64,000 nt of DNA, taken from the NCBI GenBank assembly GCA_017989135.1, contig JAGNQL010000002.1:1385-65384 (forward strand). Reading direction: 5' to 3'. The translations under genes were made by a program, and so were the position numbers. Below are positions 1 through 64,000 of this stretch, piece by piece (within the stretch, counting starts at the first letter, position 1; every line of letters begins with the position of its first letter). This DNA comes from Burkholderiales bacterium (GTDB taxonomy: Bacteria > Pseudomonadota > Gammaproteobacteria > Burkholderiales > Casimicrobiaceae). The notes below the pieces were generated by a model, which searched no databases, was not told the DNA's origin, and saw nothing but the letters and a program-made list of their open reading frames with translations.

Positions 1-548
1 AGGCTTCCGGCTTACCCGACAACGCGTTCCAGAATCGCAAGCTCTGGCTACTCAACTTGGTCGTCGTCGGCGTTGAGCTCGGGCAGCTCGGCGTTGACTT
101 CAGTCGTGGGCTCGACGTGGTGTTTCTGCGTGACGCAAAGAAAGAAAAAAAGCGCATCGCCGAGGTTGAGGGCGGCATGCGCCAGTGCTCTGCGCTTGCA
201 GCGGCCACCAATGCGGAATCAGCGGCCTCAATGGCGCGGTTCTTAGCAACCGTTCGCGAGAACAAAATGGAGAAACGCCTCGACGAAATGGTCAACGCCT
301 ACCGTGCTGGTGATGCGGTGACGATGGCGCGCGTGATTAACGAAGAGTTCGGCACCAGCCCTGAAGGTTTGTCAGCGCGCAAACGCGTGTTCGACAATCG
401 TCACCCGGCGATGGCCGACATGATCGAAACGTACTTCAAGCAAACCGACAAACACTTCGTTGTGATCGGAGTCGGCCACATGGTCGGCGAAAACAATTTG
501 CTGGAGTCGCTCGCGAAAAAAGGCGTTTCGATCAAGCGCGTGGAGTAG
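1..548 (+). CDS. TraB/GumN family protein (5'-truncated by the window edge)
   Basis: Frame open from position 3; motifs G.D..F...A....K.I..VE and the C-terminal R...M....FVVIGVGHMVGENNLLESLAKKG typical of TraB/GumN. Confidence 0.8.
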   Translation, partial: ASGLPDNAFQNRKLWLLNLVVVGVELGQLGVDFSRGLDVVFLRDAKKEKKRIAEVEGGMRQCSALAAATNAESAASMARFLATVRENKMEKRLDEMVNAYRAGDAVTMARVINEEFGTSPEGLSARKRVFDNRHPAMADMIETYFKQTDKHFVVIGVGHMVGENNLLESLAKKGVSIKRVE

Positions 549-565
549 TTGCAGCGATGCGTGCA

Positions 566-622
566 GTCGGCGCGGCATCAGCCGCGCTCGCTCGCCGTTA
601 GCGCGGCTGATGCCGCGCCTAC
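566..622. repeat. GTAG-type REP doublet (GTAGGCGCGGCATCAGCCGCGCT subtype)
   Basis: Inverted pair gtcggcgcggcatcagccgcgct ... agcgcggctgatgccgcgcctac between convergent genes; near-identical copy at 45067. Confidence 0.85.
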
Positions 623-640
623 ACCGGGCGAATGCCCGTT

Positions 641-1990
641 TTAGTCCGCCAAGTATCCGTTCACTAAACGCAGGTCGTCGTCGTTCAGCACGCCAGTTGC
701 GGCTTTGAGGCGGATGTTGTTTAGGAGCGCGTTGTAACGCGCCTGCGCCAGATCGCGCTGCACTTGCGTGACTTGCTGTTGTGCGTTGAGCACGTCAAGG
801 TTGGTACGCACACCGACTTCCAGACCGAGCTTCGTTGAGGCAAGCTGCGTCTCAGCCGACTTGAGCGCTTGCTGCTGCGCGGCCACACCCGCGACACCGC
901 TGGTCACGCCAAGATACGCCTGACGCACGTTAAGGCCGGCAGTGCGGCGTGCTGCTTCGACATCGTTACGGTTTTTGTCTACGAGCGCGAGGGTTTCACG
1001 AATTCGCGCGTTCACGCCGCCTGAAATATCGAACGGCCAGTTGAAAGTAACGCCAATCAAGCCGCTGTTCGACCACGAACCGCGATTGAGTGCCGCGCTG
1101 GCGGTGTTCTGCGCGTGCGCGACGTTGGCTGTCGCGTCTAGTGTCCAGTCCTTGCCCGTTTCGGCACGGCGAACGTCGTACTCTGACACCGCGAGAGTTT
1201 GTTGGGAAATCTGCACCGCAAACGCCTCCCGCTCGGCGCGGGTGACCCAAGCTTCCATGCTTTCAGGATTGGGTGCGGGTACTTGCGCGTTGTTGCGCAG
1301 TTTCTTTAGATTAGCTTCGAAGCGGCCAACGACGTTTCGGAGGGCCCACCGCGTACGGTCAACTTCGTTCTTCGCAGAAATTTCTTGTGCCAGCACTTGG
1401 TCGTAGCGCGACTGTGCCTCGTTGGTGTCCACAATTGTTGCGGTACCCACTTCAAAATTGCGTTTGGCCTGCGCAAGCTGCTCCGTCAACGCAGCCTTTT
1501 GCGATTGCACGAGCACGACGTTGTCCTGAGCAAGCAAAACATCAAAGTACGCCTGCGACAAACGGCTGGCGACGTCCATTTCGGCAGCCTTGACCGAAAG
1601 TTCGGAAATTTTCGCGGCCGCGTTGGCTTGTTCGATCGCGACGTTGTTGGCAGGACGAATCAACGGCTTATTCACGTAGGCGGACACGCTTGCGGCCAGG
1701 TATCCGCGATCAGTTTGTGCCGACGAGAGACCGCGCACATGGGAGTCGAAATAGTTAGCGTTAGCGCTGGCGTTGACGCCTGCCGCAAATCCATTTGCGG
1801 CTTCCGCCTGCGACACGCGCTCGCGCGCCGCGATCAGCGACGCACGAGCCGACGCGACTGCCGGATCCTGCGTGGTTGCTTCGCGATACAACGAGAGAAG
1901 ATCCGCGCCGTAAGCTGCGCCAGCGCCGGAAATCGCACCAGCGATGGCCAGCGACAAAGCCGAGAGAGAAAGGATTCGGGTCAAGCGCAT
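641..1990 (-). CDS. tolC: TolC family outer membrane channel
   Basis: Signal peptide; two OEP repeats (AYFDVLLAQD..FEVGTATIVD; AYLGV..LEVGVRTNLDVLNAQ); ATG at 1990 preferred over TTG at 2002. Confidence 0.9.
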   Translation of the reverse strand: MRLTRILSLSALSLAIAGAISGAGAAYGADLLSLYREATTQDPAVASARASLIAARERVSQAEAANGFAAGVNASANANYFDSHVRGLSSAQTDRGYLAASVSAYVNKPLIRPANNVAIEQANAAAKISELSVKAAEMDVASRLSQAYFDVLLAQDNVVLVQSQKAALTEQLAQAKRNFEVGTATIVDTNEAQSRYDQVLAQEISAKNEVDRTRWALRNVVGRFEANLKKLRNNAQVPAPNPESMEAWVTRAEREAFAVQISQQTLAVSEYDVRRAETGKDWTLDATANVAHAQNTASAALNRGSWSNSGLIGVTFNWPFDISGGVNARIRETLALVDKNRNDVEAARRTAGLNVRQAYLGVTSGVAGVAAQQQALKSAETQLASTKLGLEVGVRTNLDVLNAQQQVTQVQRDLAQARYNALLNNIRLKAATGVLNDDDLRLVNGYLAD

Positions 1991-2049
1991 TAAAAGCTCC
2001 AACGATCACTAAAGAGGGACAAACAACAGTTCAACCGCATGCGGCAAGA

Positions 2050-2403
2050 TCAATACTTGGGGACACTCGGATCAACTACCTGCGACCAAGCATCAATGCC
2101 GCCGCGCAGATTGAGGAGCCCTTCGACACCCTTGCCTGCCAAAAATTGAGCGCAATTCATGCTGCGCGCGCCGTGATGACAGATCACAACTAGGGGCTTC
2201 GAGACGGGATCGTCGCCTTGCAGCGCACGCACTTCGTCAACGCGACCGACGAGCGTCGACATCGGGACGTTCACTGAGCCGTCGATTCGAGCTAGCTCAA
2301 ACTCCCACGGCTCGCGCACGTCGAGCAGCACGGCGTTTGCCAGCGGAGCTTGCGCTTGGCTACGCGCCTGCGCTAGCGCTTGAACGTCAAGCTGTTGAAT
2401 CAT
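2050..2403 (-). CDS. Rhodanese-like sulfurtransferase
   Basis: LLDVREPWE, VICHHGARS and NLRGGIDAW motifs; start overlaps the pcm stop (TGATG). Confidence 0.9.
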   Translation of the reverse strand: MIQQLDVQALAQARSQAQAPLANAVLLDVREPWEFELARIDGSVNVPMSTLVGRVDEVRALQGDDPVSKPLVVICHHGARSMNCAQFLAGKGVEGLLNLRGGIDAWSQVVDPSVPKY

Positions 2404-3074
2404 CAAAAAACAAATCCCGGCGCTTTGGCCGCATTGGTCAAGGGCGGCAATACCGTTTCGAACAGCGTTCGATTGCGGCGACCGCCGGTCGCACTCACGG
2501 TCGTAAGCGTTGCGTTCATGACCGGCAGTTTTCCGATCACGGCGAAAATTTTGCCTTCGACTTTGAGCTGCGAAAAGACCTCGTCTGGCAGCACTTCCAT
2601 CGAGCCCGTGAACACGATCACGTCGTACGGCGCTTGGCCCTTCCAGCCGCGCGCGCCGTCGCCCGTGATGATGGTGGCGTTGGTGATGCCTGCACGCGCC
2701 AAATTGTCGGCGGCGAATTTAGCCAAGGCTGGGTCGAGTTCGATGCTTGTCACCTTCGCTGCGCGCGAGGCCAGTAAGCCGGTAAGGTAGCCGCCACGCG
2801 CGCCGATTTCGAGCACATGTTCTTTGCCGGTCAAACCCAAATCTTGGACTACACGCGCTTCCATTTTTGGCGTCCACATTCTTGCGGTCGCGGAATTCGG
2901 TGTGATCGGCACTTCCACGTCCATCAGCGCGAACTCGCGCTGCGATGGCGGCAAAAAGTTCTCGCGTTTAAGCGTGTGTAGCAGGTCAAGCACATCAGTA
3001 TCGAGCACATCCCATGTGCGGATTTGCTGCTCGACCATGTTGAAGCGGACTTGTTCGATGTTCATGTGCGTCAT
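2403..3074 (-). CDS. pcm: Protein-L-isoaspartate O-methyltransferase family
   Basis: RFNMVEQQIRTW, SAM motif VLEIGARGGY, GDGARGW..APYDVI; sits in the pcm-rhodanese-tolC cluster. Confidence 0.85.
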   Translation of the reverse strand: MTHMNIEQVRFNMVEQQIRTWDVLDTDVLDLLHTLKRENFLPPSQREFALMDVEVPITPNSATARMWTPKMEARVVQDLGLTGKEHVLEIGARGGYLTGLLASRAAKVTSIELDPALAKFAADNLARAGITNATIITGDGARGWKGQAPYDVIVFTGSMEVLPDEVFSQLKVEGKIFAVIGKLPVMNATLTTVSATGGRRNRTLFETVLPPLTNAAKAPGFVF

Positions 3075-3200
3075 GTGCGGGGAGGCGTGGATACGCGTTG
3101 AGTAGGGTCAGGAATGTGCCATTTTAACGGGCAAACTCCATAAATGACCGCGAGTCAGTTAACGAAGTTTAGCGGAATTTTGATCGTGCGCAAGGCAGCC

Positions 3201-6200
3201 TCATTCAGCAGGTGTAGCCACGACGACGTGCGCATCAAGTGTCACGCCCCGGCGAGCTGCCTTTTTCGCGGCGCGCCGCTCCTTGAACTCTTCGATCATT
3301 GCGTAAATCACCGGCACCACCACCAAGGTCAAGATGCCGGAGCTCAACAAGCCGCCAATAATCGAGCGTCCCATCGTGCCGTCCGCGCCTTCTTTAAGCG
3401 CGAGCGCCATGGGCAACATGCCAAACACCATCGCTGCGGTAGTCATCAAAATCGGCCGCAAGCGAATGTGGCCCGCCAACACCAGAGCTTCGGTGATGCT
3501 CTTGCCTTGCTCCCGCCGCGCCTGATTGGCGAAGTCAACGAGCAAAATGCCGTTTTTCACTACCAATCCCATCAGCATGATGAAGGCGATCATCGCGAAC
3601 ATGTTGAAGGTGGTGCGGGTCACGAAGAGCGCGAGCATCACCCCAACAAGCGACAACGGCAAGGTGGCCATAATCGCCAAAGGCTGAGCGAAGCTCATGA
3701 ACTGTGACCCTAATACGAAGTAAATGAACGTCACGGCCAAGACCAGCGCAACCACGGCGTAACCAAACGAATCGCGCATGATTTGGTTATCGCCGTCTTG
3801 CTGAAAGCGATAGCCTGGCGGCAAAGGGAACGACTCAATCAACTTATTGACGTCGTTGCCCACGTCACCCGGTGTACGTCCCTTGGCGTTCGCACTAATC
3901 GTCACCTGCCGCTGCAAAAAAGCGCGCTCGATGCTCTTCGGATTTGTGCTCTCACTGATAGTGGCGACACGCTCCAGCGCGAGCGCATCGCCATCAAGTG
4001 CTCGTGGATTCGCCAGCGGGATTTGCAGCAATTGCGCGGGGTCGTTTCTGACGTTCGCAGGCAAACGCACTGACACGTCCACTGAGTTACCCGAAGGTGG
4101 CAACCACGTGGCCACCGCATCCCCGGCCACTAGCGCACGCGACACCGAGCCAATCGTAGACGGCGTGATACCAAACTCCGCGCTCTCTGCACGTTTCGGC
4201 ATGATCACCAGCGCTGGCACCGCTGCTTTCTCGCTGCTGTCGATGTCGACCACACCGTTGATCTTCTCAAGCTTCTCGACGAACTGCTCAGAAAGTTGCT
4301 TGAGCATCGCCGCATCCGGCCCGACAAACGACACCTGCACCGGTTTGTTCCAGCCGACCGACACGGTCATGCCAGCAATGCCTTTCACCGAATCCCGCGC
4401 GATGTCTTCGAGCTGCTTTTGACTGCGTGTTCGTTCGGTGCGCGGCTTCAGGATCACGTTGATCCAGCCGGTGTTTTTTCCACGACCGCCGCCCGCACCG
4501 GAATACAACAATTTGATCTCGGGAATTTTGCGCAACTCGGCCTCGGCCTGCGCGACTTTCACGGTTGTGTATTCAAGACTCGAGCCCACAGGCGTTTCCA
4601 GGCGCATTCCAAATTCGCTTTGGTCGTCTTTCGGAACAAATTCGCTACCGATCAACGGAAACAATGCCATGCTGCCCACAAACATTGCGGTCACGATGGC
4701 GAGCACTTTCTTGCGATGTCCAAGCGACCAACGAATCACGCGCTCGTATCGATGCTGCAAGCCTTCCATGCGTTGGTCAAACCACGTCAGGAACTTACCC
4801 AACCACGGCAATCGCTTGAATCGATTGCCCAGCGGATCAGCCCACACGGCCGAGAGCATCGGGTCAAGCGTGAAGCTCACAAACAGCGAAATCAACACAG
4901 CGACAACGACCGTCACACCGAACTGATAGAAAAACAAACCAATGATGCCGCCCATGAACGCCACGGGCGCGAACACCGCCACAATCGCGAGCGTGGTCGA
5001 CAACACCGCAAGGCCAATTTCTTCGGTCGCTTCCAGTGCAGCTTGCTTGTGCGATTTGCCCATCGCCAAGTGACGCACAATGTTCTCGCGCACCACAATC
5101 GCGTCATCAATCAACAAGCCGATACACAACGACAACGCCATCAGCGTGAGGTTATTGAGCGTGAAGCCAAACGCGTAGAGCGCGATGAACGTCGCCACTA
5201 CCGAAATGGGCAACGTCAGGGCCGTGATCACGGTGCTGCGCCACGACGCGAGGAATACAAACACGATCAACACCGTGAGCAAACCACCTTCGATGATCGT
5301 GCTTTTCACACCATCAACGCTCGATTTCACGTACTTCGATTGGTCCGAAAGAATCGTCAATTCAACGTCCGCAGGTAGCTCTTTTTTCAGCCGGTCAATC
5401 GCGGCTTTGACGCCTTGTCCGACTTCAACGGTATTGCTGCCACGCACCTTGAGCATGTCAAGGCTGATAGCGCGAACGCCATCAATTCGCGCGAAGCTGG
5501 TTTGTTCTTTATTGCCGTCGACGATGGTCGCCACGTCGCCGAGTCGCACCTGCAAGCCATCGCGCCGCGCGACGATCAGATTAGAGAAATCCGCCACCGT
5601 TTTGAAGCGCGCATCTACACGCACCGACTTGTCGTTTTGACCAATCGTGATGTTGCCCACGGGCGCGTCGATATTGTCGGTGCGAATCGCGTTCAATACC
5701 TGATCGACGCCAATACGGCGCGCGCGAAGCTTTGCCGGGTCCGGCTCGATTTGAATTTCACGCGTTGACGAACCGCTTAGATTCACCGTCGCAACGCCCG
5801 GCACGTTTTCCATGCGCCGGCGAATGACCTCTTCTACGATGTACGAAAGGTCCGGCAGCGTTCGGATTTTTGACGTAACGCCGAGCGAGACGATGGCTTT
5901 GTCGTCGTCGCGGTTCGCCTGCGAAACGAAGGGCTCTTTCGCTTCTTTCGGGAAGCCAGGCCGAATCTGCGCCAACTTGTCGCGCATTTCCTGCATTGCG
6001 ACTTTGATCTCGGTGCCCATCGCAAACTCGACGATCACGAGGCTCGAATTTTCACGGGAACGCGAAGTGATTTTCTTTACGCCAGAAATGGTGTTCAGCG
6101 CGTTTTCAATCGGCTTGGTCAAGTCGTTTTCTACGGCTTGCGGACTCGCGCCGGGGTACTGAACCACCGTGAAGGCGAACGGCAAATTCACCTCGGGCAT

Positions 6201-6308
6201 GGCGTCAATGGGCAGCCGGAAATACGACACCGCCCCCATCACCATGAGCGCAAACATCACCATGGTGCAAAACACCGGGTTTTTAATCGCAACGCGGGTC
6301 ATCCACAT
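3201..6308 (-). CDS. RND efflux permease (AcrB/AcrD/AcrF family)
   Basis: 1035 aa; IDDAIVVRENI, KNGILLVDF and RLRPILMTT motifs. Confidence 0.95.
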   Translation of the reverse strand: MWMTRVAIKNPVFCTMVMFALMVMGAVSYFRLPIDAMPEVNLPFAFTVVQYPGASPQAVENDLTKPIENALNTISGVKKITSRSRENSSLVIVEFAMGTEIKVAMQEMRDKLAQIRPGFPKEAKEPFVSQANRDDDKAIVSLGVTSKIRTLPDLSYIVEEVIRRRMENVPGVATVNLSGSSTREIQIEPDPAKLRARRIGVDQVLNAIRTDNIDAPVGNITIGQNDKSVRVDARFKTVADFSNLIVARRDGLQVRLGDVATIVDGNKEQTSFARIDGVRAISLDMLKVRGSNTVEVGQGVKAAIDRLKKELPADVELTILSDQSKYVKSSVDGVKSTIIEGGLLTVLIVFVFLASWRSTVITALTLPISVVATFIALYAFGFTLNNLTLMALSLCIGLLIDDAIVVRENIVRHLAMGKSHKQAALEATEEIGLAVLSTTLAIVAVFAPVAFMGGIIGLFFYQFGVTVVVAVLISLFVSFTLDPMLSAVWADPLGNRFKRLPWLGKFLTWFDQRMEGLQHRYERVIRWSLGHRKKVLAIVTAMFVGSMALFPLIGSEFVPKDDQSEFGMRLETPVGSSLEYTTVKVAQAEAELRKIPEIKLLYSGAGGGRGKNTGWINVILKPRTERTRSQKQLEDIARDSVKGIAGMTVSVGWNKPVQVSFVGPDAAMLKQLSEQFVEKLEKINGVVDIDSSEKAAVPALVIMPKRAESAEFGITPSTIGSVSRALVAGDAVATWLPPSGNSVDVSVRLPANVRNDPAQLLQIPLANPRALDGDALALERVATISESTNPKSIERAFLQRQVTISANAKGRTPGDVGNDVNKLIESFPLPPGYRFQQDGDNQIMRDSFGYAVVALVLAVTFIYFVLGSQFMSFAQPLAIMATLPLSLVGVMLALFVTRTTFNMFAMIAFIMLMGLVVKNGILLVDFANQARREQGKSITEALVLAGHIRLRPILMTTAAMVFGMLPMALALKEGADGTMGRSIIGGLLSSGILTLVVVPVIYAMIEEFKERRAAKKAARRGVTLDAHVVVATPAE

Positions 6309-6320
6309 GGTGCGTGTTCC

Positions 6321-7517
6321 TTATTTCGCCGCTGGAGCGGGAGCTGCCACGGCTGCAGCCGGAGCGGCGGGGACAGCTGGCGTCGCTGCTGTCGCGGGTG
6401 CGGCACCGGGCAACGTGACAGCTTGGCCCTCGTTCGGCTCGGCGCCGCGCAGCGTGAGCACTTTCGCGCCCGCAGCCAAACCTTCGGTGACCGCTACGTT
6501 TTCGCCCGATATTGCACCGAGTTTGACGCGCAGCTTTTTCGCTTTGCCGTCTTGCACCACCCACAAGTAATTGCCCGTCACGTCCGTCTTAACGGCAACG
6601 CTTGGCACAGACACAGCCGCGCTCGATTGCGACAAACGCAACTGCCCCGACAAGAAAGCGCCGGCTGGGATGCCGCTGTCGACCGGAAGCGCGAAGCGCG
6701 TCTCCACCGTGCGAGCCGCGCTGCCCGTGGTCGGGATGATTCGGGTGAGCGTGCCGTCGACTGACGCGCCGCCGGTATCGAGCGAAAAGCTCGCTTTTTG
6801 TCCGATCTTGAGTTCGGCAACGCGCTCAGCCGGAACCGGCACCACAACTTCCAAAGACGTCGGATCAAGAATCGTGAACACCGCCATTTCGTTGCCGATG
6901 CGCTCGCCCGGCTCGACACTGCGCTTCGAAATCACGCCCGAAATCGGAGCAACCAGCGACGTCTCATTCAGAGCGGATTTTGCGATGTCGAGCTGCGATT
7001 TCGCCGCCTCAAAGGCCGAGCGTGCCGCCACAAAGTTGCTCTCGCTACTGTCAAGCGCCGTTTTCGAAATGAAGCCGCGTTCGGCCAATGAACGCTGCTG
7101 GGCGCGGACGGATTCGGCCACGCCGAGCGCTGCCTGCGTCTGTTTAATCGCCGATTCGCGCTCCATCAGGCGAAGGCGCAGCTCATCGCTGTCGACCTTC
7201 GCTAGCCGTTCGCCCGCCTGCACCCGGTCGCCCGCGCGCTTGGTCACGCCCGTCGCCGTGCCCGCATGCCGCGAGCGCACGATAGCTTGCTTGGCGGCGT
7301 CCACGCTGCCCGCGACCGGGAGCGACTGCACCAGTGTGGTCGGGCCGGCGGTCGCCATATCCACCGCAGCGAGCACCAAGGGCGCGTCGGCTTTCTTGCC
7401 TTCGGCAATTTTCGCGGCTGCGGCAGCGTCTTTATTGCGCTTCACCATAAACCCCGCCCCGGCCGCGCCAACCGCCAACAACAACCCCGTCACTACCATC
7501 CATCGCTTGATGCTCAT
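6321..7517 (-). CDS. RND efflux periplasmic adaptor (membrane fusion protein)
   Basis: N-terminal anchor, GDRVQAGERLA lipoyl half, coiled coil, APISGVIS; directly upstream of the RND gene. Confidence 0.9.
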   Translation of the reverse strand: MSIKRWMVVTGLLLAVGAAGAGFMVKRNKDAAAAAKIAEGKKADAPLVLAAVDMATAGPTTLVQSLPVAGSVDAAKQAIVRSRHAGTATGVTKRAGDRVQAGERLAKVDSDELRLRLMERESAIKQTQAALGVAESVRAQQRSLAERGFISKTALDSSESNFVAARSAFEAAKSQLDIAKSALNETSLVAPISGVISKRSVEPGERIGNEMAVFTILDPTSLEVVVPVPAERVAELKIGQKASFSLDTGGASVDGTLTRIIPTTGSAARTVETRFALPVDSGIPAGAFLSGQLRLSQSSAAVSVPSVAVKTDVTGNYLWVVQDGKAKKLRVKLGAISGENVAVTEGLAAGAKVLTLRGAEPNEGQAVTLPGAAPATAATPAVPAAPAAAVAAPAPAAK

Positions 7518-7669
7518 GCGTTCTCAGGGCTTGTGGCCCTTCTCCCGTTTTTCAGAATGGTGGAAGGCTAGGGCATTTGTCGGGCTTGTGCGCGTGTGGT
7601 GCGACAAAGCCCCACTTTTCTGGCGCGAACTGCGGGCGAGTTCGCGGCACGCAAAACGCGTGGTCAGCG

Positions 7670-7796
7670 GTTATGGCTTTTGCCCGCTATCGACTGCCCT
7701 GTGGTGTTTTTGCACTATTTTTTTCATTAAATCGACTTTATTAAAATAATGCTTCTAACGACCGTACGTCGGTCATTAGAAGCATAAAGCTGTATC
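7670..7796. repeat. ~126-bp palindromic intergenic element, copy A
   Basis: gttatggcttttg...cataaagctgtatc; aligns end to end with the reverse complement of 25668-25793; internal 15/16-bp hairpin at 7749-7785. Confidence 0.8.
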
Positions 7797-8008
7797 GTGG
7801 CAAGCGCGAAAACCGCGCGCCAAAATGACGCGAAATGGCGTGGGCGCTGGTAAAATCGAGGGTTACCCTCATATAGCTTGCCTATTAGAAGCGCGGCGCC
7901 GAGTATGTCCGATTTGGCGATCAAACTGCGTTTCTAGTCGACGTCGTCACGCATCTTTCTGCCAGGTTCACGATCCCCGTGGTCCTTTGTGCACTGGAAA
8001 TTTGAAGC

Positions 8009-10915
8009 ATGGTTAAAGCCAAATCAAAACCCGCCGCAAAAGTTAGCAAAACAGCGAAAGCAAAACCGGCCGTAAAAGCCCGTGTTGCAGCCAAACCTGT
8101 CGCCCTGACAAAAGCCGGCAAGGCAAAGCCCGCGAAACCCCAAGCGAAAGCCGCCAAGGTTGCGCCGAAGTCGAAAGCCGTTGTGAAGAGTAAACCTGCG
8201 TCAAAAACAAAACCTGCTGCGAAAGCCAAGCCTGCCAACAAACCTTCAGCGAAGGCGGCAGTGAAATCTAGCGCGAAGAAAGCAGCAGTTGTCAAAGCAA
8301 AGCCCACAGCGAAGGCAAAAAGTGCCAAGCCCGCAGCAAAAAGCGTGACAAAGCCCGCAGGCAAAACCACCTCCAAAGTTGCGACCAAGGTCGTTGCCAA
8401 GGCAAAAGCAACCGGCAAACCAGCCGCCAAGCCCGCGGGCAAAGCAGCGAGCAAGCCCGTTGCAAAAACTGCTGCAAAAGCAGGCGCCAAGGCTCCCGCC
8501 AAAGCGGTGAAAGTGGTTGCGAAAGCCGTGGTGAAAACCCCGGCTAAAGCAGCCGCCAAACCTGTCGCAAAACCCGTATCAAAGCCGGTTGCCCAGCCCG
8601 CCGCTAAATCCAGTTCGACCTCATCGAAGGCGCCAGCGGCCAAGGCCGTTGTCAGTGCGCCAAAAGCAGCGGCGCCCACCAAGGGCACCAGCAAACCATC
8701 CGAAAAGGCCGTTATTAAGTCCACTCATCCTGTCGCGGCCAAGCCGGTCGAGACCAAACCTTCCAAGCCCTCTAAACGTGACGGAGCTGACAAGCCCGTG
8801 GCCGCTGCCCCCGTTGCAGCGCCAGCCAAAGCCGCAGCCCCTGCAGTCGTAGTCAAAACCGGCAAACCCGGTCGTCCTCCGAAAAATGCGGTTGACGCCG
8901 CACCCGCCGTGGTCGCCGACGTTACCGACGCAACGGGTGCCGTGGTTGACGACGCAACGGCCGCGCCGATTGCAATCAACCCGCTGACCGGTAAGCCAAA
9001 GACGCGCAAGCAACTGCTGCTCGAAAAGAAACAGGAAGCGCTCCTGAAAGCGCTCGCGCCGTTCAAAACGGTTGATGCCGAAACCCGTCGTCTGCGCCTC
9101 AAAACGCTGATTACGCTCGGTAAAGATCGTGGTTACCTGACGTACTCCGAGATTAACGATCACCTGCCAGACGACTTGGTGGACGCAGAGTCCATCGAAG
9201 GCATCGTTGCGATGATCAACGACATGGGTATTCAGGTGTTCGATGAAGCGCCTGCTGCCGAAGAGTTGATCATTTCCGAAACCGCGTCGGCCGTTGCCGA
9301 CGATGACGTCGCTGAAGAAGCCGAGCGCGCGATTTCGCAGCTCGACAGCGAATTCGGTCGCACCACCGATCCCGTGCGTATGTACATGCGCGAAATGGGT
9401 ACGGTGGAGCTTCTGACGCGTGAAGGCGAGATCGAAATCGCCAAGCGCATCGAAGACGGCCTCAAGCACATGGTGCAAGCGATTTCCGCGTGCCCAATGA
9501 CCATCGCCGACATTCTGCTCTTGGCCGACAAGATCGAAAAAGGCGAGGCCATCGCTGACGACATCGTCGACGGTATCGCCGGTCTTGAGCCGCCAGAGCC
9601 CGCGCCTGCGCCCGCTCCGAGCGATCAAGACGGCGACGAAGAAGCCGAAGAGGAAGAAGAAGACGAAGAGGCCACCGCGGCCCTCTCCGCCGAACTTCTC
9701 GCCAAACTCAAAGCGCTCTCGCTCGAAAAATTCGGCACGATTCGTAAGAACTACGCCAAGGTACTCGCCCATATCGAAAAGGACGAATACAAGAGCGAAG
9801 GCTACGTAAAAGCACAGAAAAAGATCACCGAAGAGATGACCGACATTCGCTTCGCCGCGAAGATCGTCGAGCAGCTCTGTGACTCCGTGCGTTCGCAAGT
9901 CGATCGTATTCGCGGTCATGAGCGCAAGCTGCAAGAGCTCTTGGTTTTCAAATGCCAAATGCCACGCGATCATTTCCTCAAAATGTTCCCCGACAAGGCC
10001 ATGGACCTGACGTGGATCGACAAAGAAATCGCTGCTGGCAAGCCGTACAGCGAAGTGATGGCAAAGAATCGCCAAGCACTGGTTGAGCGCCAAGAAGCGT
10101 TGCTGGATCTGCAAAAGAAAGTGCAACTTCCGCTGCAAGACTTCAAAGACATTTACAAGCAAATGTCCTCTGGCGAAGCCAAGTCGCGCAAGGCGAAAAA
10201 AGAAATGACCGAGGCCAACTTGCGCCTCGTGATTTCGATCGCCAAGAAGTACACCAACCGCGGCTTGCAGTTCCTCGACCTGATTCAAGAGGGCAACATC
10301 GGCCTAATGAAAGCCGTCGACAAGTTCGAATATCGTCGCGGCTACAAGTTCTCGACCTACGCCACGTGGTGGATTCGTCAGGCCATCACCCGTTCTATCG
10401 CCGATCAAGCGCGCACCATCCGTATCCCGGTGCACATGATCGAAACGATCAACAAGATGAACCGCATCTCGCGCCAAATCTTGCAAGAAACGGGTATCGA
10501 GCCCGATGCGCCCACCCTCGCCGCGCGCATGGAAATCCCCGAGGACAAGATCCGCCGCATCATGAAGATCAGCAAAGAGCCGATCTCTATGGAAACGCCA
10601 ATTGGCGACGACGACGACAGCCATCTGGGTGACTTCATCGAAGACACGCTCACGCTGACGCCGATGGACGCCGCCGTGCAAGACAGCCTCCGCGACCTGT
10701 GCAAAGAAGTGCTCGACACCCTCACGCCACGCGAAGCCAAAGTGCTGCGCATGCGCTTCGGCATCGAGATGAACACTGACCACACGCTCGAAGAAGTCGG
10801 CAAACAATTTGACGTCACGCGCGAGCGCATCCGTCAGATCGAAGCCAAAGCCCTACGCAAACTGCGCCACCCAAGCCGCGCAGAACGCCTCAAAGGCTTC
10901 GTCACTGAAGCGTAA
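8009..10915 (+). CDS. rpoD: RNA polymerase primary sigma factor RpoD with ~350-aa Lys/Ala/Pro-rich N-terminal extension
   Basis: Region 1.1 ([17 protein letters not shown]), 1.2 ([13 protein letters not shown]), region 2 ([40 protein letters not shown]), region 4 ([20 protein letters not shown]). Confidence 0.97.
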
Positions 10916-10932
10916 GTTGCGGCGACGCAAAC

Positions 10933-10964
10933 GACAAACGGGCCTTCGGGCCCGTTTGTCATTT
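10933..10964 (+). terminator. Stem-loop after rpoD (probable intrinsic terminator)
   Basis: Perfect 12-bp stem gacaaacgggcc-ttcg-ggcccgtttgtc followed by a short attt tail. Confidence 0.7.
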
Positions 10965-11001
10965 CTACGAGAGCCCAATGCCTGCGCGCACCTCTCGCTC
11001 C

Positions 11002-11030
11002 GTTCGTGGTGACCTTGTCGAACCATGAAC
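11002..11030. repeat. Bulged hairpin repeat (GTTCGTGGTGAnCnTGTCGAACCATGAAC family)
   Basis: Related, reverse-oriented copies at 36981-37097; a related core at 26531-26549. Confidence 0.6.
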
Positions 11031-11080
11031 ATGCACGCACGTGGCTGGGCGCGTGATCGAATGCGATAATTAAAGCTAGT

Positions 11081-11157
11081 GGGCCGTTAGCTCAGTTGGT
11101 TAGAGCAGAGGACTCATAATCCTTTGGTCGTAGGTTCAAGTCCTACACGGCCTACCA
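11081..11157 (+). tRNA. tRNA with CAT anticodon, most likely tRNA-Ile2 (lysidine-modified)
   Basis: 77-nt cloverleaf GGGCCGTTAGCTCAGTTGGTTAGAGCAGAGGACT-CAT-AATCCTTTGGTCGTAGGTTCAAGTCCTACACGGCCTACCA with encoded CCA; lacks the initiator GGG/CCC anticodon stem; position after rpoD is typical. Confidence 0.92.
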
Positions 11158-11262
11158 CTCCCTCTTTGCGCTCGTCGATAGCGTTCACCAACTTGGCCCC
11201 GCCGTGGGACAAATTTGGGCCGCTTGCAGCGAGACAACGCATCTCGCTATCAGCGCAAGACT

Positions 11263-11289
11263 GTCATTCCCGCGAATGCGGGAATCCAG
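11263..11289. repeat. ATTCCC-N8-GGGAAT palindrome (dRS3/RPE-like)
   Basis: gtcattcccgcgaatgcgggaatccag; related paired arms at 21743-21842. Confidence 0.75.
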
Positions 11290-11361
11290 ACCGATAACGA
11301 ACTTTCCCCCACGCTTTCTATCGGCCGCAGCGCACAACTACACGCACAAACCCCTTGCGTA

Positions 11362-11421
11362 AATTGATATTTACGTCAATAATTTGCCAATCTAAGCAGT
11401 ATTTTGACGTAAATATCAATT
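11362..11421. promoter_or_regulatory. Probable autoregulatory operator pair of the HipBA-like operon
   Basis: Perfect 18-bp inverted repeat aattgatatttacgtcaa (11362-11379) / ttgacgtaaatatcaatt (11404-11421); each half contains TTGA-N8-TCAA; the second overlaps the start codon. Confidence 0.75.
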
Positions 11422-11683
11422 GCAAACCCTTCAAGAACTAGGTCAAGCCGTAGCATCGCGTCGCCAAGCCCTCGGCTTACAGCAAGGCGTTGTGGCAGAG
11501 CGGGCGGGCATCACCGCCGAAACCCTCTCGCGCTTCGAACGCGGGCGTACGGCCGAATTCGGCGCGCGCAAACTGCTCGCCGTGCTCGCTGTGTTGGGCA
11601 TGGAACTAGACCTTGCCACCGCCGGACAATCCGGCACGCTCGACGAACTACGCCGCGAACGTAACGGTGCGGGGAGCGCGTGA
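11420..11683 (+). CDS. HipB-like XRE helix-turn-helix antitoxin
   Basis: LGQAVASRRQALGLQQGVVAERAGITAETLSRFERG; 4-bp overlap with the HipA-like gene; TTG start. Confidence 0.85.
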   Translation: MQTLQELGQAVASRRQALGLQQGVVAERAGITAETLSRFERGRTAEFGARKLLAVLAVLGMELDLATAGQSGTLDELRRERNGAGSA

Positions 11684-13002
11684 AGCTCGCCGTCTACGTG
11701 CTCGGTCGTGAGGTCGCCATCCTGGAACAAGCGGGCGACTTCAAAAGCGTATTGACCTACCACGCGCACACCGCGCCGGACGACTTCGTGTCGCTCACCA
11801 TGCCCGTGCGCACCCAGTCGTACGTGTGGGACGACCAGTTGCCGCCCGTCCTGCAAATGAACTTGCCCGAGGGCTATTTGTTGCAAGTGCTGCAAGAGCA
11901 ATTCGGGCCACATGTTGGTGCGAGTCCCATCGCCCTGCTCTCTGTTATCGGTCGCAACATGGTCGGCCGCATACAAGTCGCCGCGCCCAGCGCAACGCTA
12001 AGCGAGCCCGCAAACGCGATCGAAGTATCCGCACTGCTGCGAGGTGACAACTCCGAAGAAGCCTTCGCAGAACTCGTTCGCCAACACGCCACTAGCGGCG
12101 TCTCCGGCGTCGTACCGAAATTTCTCGACGCACAGAACGAACCGCCTGCGGGTTTCAAAAAAATCAGCGTCATCACGCGACGCCACATCATCAAAGGCTC
12201 GAGCCACGCGCTGCCCTTCATTGCGCTCAACGAACATCTCTGCATGCAGGTCGCAGCACGCGTCACGCCGACCGCCAAGACGGAAGTGTCCGAAGACGGT
12301 CAAGCGCTGGTTGTGCATCGGTTCGACGTGAACGACGACGGACAACCACTGCGCGGCATGGAAGATTTTTGCTCGCTGCTTGGCTTGCGTCCAGCGGCCA
12401 AATACAACACAACGTGGGAGCGCATCGCCCGCGCCGTGCGCGATCATGTGCCGGGTGAGCGGCGCTTAGAAACCTATCGCCAACTCGCCACGACGCTGCT
12501 CTTGACCTACGCATTGCGCAACGCTGATTGCCATGCCAAAAATCTTGCGTTGCTCTATACGACACGAGCCGACGCGCAGCTCTCGCCCACCTACGACATG
12601 CTCACCACCGACGTCTACGCGGGCTATCAACACAACCCGCCGGGCATCGAATTCATGGGCAAAAAAACGTGGGCACCCGGAAAGAACCTGCAAAGATTCA
12701 TCGCCGCCACCTTCGGCATTCCCCCGCGCGAACAAACGCAAATCATCGAAGCCATCAGCAACGCGGTAGCCGACGTCGCGCCACAAGTTCGTCAAGCCAT
12801 GCAACAACACGTAGGCTTTGAAGACATAGGCAAACGCATGCTCATGGCGTGGGCCGAAGGCGTGCGCGGACTGCGCGACCAACGCACCTACGCACTCGGG
12901 GAATGGGTTGCGGGCGAAGCGTTTGAAAATTTCTCACTGCCACCGAAACTGAAAACTGAATCCTCTTCGATTGGACGTTCGCCACTCCTTGGTAAGCGCT
13001 AA
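11680..13002 (+). CDS. hipA: HipA-family serine/threonine kinase toxin
   Basis: N-terminal VSLTMP..LPEG, Gly-loop SGVSGVVPK, LVVHRFD, MEDFCSLLG, catalytic NADCHAKN, LSPTYD. Confidence 0.9.
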   Translation: MKLAVYVLGREVAILEQAGDFKSVLTYHAHTAPDDFVSLTMPVRTQSYVWDDQLPPVLQMNLPEGYLLQVLQEQFGPHVGASPIALLSVIGRNMVGRIQVAAPSATLSEPANAIEVSALLRGDNSEEAFAELVRQHATSGVSGVVPKFLDAQNEPPAGFKKISVITRRHIIKGSSHALPFIALNEHLCMQVAARVTPTAKTEVSEDGQALVVHRFDVNDDGQPLRGMEDFCSLLGLRPAAKYNTTWERIARAVRDHVPGERRLETYRQLATTLLLTYALRNADCHAKNLALLYTTRADAQLSPTYDMLTTDVYAGYQHNPPGIEFMGKKTWAPGKNLQRFIAATFGIPPREQTQIIEAISNAVADVAPQVRQAMQQHVGFEDIGKRMLMAWAEGVRGLRDQRTYALGEWVAGEAFENFSLPPKLKTESSSIGRSPLLGKR

Positions 13003-13178
13003 AACGTTCTTAATGGAATCAAAACGGAAAGCAATGACTATGTCCCCTGCGGACCTGCTCGATGATCGCGCCTACCTCCTCACGCACTTCGGGCCCATGT
13101 ACATCGAAGCTAGAAGATTCCGTTGCTCCGCTGGCCTGCTCAACGACCAATTGACATCTGAAAAAGCGAGGAGGAATC

Positions 13179-14450
13179 GTGCAAGTTGAGCTGCACACCG
13201 ACGAATTTCCAGCATTATTCCAGCGGTTCGGCGAAATGGTCGGTGCCCACCACTGGAAAAGACGTGTTGATCTAATCAAAACCGAATTCAAAGGAAACAG
13301 ACTACTGAAGGAGCATCTGTTTCAAGAAAATGAAATGGTTTTCAGCCTACAGGCGTCTACCGAACTCGCAAAGAAGTTCGGCGGGTTTCCTGCGCATCTA
13401 GTGAACTGCCGCCCACTGTATCCCTGTATGGCTTTTGCCGCGCAAATCCTGTCTATCGCAGAAGCATCGGCAAGTACTCAACGAGCCCAACTGGTGCGTC
13501 GTGTTCACGGCGCTATGAAGAATCCCGACGACATGCGGGCATTGCGCCTAGAGTTGACTGCGGCGACACATTTCTTGCGCCGAGGTTTGACGGTTGAGTG
13601 GCCAGAAACGAGCGGCGGCGGCACCATGGACCTGGTGCTCCCCGGATTAGGCCCGCGTGGGCTTGAGATCGAGTGTAAGTCCGCCTCGGATGACAAAGGT
13701 CGCAAGATACATAGGCGTGAGGCCTTGGACTTCTGCGCGCTCATCGCGCCCAAGCTCAATGACGTTGGCAAAGGCCTGAAATCTGGTGTCGCGGCTGTCC
13801 TAACGCTTGAAGGTCGGATGCCAGGGAGCTTTACAGCACGGCGAAATCTGGCCCAATCGGTAGTACGGTATGTGCTGGCAGGTTCTAGCAACTGCACGCT
13901 AGATGGTGCGAATCTCCGAATCCATGAGTTCGATCCTAAACTGCTGGGTGACGTTGGTGAAAATGGCCTTCCAGTCATAACCAGAGACAATATTGACTCC
14001 ATCACAGGCACCACCAACAGGGAGGCACTCATCGTCGGTCGAAAGAATGGCGGCGCGATTGTTCTTGTGCTGCAAAGCGCACAGGATGACTCTCTGCTTG
14101 CGTATGTATTCGACACGCTGTCAAGGTCGGCCAGCAAACAGCTTTCGAAGAAGCGCGCTGGCATGTTCCTAGTTGGTCTTGATGGACTGGAGGCCGCGTC
14201 AATGATCGCGCTGGCCCAGCAGGACTTGACCGGGGGTCAACCTGCAACGGCACTTCGAGTGCGAGTCAGCGAATTCTTGGCCAACCAAGGCCGCGATCAC
14301 GTGGTGGGCGTCGGTTTCATTAGCAAGGGCGCGTATCGCTCCTCGTCAGTCGGGGCGATTGATAGCGGTGGATCGGCCTATGTTTTCCCCAAGCGGGAGA
14401 GCACATTCTGGCATTCAGACTTCGCAGGGTTGTTCTCAGAAAGAGTGTGA
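13179..14450 (+). CDS. Hypothetical protein with a PD-(D/E)XK nuclease-like motif
   Basis: RBS GAGGAGG before GTG; 423 aa; ELTAATHFLRRGLTVEW...MDLVL...LEIECK; codon usage differs from core genes. Confidence 0.7.
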   Translation: MQVELHTDEFPALFQRFGEMVGAHHWKRRVDLIKTEFKGNRLLKEHLFQENEMVFSLQASTELAKKFGGFPAHLVNCRPLYPCMAFAAQILSIAEASASTQRAQLVRRVHGAMKNPDDMRALRLELTAATHFLRRGLTVEWPETSGGGTMDLVLPGLGPRGLEIECKSASDDKGRKIHRREALDFCALIAPKLNDVGKGLKSGVAAVLTLEGRMPGSFTARRNLAQSVVRYVLAGSSNCTLDGANLRIHEFDPKLLGDVGENGLPVITRDNIDSITGTTNREALIVGRKNGGAIVLVLQSAQDDSLLAYVFDTLSRSASKQLSKKRAGMFLVGLDGLEAASMIALAQQDLTGGQPATALRVRVSEFLANQGRDHVVGVGFISKGAYRSSSVGAIDSGGSAYVFPKRESTFWHSDFAGLFSERV

Positions 14451-14549
14451 ATTGCCCTAAACCGCAAGGCCTCTGATTCAAACCCACTGCAACTAGTCTG
14501 AATGCTCAGTTGCCTTCGTGTGACTATCGCTCGCGGCAACGTACGTGGT

Positions 14550-14705
14550 AGCCATGCAACGTGGGCAGCCCTCTGCCCGCCAGTCAGTTGTGTCCTGTAA
14601 CTACTGCGGTGGGGGTACCGGGCCCACCGTCCCCGGCTGATGATGTAACGACCATGAACTGCTTTGCCAGCAACCCATCCGTCTCTGCGGGGCACCTCCC
14701 CTAGT
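14550..14705 (-). other. Structured non-coding remnant, possibly an IS110-family left end
   Basis: Hairpins gggcag/ctgccc (14563-14578) and cggtggg/cccaccg (14607-14629); family resemblance recalled from memory only; no transposase follows. Confidence 0.35.
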
Positions 14706-14734
14706 GCGTAGTAGAGGCGTCGCAAACGCTTAAC

Positions 14735-15940
<1,206 letters not shown>

Positions 15941-16017
15941 CTATCGAAACCGAACTTTAATGCGTCGACGCCCCGCTGGCTATGGCCGGATGCGCCAAAT
16001 ACTTGTACGATTCGAAC

Positions 16018-16914
16018 ATGACAACACGTTCCCAGAATCGTCGTACTGATACCGGAACTACGATCCAAACGTTTAGCCTTTTCGGCGAGTCCGCGCACCT
16101 GCCGGATGTGTTGCATTGCGAGACGATAGCTGCGCGCTCGGCGTTGCACGATTGGGAATTGTCACCGCATCGACACGGCCAGTTGCATCAGTTGTTGCTG
16201 TTGACCACGGGCGGCGGCGCGGTGCAGCTTGAGGGCCAACGCGTCGCGCTGGCGCCGCTCTCGCTCGTGAACATCGCCGCTGGAGACGTGCATGCGTTCT
16301 CGTTTCAGCGTGGAACGCAAGGTTGGGTGACCACACTCGCCGACGAATTGCTGGGCGAAATCTTGGCGCAGGCGGGTGACGTGCGGAGGGCGTTGGGACA
16401 ATCGTTCGTGATCAATGCCAACGTCGGTATTCGCAACGTGGTGGCGAGCATCGCCGATGAATTTACGGACCGTTCGCCTGCGCGCGCGCTGGTGCTGCGC
16501 GGCCTGGCTGCGACGCTCTTGGGGCTGGTCGCGCGGGCGGCCGCGGACGCAGCGGTGGTGGCGCGGGACTTGCCCGATTCAAACCTGCTGCGGCGCTTCG
16601 AGGCTTTGCTGGAAACACAGTTTTTGAAGCATTGGAGCGTGGCGGATTACGCGCGCGCATTGGCGGTAAGCCCGACGCACTTGAGCCGCGTGACGCGTGC
16701 GGCGACCGGGCGCGCGGCGTCGTATTTGATCGACGAGCGCATCGTGCGCGAAGCTCGCCGGAATCTCGCGTACACGCAACTGCAAATCGCGACCATCGCC
16801 GACACGCTGGGCTTCAACGACGCGGCGTATTTCAGCCGCGTGTTCACGCGCGTCACGGGCGTGTCGCCGCGCCAGTTTCGCGCACAACTGTTTGCCCCGA
16901 GCGGAAAGCTCTAA
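16018..16914 (+). CDS. pobR: AraC-family regulator (PobR-type)
   Basis: FSLFGE..DVLHCETIAARS..HDWELSPHRH; C-terminal AraC HTH (IADTLGFNDAAYFSRVF); divergent from pobA. Confidence 0.8.
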   Translation: MTTRSQNRRTDTGTTIQTFSLFGESAHLPDVLHCETIAARSALHDWELSPHRHGQLHQLLLLTTGGGAVQLEGQRVALAPLSLVNIAAGDVHAFSFQRGTQGWVTTLADELLGEILAQAGDVRRALGQSFVINANVGIRNVVASIADEFTDRSPARALVLRGLAATLLGLVARAAADAAVVARDLPDSNLLRRFEALLETQFLKHWSVADYARALAVSPTHLSRVTRAATGRAASYLIDERIVREARRNLAYTQLQIATIADTLGFNDAAYFSRVFTRVTGVSPRQFRAQLFAPSGKL

Positions 16915-16922
16915 ACAACACT

Positions 16923-17048
16923 TTAACAGCTTTTCCGCGCTATCGACCAGTGGGTGGTCGTTTCAAGGTCATTTTTCTAATTATCGATAATTGATAAAAA
17001 GCGAGCGCCAGCACCGCCTGGCTGTCGCTTGTCATAAAAAGCTATTAC
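16923..17048. repeat. ~126-bp palindromic intergenic element, copy B
   Basis: ttaacagcttttccgcgctatcgacc...aattatcgataatt...gtcgcttgtcataaaaagctattac; perfect 14-bp central palindrome. Confidence 0.8.
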
Positions 17049-17080
17049 TAACGCGCATCGCAACGACGCTCGTTCACCCG

Positions 17081-17145
17081 GCAGGAGCGACATCAGTCGC
17101 GCTCCTTGGGACCACCGCACCGAGCGCGACTGATGTCGCGCCTAC
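17081..17145. repeat. GTAG-type REP doublet
   Basis: gcaggagcgacatcagtcgcgct ... agcgcgactgatgtcgcgcctac. Confidence 0.8.
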
Positions 17146-17149
17146 ACAC

Positions 17150-18865
17150 TTACCGTTGCGTCGCGTCGCTCACGCCCACCAACGCGTTTGTGAGCACGCG
17201 GCCCTCGCTCGCACTCGGCACACGGACGTTAAGAATCTGCGCGAGCGTCGGTGCGATGTCGACGGTTTCGGCGTATTGACCGTAGCGCCCCGGTTTGATC
17301 CAGCGACGGCCCTCAAACATCATCGGCACATTGGTGTCATAGCTGTACGGCGTGCCGTGCGAGCACACGCTGGTCAGCGTGGGTGCCTTCGTCTGAAAAT
17401 AGTAGAACGGCTTTTGCACTACGACGATGTCGACGGCCATTTGCCGATGCCACGCGCGCTGCACCAATAGTCCGATTCGATGCTGCGGCATCGCGCCCTG
17501 TTCGAGTTGCGTGCGCGTAAACGCGTAGCCAATGCCCGGTTGCTCTAGGAGCGTGCGTGCGACGAAATTCTCCACTTCGTCACGCTTGAGCCCTTTGGCG
17601 TCGATGGCCGCGTAGTCGAGCGTCCAGCCGCCGACCATGTGCTGCGTGGCAACCTTCGCGATACCAAATTTCTTCTCTGCAATCACGTTGACCGCCGTGC
17701 GCAACTCGGCCGAATCGATGCGCGCCGCGTCAAATCCGCGCGCGGTGCTGTACTCCGGTGTGTTCATAAATCCATGATCGGCGGTCAGCACGGTGAGCAC
17801 GTTGTCACGGCCAACCTGCGCGTCGACAGCATCGAAAAATTTCGCGATCGAGCGATCCAAGCGCAGCAAGTGATCCATCGACTGAATGCTCTCCGGGCCA
17901 AAGGCGTGGTTCACGTAGTCGTGCCCCGAAAAACTCACGCCCAGAATGTCGGTCGCGCCTTTGGGATTCAGACCAATGTTTTCCGCTTTCAAGAGCGCGA
18001 CCGAAAAATCGGCCATCGATTCATCAGCGTACGGACCGGTGAGCAGCGTGCGGTAGTAAAGCGAGCCGGGCGAGGTTTCGCCGATGCCGTACATGTAGCC
18101 CATTTTCGAAGTCATGTTGTAGCGCTGGGTCGACACTTGGCCCTCGGGCAAGGCGCGCGCGTAGATCTTCGCGTCGTCGAACAGCGGATTCCAACGCGCG
18201 TGAAACCATTTGTCTTGCGGTTTACTCGCGTAAAAGTTCTCCCACCATTGTGGGTGCTTGTCCATGTAATAGCTGGTGCTCGTGAAGCGACCCGTCTTTG
18301 TGGAATACATGTAGGCCGTGCCCGTTTTTCCGGCCAACAAAATTGCGCCACGATCTTTTCCGGAAACGGCGAACACGCGGCTCGCGTTGTTGTTGGCGTA
18401 GCGCAGCTCGTCGCCAAGCAAACTCGCTTGCAACAGTTTTGGACTGACGCCGTCTTCCAGCGTGGTCGGGGTGCCGTCGAGGTATTTGTGCGCGGCATCG
18501 GCGGTGTTGTAGATGAACTTACCGTCGCGCGTTTTCCAATCGTTTCCGATGATGCCGGTTTGATACGGGTACGCACCTGAGAGCACAGCGGCGTGTCCGG
18601 CTGCGGTCACGGTGAAGGCGTGCGCCTGATGGGCGTCGGAGAACCACGCGCCTTTATCGATGACGCGACGAAATCCGTTGGGTGCAAGCAGGTCATAGTT
18701 TTTCAGCAGCTGCTCTTGCGGCAAGCCATCGACCATCACAACCAGCACCAGTTTCGGTGGTGCCACACCGCCCGCTACGTCCGCTGCGTGCAACAGCGGC
18801 GCGATCGTGAGCCCGGTGACGCTGAGCACCAGCACACGCTTTAAGCACTTGAATAGATGTTGCAT
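17150..18865 (-). CDS. Alkaline phosphatase superfamily protein (PafA-like)
   Basis: Signal peptide; VVMVDG, HAFTVTAAGHA (Thr nucleophile), SGKDRGAIL, SFSGHDYVNHAFGPES, LTADHG, HGTPYSYDTNVP. Confidence 0.88.
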   Translation of the reverse strand: MQHLFKCLKRVLVLSVTGLTIAPLLHAADVAGGVAPPKLVLVVMVDGLPQEQLLKNYDLLAPNGFRRVIDKGAWFSDAHQAHAFTVTAAGHAAVLSGAYPYQTGIIGNDWKTRDGKFIYNTADAAHKYLDGTPTTLEDGVSPKLLQASLLGDELRYANNNASRVFAVSGKDRGAILLAGKTGTAYMYSTKTGRFTSTSYYMDKHPQWWENFYASKPQDKWFHARWNPLFDDAKIYARALPEGQVSTQRYNMTSKMGYMYGIGETSPGSLYYRTLLTGPYADESMADFSVALLKAENIGLNPKGATDILGVSFSGHDYVNHAFGPESIQSMDHLLRLDRSIAKFFDAVDAQVGRDNVLTVLTADHGFMNTPEYSTARGFDAARIDSAELRTAVNVIAEKKFGIAKVATQHMVGGWTLDYAAIDAKGLKRDEVENFVARTLLEQPGIGYAFTRTQLEQGAMPQHRIGLLVQRAWHRQMAVDIVVVQKPFYYFQTKAPTLTSVCSHGTPYSYDTNVPMMFEGRRWIKPGRYGQYAETVDIAPTLAQILNVRVPSASEGRVLTNALVGVSDATQR

Positions 18866-18977
18866 AAGACTCTTCCTCGCTTTGATCTCGTTTAGGCGCA
18901 TTTTGATTTGATTCTAGGCGCGTCGCTTCGCCCGCCGCTTCACGCTTACACTAGATCGAACCATTCGTAATGTCACT

Positions 18978-19856
18978 ATGCAAGCATCCCTCAAACTTCT
19001 CAGCGAACACGCGTGCTTCGGTGGCGTACAACGCTTCTATCAACACGATTCATCGGTCATCGGTTTGCCGATGCGCTTTGCGCTGTTTTTGCCTTCGGCC
19101 GCAGCCATCACGAAGGTCGGCGGTCGTGCGCCCGCATTGATGTATCTCGCGGGTTTAACGTGCACCGAAGAAACGTTCACGATGAAGGCAGGTGCTCAGC
19201 GACGCGCCGCGGAGCTTGGGCTCGCGCTGATCATGCCCGATACCAGCCCGCGCGGCGCGGGAATTTCTGGTGAAGCCGACGCGTGGGATTTTGGTGTTGC
19301 GGCGAGCTTTTACTTGGATGCGACCGAAGCGCCTTGGGCAAAGCATTACCGCATGGAAACGTATCTCACGACGGAGCTTCTCGCGCTGATTGCCGAACAG
19401 TTTCCGATTGACGCTAAGCGCATTGGTATCTTCGGACACTCGATGGGCGGGCATGGCGCGCTCACGCTTGCGCTGCGGCATCCGGGCTTGTTCAAATCGC
19501 TCTCGGCCCTCGCACCGATCTGCGCGCCTACGCAGTGCGCGTGGGGACAGAAAGCGTTCACGGGATACCTCGGCGCGGACGTTGGGCAATGGGCCTCGCA
19601 CGATGCGACGGCGCTCATGAGCAAAAACACAGACGCGCCGTTTCCAGACGGAATCTTGATCGACCAAGGCTTGGCCGACAAATTCTTGGCCGAGCAATTA
19701 AACCCCGCGCATTTTGAAGTGGCCTGCAAGCGCGCCGGACAGGCCCTCACGGTGCGTCGCCACGCGGGATACGATCACGGCTATTACTTCATTTCCACGT
19801 TCATCAACGATCACCTTGAGCATCACGCGAAGACGCTGCTGCGAGTTGCGCAGTAG
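18978..19856 (+). CDS. fghA: S-formylglutathione hydrolase
   Basis: LAGLTCTEE, PDTSPRG, GHSMGGHGA, GYDHGYYFI. Confidence 0.93.
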   Translation: MQASLKLLSEHACFGGVQRFYQHDSSVIGLPMRFALFLPSAAAITKVGGRAPALMYLAGLTCTEETFTMKAGAQRRAAELGLALIMPDTSPRGAGISGEADAWDFGVAASFYLDATEAPWAKHYRMETYLTTELLALIAEQFPIDAKRIGIFGHSMGGHGALTLALRHPGLFKSLSALAPICAPTQCAWGQKAFTGYLGADVGQWASHDATALMSKNTDAPFPDGILIDQGLADKFLAEQLNPAHFEVACKRAGQALTVRRHAGYDHGYYFISTFINDHLEHHAKTLLRVAQ

Positions 19857-19918
19857 ATCCGTAGTGCGGGCACTGAGCGCACTACGAATTACAAAATGAG
19901 ATTGTCAAAAGAAACATC

Positions 19919-21082
19919 ATGAGCAAAAAACACCCCACCACCGCCTTGATCCACCCCGTTCGCGAAGTGCCTGCTGGCTTTCGCGCCTTGATGCCGGGGA
20001 CGGAGCGCGCGTCCACTGTGCTCTTCGAAAACGTGAGCAAATGGAAAAACCGTTCGGGTTTTGACGAATCGATTTACACGTACGGCACCAGCGGCACGCC
20101 CACCACGCGCGACCTGCAAAACCGCATCGCTGAGTGGGAGGGCGGCTTCGCCAGCGTGCTGTTCCCGTCAGGCTTGGCTGCCGTGGCGTACGCGTTTCTG
20201 CCGTTTGTTGCGCCGGGCGATCACGTCTTGATTCCTTCGAACGTGTACGACCCCGTGAAGACATTGTCGAACGGATTGCTCAAGCAAATGGGCGTAACCG
20301 TCGAGCAATACGACCCGTTGGTTGGCGCGGGAATCGCAGCGCTCATCAAACCGAACACAAAAATCGTGTGGGTCGAGACGCCGGGCTCAATCACAATGGA
20401 ATTGAGCGATCTGCCTGCCATTGCACAAGCTGCGCATGCGGCTGGCGCGCTCGTCGCGATCGACAACACGTACACCGCGGGTTGGTATCTGCGGGCGTTT
20501 GAATTGGGTGCGGACATTTCGGTGCACGCACTCACCAAGTATCCCGCGGGTCACAGCGATCTCGTCATGGGTTCGATCACGGCCAAAGACGAAGCCACAT
20601 GGAAGCGCGTGAAAGACATGGCGCTGCAAACGGGCCAATGCGTCGCGCCGGACGACGTGTACTTCGTGTTGCGCGGCCTGCCGACAATGCCAATCCGTAT
20701 CAAACACGTTGAGCGCGTTGCGCTCGACTTGGCACATTGGTTAAAAGCGCAGCCACAGATCAAAGCGGTGCTTCACCCCGCGCTGCCCGATTGCCCCGGT
20801 CACGATATTTGGAAGCGCGATTTCACGGGCTCCACGGGCGTGTTTTCCATCGTGTTTCAAGATCAGTACGGCGCGGAATCTGCGGCGCGGTTCATCGAAG
20901 CGCTTGAACTCTTCGGCATCGGCGCAAGCTGGGGGGGTATCGGCTCGCTAGCGCTCACCTATGACCTCACAAAGTCTCGCGCGAATTGGCCGCACAAGGG
21001 CGCACTCGTTCGGCTCAACATTGGGCTTGAGGACGAAAATGATTTGCGCAATGATTTGGAGCGCGCGCTGAAGGGGCTTTAA
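19919..21082 (+). CDS. metC: Cystathionine beta-lyase (trans-sulfuration PLP enzyme)
   Basis: YGTSGTPT, PSGLAA, ETPGS, DNT, ALTKYPAGHSD (PLP lysine), FGIGASWGG, VRLNIGLED. Confidence 0.85.
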   Translation: MSKKHPTTALIHPVREVPAGFRALMPGTERASTVLFENVSKWKNRSGFDESIYTYGTSGTPTTRDLQNRIAEWEGGFASVLFPSGLAAVAYAFLPFVAPGDHVLIPSNVYDPVKTLSNGLLKQMGVTVEQYDPLVGAGIAALIKPNTKIVWVETPGSITMELSDLPAIAQAAHAAGALVAIDNTYTAGWYLRAFELGADISVHALTKYPAGHSDLVMGSITAKDEATWKRVKDMALQTGQCVAPDDVYFVLRGLPTMPIRIKHVERVALDLAHWLKAQPQIKAVLHPALPDCPGHDIWKRDFTGSTGVFSIVFQDQYGAESAARFIEALELFGIGASWGGIGSLALTYDLTKSRANWPHKGALVRLNIGLEDENDLRNDLERALKGL

Positions 21083-21101
21083 GTGTCTTGGGTTTGCGTC
21101 G

Positions 21102-21161
21102 GTAGGCGCGGACTTGGCCGCGCTAGCTCGTTGCACCGAGCGACGCCAAGTCGTCGCCTAC
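21102..21161. repeat. GTAG-type REP heterodoublet (GTAGGCGCGGACTYGGCCGCGCT / AGCGACGCCAAGTCGTCGCCTAC)
   Basis: Same 60-bp unit recurs at 25582, within 29154-29392 and reversed at 40322 and 40421. Confidence 0.88.
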
Positions 21162-21234
21162 CATTCAAGTGTTTCAGGTTACCGCAACGCCTCTCTTCCC
21201 TTTCGGGCGAAGGAGATAACTCAAGGAATTCAAC

Positions 21235-21717
21235 ATGACCACCGCCTACGACCTCACCGCCAAAGACATCACGGGCAAACAACAAAAGCTCTCGAAGTAC
21301 AAAGGCAAAACGCTTTTGATCGTGAACACCGCGAGCAAGTGCGGATTCACGCCACAGTACAAAGGCTTGCAGGCGCTCTACGACAAATATCACGATGAAG
21401 GCCTCGAAGTGCTCGGCTTTCCGTGCAACCAATTTGGCGAGCAAGAACCGGGCGACGCGGCTGAAATCGCGAGTTTTTGCGACTTGAATTACGGCGTCAA
21501 CTTTCCGATGTTCGCGAAGGTCGATGTCAACGGCGACGACACCGCGCCGCTCTTTGAGCATCTGAAGAAAGCCGCGCCGGGACTGCTTGGAAGCGAAGCC
21601 GTGAAGTGGAATTTCACGAAATTTCTTGTCACGCCCGATGGCAAAGTAAAGCGCTTCGCGCCAACTGACGAGCCTGCGTCGCTGGCGAAGGATATTGAGA
21701 AAGCGCTCGGCAAGTGA
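21235..21717 (+). CDS. Glutathione peroxidase family protein
   Basis: VNTASKCGFTPQY, LGFPCNQFGEQEPG, KWNFTKFLV. Confidence 0.93.
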   Translation: MTTAYDLTAKDITGKQQKLSKYKGKTLLIVNTASKCGFTPQYKGLQALYDKYHDEGLEVLGFPCNQFGEQEPGDAAEIASFCDLNYGVNFPMFAKVDVNGDDTAPLFEHLKKAAPGLLGSEAVKWNFTKFLVTPDGKVKRFAPTDEPASLAKDIEKALGK

Positions 21718-21742
21718 CACGCGAACACATGATGCACAGCGT

Positions 21743-21842
21743 CGTCATCCCGGCGTAGGCCGGGATCCAGAAAGTGCCAGTACGTACCATGGTGACCATT
21801 GCGAGGCGCACCGCCTGGATTCCGGCATTCGCCGGGATGACG
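21743..21842. repeat. Paired dRS3/RPE-like palindromic element overlapping the start of the downstream gene
   Basis: cgtcatcccggcgtaggccgggatccag ... ctggattccggcattcgccgggatgacg. Confidence 0.8.
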
Positions 21843-23618
21843 TTAGGCGTGTTGTCGGCGTCTTACGCCGCTACAGCGCATTCGCAACCACCGCCGCAGA
21901 AGACGCTGTTTCTCACGGTCAACGCCGCCGAATCCACGTTCGACCCTGCCGCGATTGACGACATCCCGTCGAGCGACATCGTTCATCAAATTCTTGAAGC
22001 GCCGCTCGAATACGACTACTTTGCGCGGCCTCCGAAACTCACATCACGAACGAGCACGTTAGTCGAATCCTCGACCGACGGGCGGTCTTTCACGCTGCGG
22101 GTGAAGCCAGGGATTTTTTTCACGCCGGACGCCGCGTTCAACGGCAAGCAGCGCGAGCTGGTCGCCGCGGACTACGTGTATTCGATCAAGCGACTGCTCG
22201 ACCCAAAGATCGCGTCGCCGAACTATTACCTGCTGGAAAACAAACTCGTCGGTGGCGAGGCCGTGCGCAAGGATGCCGAGAAAACAGGCCGCTTCGACTA
22301 CGACCGCGACATCGCGGGGCTGCGTGCGTTGGATCGGTACACGTTTCGCGTTGAGCTGCTTCAGCCCGATTTTGAGTTTGTCTTTAACTTCGCGAGCCGA
22401 GCGTTCGCCGCAGTCGCGCGCGAAGTCGTAGAAAAGTATCGCGATGAACGCAACCGCGTGCGCGAGCACCCGGTGGGCACGGGTGCGTTCATGCTCGGGC
22501 GGTGGGAACGGTCGAGCAAGATCGAATTGGTCCGCAATCCGACCTATCGCGAAGACCGTGTACCCACGCCGATCACCGCGGAAGACAAGGAGCTTGCGAA
22601 GAGCACGGCTGGGCGCCGCGCACCGCTTGTTGACCGCGTCGTCGTCACGGTGCTTGAGGAAAGTTTGCCGAGCGTGTTGGCGTTTCAAAAGGGCGAGATT
22701 GACCGCCTCGCAATGCCGCGCGATTTGTTTGACCGGATGTTCACCGGTAACAACGCGTTGAAGCCCGAATTTGCTGCGCAGAACATTCGCAACCAACGCG
22801 CGTTGGAGCCGCTTCTTGGCTTCAATTATTTCAACATGAACGACCCCGTAGTCGGCGGTTATTCCATCGAGAAGAACGCGCTGCGACGCGCGATTTTGCT
22901 AGCGTACGACGCCGAGCGCGAAATAGCGACGATCTTCAAAGGTCAGGCCGATTTGGCGCAGCAACTGGTGCCGCCGGGTCAAGCCGGACACGATCCGAAA
23001 CTCAAGCTGCGCCCACCATTCGACCCGCCGCTCGCCCGCGCGCTGCTCGACCGATTTGGCTACAAAGACTGCGATGGCGATGGCTACCGCGAAGCGCCGG
23101 GCTGCAAGCCGCTGAAGATTACGCGCAGTACGACGACCGACACGCGTGGGCGCACGCAGGAAGAAATCTGGAAGAAGAGCATGGATGCGATTGGCATTCG
23201 TGTGGAGTTCTACGCGCAAAAGTGGCCCGACTTGATCGAAATGTCGCGAACCGGAAAACTGCAAATGTGGGGTTGGAGTTGGATCACCGATTCGCCGTCC
23301 GGCAGCGGATTTATAAGTTTGCTGGTGTCGCGAAACGTTAACGCGATCAACGATATGCAGTTCAACAATGCCGAGTACGACCGCTTGTTCGACGACGCCG
23401 CCAAGCTGCCACCCGGCCCAGCGCGCGACCGACTTTATCGCGCTATGTCGGAAATCGCCGCCGCCAACAGCGTGCTCGATTTCGGCATTCACACCTACGT
23501 GAATGACCTAACGCAGCCGTGGGTCATCGGCTACAAACGCCACCCGTATTGGCGCACGCCGTGGAAGTACGTCGACGTTGATGAAACGGCGCGTGCGGCG
23601 TCCTCGGCGCGTAAATAG
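21789..23618 (+). CDS. ABC transporter substrate-binding protein, family 5 (Opp/Dpp-like)
   Basis: FDPA, RELVAADYVYSIKR, PVGTGAF, NALRRAI, DCDGDGYRE; start uncertain (21774, 21789 or 21837). Confidence 0.88.
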   Translation: MVTIARRTAWIPAFAGMTLGVLSASYAATAHSQPPPQKTLFLTVNAAESTFDPAAIDDIPSSDIVHQILEAPLEYDYFARPPKLTSRTSTLVESSTDGRSFTLRVKPGIFFTPDAAFNGKQRELVAADYVYSIKRLLDPKIASPNYYLLENKLVGGEAVRKDAEKTGRFDYDRDIAGLRALDRYTFRVELLQPDFEFVFNFASRAFAAVAREVVEKYRDERNRVREHPVGTGAFMLGRWERSSKIELVRNPTYREDRVPTPITAEDKELAKSTAGRRAPLVDRVVVTVLEESLPSVLAFQKGEIDRLAMPRDLFDRMFTGNNALKPEFAAQNIRNQRALEPLLGFNYFNMNDPVVGGYSIEKNALRRAILLAYDAEREIATIFKGQADLAQQLVPPGQAGHDPKLKLRPPFDPPLARALLDRFGYKDCDGDGYREAPGCKPLKITRSTTTDTRGRTQEEIWKKSMDAIGIRVEFYAQKWPDLIEMSRTGKLQMWGWSWITDSPSGSGFISLLVSRNVNAINDMQFNNAEYDRLFDDAAKLPPGPARDRLYRAMSEIAAANSVLDFGIHTYVNDLTQPWVIGYKRHPYWRTPWKYVDVDETARAASSARK

Positions 23619-23644
23619 CCATACGGGGGCTGCCTTGACTTGCC

Positions 23645-23698
23645 GTAGAGCAGGCGTAAACACCGCGACGGTTCATCGCGGGCAAGCCCGCTCCCACA
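23645..23698. repeat. GTGG-type REP (GTGGGAGCGGGCTTGCCCGCGA) with degenerate partner
   Basis: tcgcgggcaagcccgctcccacag; same motif at 26466 and 46001-46067. Confidence 0.75.
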
Positions 23699-23755
23699 GC
23701 AGATGGATCTCCAGCGATAATCCACGCTTCGATTTCTTCTTATGAGCGCTGAAGT

Positions 23756-25546
23756 ATGAAGCGACTGCTACTGACCTGCGCGGCCATCGTCTCGCTGGCA
23801 CTGCCCGTGTTGCCGGTACAGGCTACGGATATGAACAAAACCGTGCGTGTTGCGTTCCAAGTGGACGTGACCGGTTTTGATCCACAAGCAACAAATGATC
23901 TCTACTCAGCGCACGTCAACAACGCGCTGTTTGGCAACTTGTTCGAGTTTGATTACTACGTGCGTCCTGTACGACTTCGCGGAATGCTCGCCGAGTCCTT
24001 GCCGGAAATTTCCAGCGACGGATTGGTTTGGAAAATTCGCTTGCACAAGGGACTCTACTTTGCGGACGACCCGGTCTTCAAGGGCAAGAAACGCGAAGTG
24101 ATCGCACAAGACTTGGTCTACTCCTGGAAGCGGATGCTTGACCCAAAGATCATCTCGCCGAACTTGTGGCACATCGATGGCAAGGTCGTTGGGATGGACG
24201 AAGTCGTCGCCGACGCGAAAAAGACCGGCAAATTTGACTACGATCGTCCGGTCGCGGGTTTGAAGGCGTTGGATCGGTACACCGTGCAACTCACGCTCAA
24301 ACAGCCTGATTACACACTGACCGAATTAATGCAGCAATACAACTGGTCGCCGGTTGCGCGTGAAGCGATCGAGGCTTACCGGGATGCGGGCGGCCGCACG
24401 ATGAACAACCCGGTTGGCGCCGGCCCTTATCTCATTAAGCAATGGGTCAAGGGCAACAAAGTGATCCTCACGAAGAACCCAAATTACTCGCAAAAGTATT
24501 CGCTGACAGACGGGGAAACAGCAGAAGACAAAGCGGTCATCGCGCGCAACCAAGGCAAAGACTTACCCTTGGTTGGCAACGTGGAAATCAGCATCATCGA
24601 AGAGGCGAACCCACGATTGCTGACCTTCAAATCCGGCGCGCTCGACTACGAATTCGTCGGCCAAGATTTGATTGGCAACGTAGTGCAGGGCGGAAAACTA
24701 TTGCCGGAGTATTCAGAAAAAAACATTCGCCATCAGAGAGCGATGGATCCAGCGCTGGCATACGATTACTTCAACTTGGAAGACCCGATGGTCGGCGGCC
24801 TCACGCCTGATCGCATCGCGCTGCGCCGCGCGATCATCCTCTCGTTTCCCACCGATGACTACGTGCGCGTGGTCTTTCGCAACCAAGCCGAGCCCGCCAA
24901 TCAAGTCATCCCGCCGACGCAGACCGGCCACGTGGCAAACAAGCCGAATCTAAATAAGCAGGACGTGCAGATGGCCAACGCGCTGCTCGACAAGTTTGGC
25001 TACAAAGACGTTGACGGCGACGGCTTCCGCGAGATGCCCGACGGCAAGCCGCTCACCATCACGCGCTCCTCCACGCCGCGCGCGATTGACCGTGAAACTG
25101 ACGAACTCTGGAAGAAGGCGCTCGACTCGATCAAGATCAAGATTCAATACAACAATCAGAAATGGCCAGACTTGCTGAAGCAAGGTCGCGCCGGTCAACT
25201 CCAGTTCTGGGGTCTGGGTTGGATCTCACAAGCGACCGACGGCAATTCGTTCGTACAGTTGCTCTACAGCAAGAATATCGGTCAGTCGAACTTCGCGCGC
25301 CTCAACATGAAGCAGTACGACGACCTCTACGAACAGGCGCAGAAACTTCCGCTTGGGCCGAAGCGTTGGGCGCTGTACAAAGCGATGAACGAACTCGCAA
25401 CCGTACATTCGGTTTGGCATCCCGGTGTGTTCCGGTATCAAAACGTGCTGATGCAGCCGTGGCTCTCGAACTACAAACGCAATCCCTTCCGCCAACACTT
25501 TTGGCACCTCATGGACATCGACGAAACAAAACGGCCGAAGTCTTAA
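23756..25546 (+). CDS. ABC transporter substrate-binding protein, family 5 (paralogue of the upstream gene)
   Basis: Signal peptide; GFDPQ, REVIAQDLVYSWKR, PVGAGPY, IALRRAI, DVDGDGFRE. Confidence 0.9.
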   Translation: MKRLLLTCAAIVSLALPVLPVQATDMNKTVRVAFQVDVTGFDPQATNDLYSAHVNNALFGNLFEFDYYVRPVRLRGMLAESLPEISSDGLVWKIRLHKGLYFADDPVFKGKKREVIAQDLVYSWKRMLDPKIISPNLWHIDGKVVGMDEVVADAKKTGKFDYDRPVAGLKALDRYTVQLTLKQPDYTLTELMQQYNWSPVAREAIEAYRDAGGRTMNNPVGAGPYLIKQWVKGNKVILTKNPNYSQKYSLTDGETAEDKAVIARNQGKDLPLVGNVEISIIEEANPRLLTFKSGALDYEFVGQDLIGNVVQGGKLLPEYSEKNIRHQRAMDPALAYDYFNLEDPMVGGLTPDRIALRRAIILSFPTDDYVRVVFRNQAEPANQVIPPTQTGHVANKPNLNKQDVQMANALLDKFGYKDVDGDGFREMPDGKPLTITRSSTPRAIDRETDELWKKALDSIKIKIQYNNQKWPDLLKQGRAGQLQFWGLGWISQATDGNSFVQLLYSKNIGQSNFARLNMKQYDDLYEQAQKLPLGPKRWALYKAMNELATVHSVWHPGVFRYQNVLMQPWLSNYKRNPFRQHFWHLMDIDETKRPKS

Positions 25547-25581
25547 CTTCATGAGAATGTGATTTGCGTCGGAGTAACGTT

Positions 25582-25641
25582 GTAGGCGCGGACTCGGCCG
25601 CGCTTACCCGGCGCACTGAGCGGTGCCAAGTCGTCGCCCAC
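25582..25641. repeat. GTAG-type REP heterodoublet
   Basis: gtaggcgcggactcggccgcgct...ccaagtcgtcgcccac. Confidence 0.8.
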
Positions 25642-25667
25642 CCGTTAGGTCTTACCGGGGACGTTCC

Positions 25668-25793
25668 GGTACAGCTTTTTTGCGCTAGCGACCGCCAGGT
25701 GGTCGTTAGCGGGGCATTTTGCAGTTAGTCAATTACCGAGATAAATGACCTGAAATATCCACCCAGCAGTCGTTAGCGGCCAAAAGCCATTAC
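25668..25793. repeat. ~126-bp palindromic intergenic element, copy C
   Basis: ggtacagcttttttgcgctagcgaccgccaggtggtcgttagcg...cagtcgttagcggccaaaagccattac. Confidence 0.8.
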
Positions 25794-25840
25794 CGTCATA
25801 GGCCGGGTTGCAACCCCGGCCTACAACGCGCCCGCCAACG

Positions 25841-26314
25841 CTACGCCCGCTCCGGCAACGGCAACGCACCTGAAAATTTGCTACGCAGCGTAGAGAACCG
25901 TGCACGCACGTTCCGGACATTGTTTGCCGCTGTGAAGAGCCGCTGCACGAGCGCGTGGTACGCGGGCATGTCGCGCACAGTGAGCACCAGCGTGAAATCC
26001 ACGCTGGGCGCGGTGCGGTAAACCTGCGTCACGGCGGGCTCGGCGGCGAGGAGCCGGTCAAACGCGTCGAACGACTCCGCGTTTTGCACATCCAGCGTGA
26101 TTTCCACTATCGCCGTGATCGACGCGTCGAGTTTTTCCGGCGACAGGATCGCCACTGTGCGCTCAATCACGCCCGCCTCTGTCATGGCCCGAACGCGTCG
26201 CATCGCGGTCGCGGGCGACGTGAACACCTGCTCGGCTAACGCTTGATTGGCGATGGCTGCATCCTGTTGAAGGATCGCGAGGATTCGTAAGTCGAGGTCG
26301 TCGAGTGCGTTCAT
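25841..26314 (-). CDS. Lrp/AsnC family transcriptional regulator
   Basis: [36 protein letters not shown]...GVI; divergent from glmS. Confidence 0.92.
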
Positions 26315-26465
26315 ATTGCATCAGTAACACATATTTGCTCAATTATTGCATTCGCACTTCCGCATGCAATATTGCGTCACACATCATCCGTTATTGCTCA
26401 CAAAATTCGCCCGGCCCTGACTATGCTTCCGCATCCCAAACTGCGTGCGATGACGCGCCGTTCTC

Positions 26466-26561
26466 TGTGGGAGCGGGCTTGCCCGCGATTGCTTGCCGGG
26501 TTCTGGCCGCCAATCGCGGGCTCGCCTTTAGTGCTGAGCCTGTCGAAGCGCCGCTCCCACA
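26466..26561. repeat. GTGG-type REP doublet whose right arm is interrupted by a CTGAGCCTGTCGAAG hairpin
   Basis: tgtgggagcgggcttgcccgcgattg ... aatcgcgggctcgcc[tttagtgctgagcctgtcgaagc]gccgctcccaca. Confidence 0.7.
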
Positions 26562-26628
26562 AGTACCCAGCGGCTGGCAAAAAAGCCAGCAGCGCGCACC
26601 ATCGCTCACTCACCCCGGAGTCCAACCT

Positions 26629-28455
26629 ATGTGTGGCATCGTCGGCGCCGTCGCCTCTCGCAACATCACCCCCATCCTCGTCGAGGGGCTCAAGCGGCTT
26701 GAATACCGCGGCTACGACTCGTGCGGCGTGGCCGTGCACGCCGACGGCGGGTTGAAGCGCGCGCGCAGCACGAGCCGCGTAGCCGAGCTGGCGCGCGAAG
26801 TGACCGACACCCACCTCGAAGGCTTCACCGGCATCGCGCACACGCGTTGGGCCACGCACGGCGCGCCCGCTGTGAAAAATGCGCACCCGCATTTCAGCCG
26901 CGACCGCATTGCATTGGTGCACAACGGCATCATCGAAAACCACGACGAGCTGCGCGGCGAACTCAAAGCGCGTGGCTACCACTTCGAGAGCCAAACCGAC
27001 ACCGAAGTGATCGCGCATCTCGTCGACCATCTCTACGACGGCGATTTGCTGCGCGCGGTGCAAGGCGCAGTAACGCGCCTCACGGGTGCGTATGCGATTG
27101 CCGTGTTCTGTCGCGACGAACCGCATCGCGTGGTCGGTGCGCGCGCGGGTTCGCCGCTGATCGTCGGCGTCGGTAAAGGCGAGAATTTCTTGGCGAGCGA
27201 CGCGATGGCGCTCGCAGGTGTGACCGACCAAATCGTCTATCTCGAAGAAGGCGATGTGGTGGATTTGCAGCTTGGCCGCGTGTGGATCTTGGACCGTGCG
27301 GGTCGCGAGCTCACGAGCGCCGAGCGCCCGGTGAAGACCGTGCACGCGCACTCCGGCGCGGTCGAACTCGGGCCGTATCGCCACTACATGCAGAAAGAAA
27401 TTTTCGAGCAACCGCGCGCCATCGCCGACACGTTGGAAGGCGTCGAAGGCATCGTGCCCGACCTGTTCGGCGCGGACGCCGCGCGTGTTTTCAACGAGAT
27501 CGACAGCGTCTTGATCCTAGCGTGCGGCACGAGCTACTACAGCGGCCTTACCGCGAAATATTGGTTAGAGAGCATCGCGAAAATTCCGTGCAACGTCGAA
27601 GTCGCGAGCGAATACCGTTACCGCGACAGCGTGCCGAATCCGCGCGCGCTGATCGTCACCATTTCGCAATCCGGCGAAACCGCCGACACGATGGCCGCAC
27701 TCAAACACGCGCGCTCGCTCGGGCATGCGCACACGCTCACGATCTGCAACGTGAGCACGAGCGCGATGGTGCGTGAATGCGCGCTCGCGTACATCACGCG
27801 TGCGGGCGTGGAGATCGGCGTCGCCTCCACCAAAGCGTTCACCACGCAGCTCGCGGCCCTCTTCCTGCTCACGCTCGTGCTGGCAAAACAGCGCGGCCAC
27901 CTGAGCGCCGACGCCGAAGCGGAGCACCTGAAAGCCTTGCGCCACCTGCCCGTCGCGCTCGCAAGCGTGCTCGCGCTCGAGCCGCAGATCATCAGTTGGG
28001 CCGAAGAATTCGCGCGTAAAGAAAACGCACTGTTCCTCGGTCGCGGCTTGCACTATCCGATCGCGCTCGAAGGCGCATTGAAGCTAAAAGAAATCAGCTA
28101 CATCCACGCCGAAGCCTACCCCGCGGGCGAACTCAAGCACGGCCCGCTCGCGCTCGTGACGGAGGCCATGCCCGTCGTCGTCGTAGCACCGAACGACACG
28201 CTGATCGAAAAACTCAAAAGCAATTTGCAAGAAGTCCGCGCCCGCGGCGGCGAGCTGTTCGTCTTCGCCGACGGCGACAGCCAGATCACCTCAAGCGAAG
28301 GCCTGCACGTCATCCGCATGCCCGAACACTACGGCGTGCTCTCGCCGATTTTGCACGTCGTGCCGCTGCAACTCCTCGCGTATCACACGGCGACCGCGCG
28401 CGGGACGGACGTGGATAAGCCTCGCAATTTGGCGAAATCGGTGACGGTGGAATAG
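26629..28455 (+). CDS. glmS: Glutamine--fructose-6-phosphate aminotransferase
   Basis: True start MCGIVG (catalytic Cys) at 26629 after GGAG; [24 protein letters not shown]-terminal [11 protein letters not shown]. Confidence 0.97.
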
Positions 28456-28488
28456 CGCACAAGACCGTCGCAAAGGCTGTCACGCGCC

Positions 28489-29145
28489 ATGAAACTAAAC
28501 ACTCACATCACCCAACTCTTCGCCGGCGGCATCGGTGTTCTCGAACAAGAAGGCCATCGCAGCGGCATCTTCAAGCGGCGCATCACAGGGCGTGTCGAAG
28601 TCAATGCCTTGGGCATCGTAGGCGACGAGCACGCCGATCCGCGCGTTCACGGCGGTGCGGAGAAAGCGTTGCATCAATATTGCGCGGACAATTACGCCGC
28701 GTTGAAAGCCGCGTTCCCGAGCGCCGCAAGCGAACTGATCCTCGGCTCAATCGGCGAGAACATCGCCGCATCAACGCTCAGCGAAAAGAACGTTCACATC
28801 GGGGACACATTCCGCATCGGCACCGTCCTCGCGCAGGTGTCGCAACCGCGAAGCCCGTGCTGGAAAATCAACCATCGCTTCGGCGGGCCGGAGATGTCCA
28901 CGTTCGTCGCGAGTCATCACATCACCGGTTGGTACTACCGCGTCCTCGAAGCCGGGCATCTCGAAGAAGGCGACGAGATCACGCTCATCGACCGGCAGAC
29001 CGAGCGGTTTTCGATTGATGAGTTTTGGCGCGTGCAGCTTTCGCACCGGCCGGACGGTGCGGACCTTGAAGCAATCGCAAAAATCCCCGGCCTCTGCCCG
29101 GAGTGGCGACAGCGTCTTCTAGGTCGTGCGGCGCGCTTAGCCTGA
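28489..29145 (+). CDS. MOSC domain protein (YiiM-like)
   Basis: SGIFK, GDEHAD..HGG.EKA, GENI, VSQPRSPCWK, TGWYYRVLE.G. Confidence 0.88.
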   Translation: MKLNTHITQLFAGGIGVLEQEGHRSGIFKRRITGRVEVNALGIVGDEHADPRVHGGAEKALHQYCADNYAALKAAFPSAASELILGSIGENIAASTLSEKNVHIGDTFRIGTVLAQVSQPRSPCWKINHRFGGPEMSTFVASHHITGWYYRVLEAGHLEEGDEITLIDRQTERFSIDEFWRVQLSHRPDGADLEAIAKIPGLCPEWRQRLLGRAARLA

Positions 29146-29153
29146 AACGATTT

Positions 29154-29392
29154 GTAGGCGCGGACTTGGCCGCGCTCACCACACCCTGTAGGCACGGACT
29201 CGGCGGCGCTTTCTCGTTGCACCGAGCGACGCCAAGTCGTCGCCTACCCAGTGATCTGACCTAGGACGGTCTCGGCCGCGCTCAGCCGTCCAACTGTAGG
29301 CGCGGACTCGGCCGCGCTTCCCCGTTGCACCAAGCGACGCCAAGTCGTCGCCTACACGATAAGTCACCAAGCGCGGCCAAGGTCGCGCCTAC
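29154..29392. repeat. BIME-like mosaic of GTAG-type REPs
   Basis: About seven REP half-units, including two full heterodoublets (from 29188 and 29296). Confidence 0.85.
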
Positions 29393-29491
29393 ACACCGTC
29401 GTCGCTCGCTCGTAATTCTCACGCCACCCTTGCGCCCCGAAAAATCCACCCCACCTAGCGACGTGTCGCCCACTCTCCTCTCGAAGCAACC

Positions 29492-30475
29492 ATGAACACC
29501 GAACAGCAAAAATCGATTTTGACTCTGTGCCTGATGGCCGCTTTGGCTGATGGCGGCAAGGACTCGCGCGAACGCGAGGCGCTGGAGCGGATCACCGCTC
29601 GGCTCGCGGCGGACTCGGGCAACGCCGACGCGTTCAACGCGCAACAAATGTACGAAGACGTGATCTTCGGACGCGCGTCGATTGACGCGCTCGTGGCGAC
29701 GTTGACCGACGCGGACTCGAAGCGCCTCGCCTACGAAATGGCCGTTCACGTGATCGACGCCGACGGTAGCCAGACCGAACGCGAGAGCGCATTCCTCGCC
29801 ACGCTTCGCAGCAAGCTCGGCCTGTCCGAGGCCGACGCGGCGGACATCGCACGCGACGGCGATTCGCTCGCGGCGGCGGCGATGATTCCTGCAGCCGCAC
29901 TCGCAAGCACGGCCACAAGCGCAGCGTCCGGCGCGGTCGCAGCCACGCAGTTGTCGGCAGCCGACGAAGCCGAGCTGGACAAATCCATCCTCAACGCATC
30001 GATCCTCAACGGCGCGCTCGAACTCTTGCCGCAATCGTGGGCGACGATGGCGATCATTCCGCTACAGACGCGGCTCGTGTATCGCATTGGCCAGCGCTAC
30101 GGCTACGAGCTCGACAGCGGGCACATCAAAGAATTCTTGGCAACGGTCGGCGTCGGTCTCGCGTCGCAATATCTCGAACAAGCGGGCCGCAAATTGATCG
30201 GCGGATTGTTCGGCAAGCTCGCAGGCGGACTAGTCGGCGGCCTCGCACGCGGCGCAACAGGTGTTGCGTTCTCGTTCGCGTCCACATACGCGCTCGCGCA
30301 ACTCGCGAAGCGCTACTACGGCGGCGGACGCACGATGTCCACCGAGACGTTGAAGCAAACCTTCGACCAACTCATGACACCCGCGAAAGACCTGCAAGCG
30401 AAGTACCTGCCGCAGATTCAGGAAAAAGCGCGCAGCGTGAACATGGGCGATGTGATGGCGATGATTAAGCGGTAG
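29492..30475 (+). CDS. TerB-like N-terminal domain fused to a DUF697/YcjF-like C-terminal domain
   Basis: LMAALADG.KD.RERE and A..VIDADG...ERE..FL..L (TerB-like); IIPLQ.RLVYRIG..YG and Gly-rich GGLFGKLAGGLVGG helix. Confidence 0.7.
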   Translation: MNTEQQKSILTLCLMAALADGGKDSREREALERITARLAADSGNADAFNAQQMYEDVIFGRASIDALVATLTDADSKRLAYEMAVHVIDADGSQTERESAFLATLRSKLGLSEADAADIARDGDSLAAAAMIPAAALASTATSAASGAVAATQLSAADEAELDKSILNASILNGALELLPQSWATMAIIPLQTRLVYRIGQRYGYELDSGHIKEFLATVGVGLASQYLEQAGRKLIGGLFGKLAGGLVGGLARGATGVAFSFASTYALAQLAKRYYGGGRTMSTETLKQTFDQLMTPAKDLQAKYLPQIQEKARSVNMGDVMAMIKR

Positions 30476-30509
30476 CGGTTCCAACCGCAACAACGTAGCA
30501 ACGGAATGG

Positions 30510-30635
30510 GTTACAGCTTTATGGCGCGAACGACCATTATGCGGTCGTTTCCGCTTGTTTTTCGCATTTGTTGACTTAGTGCCGAAAGTTCCTGAAACAA
30601 CCGCAGGGCAGTCGTTGCGCGCATAAAGCTGCTAC
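30510..30635. repeat. ~126-bp palindromic intergenic element, copy D
   Basis: gttacagctttatggcgcgaacgacc...cagtcgttgcgcgcataaagctgctac; the two arms remain alignable over ~55 bp. Confidence 0.82.
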
Positions 30636-30774
30636 GAGAAGCCTGATCGGTTGGGATGTGCGGGGCTGTTCGCTTCCGGTCCGATTGCACCGGTCGAATC
30701 GAATAAGCACATTCAACCTGCCCCGCGATTTCCCTTTCTCATATTGCCCGGTTATCCGAAGAGGTTGCCACTGC

Positions 30775-33700
30775 TTACGAGCTGAAGTACTTATCGCGTC
30801 GGTTGTCGAAGGCAGGGGTCGTTCCCTCAAGCACATCAAGTACCGCACGGTTGAGCTCAGAGCTTTCAATGGCTCCCGAGGAATATGTGAGCGCGAACTG
30901 ATCGCCTCGATTAAATTCCGCGTGGATGATCTGCTCAGCATCACAGCAGACTGCCAAGTTCGCATTGTGCGTGACCATGATAATTTGGCGGCGCTCTTTG
31001 GCTCGCCGAATGATGGGAACAAGCATCGAGTACACCGTTTGGTTATCCAAGTTTTCCTCAGGTTGATCCAAGATGACTGGTGTTGGGTCAGAGTCAACCA
31101 AAAGGTAAAAGATGAGCAGCAGTGCGCCACGTTGCCCGGGGGACATCTGCTGAATGCTGGTGCCCGCCAGGCTCAGCGAAAATTTTGCCTCAACCTGACG
31201 AAGCTCAAAGAGGAGCTCATACAGCTGTTCTGAAGTCACTTTTGTCCGTAGGATAGGCAGGAGCGCAGCTGGGCTCCCATCAGCACCAGTGATTGCGGCT
31301 CGAATAGCGCGAAGTCCAGTCGTAACGCTGTCAGACCTGTTGAAGTCGATAGCTCGCAGCATATTGACAAGCTTGACCTGCCCCTCCTCGTCGCCCCTGA
31401 ATCCACCTGTGCTTTGTTTCACCAAAGAAAAAAACTTCTCGGTAAAAGCTTGTCGGTCAAAGAACAATGCGCTTTGGAATCCCACTTTGAGCTCGGTCGC
31501 TACACCGGGCACAGCGGCAACTAACTGCTCCACCGCGGCGAAGAGAGAACGACGCGATTCCGCGATACTGGTCAGCTCTGAGTGAATTTTCTTCGCTAAT
31601 TCGTCCTGTTGTACCTCTAGTGCTTTGCAGTGCGAGGGTAGTTGCGCCAGCTCGGCAAGTCGTGCCTCATAGAAACCTATCGTCTCTGCCTCGTCGGGCT
31701 GACCAACCAGAGCGTTTACTGCTTTCTCCCAAGCCGCCAAGCCAACGACAAAGTCTTGGTAAAGTTTGTTAGGCAGGTCCAGACGCTCCTGCCGTTGCGT
31801 CCGTTCTAGGACCAGAGCCCCATGTCTGTCGGCGCCCTCCTGCTGTTTTGTCGCGAGTTCGACCAGCGCATGCTCGGTAGCGCCGCGGACATCCAGAAGT
31901 ACTGAATGCTGAGTTTGTACTTTCACGACGTCGTCGAGTTTCACATCGACAGTCTTCAGTTCCGTGAGAAGACTCTCGTTGACCCGGGCCGCTTGTTGTT
32001 CGAAAGCAGCCAAGCGTTCAGCAACACTCGTTAACACCGTTCTCCGCTCGACTAACAGTCTTCTGGTTGCATTCGCAGTTGCTGATGCAGCATCCAACTT
32101 CGCCAAGTCCTGCGCAATCTCAATCAGTCTCAGGCCGTCGGCAGTAGACGGCGCTCCCACATCATCTTGAGGCTTCGGGACTTCTGCCGGTCTTTTTGCC
32201 CGGAGGTCTCCGAGCTCCAGCTTCTTGGAAGCCAGTTTTTCTTTGAGCTCATTCTCGTGAGCAATCCCTGACTGACGCTCAAGTTCCGCAAGTTGACTGT
32301 TGACGTGGCGTAGTTCTTTTCTGAGCTCATCTATCCGCTCTTGAGCGGGTCTTTCCTTCGCGGCCAAGTATTCATCCAGATTCTGATGGCTGCCGCGGTC
32401 TGCTTGGTCCAGATGAGAAAAAAGCACCTTCCGAATTTCGGTGCTGAATCGATCAGATTTTCCCGTGACATGGTCGTTGCACAAATCCTCAAAATAAGTC
32501 TGAGAAATGTATTTGACTCGCTCCGGCTGCTGAGCTTCGGCCTGCTGGTCTAGGCTAACTGAACTTACATCGCCATTCCGCCAAGTCAGTTTGGCCACAA
32601 ATGCGCCCGCTCTCTGAATGCTCCCACTCTTGAAGCGACTGTCCACCAAAAAAGTAAAGAATTCGTGAGCCTTTGAATTCCCCGCAAGAGCAAGCACTTC
32701 TGCAAGCCCGCTCTTGCCAGAGCCCTTATTACCAATCACCGCTACAAGATCTGAATTCAGAGCGAGGTCAGTACCGCTAAACCACTTCTCGGTCGTTTTG
32801 GCGCCCGACTTCGCGGATATTTGCAACCGTTCCATAAACAGGCGGCCATTTGCTTCAACGAACGCGCGCTTCGGCGGTGTATCTCCGATGTACGAGCGGA
32901 ACACAGGCTCCTTGATTGCGTGTAAGAGTCCCTTGAACGTGGGCTCTGCCTTTATCCACGTCTTCATTCCGCTCGGGAATACGCCGTAGGCGCCGTGACT
33001 GTGGGCGTCTGTGCCGCGCACGCACAGTCGAGGTTTTCTGTCGAGCGAGTCAAAGAAGCTGTCAAAGTATTTCTCGTTCAGGTCACTGCGGACTCCATGA
33101 AACGCGAGACGATTGCCCTCATCTTTGCACTCAAAGATGTCAGCCGCCGTCCGCAAACGGCGTACTTCAGCGTAATGGGCGGCCCAGTCAATTTCTCTAA
33201 GCCCACCGTACGTATCCCATGGCATTAGCATGAGGCCCCAATCTCCCATTTGCTTGAGGGCCTCTCGGAGCGACTCTGCAGTAACCATTGCTGTTTGCCA
33301 ACCTACCTGCAACGCGTATTCATGGTCATTGGCTACGCGCTTAGCATCAAAGTTGTCTTTGTCGAGGCGGTCCCTGCCAAGTTCACGTGAATGTTGAACT
33401 AGCCAGTGTTCACTCAAAGTGTGATCACCGTCCTTCAGGTTGATCTTAAGTGTCGCCAAAATGTCAGTCAAAACTTGGCGCGGGACTTCTGGGTCCAAAA
33501 CCAGATGCACATTCAAGCGCTGCTTCAATGAGCTCTCTACACGCAACTCAATCCCTGGAAACACCGTTTTTCCAGCAAGAGAGCCAAGGTTTTTTCTCTC
33601 ATATTCGGCGATCGCCAAATATCCGTCAAACGTCCAGTAATCCATGATGACGAAAACTTCTGGGCTTGCCTTCGCAATTGCAGCTACGGTCTGTGCTATC

Positions 33701-33828
33701 AGTTCCGTTCTTGCTACGTCATCTAAACCTCGTAGTTTTTGACCACTCCACTGGTAAGAGGCTGGTGTATGACAGTGAAAGTCCCACAGCCGCCAAATCG
33801 ATCCTTCAGGTGTTCGCGTTTTGCTCAT
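30775..33828 (-). CDS. PHP phosphoesterase-ABC/SMC-like ATPase fusion (TrlF-family / Ppl-like defence protein)
   Basis: PHP motifs WDFHCHTPAS, MDY, FPGIELR, GTDAH; Walker A GNKGSGKS, coiled coil, signature MSPGQRG, Walker B VILDQPEENLD, VTHN; lower GC than flanks. Confidence 0.88.
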   Translation of the reverse strand: MSKTRTPEGSIWRLWDFHCHTPASYQWSGQKLRGLDDVARTELIAQTVAAIAKASPEVFVIMDYWTFDGYLAIAEYERKNLGSLAGKTVFPGIELRVESSLKQRLNVHLVLDPEVPRQVLTDILATLKINLKDGDHTLSEHWLVQHSRELGRDRLDKDNFDAKRVANDHEYALQVGWQTAMVTAESLREALKQMGDWGLMLMPWDTYGGLREIDWAAHYAEVRRLRTAADIFECKDEGNRLAFHGVRSDLNEKYFDSFFDSLDRKPRLCVRGTDAHSHGAYGVFPSGMKTWIKAEPTFKGLLHAIKEPVFRSYIGDTPPKRAFVEANGRLFMERLQISAKSGAKTTEKWFSGTDLALNSDLVAVIGNKGSGKSGLAEVLALAGNSKAHEFFTFLVDSRFKSGSIQRAGAFVAKLTWRNGDVSSVSLDQQAEAQQPERVKYISQTYFEDLCNDHVTGKSDRFSTEIRKVLFSHLDQADRGSHQNLDEYLAAKERPAQERIDELRKELRHVNSQLAELERQSGIAHENELKEKLASKKLELGDLRAKRPAEVPKPQDDVGAPSTADGLRLIEIAQDLAKLDAASATANATRRLLVERRTVLTSVAERLAAFEQQAARVNESLLTELKTVDVKLDDVVKVQTQHSVLLDVRGATEHALVELATKQQEGADRHGALVLERTQRQERLDLPNKLYQDFVVGLAAWEKAVNALVGQPDEAETIGFYEARLAELAQLPSHCKALEVQQDELAKKIHSELTSIAESRRSLFAAVEQLVAAVPGVATELKVGFQSALFFDRQAFTEKFFSLVKQSTGGFRGDEEGQVKLVNMLRAIDFNRSDSVTTGLRAIRAAITGADGSPAALLPILRTKVTSEQLYELLFELRQVEAKFSLSLAGTSIQQMSPGQRGALLLIFYLLVDSDPTPVILDQPEENLDNQTVYSMLVPIIRRAKERRQIIMVTHNANLAVCCDAEQIIHAEFNRGDQFALTYSSGAIESSELNRAVLDVLEGTTPAFDNRRDKYFSS

Positions 33829-33917
33829 TTGGGTTTCCGTATTTCGTTCGATGCAAACAGATGTCCGTACAAAAACTTGATTCTCAACGGGCAGGCTTGC
33901 GATCCAGCATTTCTGCG

Positions 33918-35318
33918 CTACTCCACATCATGCTTCTTCACCTCCGCAAACTTTCCCGCCATCGTCGGATTCCCGCGCGTCAGTCGCTTGATCGTCACGT
34001 CCTGCGCCTTGTCGTTGGCGAGACGCAGATTGCGGTCGGTGCCGAGCAAGGCTTCCTTGGTTTTCTGCAGGTGGTCGATGGATTTGTCGATCTCCTCGAT
34101 AGCGGTCTGGAAGCGGCGTGAGGCAAGGTCGAAGTTCTTGGCGAAGGCGCCTTTGAAGCTTTCCAGCTCGTTCTCGAAATTGGTGATGTCAATGTTCTGC
34201 GCGCGGACCAGGGCGAGCTCGGATTTGTACTTGAGCGAGTTCATCGCGGCGTTGCGCAGCAGGGTGATGATGGGGATGAAGAACTGCGGGCGGATGACGT
34301 ACATCTTCGGGTAGCGGTGGAAGACGTCTACGATGCCGGTGTTGTAGAGTTCGCTGTCGGGTTCGAGCAGTGAGACGAGCACGGCGTATTCGCAGCCCTT
34401 CTCGTGGCGGTCCTTGTCGAGCTCCTTGAGGAAGTCTTCATTGCGCTGCCGTGTGGCAGTGGTGTCGCTCTCGTTCTTCATCTCGAACATGATGGAGACG
34501 ATTTCGGTATCGGCTTCGTCCTTGTCGCGGAAGATGTAGTCGCCCTTGCTGCCGTTCCGGGCGTCGTTGTCTTTCTCGAAGTAGGCGCGCGGGAAGGCGG
34601 TGGCGCGAATGCGGTTGAATTCGGTCTCGCAGTGCTGCTCCAGCGTTTCACCGACCATCTTGGTGGAGAGACGGGCCTTCATGTCGCGCAGGCGTTCGAT
34701 GGCTTCGTCGCGGTCTTTGATCTGCGTTTCGTATTTATCCTTGAGCGATTTTTCCGCAAGCTCCTTTTCAAGCGCGGCGCGCGCTAGGCTGCTCTTCAGG
34801 TCGTCGCGCTGTTTCTCGACCGTGCCGAGTGCGTCGGCCAATGCGAGCTTCTGATTGAGCGCGGTAGTGTCGAGCTGTGCCTTGAGGGTCTGAATCTCGG
34901 CGTCCTTGCTGGAGGCGCTTTTCTGCAGCTCCGCGAGCATGTTCGCTTCGGCGAGTCGGGCTGTCGCTTCTTTGTCCCGCTGCGCCTGGGCGAGCTGATT
35001 GGCGAGGGCGTCGCGCTCTCTTTCGACGGAACTGAGGGCTTCGGCCACGGCAAGCTTGCGGGCAGTTTCACCCGCATCAACCCTAGCTTTAAGGGCTTGA
35101 ATCTCGCTGTCTTTGGCAGCAGCGGCTCCTTGCAGTTCGCTGGCGAGCCGGGCTTTCGCCAACTCTACGGCGGTGTGCTTGTCTTTCTCGGCTAAGTCCA
35201 ACCGTTCGTGCAATTGGTGCTCAAAGTCGGCGTCCCGCACTTGCTTGAGGATGTCCGCGTACCCAGCTTCGTCGATCTTGAATGCTTTGTGGCAATGCGG
35301 GCAGATGATTTCGTGCAT
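33918..35318 (-). CDS. DUF2130-like coiled-coil protein
   Basis: [21 protein letters not shown], long coiled coil, [33 protein letters not shown]. Confidence 0.85.
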
Positions 35319-35477
35319 GTGTTCACTCGTCTTTGGTCATCAGGCGCTGCCCAAGCGTAGGCAATACGCAGGGGAGAGGCTCCGCTCCATTCTTGCACTC
35401 CCGTCGCCAAACCTTCGAAGAATTTTTATGCCGTCGTGTCCGCGCGCGGCACGTTCGCATGATCGCCTCATTGTTAA

Positions 35478-35566
35478 TTTCGCGCCAAATAAACCAGTTG
35501 CGCGCCATATTATTTGGCACGATAATTCGTTTTCGCGCCAAATAAATCGATCTTCTCGTGCCAAAA
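35478..35566. promoter_or_regulatory. Array of CGYGCCA boxes upstream of the Fic gene (probable operator)
   Basis: tttcgcgccaaataaa at 35478 and 35531, plus boxes at 35501, 35515 (reverse) and 35557. Confidence 0.6.
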
Positions 35567-36970
35567 AACATCTCGCAATCCGAGCTTGACGAAGTCGCTC
35601 ACGCTGTCGCAGCTGCGCGCGACGGCGTGAGTATCGACGTGCTCCTGATCGCGTTGAACAACGATATTTCTCGGCGCACTTTGCAGCGCCGGTTGGCGGA
35701 GCTTGTTGATGCGGGGCGGGTTGAGATCACGGGTGTGGGTCGGGCGACTCGGTATCTTGTGCGCGCGGCTGCGGCCGCGCTTGACGCGAATTTCGTGGCG
35801 GAGCCGTCGAGTGAGTACGGTGGTGTCGCGAACGAAAACTCGATCGCGCTCTCGCGTGAGGGCGCGGAGATTCGCGCGTTGGTGCGTCGCCCGCGGCAAC
35901 AGCGTCGGCCTGTGGGATATCGGGTGAAGTTCTTGGAGCAGTATCAACCGAACGTGACAGCGTATGTGCCGCTCAAGTTGCGGGCGCAATTGCATGCGCT
36001 GGGTCGCTCGCCTGCGGCCGATGCGCCTGCGGGGACTTTTGTGCGCGACATTCTGAATCGATTGTTGATCGATATGTCGTGGGCCTCGTCGAAGCTTGAG
36101 GGCAACACATACACGCGGCTCGATACCGAGCGCTTGATCGAGGCGGGGCAAGCGGCGGACGGTAAGGGCGCGCTCGAGACGCAGATGATCTTGAACCACA
36201 AGGCGGCGACTGAGTACCTTGTGCACGACCCGTTGCGCGCGGCGCTCACGTCGGACACAGTGATCGCGCTGCATGCGTTGCTCTCGGACGGGCTGATGGC
36301 GGACCCGCTCGCGTGCGGTCGCATTCGGCATCGCGCGGTGGACATCGGCGGCAGCGTTTACTTGCCGATTGCGTTGCCGCAGCGGCTTGAAGAATTGTTC
36401 GGCATCGTGATCAACATGGCGGCGGAGATCGACGATCCGTTCGAGCAGGCGTTTTTCTTGATGGTGCATCTGCCGTATTTGCAGCCGTTTGAAGACGTGA
36501 ACAAACGCGTGTCACGCCTCGCGGCGAACATTCCGTTCATCGCGCACAACCTGTGCCCGTTGTCGTTCGTGGATGTACCCGCGCAGCTCTACGTGGACGG
36601 CATGCTCGGTGTGTACGAATTAAATCGCGTTGAGTTGTTGCTCGACGTTTTCGCGTGGGCGTACGCGCGTTCGTGCCAACAGTACGTGGCGGTGCAGCAG
36701 AACCTTGTGCCGCCCGACACGTTTCGTTTACGCTACCGAAACGCGCTCAACGACGTGGTCGGCGCGGTGGTGCGAAAGATCGAACCCGCGACCGAAGCGC
36801 GCATCCGAAAACGAACACCAGCGGCCGTCGAGGCCGTTGATCGCGAACGATTCGTCGCGCTCGTGCTTGCGGAGATCAAGGCGCTGCACAGCGGCAACGC
36901 GGTGCGGTTTGGGTTACGGCCGCTTGAGTATTCGGCTTGGGCGGCGAAGTACGGGGCGCGGGCGGAGTGA
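35558..36970 (+). CDS. Fic family protein with N-terminal wHTH and a non-canonical motif
   Basis: ISRRTLQRRLAELV..G.GRATRY wHTH; inhibitory-type SSKLEGN; motif QPFEDVNKRVSR. Confidence 0.88.
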   Translation: MPKNISQSELDEVAHAVAAARDGVSIDVLLIALNNDISRRTLQRRLAELVDAGRVEITGVGRATRYLVRAAAAALDANFVAEPSSEYGGVANENSIALSREGAEIRALVRRPRQQRRPVGYRVKFLEQYQPNVTAYVPLKLRAQLHALGRSPAADAPAGTFVRDILNRLLIDMSWASSKLEGNTYTRLDTERLIEAGQAADGKGALETQMILNHKAATEYLVHDPLRAALTSDTVIALHALLSDGLMADPLACGRIRHRAVDIGGSVYLPIALPQRLEELFGIVINMAAEIDDPFEQAFFLMVHLPYLQPFEDVNKRVSRLAANIPFIAHNLCPLSFVDVPAQLYVDGMLGVYELNRVELLLDVFAWAYARSCQQYVAVQQNLVPPDTFRLRYRNALNDVVGAVVRKIEPATEARIRKRTPAAVEAVDRERFVALVLAEIKALHSGNAVRFGLRPLEYSAWAAKYGARAE

Positions 36971-36980
36971 TTGGAGACGG

Positions 36981-37097
36981 CCGTTCGTGGGCAGTGTTCA
37001 TGGTTCGATCCTTCGTCGGGCTCAGGATCACCACGAACGGAAAGAGCGGGGTGCGCTTCGTTTACGCCTCAGCACTTCGCAGGATCACCATGAATGG
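36981..37097. repeat. Composite bulged-hairpin repeat cluster
   Basis: gttcatggttcga[tccttcgtcgggctcagga]tcaccacgaacgg plus a degenerate second unit; outer arms match the reverse complement of 11002-11030. Confidence 0.6.
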
Positions 37098-37196
37098 TGC
37101 GACTGATGGGGGTACGGCGCCTGCTGCGAAATGCCTGTCTTTACCGAATGCTTATGAGTTTTTGTGGCGATTTCTCAAAATGTCATCCGCTCTTTG

Positions 37197-37373
37197 TATG
37201 CTGTACGCAAATAGCATATGCACGACCACATGGCGCTCTCCGATGGCCGCTGCACGGAGGGAATCACACGGAAAATCAGCGTAGATTTGACCAAAACCCC
37301 TTTGCGGGCTACAGAAGCAAAGAATGACGTGACCCAGCAGAAAGTTTGGTATATGCTGTATGCAAACAACAAA
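37197..37373. promoter_or_regulatory. Two direct-repeat operator-like sites upstream of the AbiE-like pair
   Basis: tatgctgtacgcaaatagca (37197) and tatgctgtatgcaaacaaca (37352); the first is palindromic TATGCT-N10-AGCATA. Confidence 0.5.
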
Positions 37374-37404
37374 CGTCTATCGTTTAGACAGCAATGCTTT
37401 CGAT

Positions 37405-37986
37405 ATGAAAACACTCAAAATCAAAGTGGCCGCTCCGAGCGCAGCGATGCAGCGCGCCAACAACCGTCAATGGGCACTCAAGCCGCAGGATTTGGCGGTG
37501 CTGTTCAAGCTGGTTGCATTAGGCGGCCAGTGGTTGCCGTATCAAGAGATGGCAAAGCAGATGTATCTGTCGCAGTTTGAGACGCACGCCGCGATGCAGC
37601 GGTTGGTGGCGTGCCGTTTGGCCCGAACGGACGAGGACGGCAGCGTGCGCCCGATCATGCAAGTGTTGCATCCGTTTGTGTTTTACGGCGCGGCGTACGT
37701 TTATCCCGCTGTGCGCACCGAAATCACCATCGGGTTTGCGACCGCGTACGGTGCCACTCCGATGAAGGAATATGTTTTGTATGCCGACGAATTTCCGCCG
37801 GTGTGGCCGCATGCGGAGGGGACGGTGCGCGGGCTGGGGCTGCTGCCGCTCTATGCAAACGCTCCATTGGCCGCGCGTGAAGACAGCACGTTGGCACAGA
37901 TGATGACGCTGTTTGATGCGCTGCGCATCGGGCAGGCACGCGAGCGCGAGAAGGCGGGCGAGCTACTGGCGTTGCGTCTGCGGTGA
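37405..37986 (+). CDS. Hypothetical wHTH protein, putative AbiEi-like antitoxin
   Basis: LKPQDLAVLFKL, wHTH (EMAKQMYLSQFETHAAMQRL), VWP..G...PLY..P.AA, DALRIGQARER; start could be 37360. Confidence 0.7.
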   Translation: MKTLKIKVAAPSAAMQRANNRQWALKPQDLAVLFKLVALGGQWLPYQEMAKQMYLSQFETHAAMQRLVACRLARTDEDGSVRPIMQVLHPFVFYGAAYVYPAVRTEITIGFATAYGATPMKEYVLYADEFPPVWPHAEGTVRGLGLLPLYANAPLAAREDSTLAQMMTLFDALRIGQAREREKAGELLALRLR

Positions 37987-37993
37987 ACGAGCC

Positions 37994-38716
37994 ATGAACG
38001 CAAAACTGCCCGCCGAGCAAAATCTGGAAATCCTTTCGCATGTTGCCGCCGCGATAGGTGAGCTGCGCGAGACGCTGGTGTTCGTTGGCGGCTGTGCGAC
38101 GGGGCTGCTGGTGACTGACGTGCGCGCGCAACCGATTCGGGCAACGATTGACGTGGACCTGGTGGCGCACGTGATTAGTCGCGCCGAATATCGGGCGATT
38201 GAAAAGCGGTTCGAGGCGCTGGGGTTTGTGCACGATCTGTCGGCCGACGCACCGATATGCCGTTGGCGCAGCGGCGAGATCGCGGTGGACTTGATGCCCA
38301 CGGACGAAAGCATTCTCGGTTTCAACAACCGCTGGTATGTACTTGCGGTGGAAACTGCGCAGTCGCTCGTCCTACCAAACGGTTTGACCATCAATCTAAT
38401 CACCGCGCCCGCGTTCATCGCGACAAAGCTCGAAGCGTTCAAGGGACGCGGCAACAACGACTATCTCGCAAGTCACGACATGGAAGATATTGTTACGGTG
38501 ATTGATGGTCGCGCGACGTTGCTGGATGAAATCAGAACGTGCGATCCGGCACTCCGTGAATATCTCGTTGCGGAGTTCAGTGCGTTGGTGGGGAACCCGA
38601 GATTTATTGAGGCGCTCGGCGGACACCTGCCGGGCGACTCGGGAAGTCAGCAACGCCTGCCGCGACTGCGGGCTAGGCTTCGCGCGTTGGCCGCGCGCGC
38701 GACGACCGAAGAGTGA
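37994..38716 (+). CDS. Nucleotidyltransferase, AbiEii/MenT-like putative toxin
   Basis: FVGGCA...RATIDVD (Pol-beta NTase signature), ATKLEAF..RG..DMEDI; ATG 8 nt after the upstream stop. Confidence 0.75.
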   Translation: MNAKLPAEQNLEILSHVAAAIGELRETLVFVGGCATGLLVTDVRAQPIRATIDVDLVAHVISRAEYRAIEKRFEALGFVHDLSADAPICRWRSGEIAVDLMPTDESILGFNNRWYVLAVETAQSLVLPNGLTINLITAPAFIATKLEAFKGRGNNDYLASHDMEDIVTVIDGRATLLDEIRTCDPALREYLVAEFSALVGNPRFIEALGGHLPGDSGSQQRLPRLRARLRALAARATTEE

Positions 38717-38747
38717 GCCAACACAACGCGATATTTAGGACGCACCT

Positions 38748-39605
38748 ATGACAAACACTACCGACTACACCCCACCCACCGTCTGGAGTTGGGACCAAGC
38801 CAACGGCGGTCGCTTTGCGAACATCAACCGCCCAATTGCGGGTGCTACGCATGAGAAAGACTTGCCGGTGGGCAAGCATCCGTTGCAGTTGTATTCGTTG
38901 GCGACGCCGAACGGTGTGAAGGTGACGGTGATGTTGGAGGAGTTGCTGCGCCTGGGGCACACGGGCGCGGAGTACGACGCGTGGCTGATCAAGATCAACG
39001 AGGGCGACCAGTTCAGCAGCGGCTTTGTCGCGGTGAATCCGAACTCGAAGATTCCGGCGCTGATGGATCGCAGCGGGCCGAAGCCGATCCGCGTGTTTGA
39101 GTCGGGCGCGATCTTGCTGTATTTGGCGAATAAGTTTGGCGCGTTTTTGCCGGAGGATGCCGCTGCGCGTGCGGAGTGTTTGTCGTGGCTGTTTTGGCAG
39201 ATGGGCAGCGCGCCGTATCTGGGCGGCGGCTTCGGTCACTTTTATGCGTATGCACCGACCAAGATGCAATATCCGATTGATCGCTTTGCGATGGAGGTGA
39301 AGCGGCAGATGGATGTGTTGGACCGGCGATTGGCCGAGAGCGCTTATCTGGCGGGCGACGTATACACGATTGCGGACATGGCGGTGTGGGCGTGGTACGG
39401 CACGCTCGCGAAGGGGCAGCTCTACGAAGCGGGCGAGTTTTTGCAGGTGCAGACGTACACGAATGTGTTGCGGTGGACCGATCAAATCGCGCAGCGACCG
39501 GCGGTGAAGCGCGGCCGAATGGTGAACCGTACGTGGGGCCAACCGAGCAGCCAACTGCCCGAGCGGCACGACGCGAGCGACTTCGACACGCAGGTGGCGA
39601 AGTGA
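38748..39605 (+). CDS. yghU: Glutathione-dependent disulfide-bond oxidoreductase (Nu-class GST)
   Basis: YTPPTVWSW..GGRFANINRPIAG, LYSLATPNGVKV, NPNSKIPAL, ERHDASDF. Confidence 0.92.
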   Translation: MTNTTDYTPPTVWSWDQANGGRFANINRPIAGATHEKDLPVGKHPLQLYSLATPNGVKVTVMLEELLRLGHTGAEYDAWLIKINEGDQFSSGFVAVNPNSKIPALMDRSGPKPIRVFESGAILLYLANKFGAFLPEDAAARAECLSWLFWQMGSAPYLGGGFGHFYAYAPTKMQYPIDRFAMEVKRQMDVLDRRLAESAYLAGDVYTIADMAVWAWYGTLAKGQLYEAGEFLQVQTYTNVLRWTDQIAQRPAVKRGRMVNRTWGQPSSQLPERHDASDFDTQVAK

Positions 39606-40234
39606 TCACGTTTTACGATTGCGCGACAGCGCCGAGCCCGCGCCGCGCGCGCATCCTCCTTGCGGAAAAAGGTGTGCCGCATGAGGCGGTGCAGATTGAC
39701 TTGCGGCAGGGCGAGCAGCTCTCTGACGCTTATCGCGCGATCAATCCGCAGTGCACTGTGCCGGCGCTGCGCACGCCGGACGGCGCGGTCTTGACCGACA
39801 ACGCGGCGATCACGGCGTGGGTGGAAGCGACATATCCGGAGCCGCCGCTGTTGGGCGTTACAGCGGCAGATAAAGCGGAGATCGCGAGCTGGAATTGGCG
39901 CGTGGAATTTGAAGGGTTGATGGCGATCGCCGAGGCGCTGCGAAATAGCGCGCCCGCCATGGTGAATCGGGCGCTGCCGGGGCCGGTGGACTATGCGCAG
40001 ATTCCGGCGCTGGCGGAGCGTGGGTTGAAGCGTGTGCAACAGTTTTTTGACATGCTGAATGAGCGTCTGACAGGGCGCGAATTTGTCGCGGCGGGGCAGT
40101 TGAGCATCGCGGACATCACGGCTGTGGTCGCGGTGGATTTCGCGCGAGTTGTGCGCATCACGCCGGGGGAGCAGCACACGCATTTGCGGCGGTGGCGCGA
40201 GGCGTTGGCGGAGCGGCCGGCGTTTCGGCTTTAG
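39602..40234 (+). CDS. Glutathione S-transferase family protein
   Basis: GTG start overlapping the yghU stop; APSPRRARILLAEKG, INPQCTVPAL, FVAAGQLSIADI. Confidence 0.88.
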   Translation: MITFYDCATAPSPRRARILLAEKGVPHEAVQIDLRQGEQLSDAYRAINPQCTVPALRTPDGAVLTDNAAITAWVEATYPEPPLLGVTAADKAEIASWNWRVEFEGLMAIAEALRNSAPAMVNRALPGPVDYAQIPALAERGLKRVQQFFDMLNERLTGREFVAAGQLSIADITAVVAVDFARVVRITPGEQHTHLRRWREALAERPAFRL

Positions 40235-40274
40235 TCACGTAGCACCCCAGTGCTGAAACTTTGCGCTCAGAAAT

Positions 40275-40481
40275 CGCGCCTACCTTTTCCTCACGCGAAA
40301 TTCTCGCTGCACATTTACCTTGTAGGCGACGACTTGGCGTCGCTTCTTGCAACCCGAAGAGCGCGGCAAAGTCCGCGCCTACATTTTTCCCACGCGAAAT
40401 TCTCGCTGCACATTTACCTTGTAGGCGACGACTTGGCGTCGCTTCTTGCAACCCGAAGAACGCGGCCAAATCCGCGCCTAC
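40275..40481. repeat. 99-bp tandem duplication of a REP doublet plus linker (BIME-like)
   Basis: cgcgcctac at 40275, 40374 and 40473; gtaggcgacgacttggcgtcgct at 40322 and 40421; near-identical linkers. Confidence 0.88.
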
Positions 40482-40517
40482 AAGTTGCTTAGACGAACAG
40501 CACTGGTTGGGACACGA

Positions 40518-42305
40518 CTAAGGCGTTCCCTGCGCGGCCTTCGCCGCCGCTGCGGCCATTTGGCGCAGCTCGGGCTTGTAAATTTTTCCGACGTTGGTCA
40601 TCGGCATGTGTTCGAGAATCGTCACGGCTTTTGGCTTTGCGGGCGCTTCGTCTACGCGCTCGGCGGCGAAGGCTAGTAACTCGGCTTCGCTTGCGCTCGC
40701 GCCGGGCACCAGCGTGACGAACACAACCGGTAGCTCGCCTGCATAGGCATCTGGCGCGCCCACGGCTGCGCAGAGCTGCACGGCGGGGTGCGCCCCGATG
40801 GCGTCTTCAATCACCTTCGGGTCGATGTTGTGCCCGCTGCGGATGATCAGGTCTTTTGAGCGGCCGGTGAGATGCAGACGAGACTCGCCGTCGAGCCAAC
40901 CAAGGTCGCCGGTGGCGAGCCATCCGTCGTGCGTGAACGCGTTCGCGTTTTCGAGCGGATCGACAAAGCCTGAGAACAAGTTCGGTGACTTGAACAGCAC
41001 CATGCCCTGCTCGCCTACGGGCATGTCGCGATCACTTGCGCCGCCCTGCTCGTCGAGCGCAACGATGCGAAGCTGAATGTAGGGCAAGCGCAAGCCAACG
41101 CAGCCAGCGGGCCCGACGACACCGGGCGGCGTGATCGTGGAGATGCCGGCCATCTCGGTCATGCCGAGCGCCTCGTGAACGTGCAGGCCGAAGAGCTTTT
41201 CAAAACGCAGCGATAGCTCCGGCGAGAGCGGCGCAGCGCCCGTGCGGCAGTATCGAAGCGTTGAAATATCTGCGCCATCGGTTGGCACGTTGGCCAACGC
41301 GGAGAGCACCGTTGGCACGGCCGAGAGCACGGTCGCGCGGTAGCGCTCAACCAGCCGCCAGTAATTTTTGATGACGTCGCGATTGCGAAAGAGCGACGTC
41401 GTGGGAATCACCACTTCGACACCTGCGGACAACGATGCGAGCGAGCCGGGCAATACGCCCGCGACATGAAACAACGGATAGCCATTGATCGTGACATCGG
41501 TCGGGCGAACGCCTTGCATCTTGACGCAGCCCCATGCAGTGAACACCTGCGCACCGTGGCTGTGGCGCGCGAGTTTCGGTGCGCCCGTAGTGCCGCCGGT
41601 GTGAAAGTAGGCGGCGATGTCGGTGGGTGCGATGTCGCGACCGCTTACCAAACAGTCGCTTCGTTCTTTCGCGCGCTCGGTGGCGAAGTCGAGAACGTTC
41701 GCTGGTAGCTCAGGCGCATGTTGCTCGCCCACTGGTGCGACGCGAAGCACCGTCGTCAAACTCGGCACCGACTCGCGAATTCGCATCGCTTTTGACCACA
41801 AGCCGGACTCGTCGTCTGCGCCCCACGCGATCAGGACTTTCGCGCCTCCCGCGTTCATGAGCGAAACTAATTTCTCGTCGGACAGCAACGGATTGAGCGG
41901 CTGCACGATGGCCGCCGCTTCGCCGCCCCACAACGCGAGGTGATACTCCAAACAACCGGGCAACAGCACGGCGACGGCATCGTTTGGTGTGAGGCCCAAG
42001 CGATGCAGCAAGTTTGCGGTTTGGTGAATGCCCGCGAGAAGCTCCGAATACGACCAGCGGATCGGCTCGTCGGCAGGGTCGGCGCTGGTCAGAAACGTGA
42101 GCGCTGTTTTGTCGCCAAACGCTCGCGCTGAGTTGCAAAAAATATCGTAGGTGCTGCGCGCCGTGAGCGCTTGTTCAAGCGGGGTGGCCTCCAAGCGCTC
42201 GACATCGGCAATGCAGGTGACGGGAAACGAGGGCTCGAATGGCGCGCTGCGATTCTCTGCGAGTTGACTCAGTGGCGACTGTGGCGTTGGGCGGGATGAG
42301 TTCAC
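40518..42305 (-). CDS. Acyl-CoA synthetase (AMP-binding enzyme)
   Basis: YFHTGGTTGAPK, PLFHV, GMTE, ATGDLG, GRSKDLIIRSGHN, TNVGKIYK. Confidence 0.92.
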   Translation of the reverse strand: MNSSRPTPQSPLSQLAENRSAPFEPSFPVTCIADVERLEATPLEQALTARSTYDIFCNSARAFGDKTALTFLTSADPADEPIRWSYSELLAGIHQTANLLHRLGLTPNDAVAVLLPGCLEYHLALWGGEAAAIVQPLNPLLSDEKLVSLMNAGGAKVLIAWGADDESGLWSKAMRIRESVPSLTTVLRVAPVGEQHAPELPANVLDFATERAKERSDCLVSGRDIAPTDIAAYFHTGGTTGAPKLARHSHGAQVFTAWGCVKMQGVRPTDVTINGYPLFHVAGVLPGSLASLSAGVEVVIPTTSLFRNRDVIKNYWRLVERYRATVLSAVPTVLSALANVPTDGADISTLRYCRTGAAPLSPELSLRFEKLFGLHVHEALGMTEMAGISTITPPGVVGPAGCVGLRLPYIQLRIVALDEQGGASDRDMPVGEQGMVLFKSPNLFSGFVDPLENANAFTHDGWLATGDLGWLDGESRLHLTGRSKDLIIRSGHNIDPKVIEDAIGAHPAVQLCAAVGAPDAYAGELPVVFVTLVPGASASEAELLAFAAERVDEAPAKPKAVTILEHMPMTNVGKIYKPELRQMAAAAAKAAQGTP

Positions 42306-42454
42306 GGTTTGCTGGCGTTGGTGGTTACGAAGGCACAGGGCGAGGAGTAGAGCACATGCGCGCCCCGTGGCGCTCCGGGCCGAGAGCGAGACGGCGACGT
42401 TTTCGGCGTGGGCGGTTCGCTTAGCATGGTCACAGTTTTAATAAGGAGAAGACT

Positions 42455-42841
42455 ATGTTTAGCCATGTGATGGTGGGGGTGAACGACCTTGAGCGTTCGC
42501 GTAAGTTTTATGACGCGCTGTTGGGCACGCTGGGAATAGCGCCTGGGGTTGCCAACAAGAACCGCTATTTCTACCGCAGCCCTACCGGCTCCTTCGGTAT
42601 CACCACGCCAATCAACGGCGAGCCCGCGACGCACGGAAATGGCAGCACGTTGGGCTTCAACACGATCTCGCCCGAACAGGCCGACGCGTGGCACGCCGCA
42701 GGTGTTGCTAATGGCGGCACGACGTGCGAAGACCCTCCGGGCTGGCGCGATGGTTCGGTGGGCCGACTCTACCTCGCCTATCTGCGCGACCCCGACGGCA
42801 ACAAGCTTTGCGCGTTGCACCGGCCGCCGAAGGTGGCGTAA
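42455..42841 (+). CDS. VOC (glyoxalase/bleomycin resistance) family protein
   Basis: RBS TAAGGAG; MFSHVMVGVNDLERSRKFYD, YLAYLRDPDGNKLCA. Confidence 0.9.
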   Translation: MFSHVMVGVNDLERSRKFYDALLGTLGIAPGVANKNRYFYRSPTGSFGITTPINGEPATHGNGSTLGFNTISPEQADAWHAAGVANGGTTCEDPPGWRDGSVGRLYLAYLRDPDGNKLCALHRPPKVA

Positions 42842-42897
42842 TACGGCCCTGTCACGCGCACGAATGTTTCAACTACCGGGAAAGATTGATCGTGAAT

Positions 42898-43863
42898 ATG
42901 AAGTGGTTTTCAGTGATTCTTCTAGCGTCTGCTGCGGCAATCGCGCCTGTCGCGACTGGTCAAACTTTTCCGGATAAACCGATCAAACTTGTCGTGCCGT
43001 TTCCACCCGGAGGCGGCGCTGACAATTTGGCGCGTGCGGTGATGCCGCGCGTCGGTGAGATCTTGGGGCAAGCGATTGTGATCGAGAATCGACCGGGCGC
43101 GGGCGGCAACGTCGGCAGCGAGAGTGTGGCGCGCGCGCCGGCCGACGGCTATACCTTGCTCTACGGCACGAACGGAACGCACGGCATTAACCACGCGCTT
43201 TATGCGAAGGTGTCGTTTGATCCGATCAAGGATTTTTCGACCGTGTCTAGGATGAGTTACATCCCTGCGATGCTGGTCGTCATTCCGAGTGTGCCCGCGA
43301 ACAACTTCAAGGAATTGCTCGCGTACCTCAAGGCCAACCCCAACAAAATTTCTTTCGCGTCCGCAGGCAACGGCACGACATCGCACATGGCCGGTGAGAT
43401 GTTTAAACGCGCAGCAGGCGTTGATATTCAACACATTCCGTACAAAGGCGGCGGCCCCGCCACGGCCGGGCTCCTTGGCGGCGAAGTGCAGATGATGATC
43501 GACTTGACCGCGAACCTAGCGGGACAAGTCAAAGCCGGGAAATTGAAGGCGATTGCGGTCACCAGCGCCGCTCGCGTGCCCACGTTCCCCGATCTGCCTA
43601 CGCTGCAAGAAGCGGGGCTCGCTGGCTTCGAGATCACCGCGAGCGACGGCATTTACGCCCCTGCGAACACGCCGCGTGCCGCTGTAGATCGCGTTAACGC
43701 TGCGATGAAGCAAGCGCTAGCGGAGCCGGCCATCGTGGAGCGGCTTGCCTCGCGCGGTGCGGTCGCCATACACAGCACGCCCGAGGCGCAACTCGCGCAC
43801 ATTACGCGCGAGCTACCGCTTTGGGCGAAGCTCGTGAAGGATTCGGGCGCAAAACTGGATTGA
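42898..43863 (+). CDS. Bug/TctC tripartite tricarboxylate transporter substrate-binding protein
   Basis: FPDKPIKLVVPFPPGGGAD, ENRPGAGG, HIPYKGG; signal peptide from ATG 42898. Confidence 0.92.
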   Translation: MKWFSVILLASAAAIAPVATGQTFPDKPIKLVVPFPPGGGADNLARAVMPRVGEILGQAIVIENRPGAGGNVGSESVARAPADGYTLLYGTNGTHGINHALYAKVSFDPIKDFSTVSRMSYIPAMLVVIPSVPANNFKELLAYLKANPNKISFASAGNGTTSHMAGEMFKRAAGVDIQHIPYKGGGPATAGLLGGEVQMMIDLTANLAGQVKAGKLKAIAVTSAARVPTFPDLPTLQEAGLAGFEITASDGIYAPANTPRAAVDRVNAAMKQALAEPAIVERLASRGAVAIHSTPEAQLAHITRELPLWAKLVKDSGAKLD

Positions 43864-43871
43864 TCGCAACC

Positions 43872-45017
43872 ATGAATTACATCGGCACGCCGCCACCGCT
43901 CAACCCGTCGATCACGGCTACAAAAAATTACTTTCAGGCGCTGGATAACTTCACGCGTACTTTCGCGATCAAGCGCGGTGACCGCGTTTTGATGCTGACT
44001 GATCCGCTGCTGGACCCACGCGTAGTTGATGCCATCGGAGGACTGGCGAAAGCGCGCGGCGCAACGTTGACGGCTTACATGGCGGAAAGCACGACGCTGC
44101 CCGGCGTGCCCGCAGCGGTGAAGCCGCTGATCGAAGACGCAACGTTTGTTGTGTCGACGTGGTTTTGCTCGATCGAAGATCCGTTCAATGTGCTGATGCG
44201 ACAGCGCGGGCAGCGTTGGGTGAAAATTACGTACTTTCGTGATCTCGACTTATTGCACACGCCGCAAGCGCGCTTCCCGATCGAACTGGTGGGCGAAATC
44301 ATTCGAACGACTGAGCGCAAGTTTCCAAAAGGCGAAGACTTCACGTTGCGCTTTTCGGATGCGCGCGGTAGCAATCTGGTGATTCCATACACCGCCGCCA
44401 TGCGCGACGCGATGTTTGCAGGCAATCGTTGGCGCGGCGTGATGACGGCCGACGAGCCCGGCTGCTACATCCACTACCTGCCGACGCACGGACCAAATTT
44501 CTGGGACAGCACGGCCATGAAGAACGACACGAATTCGTCGTTAGCGATTGATGGTGTGCTCTATCCGCAATGGGCAATCGGCTTCGCTGCGCCGTTCGCC
44601 GAAAGAATTGCCGTCGAATTTAAGAACAAGTTTGTCACGGCCGTACACGGCGAATCGGAAGACGCGAAACTGCTTCGAGAGATGCTGATGGGCGGCAAAC
44701 TCATCGAGGGCGGAGGTTGCGGCTTTAATCCGAAAGCGCCACGACACACGATTTATCCTGCGGGCTCAAACTCGCCGGGCGCGCTGCACTTCGGCATTGA
44801 CCTCGTAAAGCCGAGCGACTTCATTCGAAAAGTGATGCCGCAATGGGAAGAGCCGCCGATCCATCAAGACTTGGTCACGTTCGACACCACTGTTACTGCG
44901 GGGGAGAACGTGTTGATTGATGCAGGTTTCCTCACGGCGCTGCGCGATCCAGCGGTGGTCGCCGCAGCGGCGGTATTTGGCGATCCTGTGGACTTGCTGG
45001 AAGGGTTCGTTTACTAG
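43872..45017 (+). CDS. Hypothetical metalloenzyme of the M29 aminopeptidase/NicX-like fold
   Basis: IKRGDRVLMLTD, SDARGSNL, IEGGGCGFNPKA, GALHFGID, IHQD. Confidence 0.65.
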   Translation: MNYIGTPPPLNPSITATKNYFQALDNFTRTFAIKRGDRVLMLTDPLLDPRVVDAIGGLAKARGATLTAYMAESTTLPGVPAAVKPLIEDATFVVSTWFCSIEDPFNVLMRQRGQRWVKITYFRDLDLLHTPQARFPIELVGEIIRTTERKFPKGEDFTLRFSDARGSNLVIPYTAAMRDAMFAGNRWRGVMTADEPGCYIHYLPTHGPNFWDSTAMKNDTNSSLAIDGVLYPQWAIGFAAPFAERIAVEFKNKFVTAVHGESEDAKLLREMLMGGKLIEGGGCGFNPKAPRHTIYPAGSNSPGALHFGIDLVKPSDFIRKVMPQWEEPPIHQDLVTFDTTVTAGENVLIDAGFLTALRDPAVVAAAAVFGDPVDLLEGFVY

Positions 45018-45066
45018 GCTCGATCAGCGTCAGGAACAGCGACACTCGGCAAGGGCCACGGTACCT

Positions 45067-45134
45067 GTAGGCGCGGCATCAGCCGCGCTTCGCCTGATTT
45101 GAAGTTGCGCTAGCGCGGCTGATGCCGCGCCTAC
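45067..45134. repeat. GTAG-type REP doublet
   Basis: Perfect 23-bp arms gtaggcgcggcatcagccgcgct / agcgcggctgatgccgcgcctac between convergent genes. Confidence 0.88.
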
Positions 45135-45145
45135 AAACGACGCCG

Positions 45146-45949
45146 TTAGACGAATCGAAACGAAACCGTGCCTAACGGACCGTAGTCCGCATGCAGCGTG
45201 TCGCCTGCGACAGCCGTCGTCGGGCGGGTGAATGAGCCTGCGAGGACGATGTCACCAGCGTTGAGCTGTTCGCCGTGCGGAGCAATCTTGTTGACGAGCC
45301 ACGCAACGCCCGTTGCCGGGTGATTGAGTACGCCTGCAGCGAGGCCCGTTTCTTCGACGACGCCGTTCTTGAACAACATTGCGCCGACCCAGCGCAGATC
45401 TACCGCGTCGGGTCGCACGGGGCGACCGCCGAGGACGATACCCGCGTTCGCGGCGAAATCGGAAATGGTGTCAAAAACTTTGCGCGGCGCTTTGGTGTCG
45501 CGGTCAAATTGTTCGATACGAGCGTCGATGATCTCGAGCGCGGGCGAGACGTATTCAGTCGCGGCGAGCACATCAAATATCGTCACGCCCGGCCCCTTGA
45601 GTGGCTTGCCGAGCACGAACGCGAGTTCGACTTCGATGCGCGGTGCGATGAAGCGTTTGATCTCGATGTCGCCACCCTGCTCGAAGAACATGTCGTCCAT
45701 CAGCGGCGCGTAGTCGGGCTCGGTAATTTGGCTGGAGAGTTGCATCGCGCGCGACGTGAGACCAATTTTTCTGCCCTTGACGACGCGGCCGTCGGCGATC
45801 TCAAGCTTGACCCACTCGCGCTGGATTGAGTAGCCATCGTCGATGGTCATTTCTGGAAAGCGCTTGGAGAAATGACGCAGTTGAACACCAGCCTTGCGGG
45901 CATCGTAGAGTTCGCGAGCAAGGGACTTGAGAGTGTCGGTTGGAAGCAT
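45146..45949 (-). CDS. hpaH: 2-oxo-hept-4-ene-1,7-dioate hydratase
   Basis: 267 aa from ATG 45949; [50 protein letters not shown]. Confidence 0.92.
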
Positions 45950-46000
45950 GATGGGTCTGAGAGTGTCAATAAGTGTCAGTAGAGAACGAGACGAGTCGAC

Positions 46001-46067
46001 TGTGGGAGCGGGCTCGCCCGCGATTCTCCGCACGCAAACGCGAATCGCGGGCAAGCCCGCTCCCACA
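46001..46067. repeat. GTGG-type REP doublet
   Basis: tgtgggagcgggctcgcccgcgatt ... aatcgcgggcaagcccgctcccaca. Confidence 0.85.
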
Positions 46068-46094
46068 CTTGTCCGCCACTCTGATCGGCGCGAG

Positions 46095-46541
46095 TCATGG
46101 TTTCAGGAAGAGCGGATGCAGCGAACTGTTCTTCGCGTCGAAAACTTCGTGCCCTTCATCAACTTGCAGCGTGATGCCGATGTGTCGATTGGCAAGATGT
46201 TGCGCGAAGTGAGCTTTGACCGTCGCTTCAAGCGCGCGGCCCACGTCCGCGTGGGCCGTCGCGCTGCGGCCCTTCGCCATACGTAAGTTGAGATAGACGA
46301 AGGCGTAGTTTCCGTCGCCACCAGCCGCGCGACCCACGCTGCCATCATCCGCGACGGCGAAGTGCGCCGCGGGATACGCCAGCACCCGAGTACCGCCGGT
46401 GGGGAACACCTGCTTGCCCTGTTCATCGCGGGCGGCGAGCATGGTGTCTGCCAGCGCCCGGCAAAGCACTTTCATGTCGGTGCCACCTTGATCAGCGGGT
46501 TGGTCGAGGTTGCCGGTGTAGAGGATGACGAGGTGAGGCAT
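46095..46541 (-). CDS. hpaF: 5-carboxymethyl-2-hydroxymuconate isomerase
   Basis: Start MPH (catalytic Pro) at 46541; [16 protein letters not shown]; within the hpa cluster. Confidence 0.85.
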
Positions 46542-46552
46542 GGCTATTGATC

Positions 46553-47476
46553 TTAAAGTCGGCTCACGGCCTGGTAACCCAGCGCCGCAGAAGCTTGCGC
46601 GGCAGGAATCGCGGCGCCGTCGTTCGGCGTCACTGGAAACACTGCGTTGAGCTGACCGGTGCCGGACGCCCCGAAGTATGGCGTGACGATCTCGGCCTTG
46701 CCGTCGTAGCCGCTCCAACCGAGCGCGCCGAGCATCATCGCGGTGTCGTGCATGAAGCCTTCGCCGTGACCTTTGCTTGCGTATTCAGGCAACATTTCGC
46801 AGAACGTTTTCCAGTCGCCGCGCTTCCACATGTCGATGACGCTATGGTCGAGCGATTCCAGGAGCGGGCTCCAAATCTTGAATGCGAATTCCGGCGCGAG
46901 GCCGTTTTGGGCGAAGCGATGACTAAGGCTACCGCTCGCGAGGAACGCGACTGTACCGTCGTAATGCTCCTCTACCGCGCGACGCATCGCCCAGCCTAGG
47001 CGTGCGCTGTCGTTGAGATAGTGCACGGTACACAACGCGGATACAGAAATTACCTTGAAGTGTTGGTCGGCGTTCATGTAGCGCATGGGCACTAGCGTGC
47101 CGTATTCGGGATTGAGCGTCGTGGCATCGTGCGCGAGTGTTTCAACGCCTGCGTCGTTGCACCCTTTCGCAAGAATTTTTCCGAGCGCAGGGTTCCCGGA
47201 GAATTCGAACGGCAAATTGCTGATGAAATGCGGCAGCTCGTTGCTCGTGTAGAGCCCTTTGAAATGCGGCGCACAGTTGACGTGATAGTTCGCGTTCACG
47301 AGCCAATGCGTATCAAAGACGACGATGGTGTCAACGCCTAACTCGCGGCAGCGGCGACCAATTTCACGGTGACCATCAATCGCATCCTGACGTGTGCCCT
47401 TGCGCGGACCGTCTAGCTCCGACAGGTAAATGGAGGGAACGTGTGTGGTCTTTGCGACGAGTGCGAGTTTGCCCAT
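46553..47476 (-). CDS. hpaD: 3,4-dihydroxyphenylacetate 2,3-dioxygenase
   Basis: MGKLALVAKTTHVPSIYLSE, FDTHWLVN, EYGTLVPMRYMN, ASGSLSHRF, GEGFMHDT. Confidence 0.94.
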   Translation of the reverse strand: MGKLALVAKTTHVPSIYLSELDGPRKGTRQDAIDGHREIGRRCRELGVDTIVVFDTHWLVNANYHVNCAPHFKGLYTSNELPHFISNLPFEFSGNPALGKILAKGCNDAGVETLAHDATTLNPEYGTLVPMRYMNADQHFKVISVSALCTVHYLNDSARLGWAMRRAVEEHYDGTVAFLASGSLSHRFAQNGLAPEFAFKIWSPLLESLDHSVIDMWKRGDWKTFCEMLPEYASKGHGEGFMHDTAMMLGALGWSGYDGKAEIVTPYFGASGTGQLNAVFPVTPNDGAAIPAAQASAALGYQAVSRL

Positions 47477-47500
47477 GAGTTGCTCCTGTTACGGCGCCGA

Positions 47501-48478
47501 TCAGTTGTCGATACGGATGTTGGCTTTGCGGATGACGTCCGCGTACTTCGTAGTTTCGCTAGCGATGAACGACGCGAATCGGGCCTGTGACCCCGGCTGC
47601 GCAGCGATGCCGCTCTCTTTGAACGCCGCGACTACCGCTGGCGCTTGGAGTGCTGTCTGAATCTCGGTGTGGATCCGCGTGAGGATCAGATCGCTTGTGC
47701 CGGCACGCATTAGCACGCCGTTCCACGAATTTGATTCAAGTTTTAGACCTTGCTCTGCGAGCGTTGGAATCTCAGGCGCGAACGTGGAGCGCTGTGCCGT
47801 CGCCATTCCCAATGCGACAAGCTTCCCGCTCTTCACGTGCCCCCTGAATTCCGGCCAATTGCCGAACATCACATTGACCTGCCCGCCGAGTACGTCAGTC
47901 AACGCAGGCGCCTGCCCCTTGTACGGCACGTGAATCATTGGCGTTTGCAACTCGCTCTCCAACATCGCGCCCGACAAGTGCGCCGAAGTGCCGTTACCAA
48001 AACTCGCGTAGCTAATCTTCCCCGGTTGTCGGCGCACGAGTGCTGCAAATTCGCCAAGCGTTTTCACGCCAAGGCCCGGATTCGCGACCAACACATGCTC
48101 GCTAAGTCCCATCAAGGCCACGGGCACCAAGTCCTTCGCGCCGTCGTACGGCAGGTTCTTCACGAGCGTTTGGTTTGCACAAAAACTGTTCGCGACGGTG
48201 ATCATCGTGTAACCGTCAGGAGGTGCCTTGGCAACGAAGTCCACGCCGATTACCGTGCCTGCGCCGGGCTTGTTTTCAACGATGACCGATTGCCCGAGTG
48301 AGCGAGACATTTCCGTAGCAATCAGTCGTGTCACGACATCCGTCGTGCCGCCCGGTGGAAACGGCACGACCCAACGCAGCGGCCGTGCAGGCCAGGGTTG
48401 CTGCGCCCAAGTCGGTACTGCAAGCAATGCAGCGGATTGCAATAACGTGCGGCGAAAACGCGAAACCATGATCGACAT
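47501..48478 (-). CDS. Bug/TctC substrate-binding protein within the hpa operon
   Basis: VVPFPPGGTTD, ENKPGAG, HVPYKG; RRTLL-containing signal; start uncertain. Confidence 0.9.
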   Translation of the reverse strand: MSIMVSRFRRTLLQSAALLAVPTWAQQPWPARPLRWVVPFPPGGTTDVVTRLIATEMSRSLGQSVIVENKPGAGTVIGVDFVAKAPPDGYTMITVANSFCANQTLVKNLPYDGAKDLVPVALMGLSEHVLVANPGLGVKTLGEFAALVRRQPGKISYASFGNGTSAHLSGAMLESELQTPMIHVPYKGQAPALTDVLGGQVNVMFGNWPEFRGHVKSGKLVALGMATAQRSTFAPEIPTLAEQGLKLESNSWNGVLMRAGTSDLILTRIHTEIQTALQAPAVVAAFKESGIAAQPGSQARFASFIASETTKYADVIRKANIRIDN

Positions 48479-48480
48479 GA

Positions 48481-49938
48481 TCAAACGCCCCAGTGCGGAA
48501 TGTGGTGGCTACCCATCGACACTGCAATGTTCTTTGGTTCGAGGAATACTTCGTAGCTCCAGGTGCCGCCTTCGCGGCCGGTGCCGCTAGCTTTGGTGCC
48601 GCCGAAAGGCTGGCGCAGGTCGCGTACGTTTTGGCTGTTGACGAAGCACATGCCGGCTTCGATACCCGCCGCGACGCGGTGCGCGCGACCGATGTTTTCG
48701 GTCCAGACGTAGCTCGACAGACCATAGGCGATGTCGTTACTTTTCTTGATCGCGTCGGCCTCGTCGTCGAATGGAATCAAGCACGCGACGGGGCCGAAGA
48801 TTTCTTCTTGTGCGATGCGCATGCGATTGTCGACGTCGGCGAAAACCGTTGGCAACACATAGTTTCCCTTCGCGACGTTGGCGGGCAACGCGGGCGTATC
48901 AAGCCCGCCGCAGAGCATGGTCGCACCTTCTTTGCCGCCGAGTTCGATGTAGCTGCGCACCTTGGCGAGATGGGCTTGGCTGATCATTGGTCCGACAATC
49001 GTCTTTTCGTCAAGCGGGTCGCCGACAGTGATGCGCTTTGCGCGTTCGACGAACTTGGCGACGAAGTCGGCGTAGATGCTTTTCTGTACGAGGATGCGAC
49101 TGCCAGCGGTGCAGCGCTCGCCGTTGTTGCTGAAGATCATGAACACGGCGGCGTCTAATGCTCGGCTCAAATCGGCGTCGTCGAAAATTACAAACGGGCT
49201 CTTACCGCCTAGCTCCATGCTGAATTTTTTGAGGCCCGCGGCTTGCACGATTCGGTTGCCTGTCGCCGTTGAGCCCGTGAACGAAATCGCGCGCACGTCC
49301 GGGTGTTTGCACAGCGGTTCGCCTGCGTCTTTTCCGTAGCCGTGCACGACGTTCAGAACGCCCGCCGGAATGCCCGCTTCAAGCGCCAGCTCACCAAGGC
49401 GCGCAGCCGTCATCGGCGACAGTTCGCTCATCTTCAACACCGCCGTATTGCCGAACGCGAGGCAGGGTGCGGTTTTCCATGTGGCGGTCATGAACGGAAC
49501 GTTCCACGGACTGATGAGCGCGCAGACGCCGACCGGGTGAAACAGTGTGTAGTTCAAGTGCGTCGGCGTTGGATAGGTGTGGCCATCCACCCGCGTGCAC
49601 ATTTCGGCGAAGTAATAAAAATTGTCGGCTGCGCGCGGGATGAGTTGCTTGCCGGTTTGCGCGATGACTTGACCGCAGTCCATCGTCTCCGTGCGCGAAA
49701 TTTCCGGCACATGCTGAGCGATCAAGTCGCCGAGCTTGCGAACCAGTCGCGCGCGCTCCGTCGCGGGCAGCCCAGCCCACTTGGGGAATGCGGCCTTCGC
49801 AGCGGCCACGGCGGCGTTCACTTCCGTTTCACCGCCGGAGGCGACCTCGGCGAGCACTTCTTGCGTTGCCGGGTTAATCGTTTCGAAGTAGTCGCGGCTT
49901 TGAACTGCTTTGCCGTCAATCAGATGTTCGATGCGCAT
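48481..49938 (-). CDS. hpaE: 5-carboxymethyl-2-hydroxymuconate semialdehyde dehydrogenase
   Basis: SPWNVPF, FTGST, MELGGKSP, NGERCTAGSR, C-terminal HHIPHWGV. Confidence 0.94.
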   Translation of the reverse strand: MRIEHLIDGKAVQSRDYFETINPATQEVLAEVASGGETEVNAAVAAAKAAFPKWAGLPATERARLVRKLGDLIAQHVPEISRTETMDCGQVIAQTGKQLIPRAADNFYYFAEMCTRVDGHTYPTPTHLNYTLFHPVGVCALISPWNVPFMTATWKTAPCLAFGNTAVLKMSELSPMTAARLGELALEAGIPAGVLNVVHGYGKDAGEPLCKHPDVRAISFTGSTATGNRIVQAAGLKKFSMELGGKSPFVIFDDADLSRALDAAVFMIFSNNGERCTAGSRILVQKSIYADFVAKFVERAKRITVGDPLDEKTIVGPMISQAHLAKVRSYIELGGKEGATMLCGGLDTPALPANVAKGNYVLPTVFADVDNRMRIAQEEIFGPVACLIPFDDEADAIKKSNDIAYGLSSYVWTENIGRAHRVAAGIEAGMCFVNSQNVRDLRQPFGGTKASGTGREGGTWSYEVFLEPKNIAVSMGSHHIPHWGV

Positions 49939-49966
49939 AGGATGCCTTGTACGTGTTGTGCGGTAA

Positions 49967-50734
49967 CTATCGGCCGAACGCAGCGTCGCCGACGATGGTG
50001 TTTACGAGGCGGCCGATGCCGTCGATTTCGGTGATGACTTCGTTGCCAACGTTGACGTTCACGACGCCGTCTGGCGTGCCAGTGAGGATGACGTCGCCCG
50101 CTTGTAGTGTCATGAAGCTGCTGAGGTATTCGATCAGCGCTGGGATGTCGTTGATCATGGCGGCGGTGTTGCCTTGCTGCGTGACCTTGCCGTTCACCAA
50201 CGTGCGCAGCGCCAAGGCATGCGGGTCGGGCACATCCGCAGCGTCCACAAACCACGGGCCGAGTACGGTGCAGGTGTCGCGGTTCTTCACGCGCAGATTC
50301 GGGCGGTACCAGTTCTCAAGGTAATCGCGAATCGCGTAGTCGTTGCAGACGGTATAGCCCGCGACGTGCTTCATCGCGTCGGCGCGCTTCACGTTCTTCG
50401 CGGTCGCGCCGATAACTACTGCGAGCTCGCATTCGTAGTGCATGAAGGTCGCGTCATTCGGCCGGCGCGTGAAGCCGCGATGCCCGATCACCGCGCCAGG
50501 CCCCTTCAGGAAAACAAGTGGTTCATCTTTGCTGGTGACGGTCAGCTCTTTCGACAGTTCTTTGACGTGATCGGCGTAGTTCAAGCCAAGCGCGATGATG
50601 GTGCCGACTTCAAATGGCGGCAGCCACACAACCTCGGATTCCGAAACGACGCGCCCGTCGGCGAGACGCACGCCATCGGCATGTGCTGTGGCGTCGTGTA
50701 GTGCGCCACCGTAAGCAACACGTGCGGTCTTCAT
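49967..50734 (-). CDS. hpaG: FAH-family protein, HpaG C-terminal subunit
   Basis: ALGLNYADH, MHYECEL, CNDYAIRDYLENWYRPNLRVK, ILTGTP. Confidence 0.88.
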   Translation of the reverse strand: MKTARVAYGGALHDATAHADGVRLADGRVVSESEVVWLPPFEVGTIIALGLNYADHVKELSKELTVTSKDEPLVFLKGPGAVIGHRGFTRRPNDATFMHYECELAVVIGATAKNVKRADAMKHVAGYTVCNDYAIRDYLENWYRPNLRVKNRDTCTVLGPWFVDAADVPDPHALALRTLVNGKVTQQGNTAAMINDIPALIEYLSSFMTLQAGDVILTGTPDGVVNVNVGNEVITEIDGIGRLVNTIVGDAAFGR

Positions 50735-51444
50735 GCGGCGTGCTCCTGCGTCGTTGCTTCTTGGACAATCGAGCCTTCAAGCCGACCGAGTTCGCTCACG
50801 TCGCTTTCTATCGCTAAGCGCTGTCCCACACGCACGCGTGGTGCGCCTGCGGCAACGCCCAGCAGCAGCACATCACCCGCACGTAGCGTCATGAAATCGG
50901 TCACCTCGGCGATCAGGCGCGCGACCGAACGCTGCATGCCCGCGTTGCTTGCGCTGTGCACAACTTGGCCATCGACGCTCACGCGCAAGGTCAACCTGTC
51001 AGGCGAAGCAATTTGGTTGCAAGAGACGACGCGTGGGCCGAAGACGCACGAACCGTCACGCGCTTTGAAGCGCACCGACGGACGATAAAAACTGTCGTGC
51101 GGCACCGAAAGGTCCGCGACCAACGTGTAGCCCGCAAGATGGGCGATGGCGTCGGCCTCGCTCACGCGGCACGCCGTTCGCACAAACACCAAACCGAGTG
51201 AGGCGCCGATTTCGAATTCACCCGCGTCGTCGGGAACTGCGACAGTCGATCCGGAATTGGCAAGCGTGTTGCGTGGCTTCACGTAGAGCACCGGCGCTTT
51301 CGGCGCGGCTTTGTAAGGCGGTTGATTCGCGGCGTCGCCGATGGCAGCGAGCGCGGCGCGGTCGTTAAGAAGCGTGCCGTAGACAACGCCCGACAAGCGC
51401 CACGGCGCGGTGTCAAACGAAATGCGTGGGTTGAAGACTGCCAT
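50731..51444 (-). CDS. hpaG: FAH-family protein, HpaG N-terminal subunit
   Basis: VYGTLLN, PPYKAAPKAPVLYVKPRNT, SFYRPSVRFKARDG. Confidence 0.85.
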   Translation of the reverse strand: MAVFNPRISFDTAPWRLSGVVYGTLLNDRAALAAIGDAANQPPYKAAPKAPVLYVKPRNTLANSGSTVAVPDDAGEFEIGASLGLVFVRTACRVSEADAIAHLAGYTLVADLSVPHDSFYRPSVRFKARDGSCVFGPRVVSCNQIASPDRLTLRVSVDGQVVHSASNAGMQRSVARLIAEVTDFMTLRAGDVLLLGVAAGAPRVRVGQRLAIESDVSELGRLEGSIVQEATTQEHAA

Positions 51445-51466
51445 GAGATTGCGCCTGCGTCGCCTT

Positions 51467-51550
51467 ATTCGCTAATATGTTAGCAATATATTCCTGCCGT
51501 GCTTCGCGTGTCAAGCGTGCCGACCGAACCGCGCAAATTCGCTAATATGT
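51467..51550. promoter_or_regulatory. Two probable HpaR operators
   Basis: 14-bp direct repeat attcgctaatatgt at 51467 and 51537; the first extends to the palindrome GCTAA-N4-TTAGC. Confidence 0.65.
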
Positions 51551-51572
51551 GACCGTTCTCACGTGTCGAACT

Positions 51573-52034
51573 ATGACCAAACCAAGCGCACCGATCACAC
51601 ACCGCAATTTGCCGCTCTTGCTGTTGCAAGCGCGCGAGCATGTGATCTCGCGCTTTCGGCCGATTCTCAATGCGCACGACATCACTGAACAGCAGTGGCG
51701 CATTGTGCGCGCGATCTTGGAGCGCGGGCCGATGGAGCCGCGCGAAATCGTAACGTTGTGTTGCATTTCGAGCCCGAGCCTCGCGGGCGTGCTCACGCGC
51801 ATGGAGGAAACTGGCTACGTGATGCGCGAGCGTTTGTCGCACGATCAACGCCGCGTGAAGGTCTCGCTCACCGCAAAGAGCCGCGCGCTTGCCACGCGCA
51901 TCGCGCCGAAAATCGAAGCCGCGTATGCGGACCTCGAGGCGCAAATCGGCCCCGAATTTTCTGGGCAGTTTTACGACGCGCTGGATCGGATGATTGCGAC
52001 GCTTCAGATCGAGGGCGGCGACAGCGAAGCATGA
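51573..52034 (+). CDS. hpaR: MarR-family homoprotocatechuate pathway repressor
   Basis: HRNLPLLLLQARE..FRPIL...ITEQQWRI, SPSLAGVLTRME, DQRR; divergent from the hpa operon. Confidence 0.9.
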   Translation: MTKPSAPITHRNLPLLLLQAREHVISRFRPILNAHDITEQQWRIVRAILERGPMEPREIVTLCCISSPSLAGVLTRMEETGYVMRERLSHDQRRVKVSLTAKSRALATRIAPKIEAAYADLEAQIGPEFSGQFYDALDRMIATLQIEGGDSEA

Positions 52035-52048
52035 ACTGCGGAGGCGAG

Positions 52049-52843
52049 CTACAGCTCACCAATTGACTGGCGCAATCGCTTCGCCAATTCCATCAACGGC
52101 TCACGCAATCGTGCCACAACCTCGTTCGGTTCGCCGTCGCCAGTGACGCTCATATTTAGGACGTAAACCGATTGGTTTTCAGCGACGAGTGGCGTGGATA
52201 GCGCCACCACCTGCGGTTGCCATGAGGCCCAGCAATAACCGTGCACAGCGACACTTTCGATCGCCGCCTCGATCTCCTGTTGTAGCGACCGCCACGTCGT
52301 TGGACGCCGTTGCTTGAACACTCGGAAAAGTTCACGTCGCACCTCAACAGAGGCGGTGGACAGCCACGCGCGCCCGAGCGAGGTCAGTTCCATCGGCACG
52401 CGCTGACCGGCGACCACGTTGCGCCACGAAACGCGGCGACTGTAGCGCACTGATTCCAGATAGACCATTTCGCCGCGATCCGCAACTGCGAGGCCGACGT
52501 TGATCTTTCTCGCTTCCGCTTCCTTTCGAATCAGCGGGCTCGCGATTTGCAGCACTGGCGAGCCTGTGCGCATCGCATGCGCGAGACTCAACACCGGCGC
52601 GGCCAAGCGGTAGGCGCGGTGCCGCCGATCGTGCTCAAGCATGCCCGCATCAACGAGCGTCTGCGCTAATCGGCTCACCGTTGCACGGGATAGACCGGTG
52701 CGTTCCGCCAATTCGCCGTTACCTAATAAATCAGCACCGGGCTTGAACGCACGCAGGACCTCAATACCACGCGCAAGCGAACGATTGCGATCGCTTGTCA
52801 CTGGTGTGTTCTCTAGTTTTGCTGTGCGCACGCTGACCACCAT
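52049..52843 (-). CDS. IclR family regulator
   Basis: NRSLARGIEVLRAF, ELAERTGLSRATVSRL, MVYLES, TSLGRAWL. Confidence 0.9.
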   Translation of the reverse strand: MVVSVRTAKLENTPVTSDRNRSLARGIEVLRAFKPGADLLGNGELAERTGLSRATVSRLAQTLVDAGMLEHDRRHRAYRLAAPVLSLAHAMRTGSPVLQIASPLIRKEAEARKINVGLAVADRGEMVYLESVRYSRRVSWRNVVAGQRVPMELTSLGRAWLSTASVEVRRELFRVFKQRRPTTWRSLQQEIEAAIESVAVHGYCWASWQPQVVALSTPLVAENQSVYVLNMSVTGDGEPNEVVARLREPLMELAKRLRQSIGEL

Positions 52844-52873
52844 AGTTCGCAATTCAGTAGACGTCCTCGCCCG

Positions 52874-52896
52874 CTATTTCCACCTGATGGAAATAG
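52874..52896. promoter_or_regulatory. Probable IclR operator
   Basis: Perfect inverted repeat CTATTTCCA-N5-TGGAAATAG in the divergent promoter region. Confidence 0.7.
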
Positions 52897-53004
52897 GTGG
52901 ATGCATGGCGCAAGTATGCACCCTATGCTCCGGAGATCAAAGTGACGCGTTTTCCGATGTAACAACGCAAGCGCTCACCATTCAAGACACTCAGGAGGCA
53001 ATGC

Positions 53005-53985
53005 ATGTCACACCCATTTAGGCAAACAGTCGTCCACCGAGTCTGGCTCGCACTGGCGCTCACACTATCACTATCGACGCTCGCGCACGCTGACTTTCCA
53101 GACAAACCCGTTCGCCTCATCGTGCCATTCGCACCGGGCGGCGGCACCGACCTCATCGCGCGCACGTTGGCCGGGGGCATGCAGCAAGCGCTCGGGCAGC
53201 CCGTGATCGTAGAGAACAAGCCCGGCGGCGGCACGGTCATCGGCAGCGATATGGTGGCGAAAAGCGCCCCCGATGGTTACACGTTGGTTGTAGCGACGTT
53301 CGCGCACGCTGTGAATCCAAACCTGCTGCAAAAGCTTCCGTTCGACACCAGCAAGGCGTTTGCCCCCGTGATTCTTTTGGGTCGCGGTCCAAACGTGTTG
53401 GTGGTGCGCGCCGAAAGCCCGTACAAGAGCGTGAACGATGTGATCATCGCGGCGAAAGCTAATCCTGGAAAATTGACCTACGCGTCGCAAGGGAAAGGCA
53501 CGTCCGCGCACCTAGCTGGCGAGATGTTTGCCAATCTTGCGAAGGTTGAAATGCTCCACATCCCCTACCGCGGCGCGGGTCCAGCGATCACCGATCTGCT
53601 GGGCGGATCGGTGGATATGATCTTCGGCACCGCTGCCGCTGTCTCAACATTTGTGGACGCGGGTAAGCTACGCGCGCTCGGGGTTACATCGCCGCAGCCT
53701 TCACCGGCGCTTAAAGGCGTGCCCGCGATTGCCGACACTGTACCCGGCTATCAGACTGAGAGCTGGTACGGCCTCTACGCCCCGGCTGGCACGCCGAAAG
53801 ACGTGATCGCGAAGCTCAATGCAGCGGCAGCGAAGGCCACGCAAAGCGCTGATTTCCGAAAGAAGGTTGAGCAAGAAGGTCTTGTGATTAGCGCCGGAAC
53901 ACCTGCGGAATTGGACACATACGTTCGCGCAGAAGAAGTGCGCTGGAAGAAAATCATCAAAGAAAACAACATCAAGGCCGATTAA
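53005..53985 (+). CDS. Bug/TctC substrate-binding protein
   Basis: FPDKPVRLIVPFAPGGGTD, ENKPGGG, HIPYRG. Confidence 0.92.
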   Translation: MSHPFRQTVVHRVWLALALTLSLSTLAHADFPDKPVRLIVPFAPGGGTDLIARTLAGGMQQALGQPVIVENKPGGGTVIGSDMVAKSAPDGYTLVVATFAHAVNPNLLQKLPFDTSKAFAPVILLGRGPNVLVVRAESPYKSVNDVIIAAKANPGKLTYASQGKGTSAHLAGEMFANLAKVEMLHIPYRGAGPAITDLLGGSVDMIFGTAAAVSTFVDAGKLRALGVTSPQPSPALKGVPAIADTVPGYQTESWYGLYAPAGTPKDVIAKLNAAAAKATQSADFRKKVEQEGLVISAGTPAELDTYVRAEEVRWKKIIKENNIKAD

Positions 53986-54009
53986 GACGCGCGCTTCGCG
54001 GAGTTACCC

Positions 54010-54801
54010 ATGACCTATTCATTGATCGACTTTCAGCTACAAAACGCAATCGCCACGATAACGCTCAACCGCCCCGAAAAGCGAAATGCGATGAGCGACG
54101 ATATGCGTACCGAATTCATCGATGCGTTGGAGCGTGTCGCTGCAGACAAAACGATACGCGCACTCGTTCTCACCGGCGCTGGCAAGGGCTTTTGCGCAGG
54201 TGGCGACATCTCCGGAATGGAGCGTCGTCTCACAGCGCCCACGGGCGAAGTCGCCTTCAACGGGTGGCATCGCCAACAGCGAGTACACCATACGCAATCT
54301 CTGTTGCACACAATGCCGAAGCCTGTCATCGCCGCAGTGAACGGTGCAGCTTCCGGACTCGGCGCCGACACCGCGCTGGCCTGCGATTTCATCATCGCAA
54401 GCGAATGGGCCAGCTTCACTTGGTCATACATTCATCGAGGGATCATTCCCGATGGCGGCGGCATGTATTTTCTGCCGCGTCGAGTGGGACTTTCAAAAGC
54501 GAAAGAGTTAATTTTTTCGGGCCGCAAAGTGGATGCAGCGGAGGCCCTTGCGCTAGGTATCGCCGACCGCAAAACTTCAGCCGATTCGCTATCGGCGGAC
54601 GCTCAAGCGTGGGCCGCGGAGCTGAGCCAAGGCTCGGCCACAGCACTTGCCTTGAGCAAAACAATCATGAACCAGACCTTCGAGATGACGGCGCAGCAAG
54701 TCTTCGCGCAAGGCAGCCAGGCCCAGGGCATTTGCTACACAAGCAGCGAACACCGGCAATCGGTCGAGGCTTTCCTCGCCAAAGCCGCAAAGCAGGCTTA
54801 A
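54010..54801 (+). CDS. Enoyl-CoA hydratase/isomerase (crotonase) family protein
   Basis: ITLNRPEKRNA, FCAGGDI, KPVIAAVNG, GIIPDGGG. Confidence 0.92.
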   Translation: MTYSLIDFQLQNAIATITLNRPEKRNAMSDDMRTEFIDALERVAADKTIRALVLTGAGKGFCAGGDISGMERRLTAPTGEVAFNGWHRQQRVHHTQSLLHTMPKPVIAAVNGAASGLGADTALACDFIIASEWASFTWSYIHRGIIPDGGGMYFLPRRVGLSKAKELIFSGRKVDAAEALALGIADRKTSADSLSADAQAWAAELSQGSATALALSKTIMNQTFEMTAQQVFAQGSQAQGICYTSSEHRQSVEAFLAKAAKQA

Positions 54802-54806
54802 TCACT

Positions 54807-56891
54807 ATGGATGCGATATCAAGGCTTTTGAAGCCACGCAGCGTTGCCATCATCGGTGCATCGGCGGACGCGGCGAAGACGTCAGGGCGACCTGTTTCTT
54901 ATTTAGTCAAACATGGCTTTGCAGGTGCAATTTATCCGGTGAATCCGAAGGTAAATCGCATCGGCGAATTGACCTGTTATCCCGACATCAAATCGTTGCC
55001 CACGGTGCCGGATGTAGCCATTGTGTTGCTCGCCGCGGAGCGCGCGCATCTGGAGGTGCGTGAACTCGCGGCACTAGGCACGGCAGCGGCCATCGTGTTG
55101 GCAAGCGGATACGCGGAGACTGACGAAAGCGGCGCGCAACGACAAAGAGAGCTGCTAGAAGCGGCCGGACCAATGCGCTTGCTTGGTCCGAACACAATTG
55201 GTTTGGTGAACCTGACCGACGACATTGTGCTGTCCGCAAGCGGCGCGCTCGACATGGCGCACTTTCGCGCCGGTTCTGTGGGCGTGGTGTCGCAAAGTGG
55301 CGGCATTCTTGGAGCGTTGCTTTCACGCGCCGAAGCGCGAGGCATGGGGCTCTCCAAACTCATTTCGACGAGCAATGAGGCAGACCTAGAACTCGCGGAC
55401 TTCATCGATTACTTGGTAGACGATGAAGCAACGAAAGTGATTGCGCTCTACGTCGAAGCGATCCGCAATCCGACAAAGTTTCGCGCGGCAACGTTGCGCG
55501 CGGCGCGTGCGGCGAAACCTGTTGTCGCGTTCAAGATCGGCCGCTCCGAAGCGGGCGCCAAGGCTGCGGTTTCGCATACAGGGGCGATGGCTGGCGCGGA
55601 TCGAATGTACGACGCGCTGTTTCGACAAACGGGCGTCATCCGCGCGCAAACCTTCGGTGACTTGCTAGACGTTCCTGCAGCGTTGGCCACGGCACGCACG
55701 CTACGCGGTAAGCGTGTGGCTGTTCTCACGTCGACCGGAGGCGCGGGCACGCTGGTGTCTGACGCCATCGGCGTGGCCGGGTTCGACACGCCCGCGCCGG
55801 ACGCTGAGACAGCGGCAGCGTTACGTGCGCTACAAACAGGCGAGCACGCCGCGCTTGACCGCAACCCGATTGACGTCACCCTCGCCGGTCTGCAGCCGGA
55901 TTTACTGCGTGGTGCCATCAAAATTTTGCTCGCGAGTCCGACCTACGATGCGCTCATCATTATCGTTGGCTCGTCGGGCATCGGACGCCCTGAGTTGATG
56001 GCGGGCGCAATTGAAGCCTGTCTACCACTCTCTGACAAGCCAGTGCTCGCGTTCGTGAGCCCGCACGCGCCGGAAGCCGCCGCACTGCTCACGGCGCGTG
56101 GCGTTCCCGCGTACACCGCGGCGGAGAGCTGCGCGTCGGCGTTGACGGGCATGTTGCACGCGTCAAACTGGGCCGCATCTGAAGCGGGTACGCCCGGCGC
56201 AGTCGTTACGGTCGGTGATCTGCCCGGAGGTTCGCTCGACGAAGCGCAGGCGAAACAATTGTTCGCACATTTCGGCATCCCTTGCGTGCACGAGCACGTC
56301 GTGGAGACTTCGCTCCAAGCCGAGCTTGTCGCCAGAGAGTTTGGCGGCAACGTTGTGCTGAAAATATTGTCGAACACGATCACGCACAAGAGCGATGTAG
56401 GCGGCGTCGCAGTCAATGTTGCGAGCGAACGCATCGGCGCGCGCCTCGCAACGATGGTGACCGACGTTGAGCGCGCAACAGGGGAACGACCAACCCGATT
56501 TCTCGTGCAAGAAATGGTCACTGACGGCACCGAACTAATCCTCGGCATGCACCGTGATCCGCTCGGCACAGCGATTCTCTTGGGGATGGGCGGCGTTACT
56601 GCGGAATTGTTTGAGGACACGGCGCTTTGCATGTTGCCGACCGAAGGCGGCCTGTCGCGTGAACAAGCGCTCGGAATGGCGCGCAGTCTCAAAACCTGGC
56701 CGCTGCTCGATGGCTTCCGCGGCCGCCCAAAGGCGGACGTGGATGCGCTGGTTCACGCCATCGTGGACTTTTCGCGGATGGTTGCGCAGCTCGGCGACAC
56801 GTTAATTGAAGCGGAAATCAATCCCATCTTCGTTCTGGAAAACGGACGGGGCGTGCGCGCGGCGGACGGTGTCGCCATGCTCAACGGCTAA
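54807..56891 (+). CDS. Acetate/acyl-CoA ligase (ADP-forming) family protein
   Basis: Start at ATG 54807; PRSVAIIGAS, LGPNTIG, SQSGG, AVSHTGA (phospho-His), NPIDVT, HKSDVGGV, EINP. Confidence 0.92.
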   Translation: MDAISRLLKPRSVAIIGASADAAKTSGRPVSYLVKHGFAGAIYPVNPKVNRIGELTCYPDIKSLPTVPDVAIVLLAAERAHLEVRELAALGTAAAIVLASGYAETDESGAQRQRELLEAAGPMRLLGPNTIGLVNLTDDIVLSASGALDMAHFRAGSVGVVSQSGGILGALLSRAEARGMGLSKLISTSNEADLELADFIDYLVDDEATKVIALYVEAIRNPTKFRAATLRAARAAKPVVAFKIGRSEAGAKAAVSHTGAMAGADRMYDALFRQTGVIRAQTFGDLLDVPAALATARTLRGKRVAVLTSTGGAGTLVSDAIGVAGFDTPAPDAETAAALRALQTGEHAALDRNPIDVTLAGLQPDLLRGAIKILLASPTYDALIIIVGSSGIGRPELMAGAIEACLPLSDKPVLAFVSPHAPEAAALLTARGVPAYTAAESCASALTGMLHASNWAASEAGTPGAVVTVGDLPGGSLDEAQAKQLFAHFGIPCVHEHVVETSLQAELVAREFGGNVVLKILSNTITHKSDVGGVAVNVASERIGARLATMVTDVERATGERPTRFLVQEMVTDGTELILGMHRDPLGTAILLGMGGVTAELFEDTALCMLPTEGGLSREQALGMARSLKTWPLLDGFRGRPKADVDALVHAIVDFSRMVAQLGDTLIEAEINPIFVLENGRGVRAADGVAMLNG

Positions 56892-56914
56892 TCTCAACGC
56901 AACCGCGTGACGTA

Positions 56915-57039
56915 GTTTCAGCTTTTGCGCCCAGCGACCGTCTAACGAAGCTTTGCGGCCAATATTGCGATGTGTCGAGATACATAGTTTTGTTGGTATA
57001 ACGCCCGCCACGCAGTCGTTTGACGCATAAAGCTGTTAC
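56915..57039. repeat. ~126-bp palindromic intergenic element, copy E
   Basis: gtttcagcttttgcgcccagcgaccg...atgtgtcgagatacat...cagtcgtttgacgcataaagctgttac. Confidence 0.75.
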
Positions 57040-57135
57040 GCAATACATCGGAACAATTGACGCATGCGTCATACGCAGCCCGCTAGACTGCATCGCACTG
57101 TGCCACGTGCACCCTTGCTGCCTAGGAGCCCAACG

Positions 57136-58860
57136 ATGTCACGCAATCTTTCCCGATCGCTGCTGCTAACAAGCCTCACTCTCGTGTGGTCCAGCGCGCC
57201 GCACGCCGCGTCCATCGCGCCCGTCGCCGCAGAAAACGGCATGGTGGTGACGGCCCAACATCTTGCGACGAAGATCGGCGTAGATGTGCTCAAGAACGGC
57301 GGCAACGCGGTGGACGCAGCGGTTGCCGTGGGCTACGCGCTCGCGGTGGTGTATCCGGCGGCGGGCAATTTGGGCGGCGGCGGCTTCATGACCGTGCAGC
57401 TTGCCGACGGGCGCAAGACTTTCTTGGACTTCCGCGAGAAGGCGCCGCTCGCAGCGACGGCCAACATGTATCTCGACAAAGACGGCAACGTGATCAAGGG
57501 GGCGAGCACGACCGGACACCTCGCCGTCGCGGTGCCGGGCTCGGTGTCGGGTTTTGAGATGGCGCGCGCGAAGTACGGCACGATGCCGCGCGCTGCGTTG
57601 ATCGCGCCCGCAATCAGGCACGCAGAAGAAGGCTTCGTGTTGCAGCAAGGCGACGTGGATATCTTGCGCGTGGCGACGAACGACTTTCGCAAAGACCCAG
57701 CGTCCGCCGCGATTTTTTTGAACAAAAGCGAGGCATTCAACGTCGGCGAGAAGCTCGTGCAACCGGAGCTTGCGAACACGTTACGTTTGATCAGCGAAAA
57801 GGGCGAAGACGGTTTCTACAAGGGGCCAGTCGCGGCGGCGATCGTTGCGTCGAGCCAAGCCGGAAAAGGCATCATCTCGCAGGCCGACCTCGACCAATAC
57901 AAGACGCGCGAACTCAAACCGATTGAGTGCAACTACCGTGGCTACGGCGTCGTGTCTGCGCCGCCGCCTAGCTCTGGCGGCGTGATCATCTGCGAAATGC
58001 TCAACGTGCTTGAAGGCTACCCGCTGAAGGACTTGGGTTTCCGTTCAGCGCAAGCGGTGCACTACCAAGTCGAAGCGATGCGCCACGCCTACGTTGATCG
58101 CAACAGCTATCTCGGCGATCCGGACTTCGTCAGCAACCCGCTTGATCGTCTGCTCGACAAAGCATACGCAGCGAAGATTCGCGCAGTGATTGATCCTGCG
58201 AAGGCCGGTGTTTCACAAGCGATCAAACCCGGTGTTGCACCTCACGAGGGCACCAACACCACGCACTACTCCATCGTGGACAAATGGGGCAACGCGGTGG
58301 CTGTGACCTACACGCTCAACGATTGGTTCGGGGCGCGAGTCACCGCAGCGAAAACGGGCGTGTTGCTCAACAACGAGATGGACGACTTCACGGTAAAGAT
58401 CGGCGTACCGAATATTTACGGGCTGGTGCAAGGGCAAGCCAATTCGATTGCGCCGGGCAAACGACCGCTGAGCTCGATGAGCCCAACCATCGTGACCAAG
58501 GATGGCAAGCCTGTGTTGGTCGTGGGCACACCGGGCGGCAGCCGCATCATTACGGCCGTGCTGCACAGCATCCTGAACATGATCGACTACGGCATGAACG
58601 TGCAAGAAGCCGTTGACGCGCCGCGCTTTCATCAGCAGTGGCTGCCGGATTTGACCAACGTCGAGAACTTCGCATTGAGCCCCGACACGCGAAAAATCCT
58701 TGAAGGCATGGGGCACAAACTCGGTAATCCGCAGCCGCCAAACCACATGGCTGCGATCGTGGTCGGCGCTCCGACGTTGGGTGGAAAACCAGTCGGCAAC
58801 AATCGTTTCTACGGGGCGAATGACCCGCGGCGGAATACGGGCCTTGCAGCGGGGTACTAA
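57136..58860 (+). CDS. ggt: Gamma-glutamyltransferase
   Basis: RBS AGGAG; GGNAVDAAVA, LDFREKAP, autocleavage NTTHYS, LNNEMDDF, KRPLSSMSP, GTPGGSRII. Confidence 0.95.
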   Translation: MSRNLSRSLLLTSLTLVWSSAPHAASIAPVAAENGMVVTAQHLATKIGVDVLKNGGNAVDAAVAVGYALAVVYPAAGNLGGGGFMTVQLADGRKTFLDFREKAPLAATANMYLDKDGNVIKGASTTGHLAVAVPGSVSGFEMARAKYGTMPRAALIAPAIRHAEEGFVLQQGDVDILRVATNDFRKDPASAAIFLNKSEAFNVGEKLVQPELANTLRLISEKGEDGFYKGPVAAAIVASSQAGKGIISQADLDQYKTRELKPIECNYRGYGVVSAPPPSSGGVIICEMLNVLEGYPLKDLGFRSAQAVHYQVEAMRHAYVDRNSYLGDPDFVSNPLDRLLDKAYAAKIRAVIDPAKAGVSQAIKPGVAPHEGTNTTHYSIVDKWGNAVAVTYTLNDWFGARVTAAKTGVLLNNEMDDFTVKIGVPNIYGLVQGQANSIAPGKRPLSSMSPTIVTKDGKPVLVVGTPGGSRIITAVLHSILNMIDYGMNVQEAVDAPRFHQQWLPDLTNVENFALSPDTRKILEGMGHKLGNPQPPNHMAAIVVGAPTLGGKPVGNNRFYGANDPRRNTGLAAGY

Positions 58861-58867
58861 GCCGCGG

Positions 58868-59701
58868 TCAGTAGCTCAATCGCGCGACGGAGCGCAGCAC
58901 ATCCGGTGTCGTCGTGGGGAATCCGAAGAATTCAAGGTAGGCCGGGATTTGTTCGAACAACATATCGGTGCCAATCTGAATCGGACAGCCGCGCGCTTTC
59001 GCTACCGCTAGAAACGCGGTCATTTCCTTCTTCATCACGACTTCGCCGACAAAGGTCGTCGGTGCGATGCGCGACACATCCATCGGCAGTTCGTCGCCTT
59101 CGTTCATGCCCATCGGAGTAGCGTTGACCACAACGTCGTAGCCTGCCGGATCCTTTGATCCCGTGGTGACCTTCAACGCCGGGTAATGCTTGCGCAGGCG
59201 GCCTGCGAGACCTTCGCTCGACGCCGTGTTGACATCAAAGAGACCGATCTCGCCGACATGCGCCGCGGCGAACGAGGCGGCGATTGCGCAGCCGACACCG
59301 CCACTACCGACCACCAGTATGCGTGCGCCACCGAGCTTGACCCCTTTGCGCAGCACGCCGCGCACGAACCCGGCGCCGTCGAACATGTCTCCCAACAAGG
59401 TGCCGTCCGGCCGCAGCAACACGGCATTGCACGCGCCAGCAATTTGCGCCGTGGGCGAGACTTCATCGACGAGACCAGTCGTCGTCACCTTGTGCGGCAT
59501 CGTGATGAGCGCGCCGCGGATGTTGGTGAACTTGAAAATCGTGCGTAGAGCGGTCTCGAAGTCTTCCGGTTTCACACCCATTGGCACCACAACCGCGTCG
59601 ATTCCAGCTTGTTCGAAGTACGGGTTGTAGATCATCGGCGCTTTGAATGTGTGCGTCGGGTAGCCGATGTGGGCGATGAGTGTGGTGGTGCCGCGGATCA
59701 T
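58868..59701 (-). CDS. Shikimate dehydrogenase family protein (AroE-like paralogue)
   Basis: ITMPHK, GACNAV, GDMFDGAGF, GSGGVG, NATPMG. Confidence 0.88.
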   Translation of the reverse strand: MIRGTTTLIAHIGYPTHTFKAPMIYNPYFEQAGIDAVVVPMGVKPEDFETALRTIFKFTNIRGALITMPHKVTTTGLVDEVSPTAQIAGACNAVLLRPDGTLLGDMFDGAGFVRGVLRKGVKLGGARILVVGSGGVGCAIAASFAAAHVGEIGLFDVNTASSEGLAGRLRKHYPALKVTTGSKDPAGYDVVVNATPMGMNEGDELPMDVSRIAPTTFVGEVVMKKEMTAFLAVAKARGCPIQIGTDMLFEQIPAYLEFFGFPTTTPDVLRSVARLSY

Positions 59702-59707
59702 GGAACG

Positions 59708-60760
59708 TTACTTTGTAGAAGTGTTTATGACGAGGCCCGTAAGGCCGGATTCGACGATGGCTTCGGTGATGCGCAGGTTCTCGCAGCCATCGCGCGCAGT
59801 GACAATCGGTGCAACTTCACCGCGCACCACCGCCCCGAAGTGTTCAAGCTGGCGCGCAAGCGGGTCTTCCCGAGTGACGTCGGCGGTCGAAACCTCGAAG
59901 GGTTTCCACCATGAACGATCTTCCTCCGTGGCGTAGGTTTTCAGTCGCATCGTCGGCACCGATAGGGATCCAAATGTCCCAGTGATTACGTAGCAGTCTT
60001 CATCGTCGTAGCTCGAATACGCCTTGTTTTCCTGCGAGGTCTGTTCCCAACTGCGCGGGCAGGCCGCCGTGTCTGACAGCATGAATGTGCCGAGCGCACC
60101 GCTCGCGAAGCGGAAATTGATCGCCACCGTGTCTTCAATCGGAAAGCCGCGAATCGCGCTTGACGAAAAGGCCTGCACCGCGACAATGTCACCACAGAGC
60201 ATGCGAAGGTTGTGCACCTCGTGGATCATGTTCAGGAGGATGGGGCCCGCGCCAACCTGCTTGCGCCAGGGGTTGTCTTCAAAGTAATGGTCGGGTTTGA
60301 AGAAGACCGCGCTGCCCATCACGCCAACCAGTCGACCGAGTTTGCCCGAGTCGACGATTTCCTTCGCCTTCGCCATGATCGGGCTGTGCGCGCGGTGGTG
60401 CCCAATGAGGACGGTGGCGTTCTTTGCTTCGACGTTGCGAACTAGTCGCTCGCCCTCAGCCAATGTGGTGGCAATGGGCTTTTCGAGCAGCATCGGCAAC
60501 CCCGCATCGATGCAAGTCATTGCGTGATCGACGTGAAACTGATTGGGCGTAGCGAGGATAACGCCATCGGGAGGTGCGTTCTTGATGAGTTCGTCCAATG
60601 ACGTAAACAGAGGAACCCCCGCTTTCTCAGCGACGGCACGCGCCGCGGGCGATGGGTCCACAATGGCGGACAGTTCGCACGTGGTGCTGGCTTGGAGGCA
60701 TCCAACGTGCGCGAGGCCAATGTAGCCGGCACCTGCTACTGCGATTTTTTGTTTATGCAT
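59708..60760 (-). CDS. Gfo/Idh/MocA family oxidoreductase
   Basis: IAVAGAGYIG, ATPNQFH, EKP, GHHR, GPILLNMIHEV. Confidence 0.9.
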   Translation of the reverse strand: MHKQKIAVAGAGYIGLAHVGCLQASTTCELSAIVDPSPAARAVAEKAGVPLFTSLDELIKNAPPDGVILATPNQFHVDHAMTCIDAGLPMLLEKPIATTLAEGERLVRNVEAKNATVLIGHHRAHSPIMAKAKEIVDSGKLGRLVGVMGSAVFFKPDHYFEDNPWRKQVGAGPILLNMIHEVHNLRMLCGDIVAVQAFSSSAIRGFPIEDTVAINFRFASGALGTFMLSDTAACPRSWEQTSQENKAYSSYDDEDCYVITGTFGSLSVPTMRLKTYATEEDRSWWKPFEVSTADVTREDPLARQLEHFGAVVRGEVAPIVTARDGCENLRITEAIVESGLTGLVINTSTK

Positions 60761-60787
60761 GGAATGACTGAGTCCTATGCGCCGATA

Positions 60788-61522
60788 TCAATTGACGACA
60801 AAGCGAACGATCATTTCAATGATGTTCGCTCGCCGTGCCGCGAGCGCTTTAGTGGTGTGACTCCCCCGCTTGAAGATCAAGTCGAACGTGTGTCGGTTTG
60901 ATACGTTGTAGAACGTGAGCGCTGAGATAGACGCGTGAATATCCATCGGATCGAGCTGCGCGCGAAAGCCCCCCTCTGCGAGGCCGCGCTCGTAGAGCTT
61001 GCGCAACGTATCGATCACCGATACGTTTAGCTTTTGAATAAGTTTGCTTTGCGCGAGATATTCGCCGCGCTGCATGTTCTCGGACATCACCAAGCGGATG
61101 AAATCGGGATTGCCGTGATGATGATCGAAGGTGAAACCAACGAGTTTTCGCAGCGCATCTTCTGGCGACAAATCGTCGAGATTCAATTGCGCTTCGATCG
61201 TACGCATGCGTCGATACGCCTCCTCCAGCACCGCCACGTACAAGCCTTCTTTGCTACCGAAGTAGTAATAGATCATGCGCTTGCTGGTCTGCGTAGCCGC
61301 CGCGATTTCGTCGATGCGCGCACCAGAGAGGCCTTTTTCCGCAAACTCCTTGGTGGCGACGTCGAGGATGCCTGCCATCGTTCGCGCGGGATCATTGGTT
61401 CGGGTGGGGACCGTCGCAGTGCCCGTAGATTTGGCTGCGCGCGGGCGTGCCGCTTTCGCAGCAATGGAAGGCGACGCCGACAAATGTACCGTTTCGTTCA
61501 TTTCGCGAGTATAGGGCACCAT
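60788..61522 (-). CDS. TetR family regulator
   Basis: ILDVATKEFAEKGLSGARIDEIA..SKRMIYYYFGSKEGLY; start may be 61501. Confidence 0.9.
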   Translation of the reverse strand: MVPYTREMNETVHLSASPSIAAKAARPRAAKSTGTATVPTRTNDPARTMAGILDVATKEFAEKGLSGARIDEIAAATQTSKRMIYYYFGSKEGLYVAVLEEAYRRMRTIEAQLNLDDLSPEDALRKLVGFTFDHHHGNPDFIRLVMSENMQRGEYLAQSKLIQKLNVSVIDTLRKLYERGLAEGGFRAQLDPMDIHASISALTFYNVSNRHTFDLIFKRGSHTTKALAARRANIIEMIVRFVVN

Positions 61523-61797
61523 GCTCGTTCGCAGAAACTGACCGGCTCATCCGTAACACGGCTCCTCCACCGACCGTCGTCAACGCGCGCCTGTCGACAC
61601 TGCTGGTTGTGCAACGCAGCCGTCTAGCCTGCGTCCGCTCGCGCTTCAATCATTCGACGACGGCCGCCGCACACAAACTGGCAACACGGGTTACTCGCCT
61701 TGTGAGCGGTCAATATTGTCGGTAAACTGCTTGCGATCCACTCATATAAATGATCTATATGAGTTACCCGTTTTTGTGTTCTTAGGAGGACTGTGTC

Positions 61798-63069
61798 GTG
61801 AAGAAGATGCGAATTGCGGCGATTGCCGCGGGTGTGGCGTTGACCTTGAGCACTCAGGTGTCTGCGCAAGAGTTGCGCGTGCAGTGTTATTCGGACGGCA
61901 ACGAATGCGAAGTAACCGCTGACATTGCCAAGCGTTTTGAGGCAGCGAACGCGGGAATAAAAATTGTCATCGACAAAGTACCGTACAAGGCCGTAGTCGA
62001 GACGCTTCCCGTTCAGCTCGCTGCTGGCGAAGGTCCAGACATCGCACGGGTCACCGATTTGGGCGGCCTCAACAAGTATTACCTTGATCTCACGCCGCAC
62101 CTGACACCGGCGCGCGTGAAAGCGTGGCAAGACAACTTCGCCTCGACGCTGCCTTGGTTCCGCGCAGGACCAGCTGACAAAGGCATCTACGGCATGATGT
62201 CGCAATTGACCGTCACCGGCGGCTTCGTCAATAAGACGCTGTTCGAGCAAGCCAAAGTGCCAATGCCCGGCCCGACGGCAACCTGGGACGATTGGATGGC
62301 GGCATCGAAGAAAGTAGCGGACGCTACCAAAACACCGTTCGCAATGGCAATGGACCGCACAGGGCATCGCTTTGCGCCGCTAGCCGTTGCATACGGCGCG
62401 AAGATTTTCGACGCGAAGGGTGTGCCAGTCATTGACGACGGTTACAAACTCGCCGCGAAAAAATTCGTTGATTGGAACAAAGCTGGCTTGATGCCCAAGG
62501 AAGTGTGGGGTGGCATCGGCGGTTCCGCCTATCGCGATGCATTTGAAGAATTCGCTAACGGCCGCATCGTGATGTACTACTCCGGCTCGTGGCAAGTTCG
62601 CCGCATGGATACCCAGGTGACGAAGTCCTTCGATTGGACGGTAGTGCCAGCGCCGTGTGGCCCGGCGGGTTGCACCGCAATGCCCGGCGGCGCTGCATAC
62701 GTTGGATTGAAGCGCACGAAATCGCCAGCAGCAGTCGCGAAGTTCCTCGACTTCTTGTCGCAAGACGCTAACTACAGCGAAATGATGGCACGCACGGAGA
62801 ACATTCCGGCTCACCTTGGCGTTGCGAAAGCGGGCGTCACGTACAACGTGTCGCCGCTCGCAAAAGCTGCGCTGAACAGCTTCGTCGGCGATGTGGCAAA
62901 GATTCTGAAGCCGAACTTCGATCTGCAAGGCTATCGCCTGAACCGCGCGGTGTTCCAGCCGACCGCTGCACGTTTGGGTCAAGCAGTTGCGGGCGAAATG
63001 TCCACAGACGACGCGTTGAAGCGCCTTGCGGCAGACGTTGACGAACAAGTCAAAGCGGCTAGCAAGTAA
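61798..63069 (+). CDS. Carbohydrate ABC transporter substrate-binding protein
   Basis: RBS AGGAGG; signal peptide; AAGEGPDIARV, FVNKTLFEQA, TWDDW. Confidence 0.9.
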   Translation: MKKMRIAAIAAGVALTLSTQVSAQELRVQCYSDGNECEVTADIAKRFEAANAGIKIVIDKVPYKAVVETLPVQLAAGEGPDIARVTDLGGLNKYYLDLTPHLTPARVKAWQDNFASTLPWFRAGPADKGIYGMMSQLTVTGGFVNKTLFEQAKVPMPGPTATWDDWMAASKKVADATKTPFAMAMDRTGHRFAPLAVAYGAKIFDAKGVPVIDDGYKLAAKKFVDWNKAGLMPKEVWGGIGGSAYRDAFEEFANGRIVMYYSGSWQVRRMDTQVTKSFDWTVVPAPCGPAGCTAMPGGAAYVGLKRTKSPAAVAKFLDFLSQDANYSEMMARTENIPAHLGVAKAGVTYNVSPLAKAALNSFVGDVAKILKPNFDLQGYRLNRAVFQPTAARLGQAVAGEMSTDDALKRLAADVDEQVKAASK

Positions 63070-63087
63070 CCAAACTCGCGTATCCCG

Positions 63088-63125
63088 GGGGCGGCCACAT
63101 TTGATGTGCCCGCCCCTTGTTTTTT
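63088..63125 (+). terminator. Intercistronic stem-loop with T tract after the binding-protein gene
   Basis: ggggcgg-c-cacat-ttg-atgtg-c-ccgcccc followed by ttgtttttt. Confidence 0.6.
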
Positions 63126-63208
63126 GACAGCCAGAGGACTGGCACGCCAGTCACAATAGCGAAGTCACGCCAGCCACACCCGTCCGATATTTTGCGAAAG
63201 CTCGCACG

Positions 63209-64000
63209 ATGAAAACAAGTGCCACCACACCGTGGTTTTTTCTAGCGCCGAACGTCGTCGTGATCTTGCTGTTCACGTTCGTGCCCATCGCCATCAACAT
63301 CTACTACGCGTTTACCGGCGGGGTGAACCTCTACCCAAGTCAACGTCCAAGCGTGGGTGTCGAGAATTTTTCCACGCTCCTTGATTGCGGTTCGTACTTC
63401 GACCCTTCGTCGTGCCGCAAGGACATCTTTTGGCAGGCCATTTGGAATACTGCCAAGTACGCGGTATTCCAAGTGAGTCTCATGGTGCTCTTTAGCCTCA
63501 TCACGGCGCTCGTGCTCAACCGCAAGATCATGGGGCGCGGCTTCTGGCGCGGTGTGTTCTTTTATCCGGTGCTGCTCTCGCCCGTTGTTGTCGCGCTCAT
63601 TTGGAAGTGGATATTGCAGCGCGACGGGTTGCTCAACGCTGCGATGGTCGCGATGGGCTCGCAACCAGTGCTCTGGCTTGCCGAGCCGAACTGGGCCTTT
63701 TTTTGGGTGACCTTCGTGTCAATTTGGGCGCACATGGGGTTCTACACACTCATTTTGCTTGCGGGCCTGCAAGCGATTCCGGGCGATCTGTACGAGGCGG
63801 CACAGCTTGATAAAGCCTCGCCGTGGCGCTCGCTCACGCGCATCACGCTCCCCTTGCTTCTGCCTAACTTGATGGTCGTGTTGGTACTCGCCCTGATCAA
63901 AGCGGTGCAAACGTTCGACGAAGTATTCGTGCTGACAGGGGGCGGCCCAGGATCGGCGACGACACTTGTCGTTCAGTTCATTTACCAAACCGGCTTCGTG
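63209..64000 (+). CDS. Carbohydrate ABC transporter permease (3'-truncated by the window edge)
   Basis: Own translation: MKTSATTPWFFLAPN...GVENF...LAGLQAIPGDLYEAAQLDKAS (EAA loop)...ITLPLL. Confidence 0.9.
   Translation, partial: MKTSATTPWFFLAPNVVVILLFTFVPIAINIYYAFTGGVNLYPSQRPSVGVENFSTLLDCGSYFDPSSCRKDIFWQAIWNTAKYAVFQVSLMVLFSLITALVLNRKIMGRGFWRGVFFYPVLLSPVVVALIWKWILQRDGLLNAAMVAMGSQPVLWLAEPNWAFFWVTFVSIWAHMGFYTLILLAGLQAIPGDLYEAAQLDKASPWRSLTRITLPLLLPNLMVVLVLALIKAVQTFDEVFVLTGGGPGSATTLVVQFIYQTGFV

Follow-up and report, generated by a model that had tools for sequence, protein, structure and literature searches.

An evenly spaced 126-bp intergenic element of Casimicrobium as a probable docking site in chromosome organisation

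The intergenic element described here is probably a docking site for a protein that organises the chromosome, namely a 126-bp module that is inherited vertically, maintained by selection and repeated about every 10 kb. The family is confined to Casimicrobium, a sludge genus, and appears to be new, as no description of it was found in the open-access literature on the genus, the architecture and the octamer discussed below. In the mechanism that we favour, a two-fold symmetric protein assembly would dock on the double-stranded element and may bend or wrap its approximately 12 helical turns, and the chromosome would be partitioned or anchored in units of roughly 10 kb, either as a loop anchor or as a supercoil-domain boundary. 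Reading the element as a protein substrate is supported by its tolerance of whole-turn length changes, by selection on key bases and by the lack of covariation.

Copies, census and internal architecture

Recheck of the window, i.e., the whole stretch of 64,000 nucleotides that was analysed, re-located all five copies of the preliminary description, and bore out their coordinates, lengths, intergenic position, dyad symmetry and centres (TCGA, TCAA or TTGA), together with the perfect palindrome at the centre of copy B:

7670..7796, 127 bp: copy A, in the divergent gap separating rpoD from an RND adaptor gene
16923..17048, 126 bp: copy B, flanked by an AraC-type regulator gene and an alkaline phosphatase gene, convergent
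25668..25793, 126 bp: copy C, between convergent ABC-binding-protein and Lrp-type genes
30510..30635, 126 bp: copy D, between convergent genes, adjoining a TrlF-type ATPase gene
56915..57039, 125 bp: copy E, flanked by acyl-CoA ligase and gamma-glutamyltransferase genes in tandem

At the Lrp gene end of copy C, an element of the same geometry was present in most aligned genus members, even where the other neighbour had changed; one DNA contig was identical to 25463-25896 (the copy C region), with zero differences. Two RNA runs gave low coverage, which did not extend over the copy.

A profile built from these five copies retrieved 357 loci at E<1e-3 from the 3.35-Mb genome (G000) and 0 from the reversed genome used as a control, in line with the prediction of many copies genome-wide; within the window, it matched exactly the same five copies and no others. 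The fixed length, likewise predicted, was evident among 328 full-length copies, with 286 measuring 126 bp, 21 measuring 125 bp and 4 measuring 127 bp, while rarer lengths were 136 bp (12 copies), 137 bp (1), 147 bp (3) and 100 bp (1). Larger length changes were almost exclusively of +10, +11 or +21 bp. Pairwise identity between copies was 0.567 compared to 0.563 for independent draws, which indicated that there are no subfamilies. The ends of the element were not sharp, with information fading across positions 1-3, and about six half copies in G000 stopped near the centre.

Five boxes make up each element, in the order outer, arm, centre, arm and outer, and their helical phasing is maintained; in copy C, they are located as follows:

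25672..25678, + strand: outer box of the left arm, YRRCTTT
25687..25707: left 21-bp arm site, ANCGAC ... GGTCGTT in its own lineage
25716..25720: phased A/T tract, about 13 bp from the dyad
25727..25734: centre, W-R-T-Y-R-A-Y-W
25754..25774: right 21-bp arm site
25783..25789, - strand: outer box of the right arm

The C and the first T of the outer box were invariant at 99-100% in G000, and the T and A of the centre at 99%, GTCGAC being the most frequent central form in the family. Which bases of the arm site are invariant depends on the lineage. In some lineages the site lacks palindromy, and it was altered stepwise at hundreds of inherited sites, first in one half-site and then in the other. 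Outer and arm boxes lay 57 and 44 bp from the dyad, respectively, in 465 of 656 arms; a further 8 carried +10 between the boxes (plus 5 in which the arm box was not called), 3 combined +11 and +10, 21 were one base shorter, and a few single arm calls fell at other offsets. A/T dinucleotides peaked at 4, 13, 24, 43, 54 and 60 bp from the dyad, with a period of 9.9 and an R2 of only 0.38.

Spacing, distribution and inheritance

In G000, 356 of the 357 copies were intergenic and convergent gaps were enriched, since a copy was present in 110 of 192 convergent, 155 of 629 tandem and 54 of 280 divergent gaps. Copies were close to stop codons (median distance 35 bp) and far from starts (135 bp). Codon scores, a crude proxy, were slightly lower for genes ending at a copy (0.039 vs 0.051), which counts against a tie to strong transcription.

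Copies were also more evenly spaced than expected by chance under a null model that conditions on junction type only. Gaps under 3 kb made up 9% in G000 compared to 26% expected (0 of 2000 shuffles), and the coefficient of variation (CV) of the spacing was 0.73 vs 0.87 expected (p 0.025). The corresponding values were 0.66 vs 0.90 in G047 (p 0.027), 0.54 vs 0.81 in G017 (p 0.008) and 0.42 vs 0.84 in G008 (p <0.0005), where the tests of G000, G017 and G047 are not independent because these genomes share sites. Density was one copy per 9-13 kb in five genomes that differ in their arm motifs. On the complete 4.5-Mb chromosome of G008, 100 pattern hits were even across the 2.8 Mb listed, and 58 lay in the rest.

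With regard to distribution, at least 60 pattern hits were found in 26 of 34 Casimicrobium genomes, in contrast to background levels in 167 sister-genus genomes. Five other Casimicrobium genomes had 6-26 hits each, and 140 kb of G004 yielded 4 weak copies. In an order-wide pattern scan of 401 genomes, none outside the genus exceeded 29 hits, which was near its own control, and neither a de novo dyad scan nor four profiles detected anything in 240 kb of two sister-genus genomes. Genomes G312 and G473, which are flagged as unpublished, served as background rows only and support none of the claims made here. A wider contig scan gave at least 93 loci; among the matches listed, a planctomycete one failed the profile, and a deltaproteobacterial one lay on a short contig 96% alike to G000 DNA. 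Neither the even spacing nor the restriction to one genus had been foreseen in the preliminary description.

Inheritance was followed at syntenic junctions. In the 800 kb compared between two relatives, all 42 occupied junctions and all 86 empty ones were concordant. Gene ends bearing a copy in the distant G008 were also occupied in G000 in 24 of 35 cases, compared to a background of 648 of 2222, and all 49 two-flank orthologous loci that were scorable, out of 101, were occupied. Length was kept in 36 of 42 orthologous pairs, the remainder differing by 1-2 bp. Low-information positions changed at 0.137 and 0.484, against fourfold-degenerate rates of 0.146 and 0.385, while high-information positions were slower (0.031 and 0.074). 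Free positions drift at the synonymous rate, whereas key bases and spacing are held. Two copy pairs more than 95% identical share their flanks and are thus segment duplications.

The element is not currently mobile. With regard to the earlier suggestion of an old MITE-like family, an active or merely decaying MITE was not supported, given the lack of gain or loss at the 128 syntenic junctions, 0 of which were discordant, and of target duplications, since duplications of 2-8 bp were no commoner than in shuffled pairs (13 boundary positions, approximately 330 copies). Terminal inverted repeats are present as part of a whole-length imperfect dyad. No transposase framed by the arms was found in G000, which is 80% complete; the IS1595-type transposase that lies between two half copies is bounded by ends of its own, with an 8-bp duplication. 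The sets of viral contigs, plasmids and phages that were scanned had no match to the element. Among 20 Y1_Tnp (RAYT) loci, 4 had one copy within 1.5 kb and 0 were flanked on both sides, and ordinary GTAG-type REPs exist separately in G000. That the element is not itself a GTAG/CGTC REP, as had been stated, was upheld by its unconserved first positions and the lack of arm-hairpin covariation.

Target immunity is known to yield under-dispersed spacing. The copies could be ends that were domesticated from an old transposon or a Mu-like element, which spread once under target immunity, and that are now useful when bound, for example by shielding the chromosome from the cognate transposon. That the even spacing may be a relic of such a spread is counted against the docking-site explanation; hundreds of scattered copies require a copying mechanism, the multi-box arms are like multi-site transposon ends, and a stop codon overlaps 27 copies at a single offset. 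We nevertheless regard this origin as unlikely, given the missing target duplications at every boundary tried, the fading ends, a dyad centre that is among the most invariant parts, the lack of subfamilies, and the negative results for framed transposases, mobile replicons and junction turnover given above.

The preliminary description had also proposed a fixed-geometry multi-site substrate for a protein or a recombinase. The protein part is sustained by the fixed length, the selection and the lack of covariation, while the recombinase part is not supported, as no inversions occurred among 49 orthologous pairs and synteny breaks were not in excess at copies (8 of 50, compared to 34 of 120 elsewhere). 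Hybrid copies switch at differing positions, with no fixed crossover point, and XerC/D were the only tyrosine recombinases common to the three genus genomes examined, leaving aside some alignment rows that had been read in the wrong frame.

RNA, gyrase and methylation as alternatives

A structured RNA, suggested initially from an apparent covariation of the arm hairpins, did not withstand the larger copy set. Over 286 copies, complementarity of mirror positions equalled the expectation from column frequencies everywhere, Watson-Crick rates of arm-hairpin pairs were as expected, mutual information was confined to near neighbours, and the two arms of the same copy were as alike as random arms (0.548 in both cases). 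The longer stem of copy A is a feature of that single copy. Chimeric copies were about as stable when folded as real ones (-42.5 vs -43.8 kcal/mol, p 0.057), as was the arm hairpin (p 0.25), and a search of the window against Rfam at the gathering threshold returned one tRNA only, with no match to the element. A role at gene ends, as a bidirectional terminator or as a hairpin that stabilises mRNA, would agree with the crowding of copies at stop codons and their avoidance of starts, and a lax scan found a hairpin plus U-run within 87 of 268 copy orientations. Together with the results above, the non-palindromic arm of some lineages, and a whole-turn length rule and an even spacing that are unexpected for RNA, make such a function hardly credible.

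The copies may instead be strong DNA gyrase sites where positive supercoils build up, gyrase being the sole type II topoisomerase found: one gyrA and one gyrB, with no match to parC/parE, were present in 5 of 5 genomes. The enrichment between convergent genes fits this proposal, as do the length and symmetry of the element, since the gyrase motif of E. coli is described as 130 bp long and symmetric with phased G+C (PMC6379681). Also in its favour, the gyrase score rose to 1.3, compared to -4.1 for shuffled sequences, at an offset of 5-6 bp. However, with the dyads aligned, the score was -4.5 (shuffled, -4.1; genome mean, -1.5). Dyad-centred scores in three lineages (-4.5, -5.4 and -8.2) were at or below shuffled values, although these derive from the E. 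coli matrix and host preference may diverge. Relative to the gyrase motif, the A/T maxima are shifted by about half a turn, in G008 and G019 as well, and the element is base-specific, with near-invariant bases that imply direct readout. Moreover, three lineages whose arm motifs differ share 92-96% identity in the C-terminal domain of GyrA, and two sister-genus genomes also lack Topo IV, yet have zero copies. On this evidence, we consider gyrase sites very unlikely.

A third alternative is a methylation-read mark, in which the hemimethylated centre adenine would be read after replication, every 10 kb, by a SeqA-like or repair protein. The AGTCGACT octamer, a form of the element centre, is a 6mA motif of the genus type strain, in which the centre adenine is reported as modified at 329 of 332 sites (PMC13515534, Table 3). 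It falls inside copies in 142 of 164 strand hits in G000 and, within the 460 kb of G008 examined, at 23 of 29 sites. Against this, a search of three Pfam families found no methyltransferase shared by the carriers, none of the tested G008 methylation enzymes had a match in G000, and one orphan enzyme occurred in 3 of 34 genomes. The octamer is also absent from 390 kb of G019, a region with 42 copies, and its exact form is present in only about a fifth of G000 copies. We give this mark a very slight probability.

A candidate binder, related systems and implications

Under the favoured docking-site reading, a candidate for the protein was chosen by eye among 85 filtered proteins, covering part of the genome:

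G000:C54:7524-7799, - strand: predicted ribbon-helix-helix (RHH) protein, 91 residues

Its gene was present in 17 of 22 genus genomes compared to 0 of 89 of other genera, and in 28 of 34 genus genomes, with the control Fis found in 33 of 34. The three genomes in which pattern hits numbered 8, 1 and 7 lack it, a co-absence that may be one event because these are the most divergent (Fis 60-65%), and it was not found in three carriers of 87-91% completeness (G007, G043 and G012). The homodimer model paired strand 31-35 with a score of 0.53 (best control, 0.00), and its runs showed 98% contact agreement at a pLDDT of 68-69; 20 of 30 solved homodimers passed the mark applied, as did 1 of 23 single chains, and since the fold is a textbook one, passing it shows likeness. 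The best fold match was MatP residues 107-162 (Z 6.8, rmsd 1.5 over 56 residues), a Z that common arrangements also reach, and RHH antitoxins came next at 5.3-5.7. There was no significant sequence match in the PDB, and the only Pfam match was a weak VapB-antitoxin (best E 0.00094).

A palindrome before the candidate gene, conserved in 17 of 17 loci read, resembles the element centre. Its rank among 4096 half-sites against centres was 26th in G000, 14th in G008 and 195th in G019, where the match is weak, and 6 of 29 top genome matches of the promoter motif were element centres, most being not. The strand of the candidate is invariant although arm motifs differ between lineages. Based on these models and motif likenesses, the protein may bind the element centre, an assignment that we make tentatively and that could well be wrong. 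It could bridge sites through its long C-terminal helix, in a MatP-like manner, while a second reader protein would be required for the lineage-specific arm sites. As to other architectural proteins, three ordinary HU/IHF genes were alike in carriers and non-carriers, and the PF00808 histone fold was not found in 5 of 5 genomes; by eye, the centre resembles the WATCAR half of the IHF site, with the TTR half unconserved.

A close parallel is enterobacterial matS/MatP, with dispersed palindromic chromosomal sites and an architectural function of the kind proposed here, and its RHH fold with a coiled coil is the best fold match of the candidate. However, matS is described as a 13-bp site in 23 copies about 35 kb apart, restricted to Ter (PMC6907758), whereas the element is 126 bp long with five boxes, in hundreds of copies and along the listed two thirds of the G008 chromosome; the 13-bp matS GTGACRNYGTCAC is missing from the element consensus, and the candidate is smaller than MatP and unrelated in sequence (12% identity). 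MatP is reported to bridge sites in vitro. Bridging in vivo is disputed according to one review (PMC6907758), which counts against the candidate.

REP/BIME sequences, especially BIME-1 (RIB; IHF-binding linker), similarly place two inverted palindromic units around a conserved linker, and are intergenic, at gene ends, in hundreds per genome and proposed as topological insulators (PMC3333891, PMC6907758); the element differs in lacking a GTAG foot, a selected base-paired stem, tandem arrays and a link to Y1 transposase, and its copies are evenly spaced and sequence-saturated yet fixed in length. HIP1 of cyanobacteria is likewise a selected, chromosome-periodic palindrome with no RNA role and a proposed nucleoid function (PMC5861425), although at 8 bp it is far commoner and also lies within genes, in contrast to a long, modular and strictly intergenic element. 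CIR of Caulobacter (approximately 110 bp) and ERIC/IRU (127 bp) resemble it in size, intergenic position and inverted-repeat build, and CIR also in carrying a methylation site (PMC2229807). Their descriptions, however, feature TA ends and stems that are base-paired as RNA, neither of which the element has, and the target duplication and strain-level gains of ERIC are absent here.

In model bacteria, supercoil-domain barriers appear to be randomly placed. The nature of the barriers that delimit small supercoil domains in bacterial chromosomes is among the open questions named in a review (PMC6907758). A fixed, even and selected array with a named candidate makes sequence-encoded domain barriers directly testable, and the genus type strain is described as cultured and transformable (PMC13515534). 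In a more far-reaching form, which we consider doubtful while giving it some weight, several hundred sites about 10 kb apart would constitute a hard-wired scaffold, with the genus-specific MatP-like RHH protein at the centres bridging neighbours into fixed loops. If true, this would mean topological domains along the whole chromosome in a lineage without topoisomerase IV, and co-evolution of the protein with its sites throughout the genus. That the arm motif changed step by step at inherited sites provides a clean case for studying how a protein and its sites co-evolve, and the geometry and spacing of the element need explaining even if its role differs.

Copy number, anatomy and genomic position

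Re-reading of the sequence bore out the five copies of the preliminary description. A profile built from them in both orientations, with one refinement round, retrieved 357 loci at E<1e-3 in G000, the Casimicrobium genome holding the window (3.35 Mb, 80% complete), in line with the many copies genome-wide that had been anticipated. This corresponds to one element per 9.4 kb, and the same search of the reversed genome yielded no loci. Among 328 full-length copies (contig ends excluded), 286 were 126 bp long and 25 were one base off, with rarer lengths of 136 bp (n = 12), 137 bp (n = 1), 147 bp (n = 3) and 100 bp (n = 1). The two halves of the G000 copies share the following anatomy:

Outer box of each half: 53-59 bp from the dyad, YRRCTTT
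Arm site of each half: 21 bp, positions 20-40
A/T tract of each half: about 13 bp from the dyad
Centre, shared by both halves: WRTYRAYW, its T and A 99% invariant

Standard box distances were found in 465 of 656 arms; about 140 had one box that escaped calling. Non-standard arms had 10 bp added between outer and arm box (8 arms), additions of both 10 and 11 bp (3) or were one base short (21), with a few single calls at other offsets. Length changes were located between the boxes and amounted to one base or one helical turn, and A/T step maxima recurred approximately every 10 bp along the element. Half copies ending no more than a few bases from the centre (G000:C82:32446, C4:13461, C284:11648, C269:1404, C239:754 and C287:1995) may reflect misassembly or breakage at the centre. 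Centre-less short forms, outer-arm-outer or a 100-bp outer-arm-arm-outer, were present at G000:C176:1131 and C155:2638, and probably arose by deletion between arm sites.

All but one of the 357 loci (356) lay outside genes predicted with our own gene caller, near stop codons and far from start codons. With regard to gaps of 120-1000 bp, a copy was held by 110/192 convergent, 155/629 tandem and 54/280 divergent ones. The longest copy-free stretch (45.6 kb, G000:C47:7911-53509) contains an integrase gene. Within the window, a TrlF-type ATPase gene (30775-33828) adjoins copy D, and the RpoD frame (8009-10915) has 968 codons, about 350 residues preceding the family match. In locus L042 of a relative, copy D occurs twice, with a duplicated gene end around different cargo.

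Inheritance, mobility and RNA structure

The MITE-like reading, one of three initially proposed, was not supported for an active or decaying family. No target duplications were found at copies, and across 800 kb of two relatives no syntenic junction was discordant, 42/42 occupied and 86/86 empty junctions being in agreement; synteny breaks were not enriched at copies (8/50 vs 34/120 elsewhere). Both flanks were syntenic for 49 of 101 copies in relatives' loci, and all 49 sites were occupied in G000, none of them inverted. The remaining 52 were not scorable by two flanks, and several of these have one flank beside which G000 holds no copy, which may reflect rearrangement or loss. Copies were as alike (identity 0.567) as sequences drawn independently from the profile (0.563), and formed no subfamilies. 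The element is not mobile at present, and that its copies are the ends of an ancient transposon appears unlikely. Separately, an IS1595-type element has inserted within the A/T tract of one copy with an 8-bp duplication (G000:C282:714-3464), and another repeated insert breaks copies at a similar place in contigs C59 and C186. G000 also harbors five Y1 transposase genes and near-identical GTAG-type REP families separate from the element (window 25580-25650 and genome-wide), one 22-mer reaching 45 copies.

The covariation read from the five copies did not hold in the larger set: complementarity of mirror positions across the dyad was exactly as column frequencies predict, and the arm hairpins showed no excess pairing, mutual information being limited to near neighbours. 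Chimeras joining a left arm to the right arm of another copy were close to real copies in folding stability (p 0.057), as were half-arm chimeras (p 0.25), and an Rfam search gave no match. Against this evidence, action at the RNA level is highly improbable.

Selection, lineage distribution and spacing

Free positions of the element were substituted at the fourfold-degenerate rate and key positions four to five times more slowly. The copy at the end of an Lrp-type gene was recognisable in most of 22 aligned genomes, also where the other neighbour had changed. With a geometry-only pattern, 26 of the 34 genus genomes gave 60-340 matches, against 0-7 for controls, and the remaining eight gave 1-26; 167 genomes from ten other genera of the family gave 0-9, similar to their controls, and about 390 genomes of the order were likewise at control level. 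Geometry was the same across lineages and the invariant arm bases differed. They are ACGAC in G000; GGGCT in G008, where 460 kb held 36 copies of identical geometry; and GCC and GAAAT in G019, where 390 kb held 42 copies, 40 with a length of 126 bp. Mixed arms occur in intermediate lineages. The element is old and maintained by selection.

Spacing was compared with random assignment of copies to gene junctions of equal type. Gaps below 3 kb made up 9% in G000 vs 26% expected (0/2000 shuffles), the coefficient of variation of gaps was below expectation in three further genus genomes (G047, G017 and G008), and in G008 no gap among 23 was under 3.9 kb. Since G000, G047 and G017 share sites, the independent tests number roughly two. 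Such regular gaps at a constant density suggest either a function acting over kilobases or a trace of how the copies originally spread.

Candidate binding proteins and the role of the element

Length, symmetry and convergent context, together with a single type II topoisomerase, suggested strong gyrase sites. One GyrA/ParC-type and one GyrB/ParE-type gene were present in each of G000, G008, G019, G129 and G174 (L201-L205; one genome closed), and topoisomerase IV seems absent from the family. However, with the published 130-bp E. coli matrix (PMC6379681 and its supplementary Table DS10), scores at the dyad were no better than shuffled and peaked modestly at a 5-6-bp offset, the copies being half a turn out of phase. 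Moreover, the GyrA C-terminal domain is nearly unchanged between lineages with differing arms, and we consider this reading improbable.

That the element acts as a methylation mark is still more doubtful. In the type-strain methylome (PMC13515534), AGTCGACT carries 6mA at position 6 in 329/332 sites; this adenine corresponds to the invariant A of the centre, and the octamer lies mostly within elements (142/164 strand hits in G000, 23/29 sites in G008). However, a search for a methyltransferase common to carriers found none and the octamer is absent from 390 kb of G019, and methylation is therefore treated as unexplained and not central.

A set of 85 G000 proteins (partial coverage), all basic, soluble and low in copy number and matched in distant genus members, yielded one candidate, chosen by eye:

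G000:C54:7524-7799: candidate binder, 91 residues, predicted ribbon-helix-helix (RHH) protein

Of 34 genus genomes, 28 encode it as a single copy. Searches for it came up empty in 89/89 genomes of other genera, in the three most divergent genus genomes (1-8 pattern matches; 45 kb of one contained no element copy) and in three incomplete genomes that carry the element. The model predicts a strand-helix-helix core with a long C-terminal helix (pLDDT 80) and a dimer pairing through the strand (0.53 vs control 0.00); its best fold match is the bridging module of MatP (Z 6.8), ahead of RHH antitoxins. A palindrome beside its -10 box, resembling the element centre, was kept in 17/17 loci read. Binding of the protein to the element is a possibility, though less likely than not, against which stand the by-eye selection, phylogenetic confounding, a middling Z and a weak palindrome match in G019; the protein may simply regulate its adjoining locus instead. 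On the 3' side of the gene, another conserved promoter carries a related motif and precedes short reading frames that are also conserved (G000:C54:5990-7800; L364-L380), and one REP family also matches the candidate's promoter motif.

The inferred role is closest to that of matS, BIME-1 sites and HIP1, but the element departs from defining features of each, and assignment as a MITE, RNA family, gyrase site or recombination site was not supported on the same kind of test. No description of the element was found in the open-access literature. The DNA element is genuine, defines the genus, is maintained by selection and lies at even intervals. It bears the hallmarks of a protein-binding site in helical phase, and we favour, with some reserve, a putative architectural role in which it would be a docking site for a protein on the chromosome.
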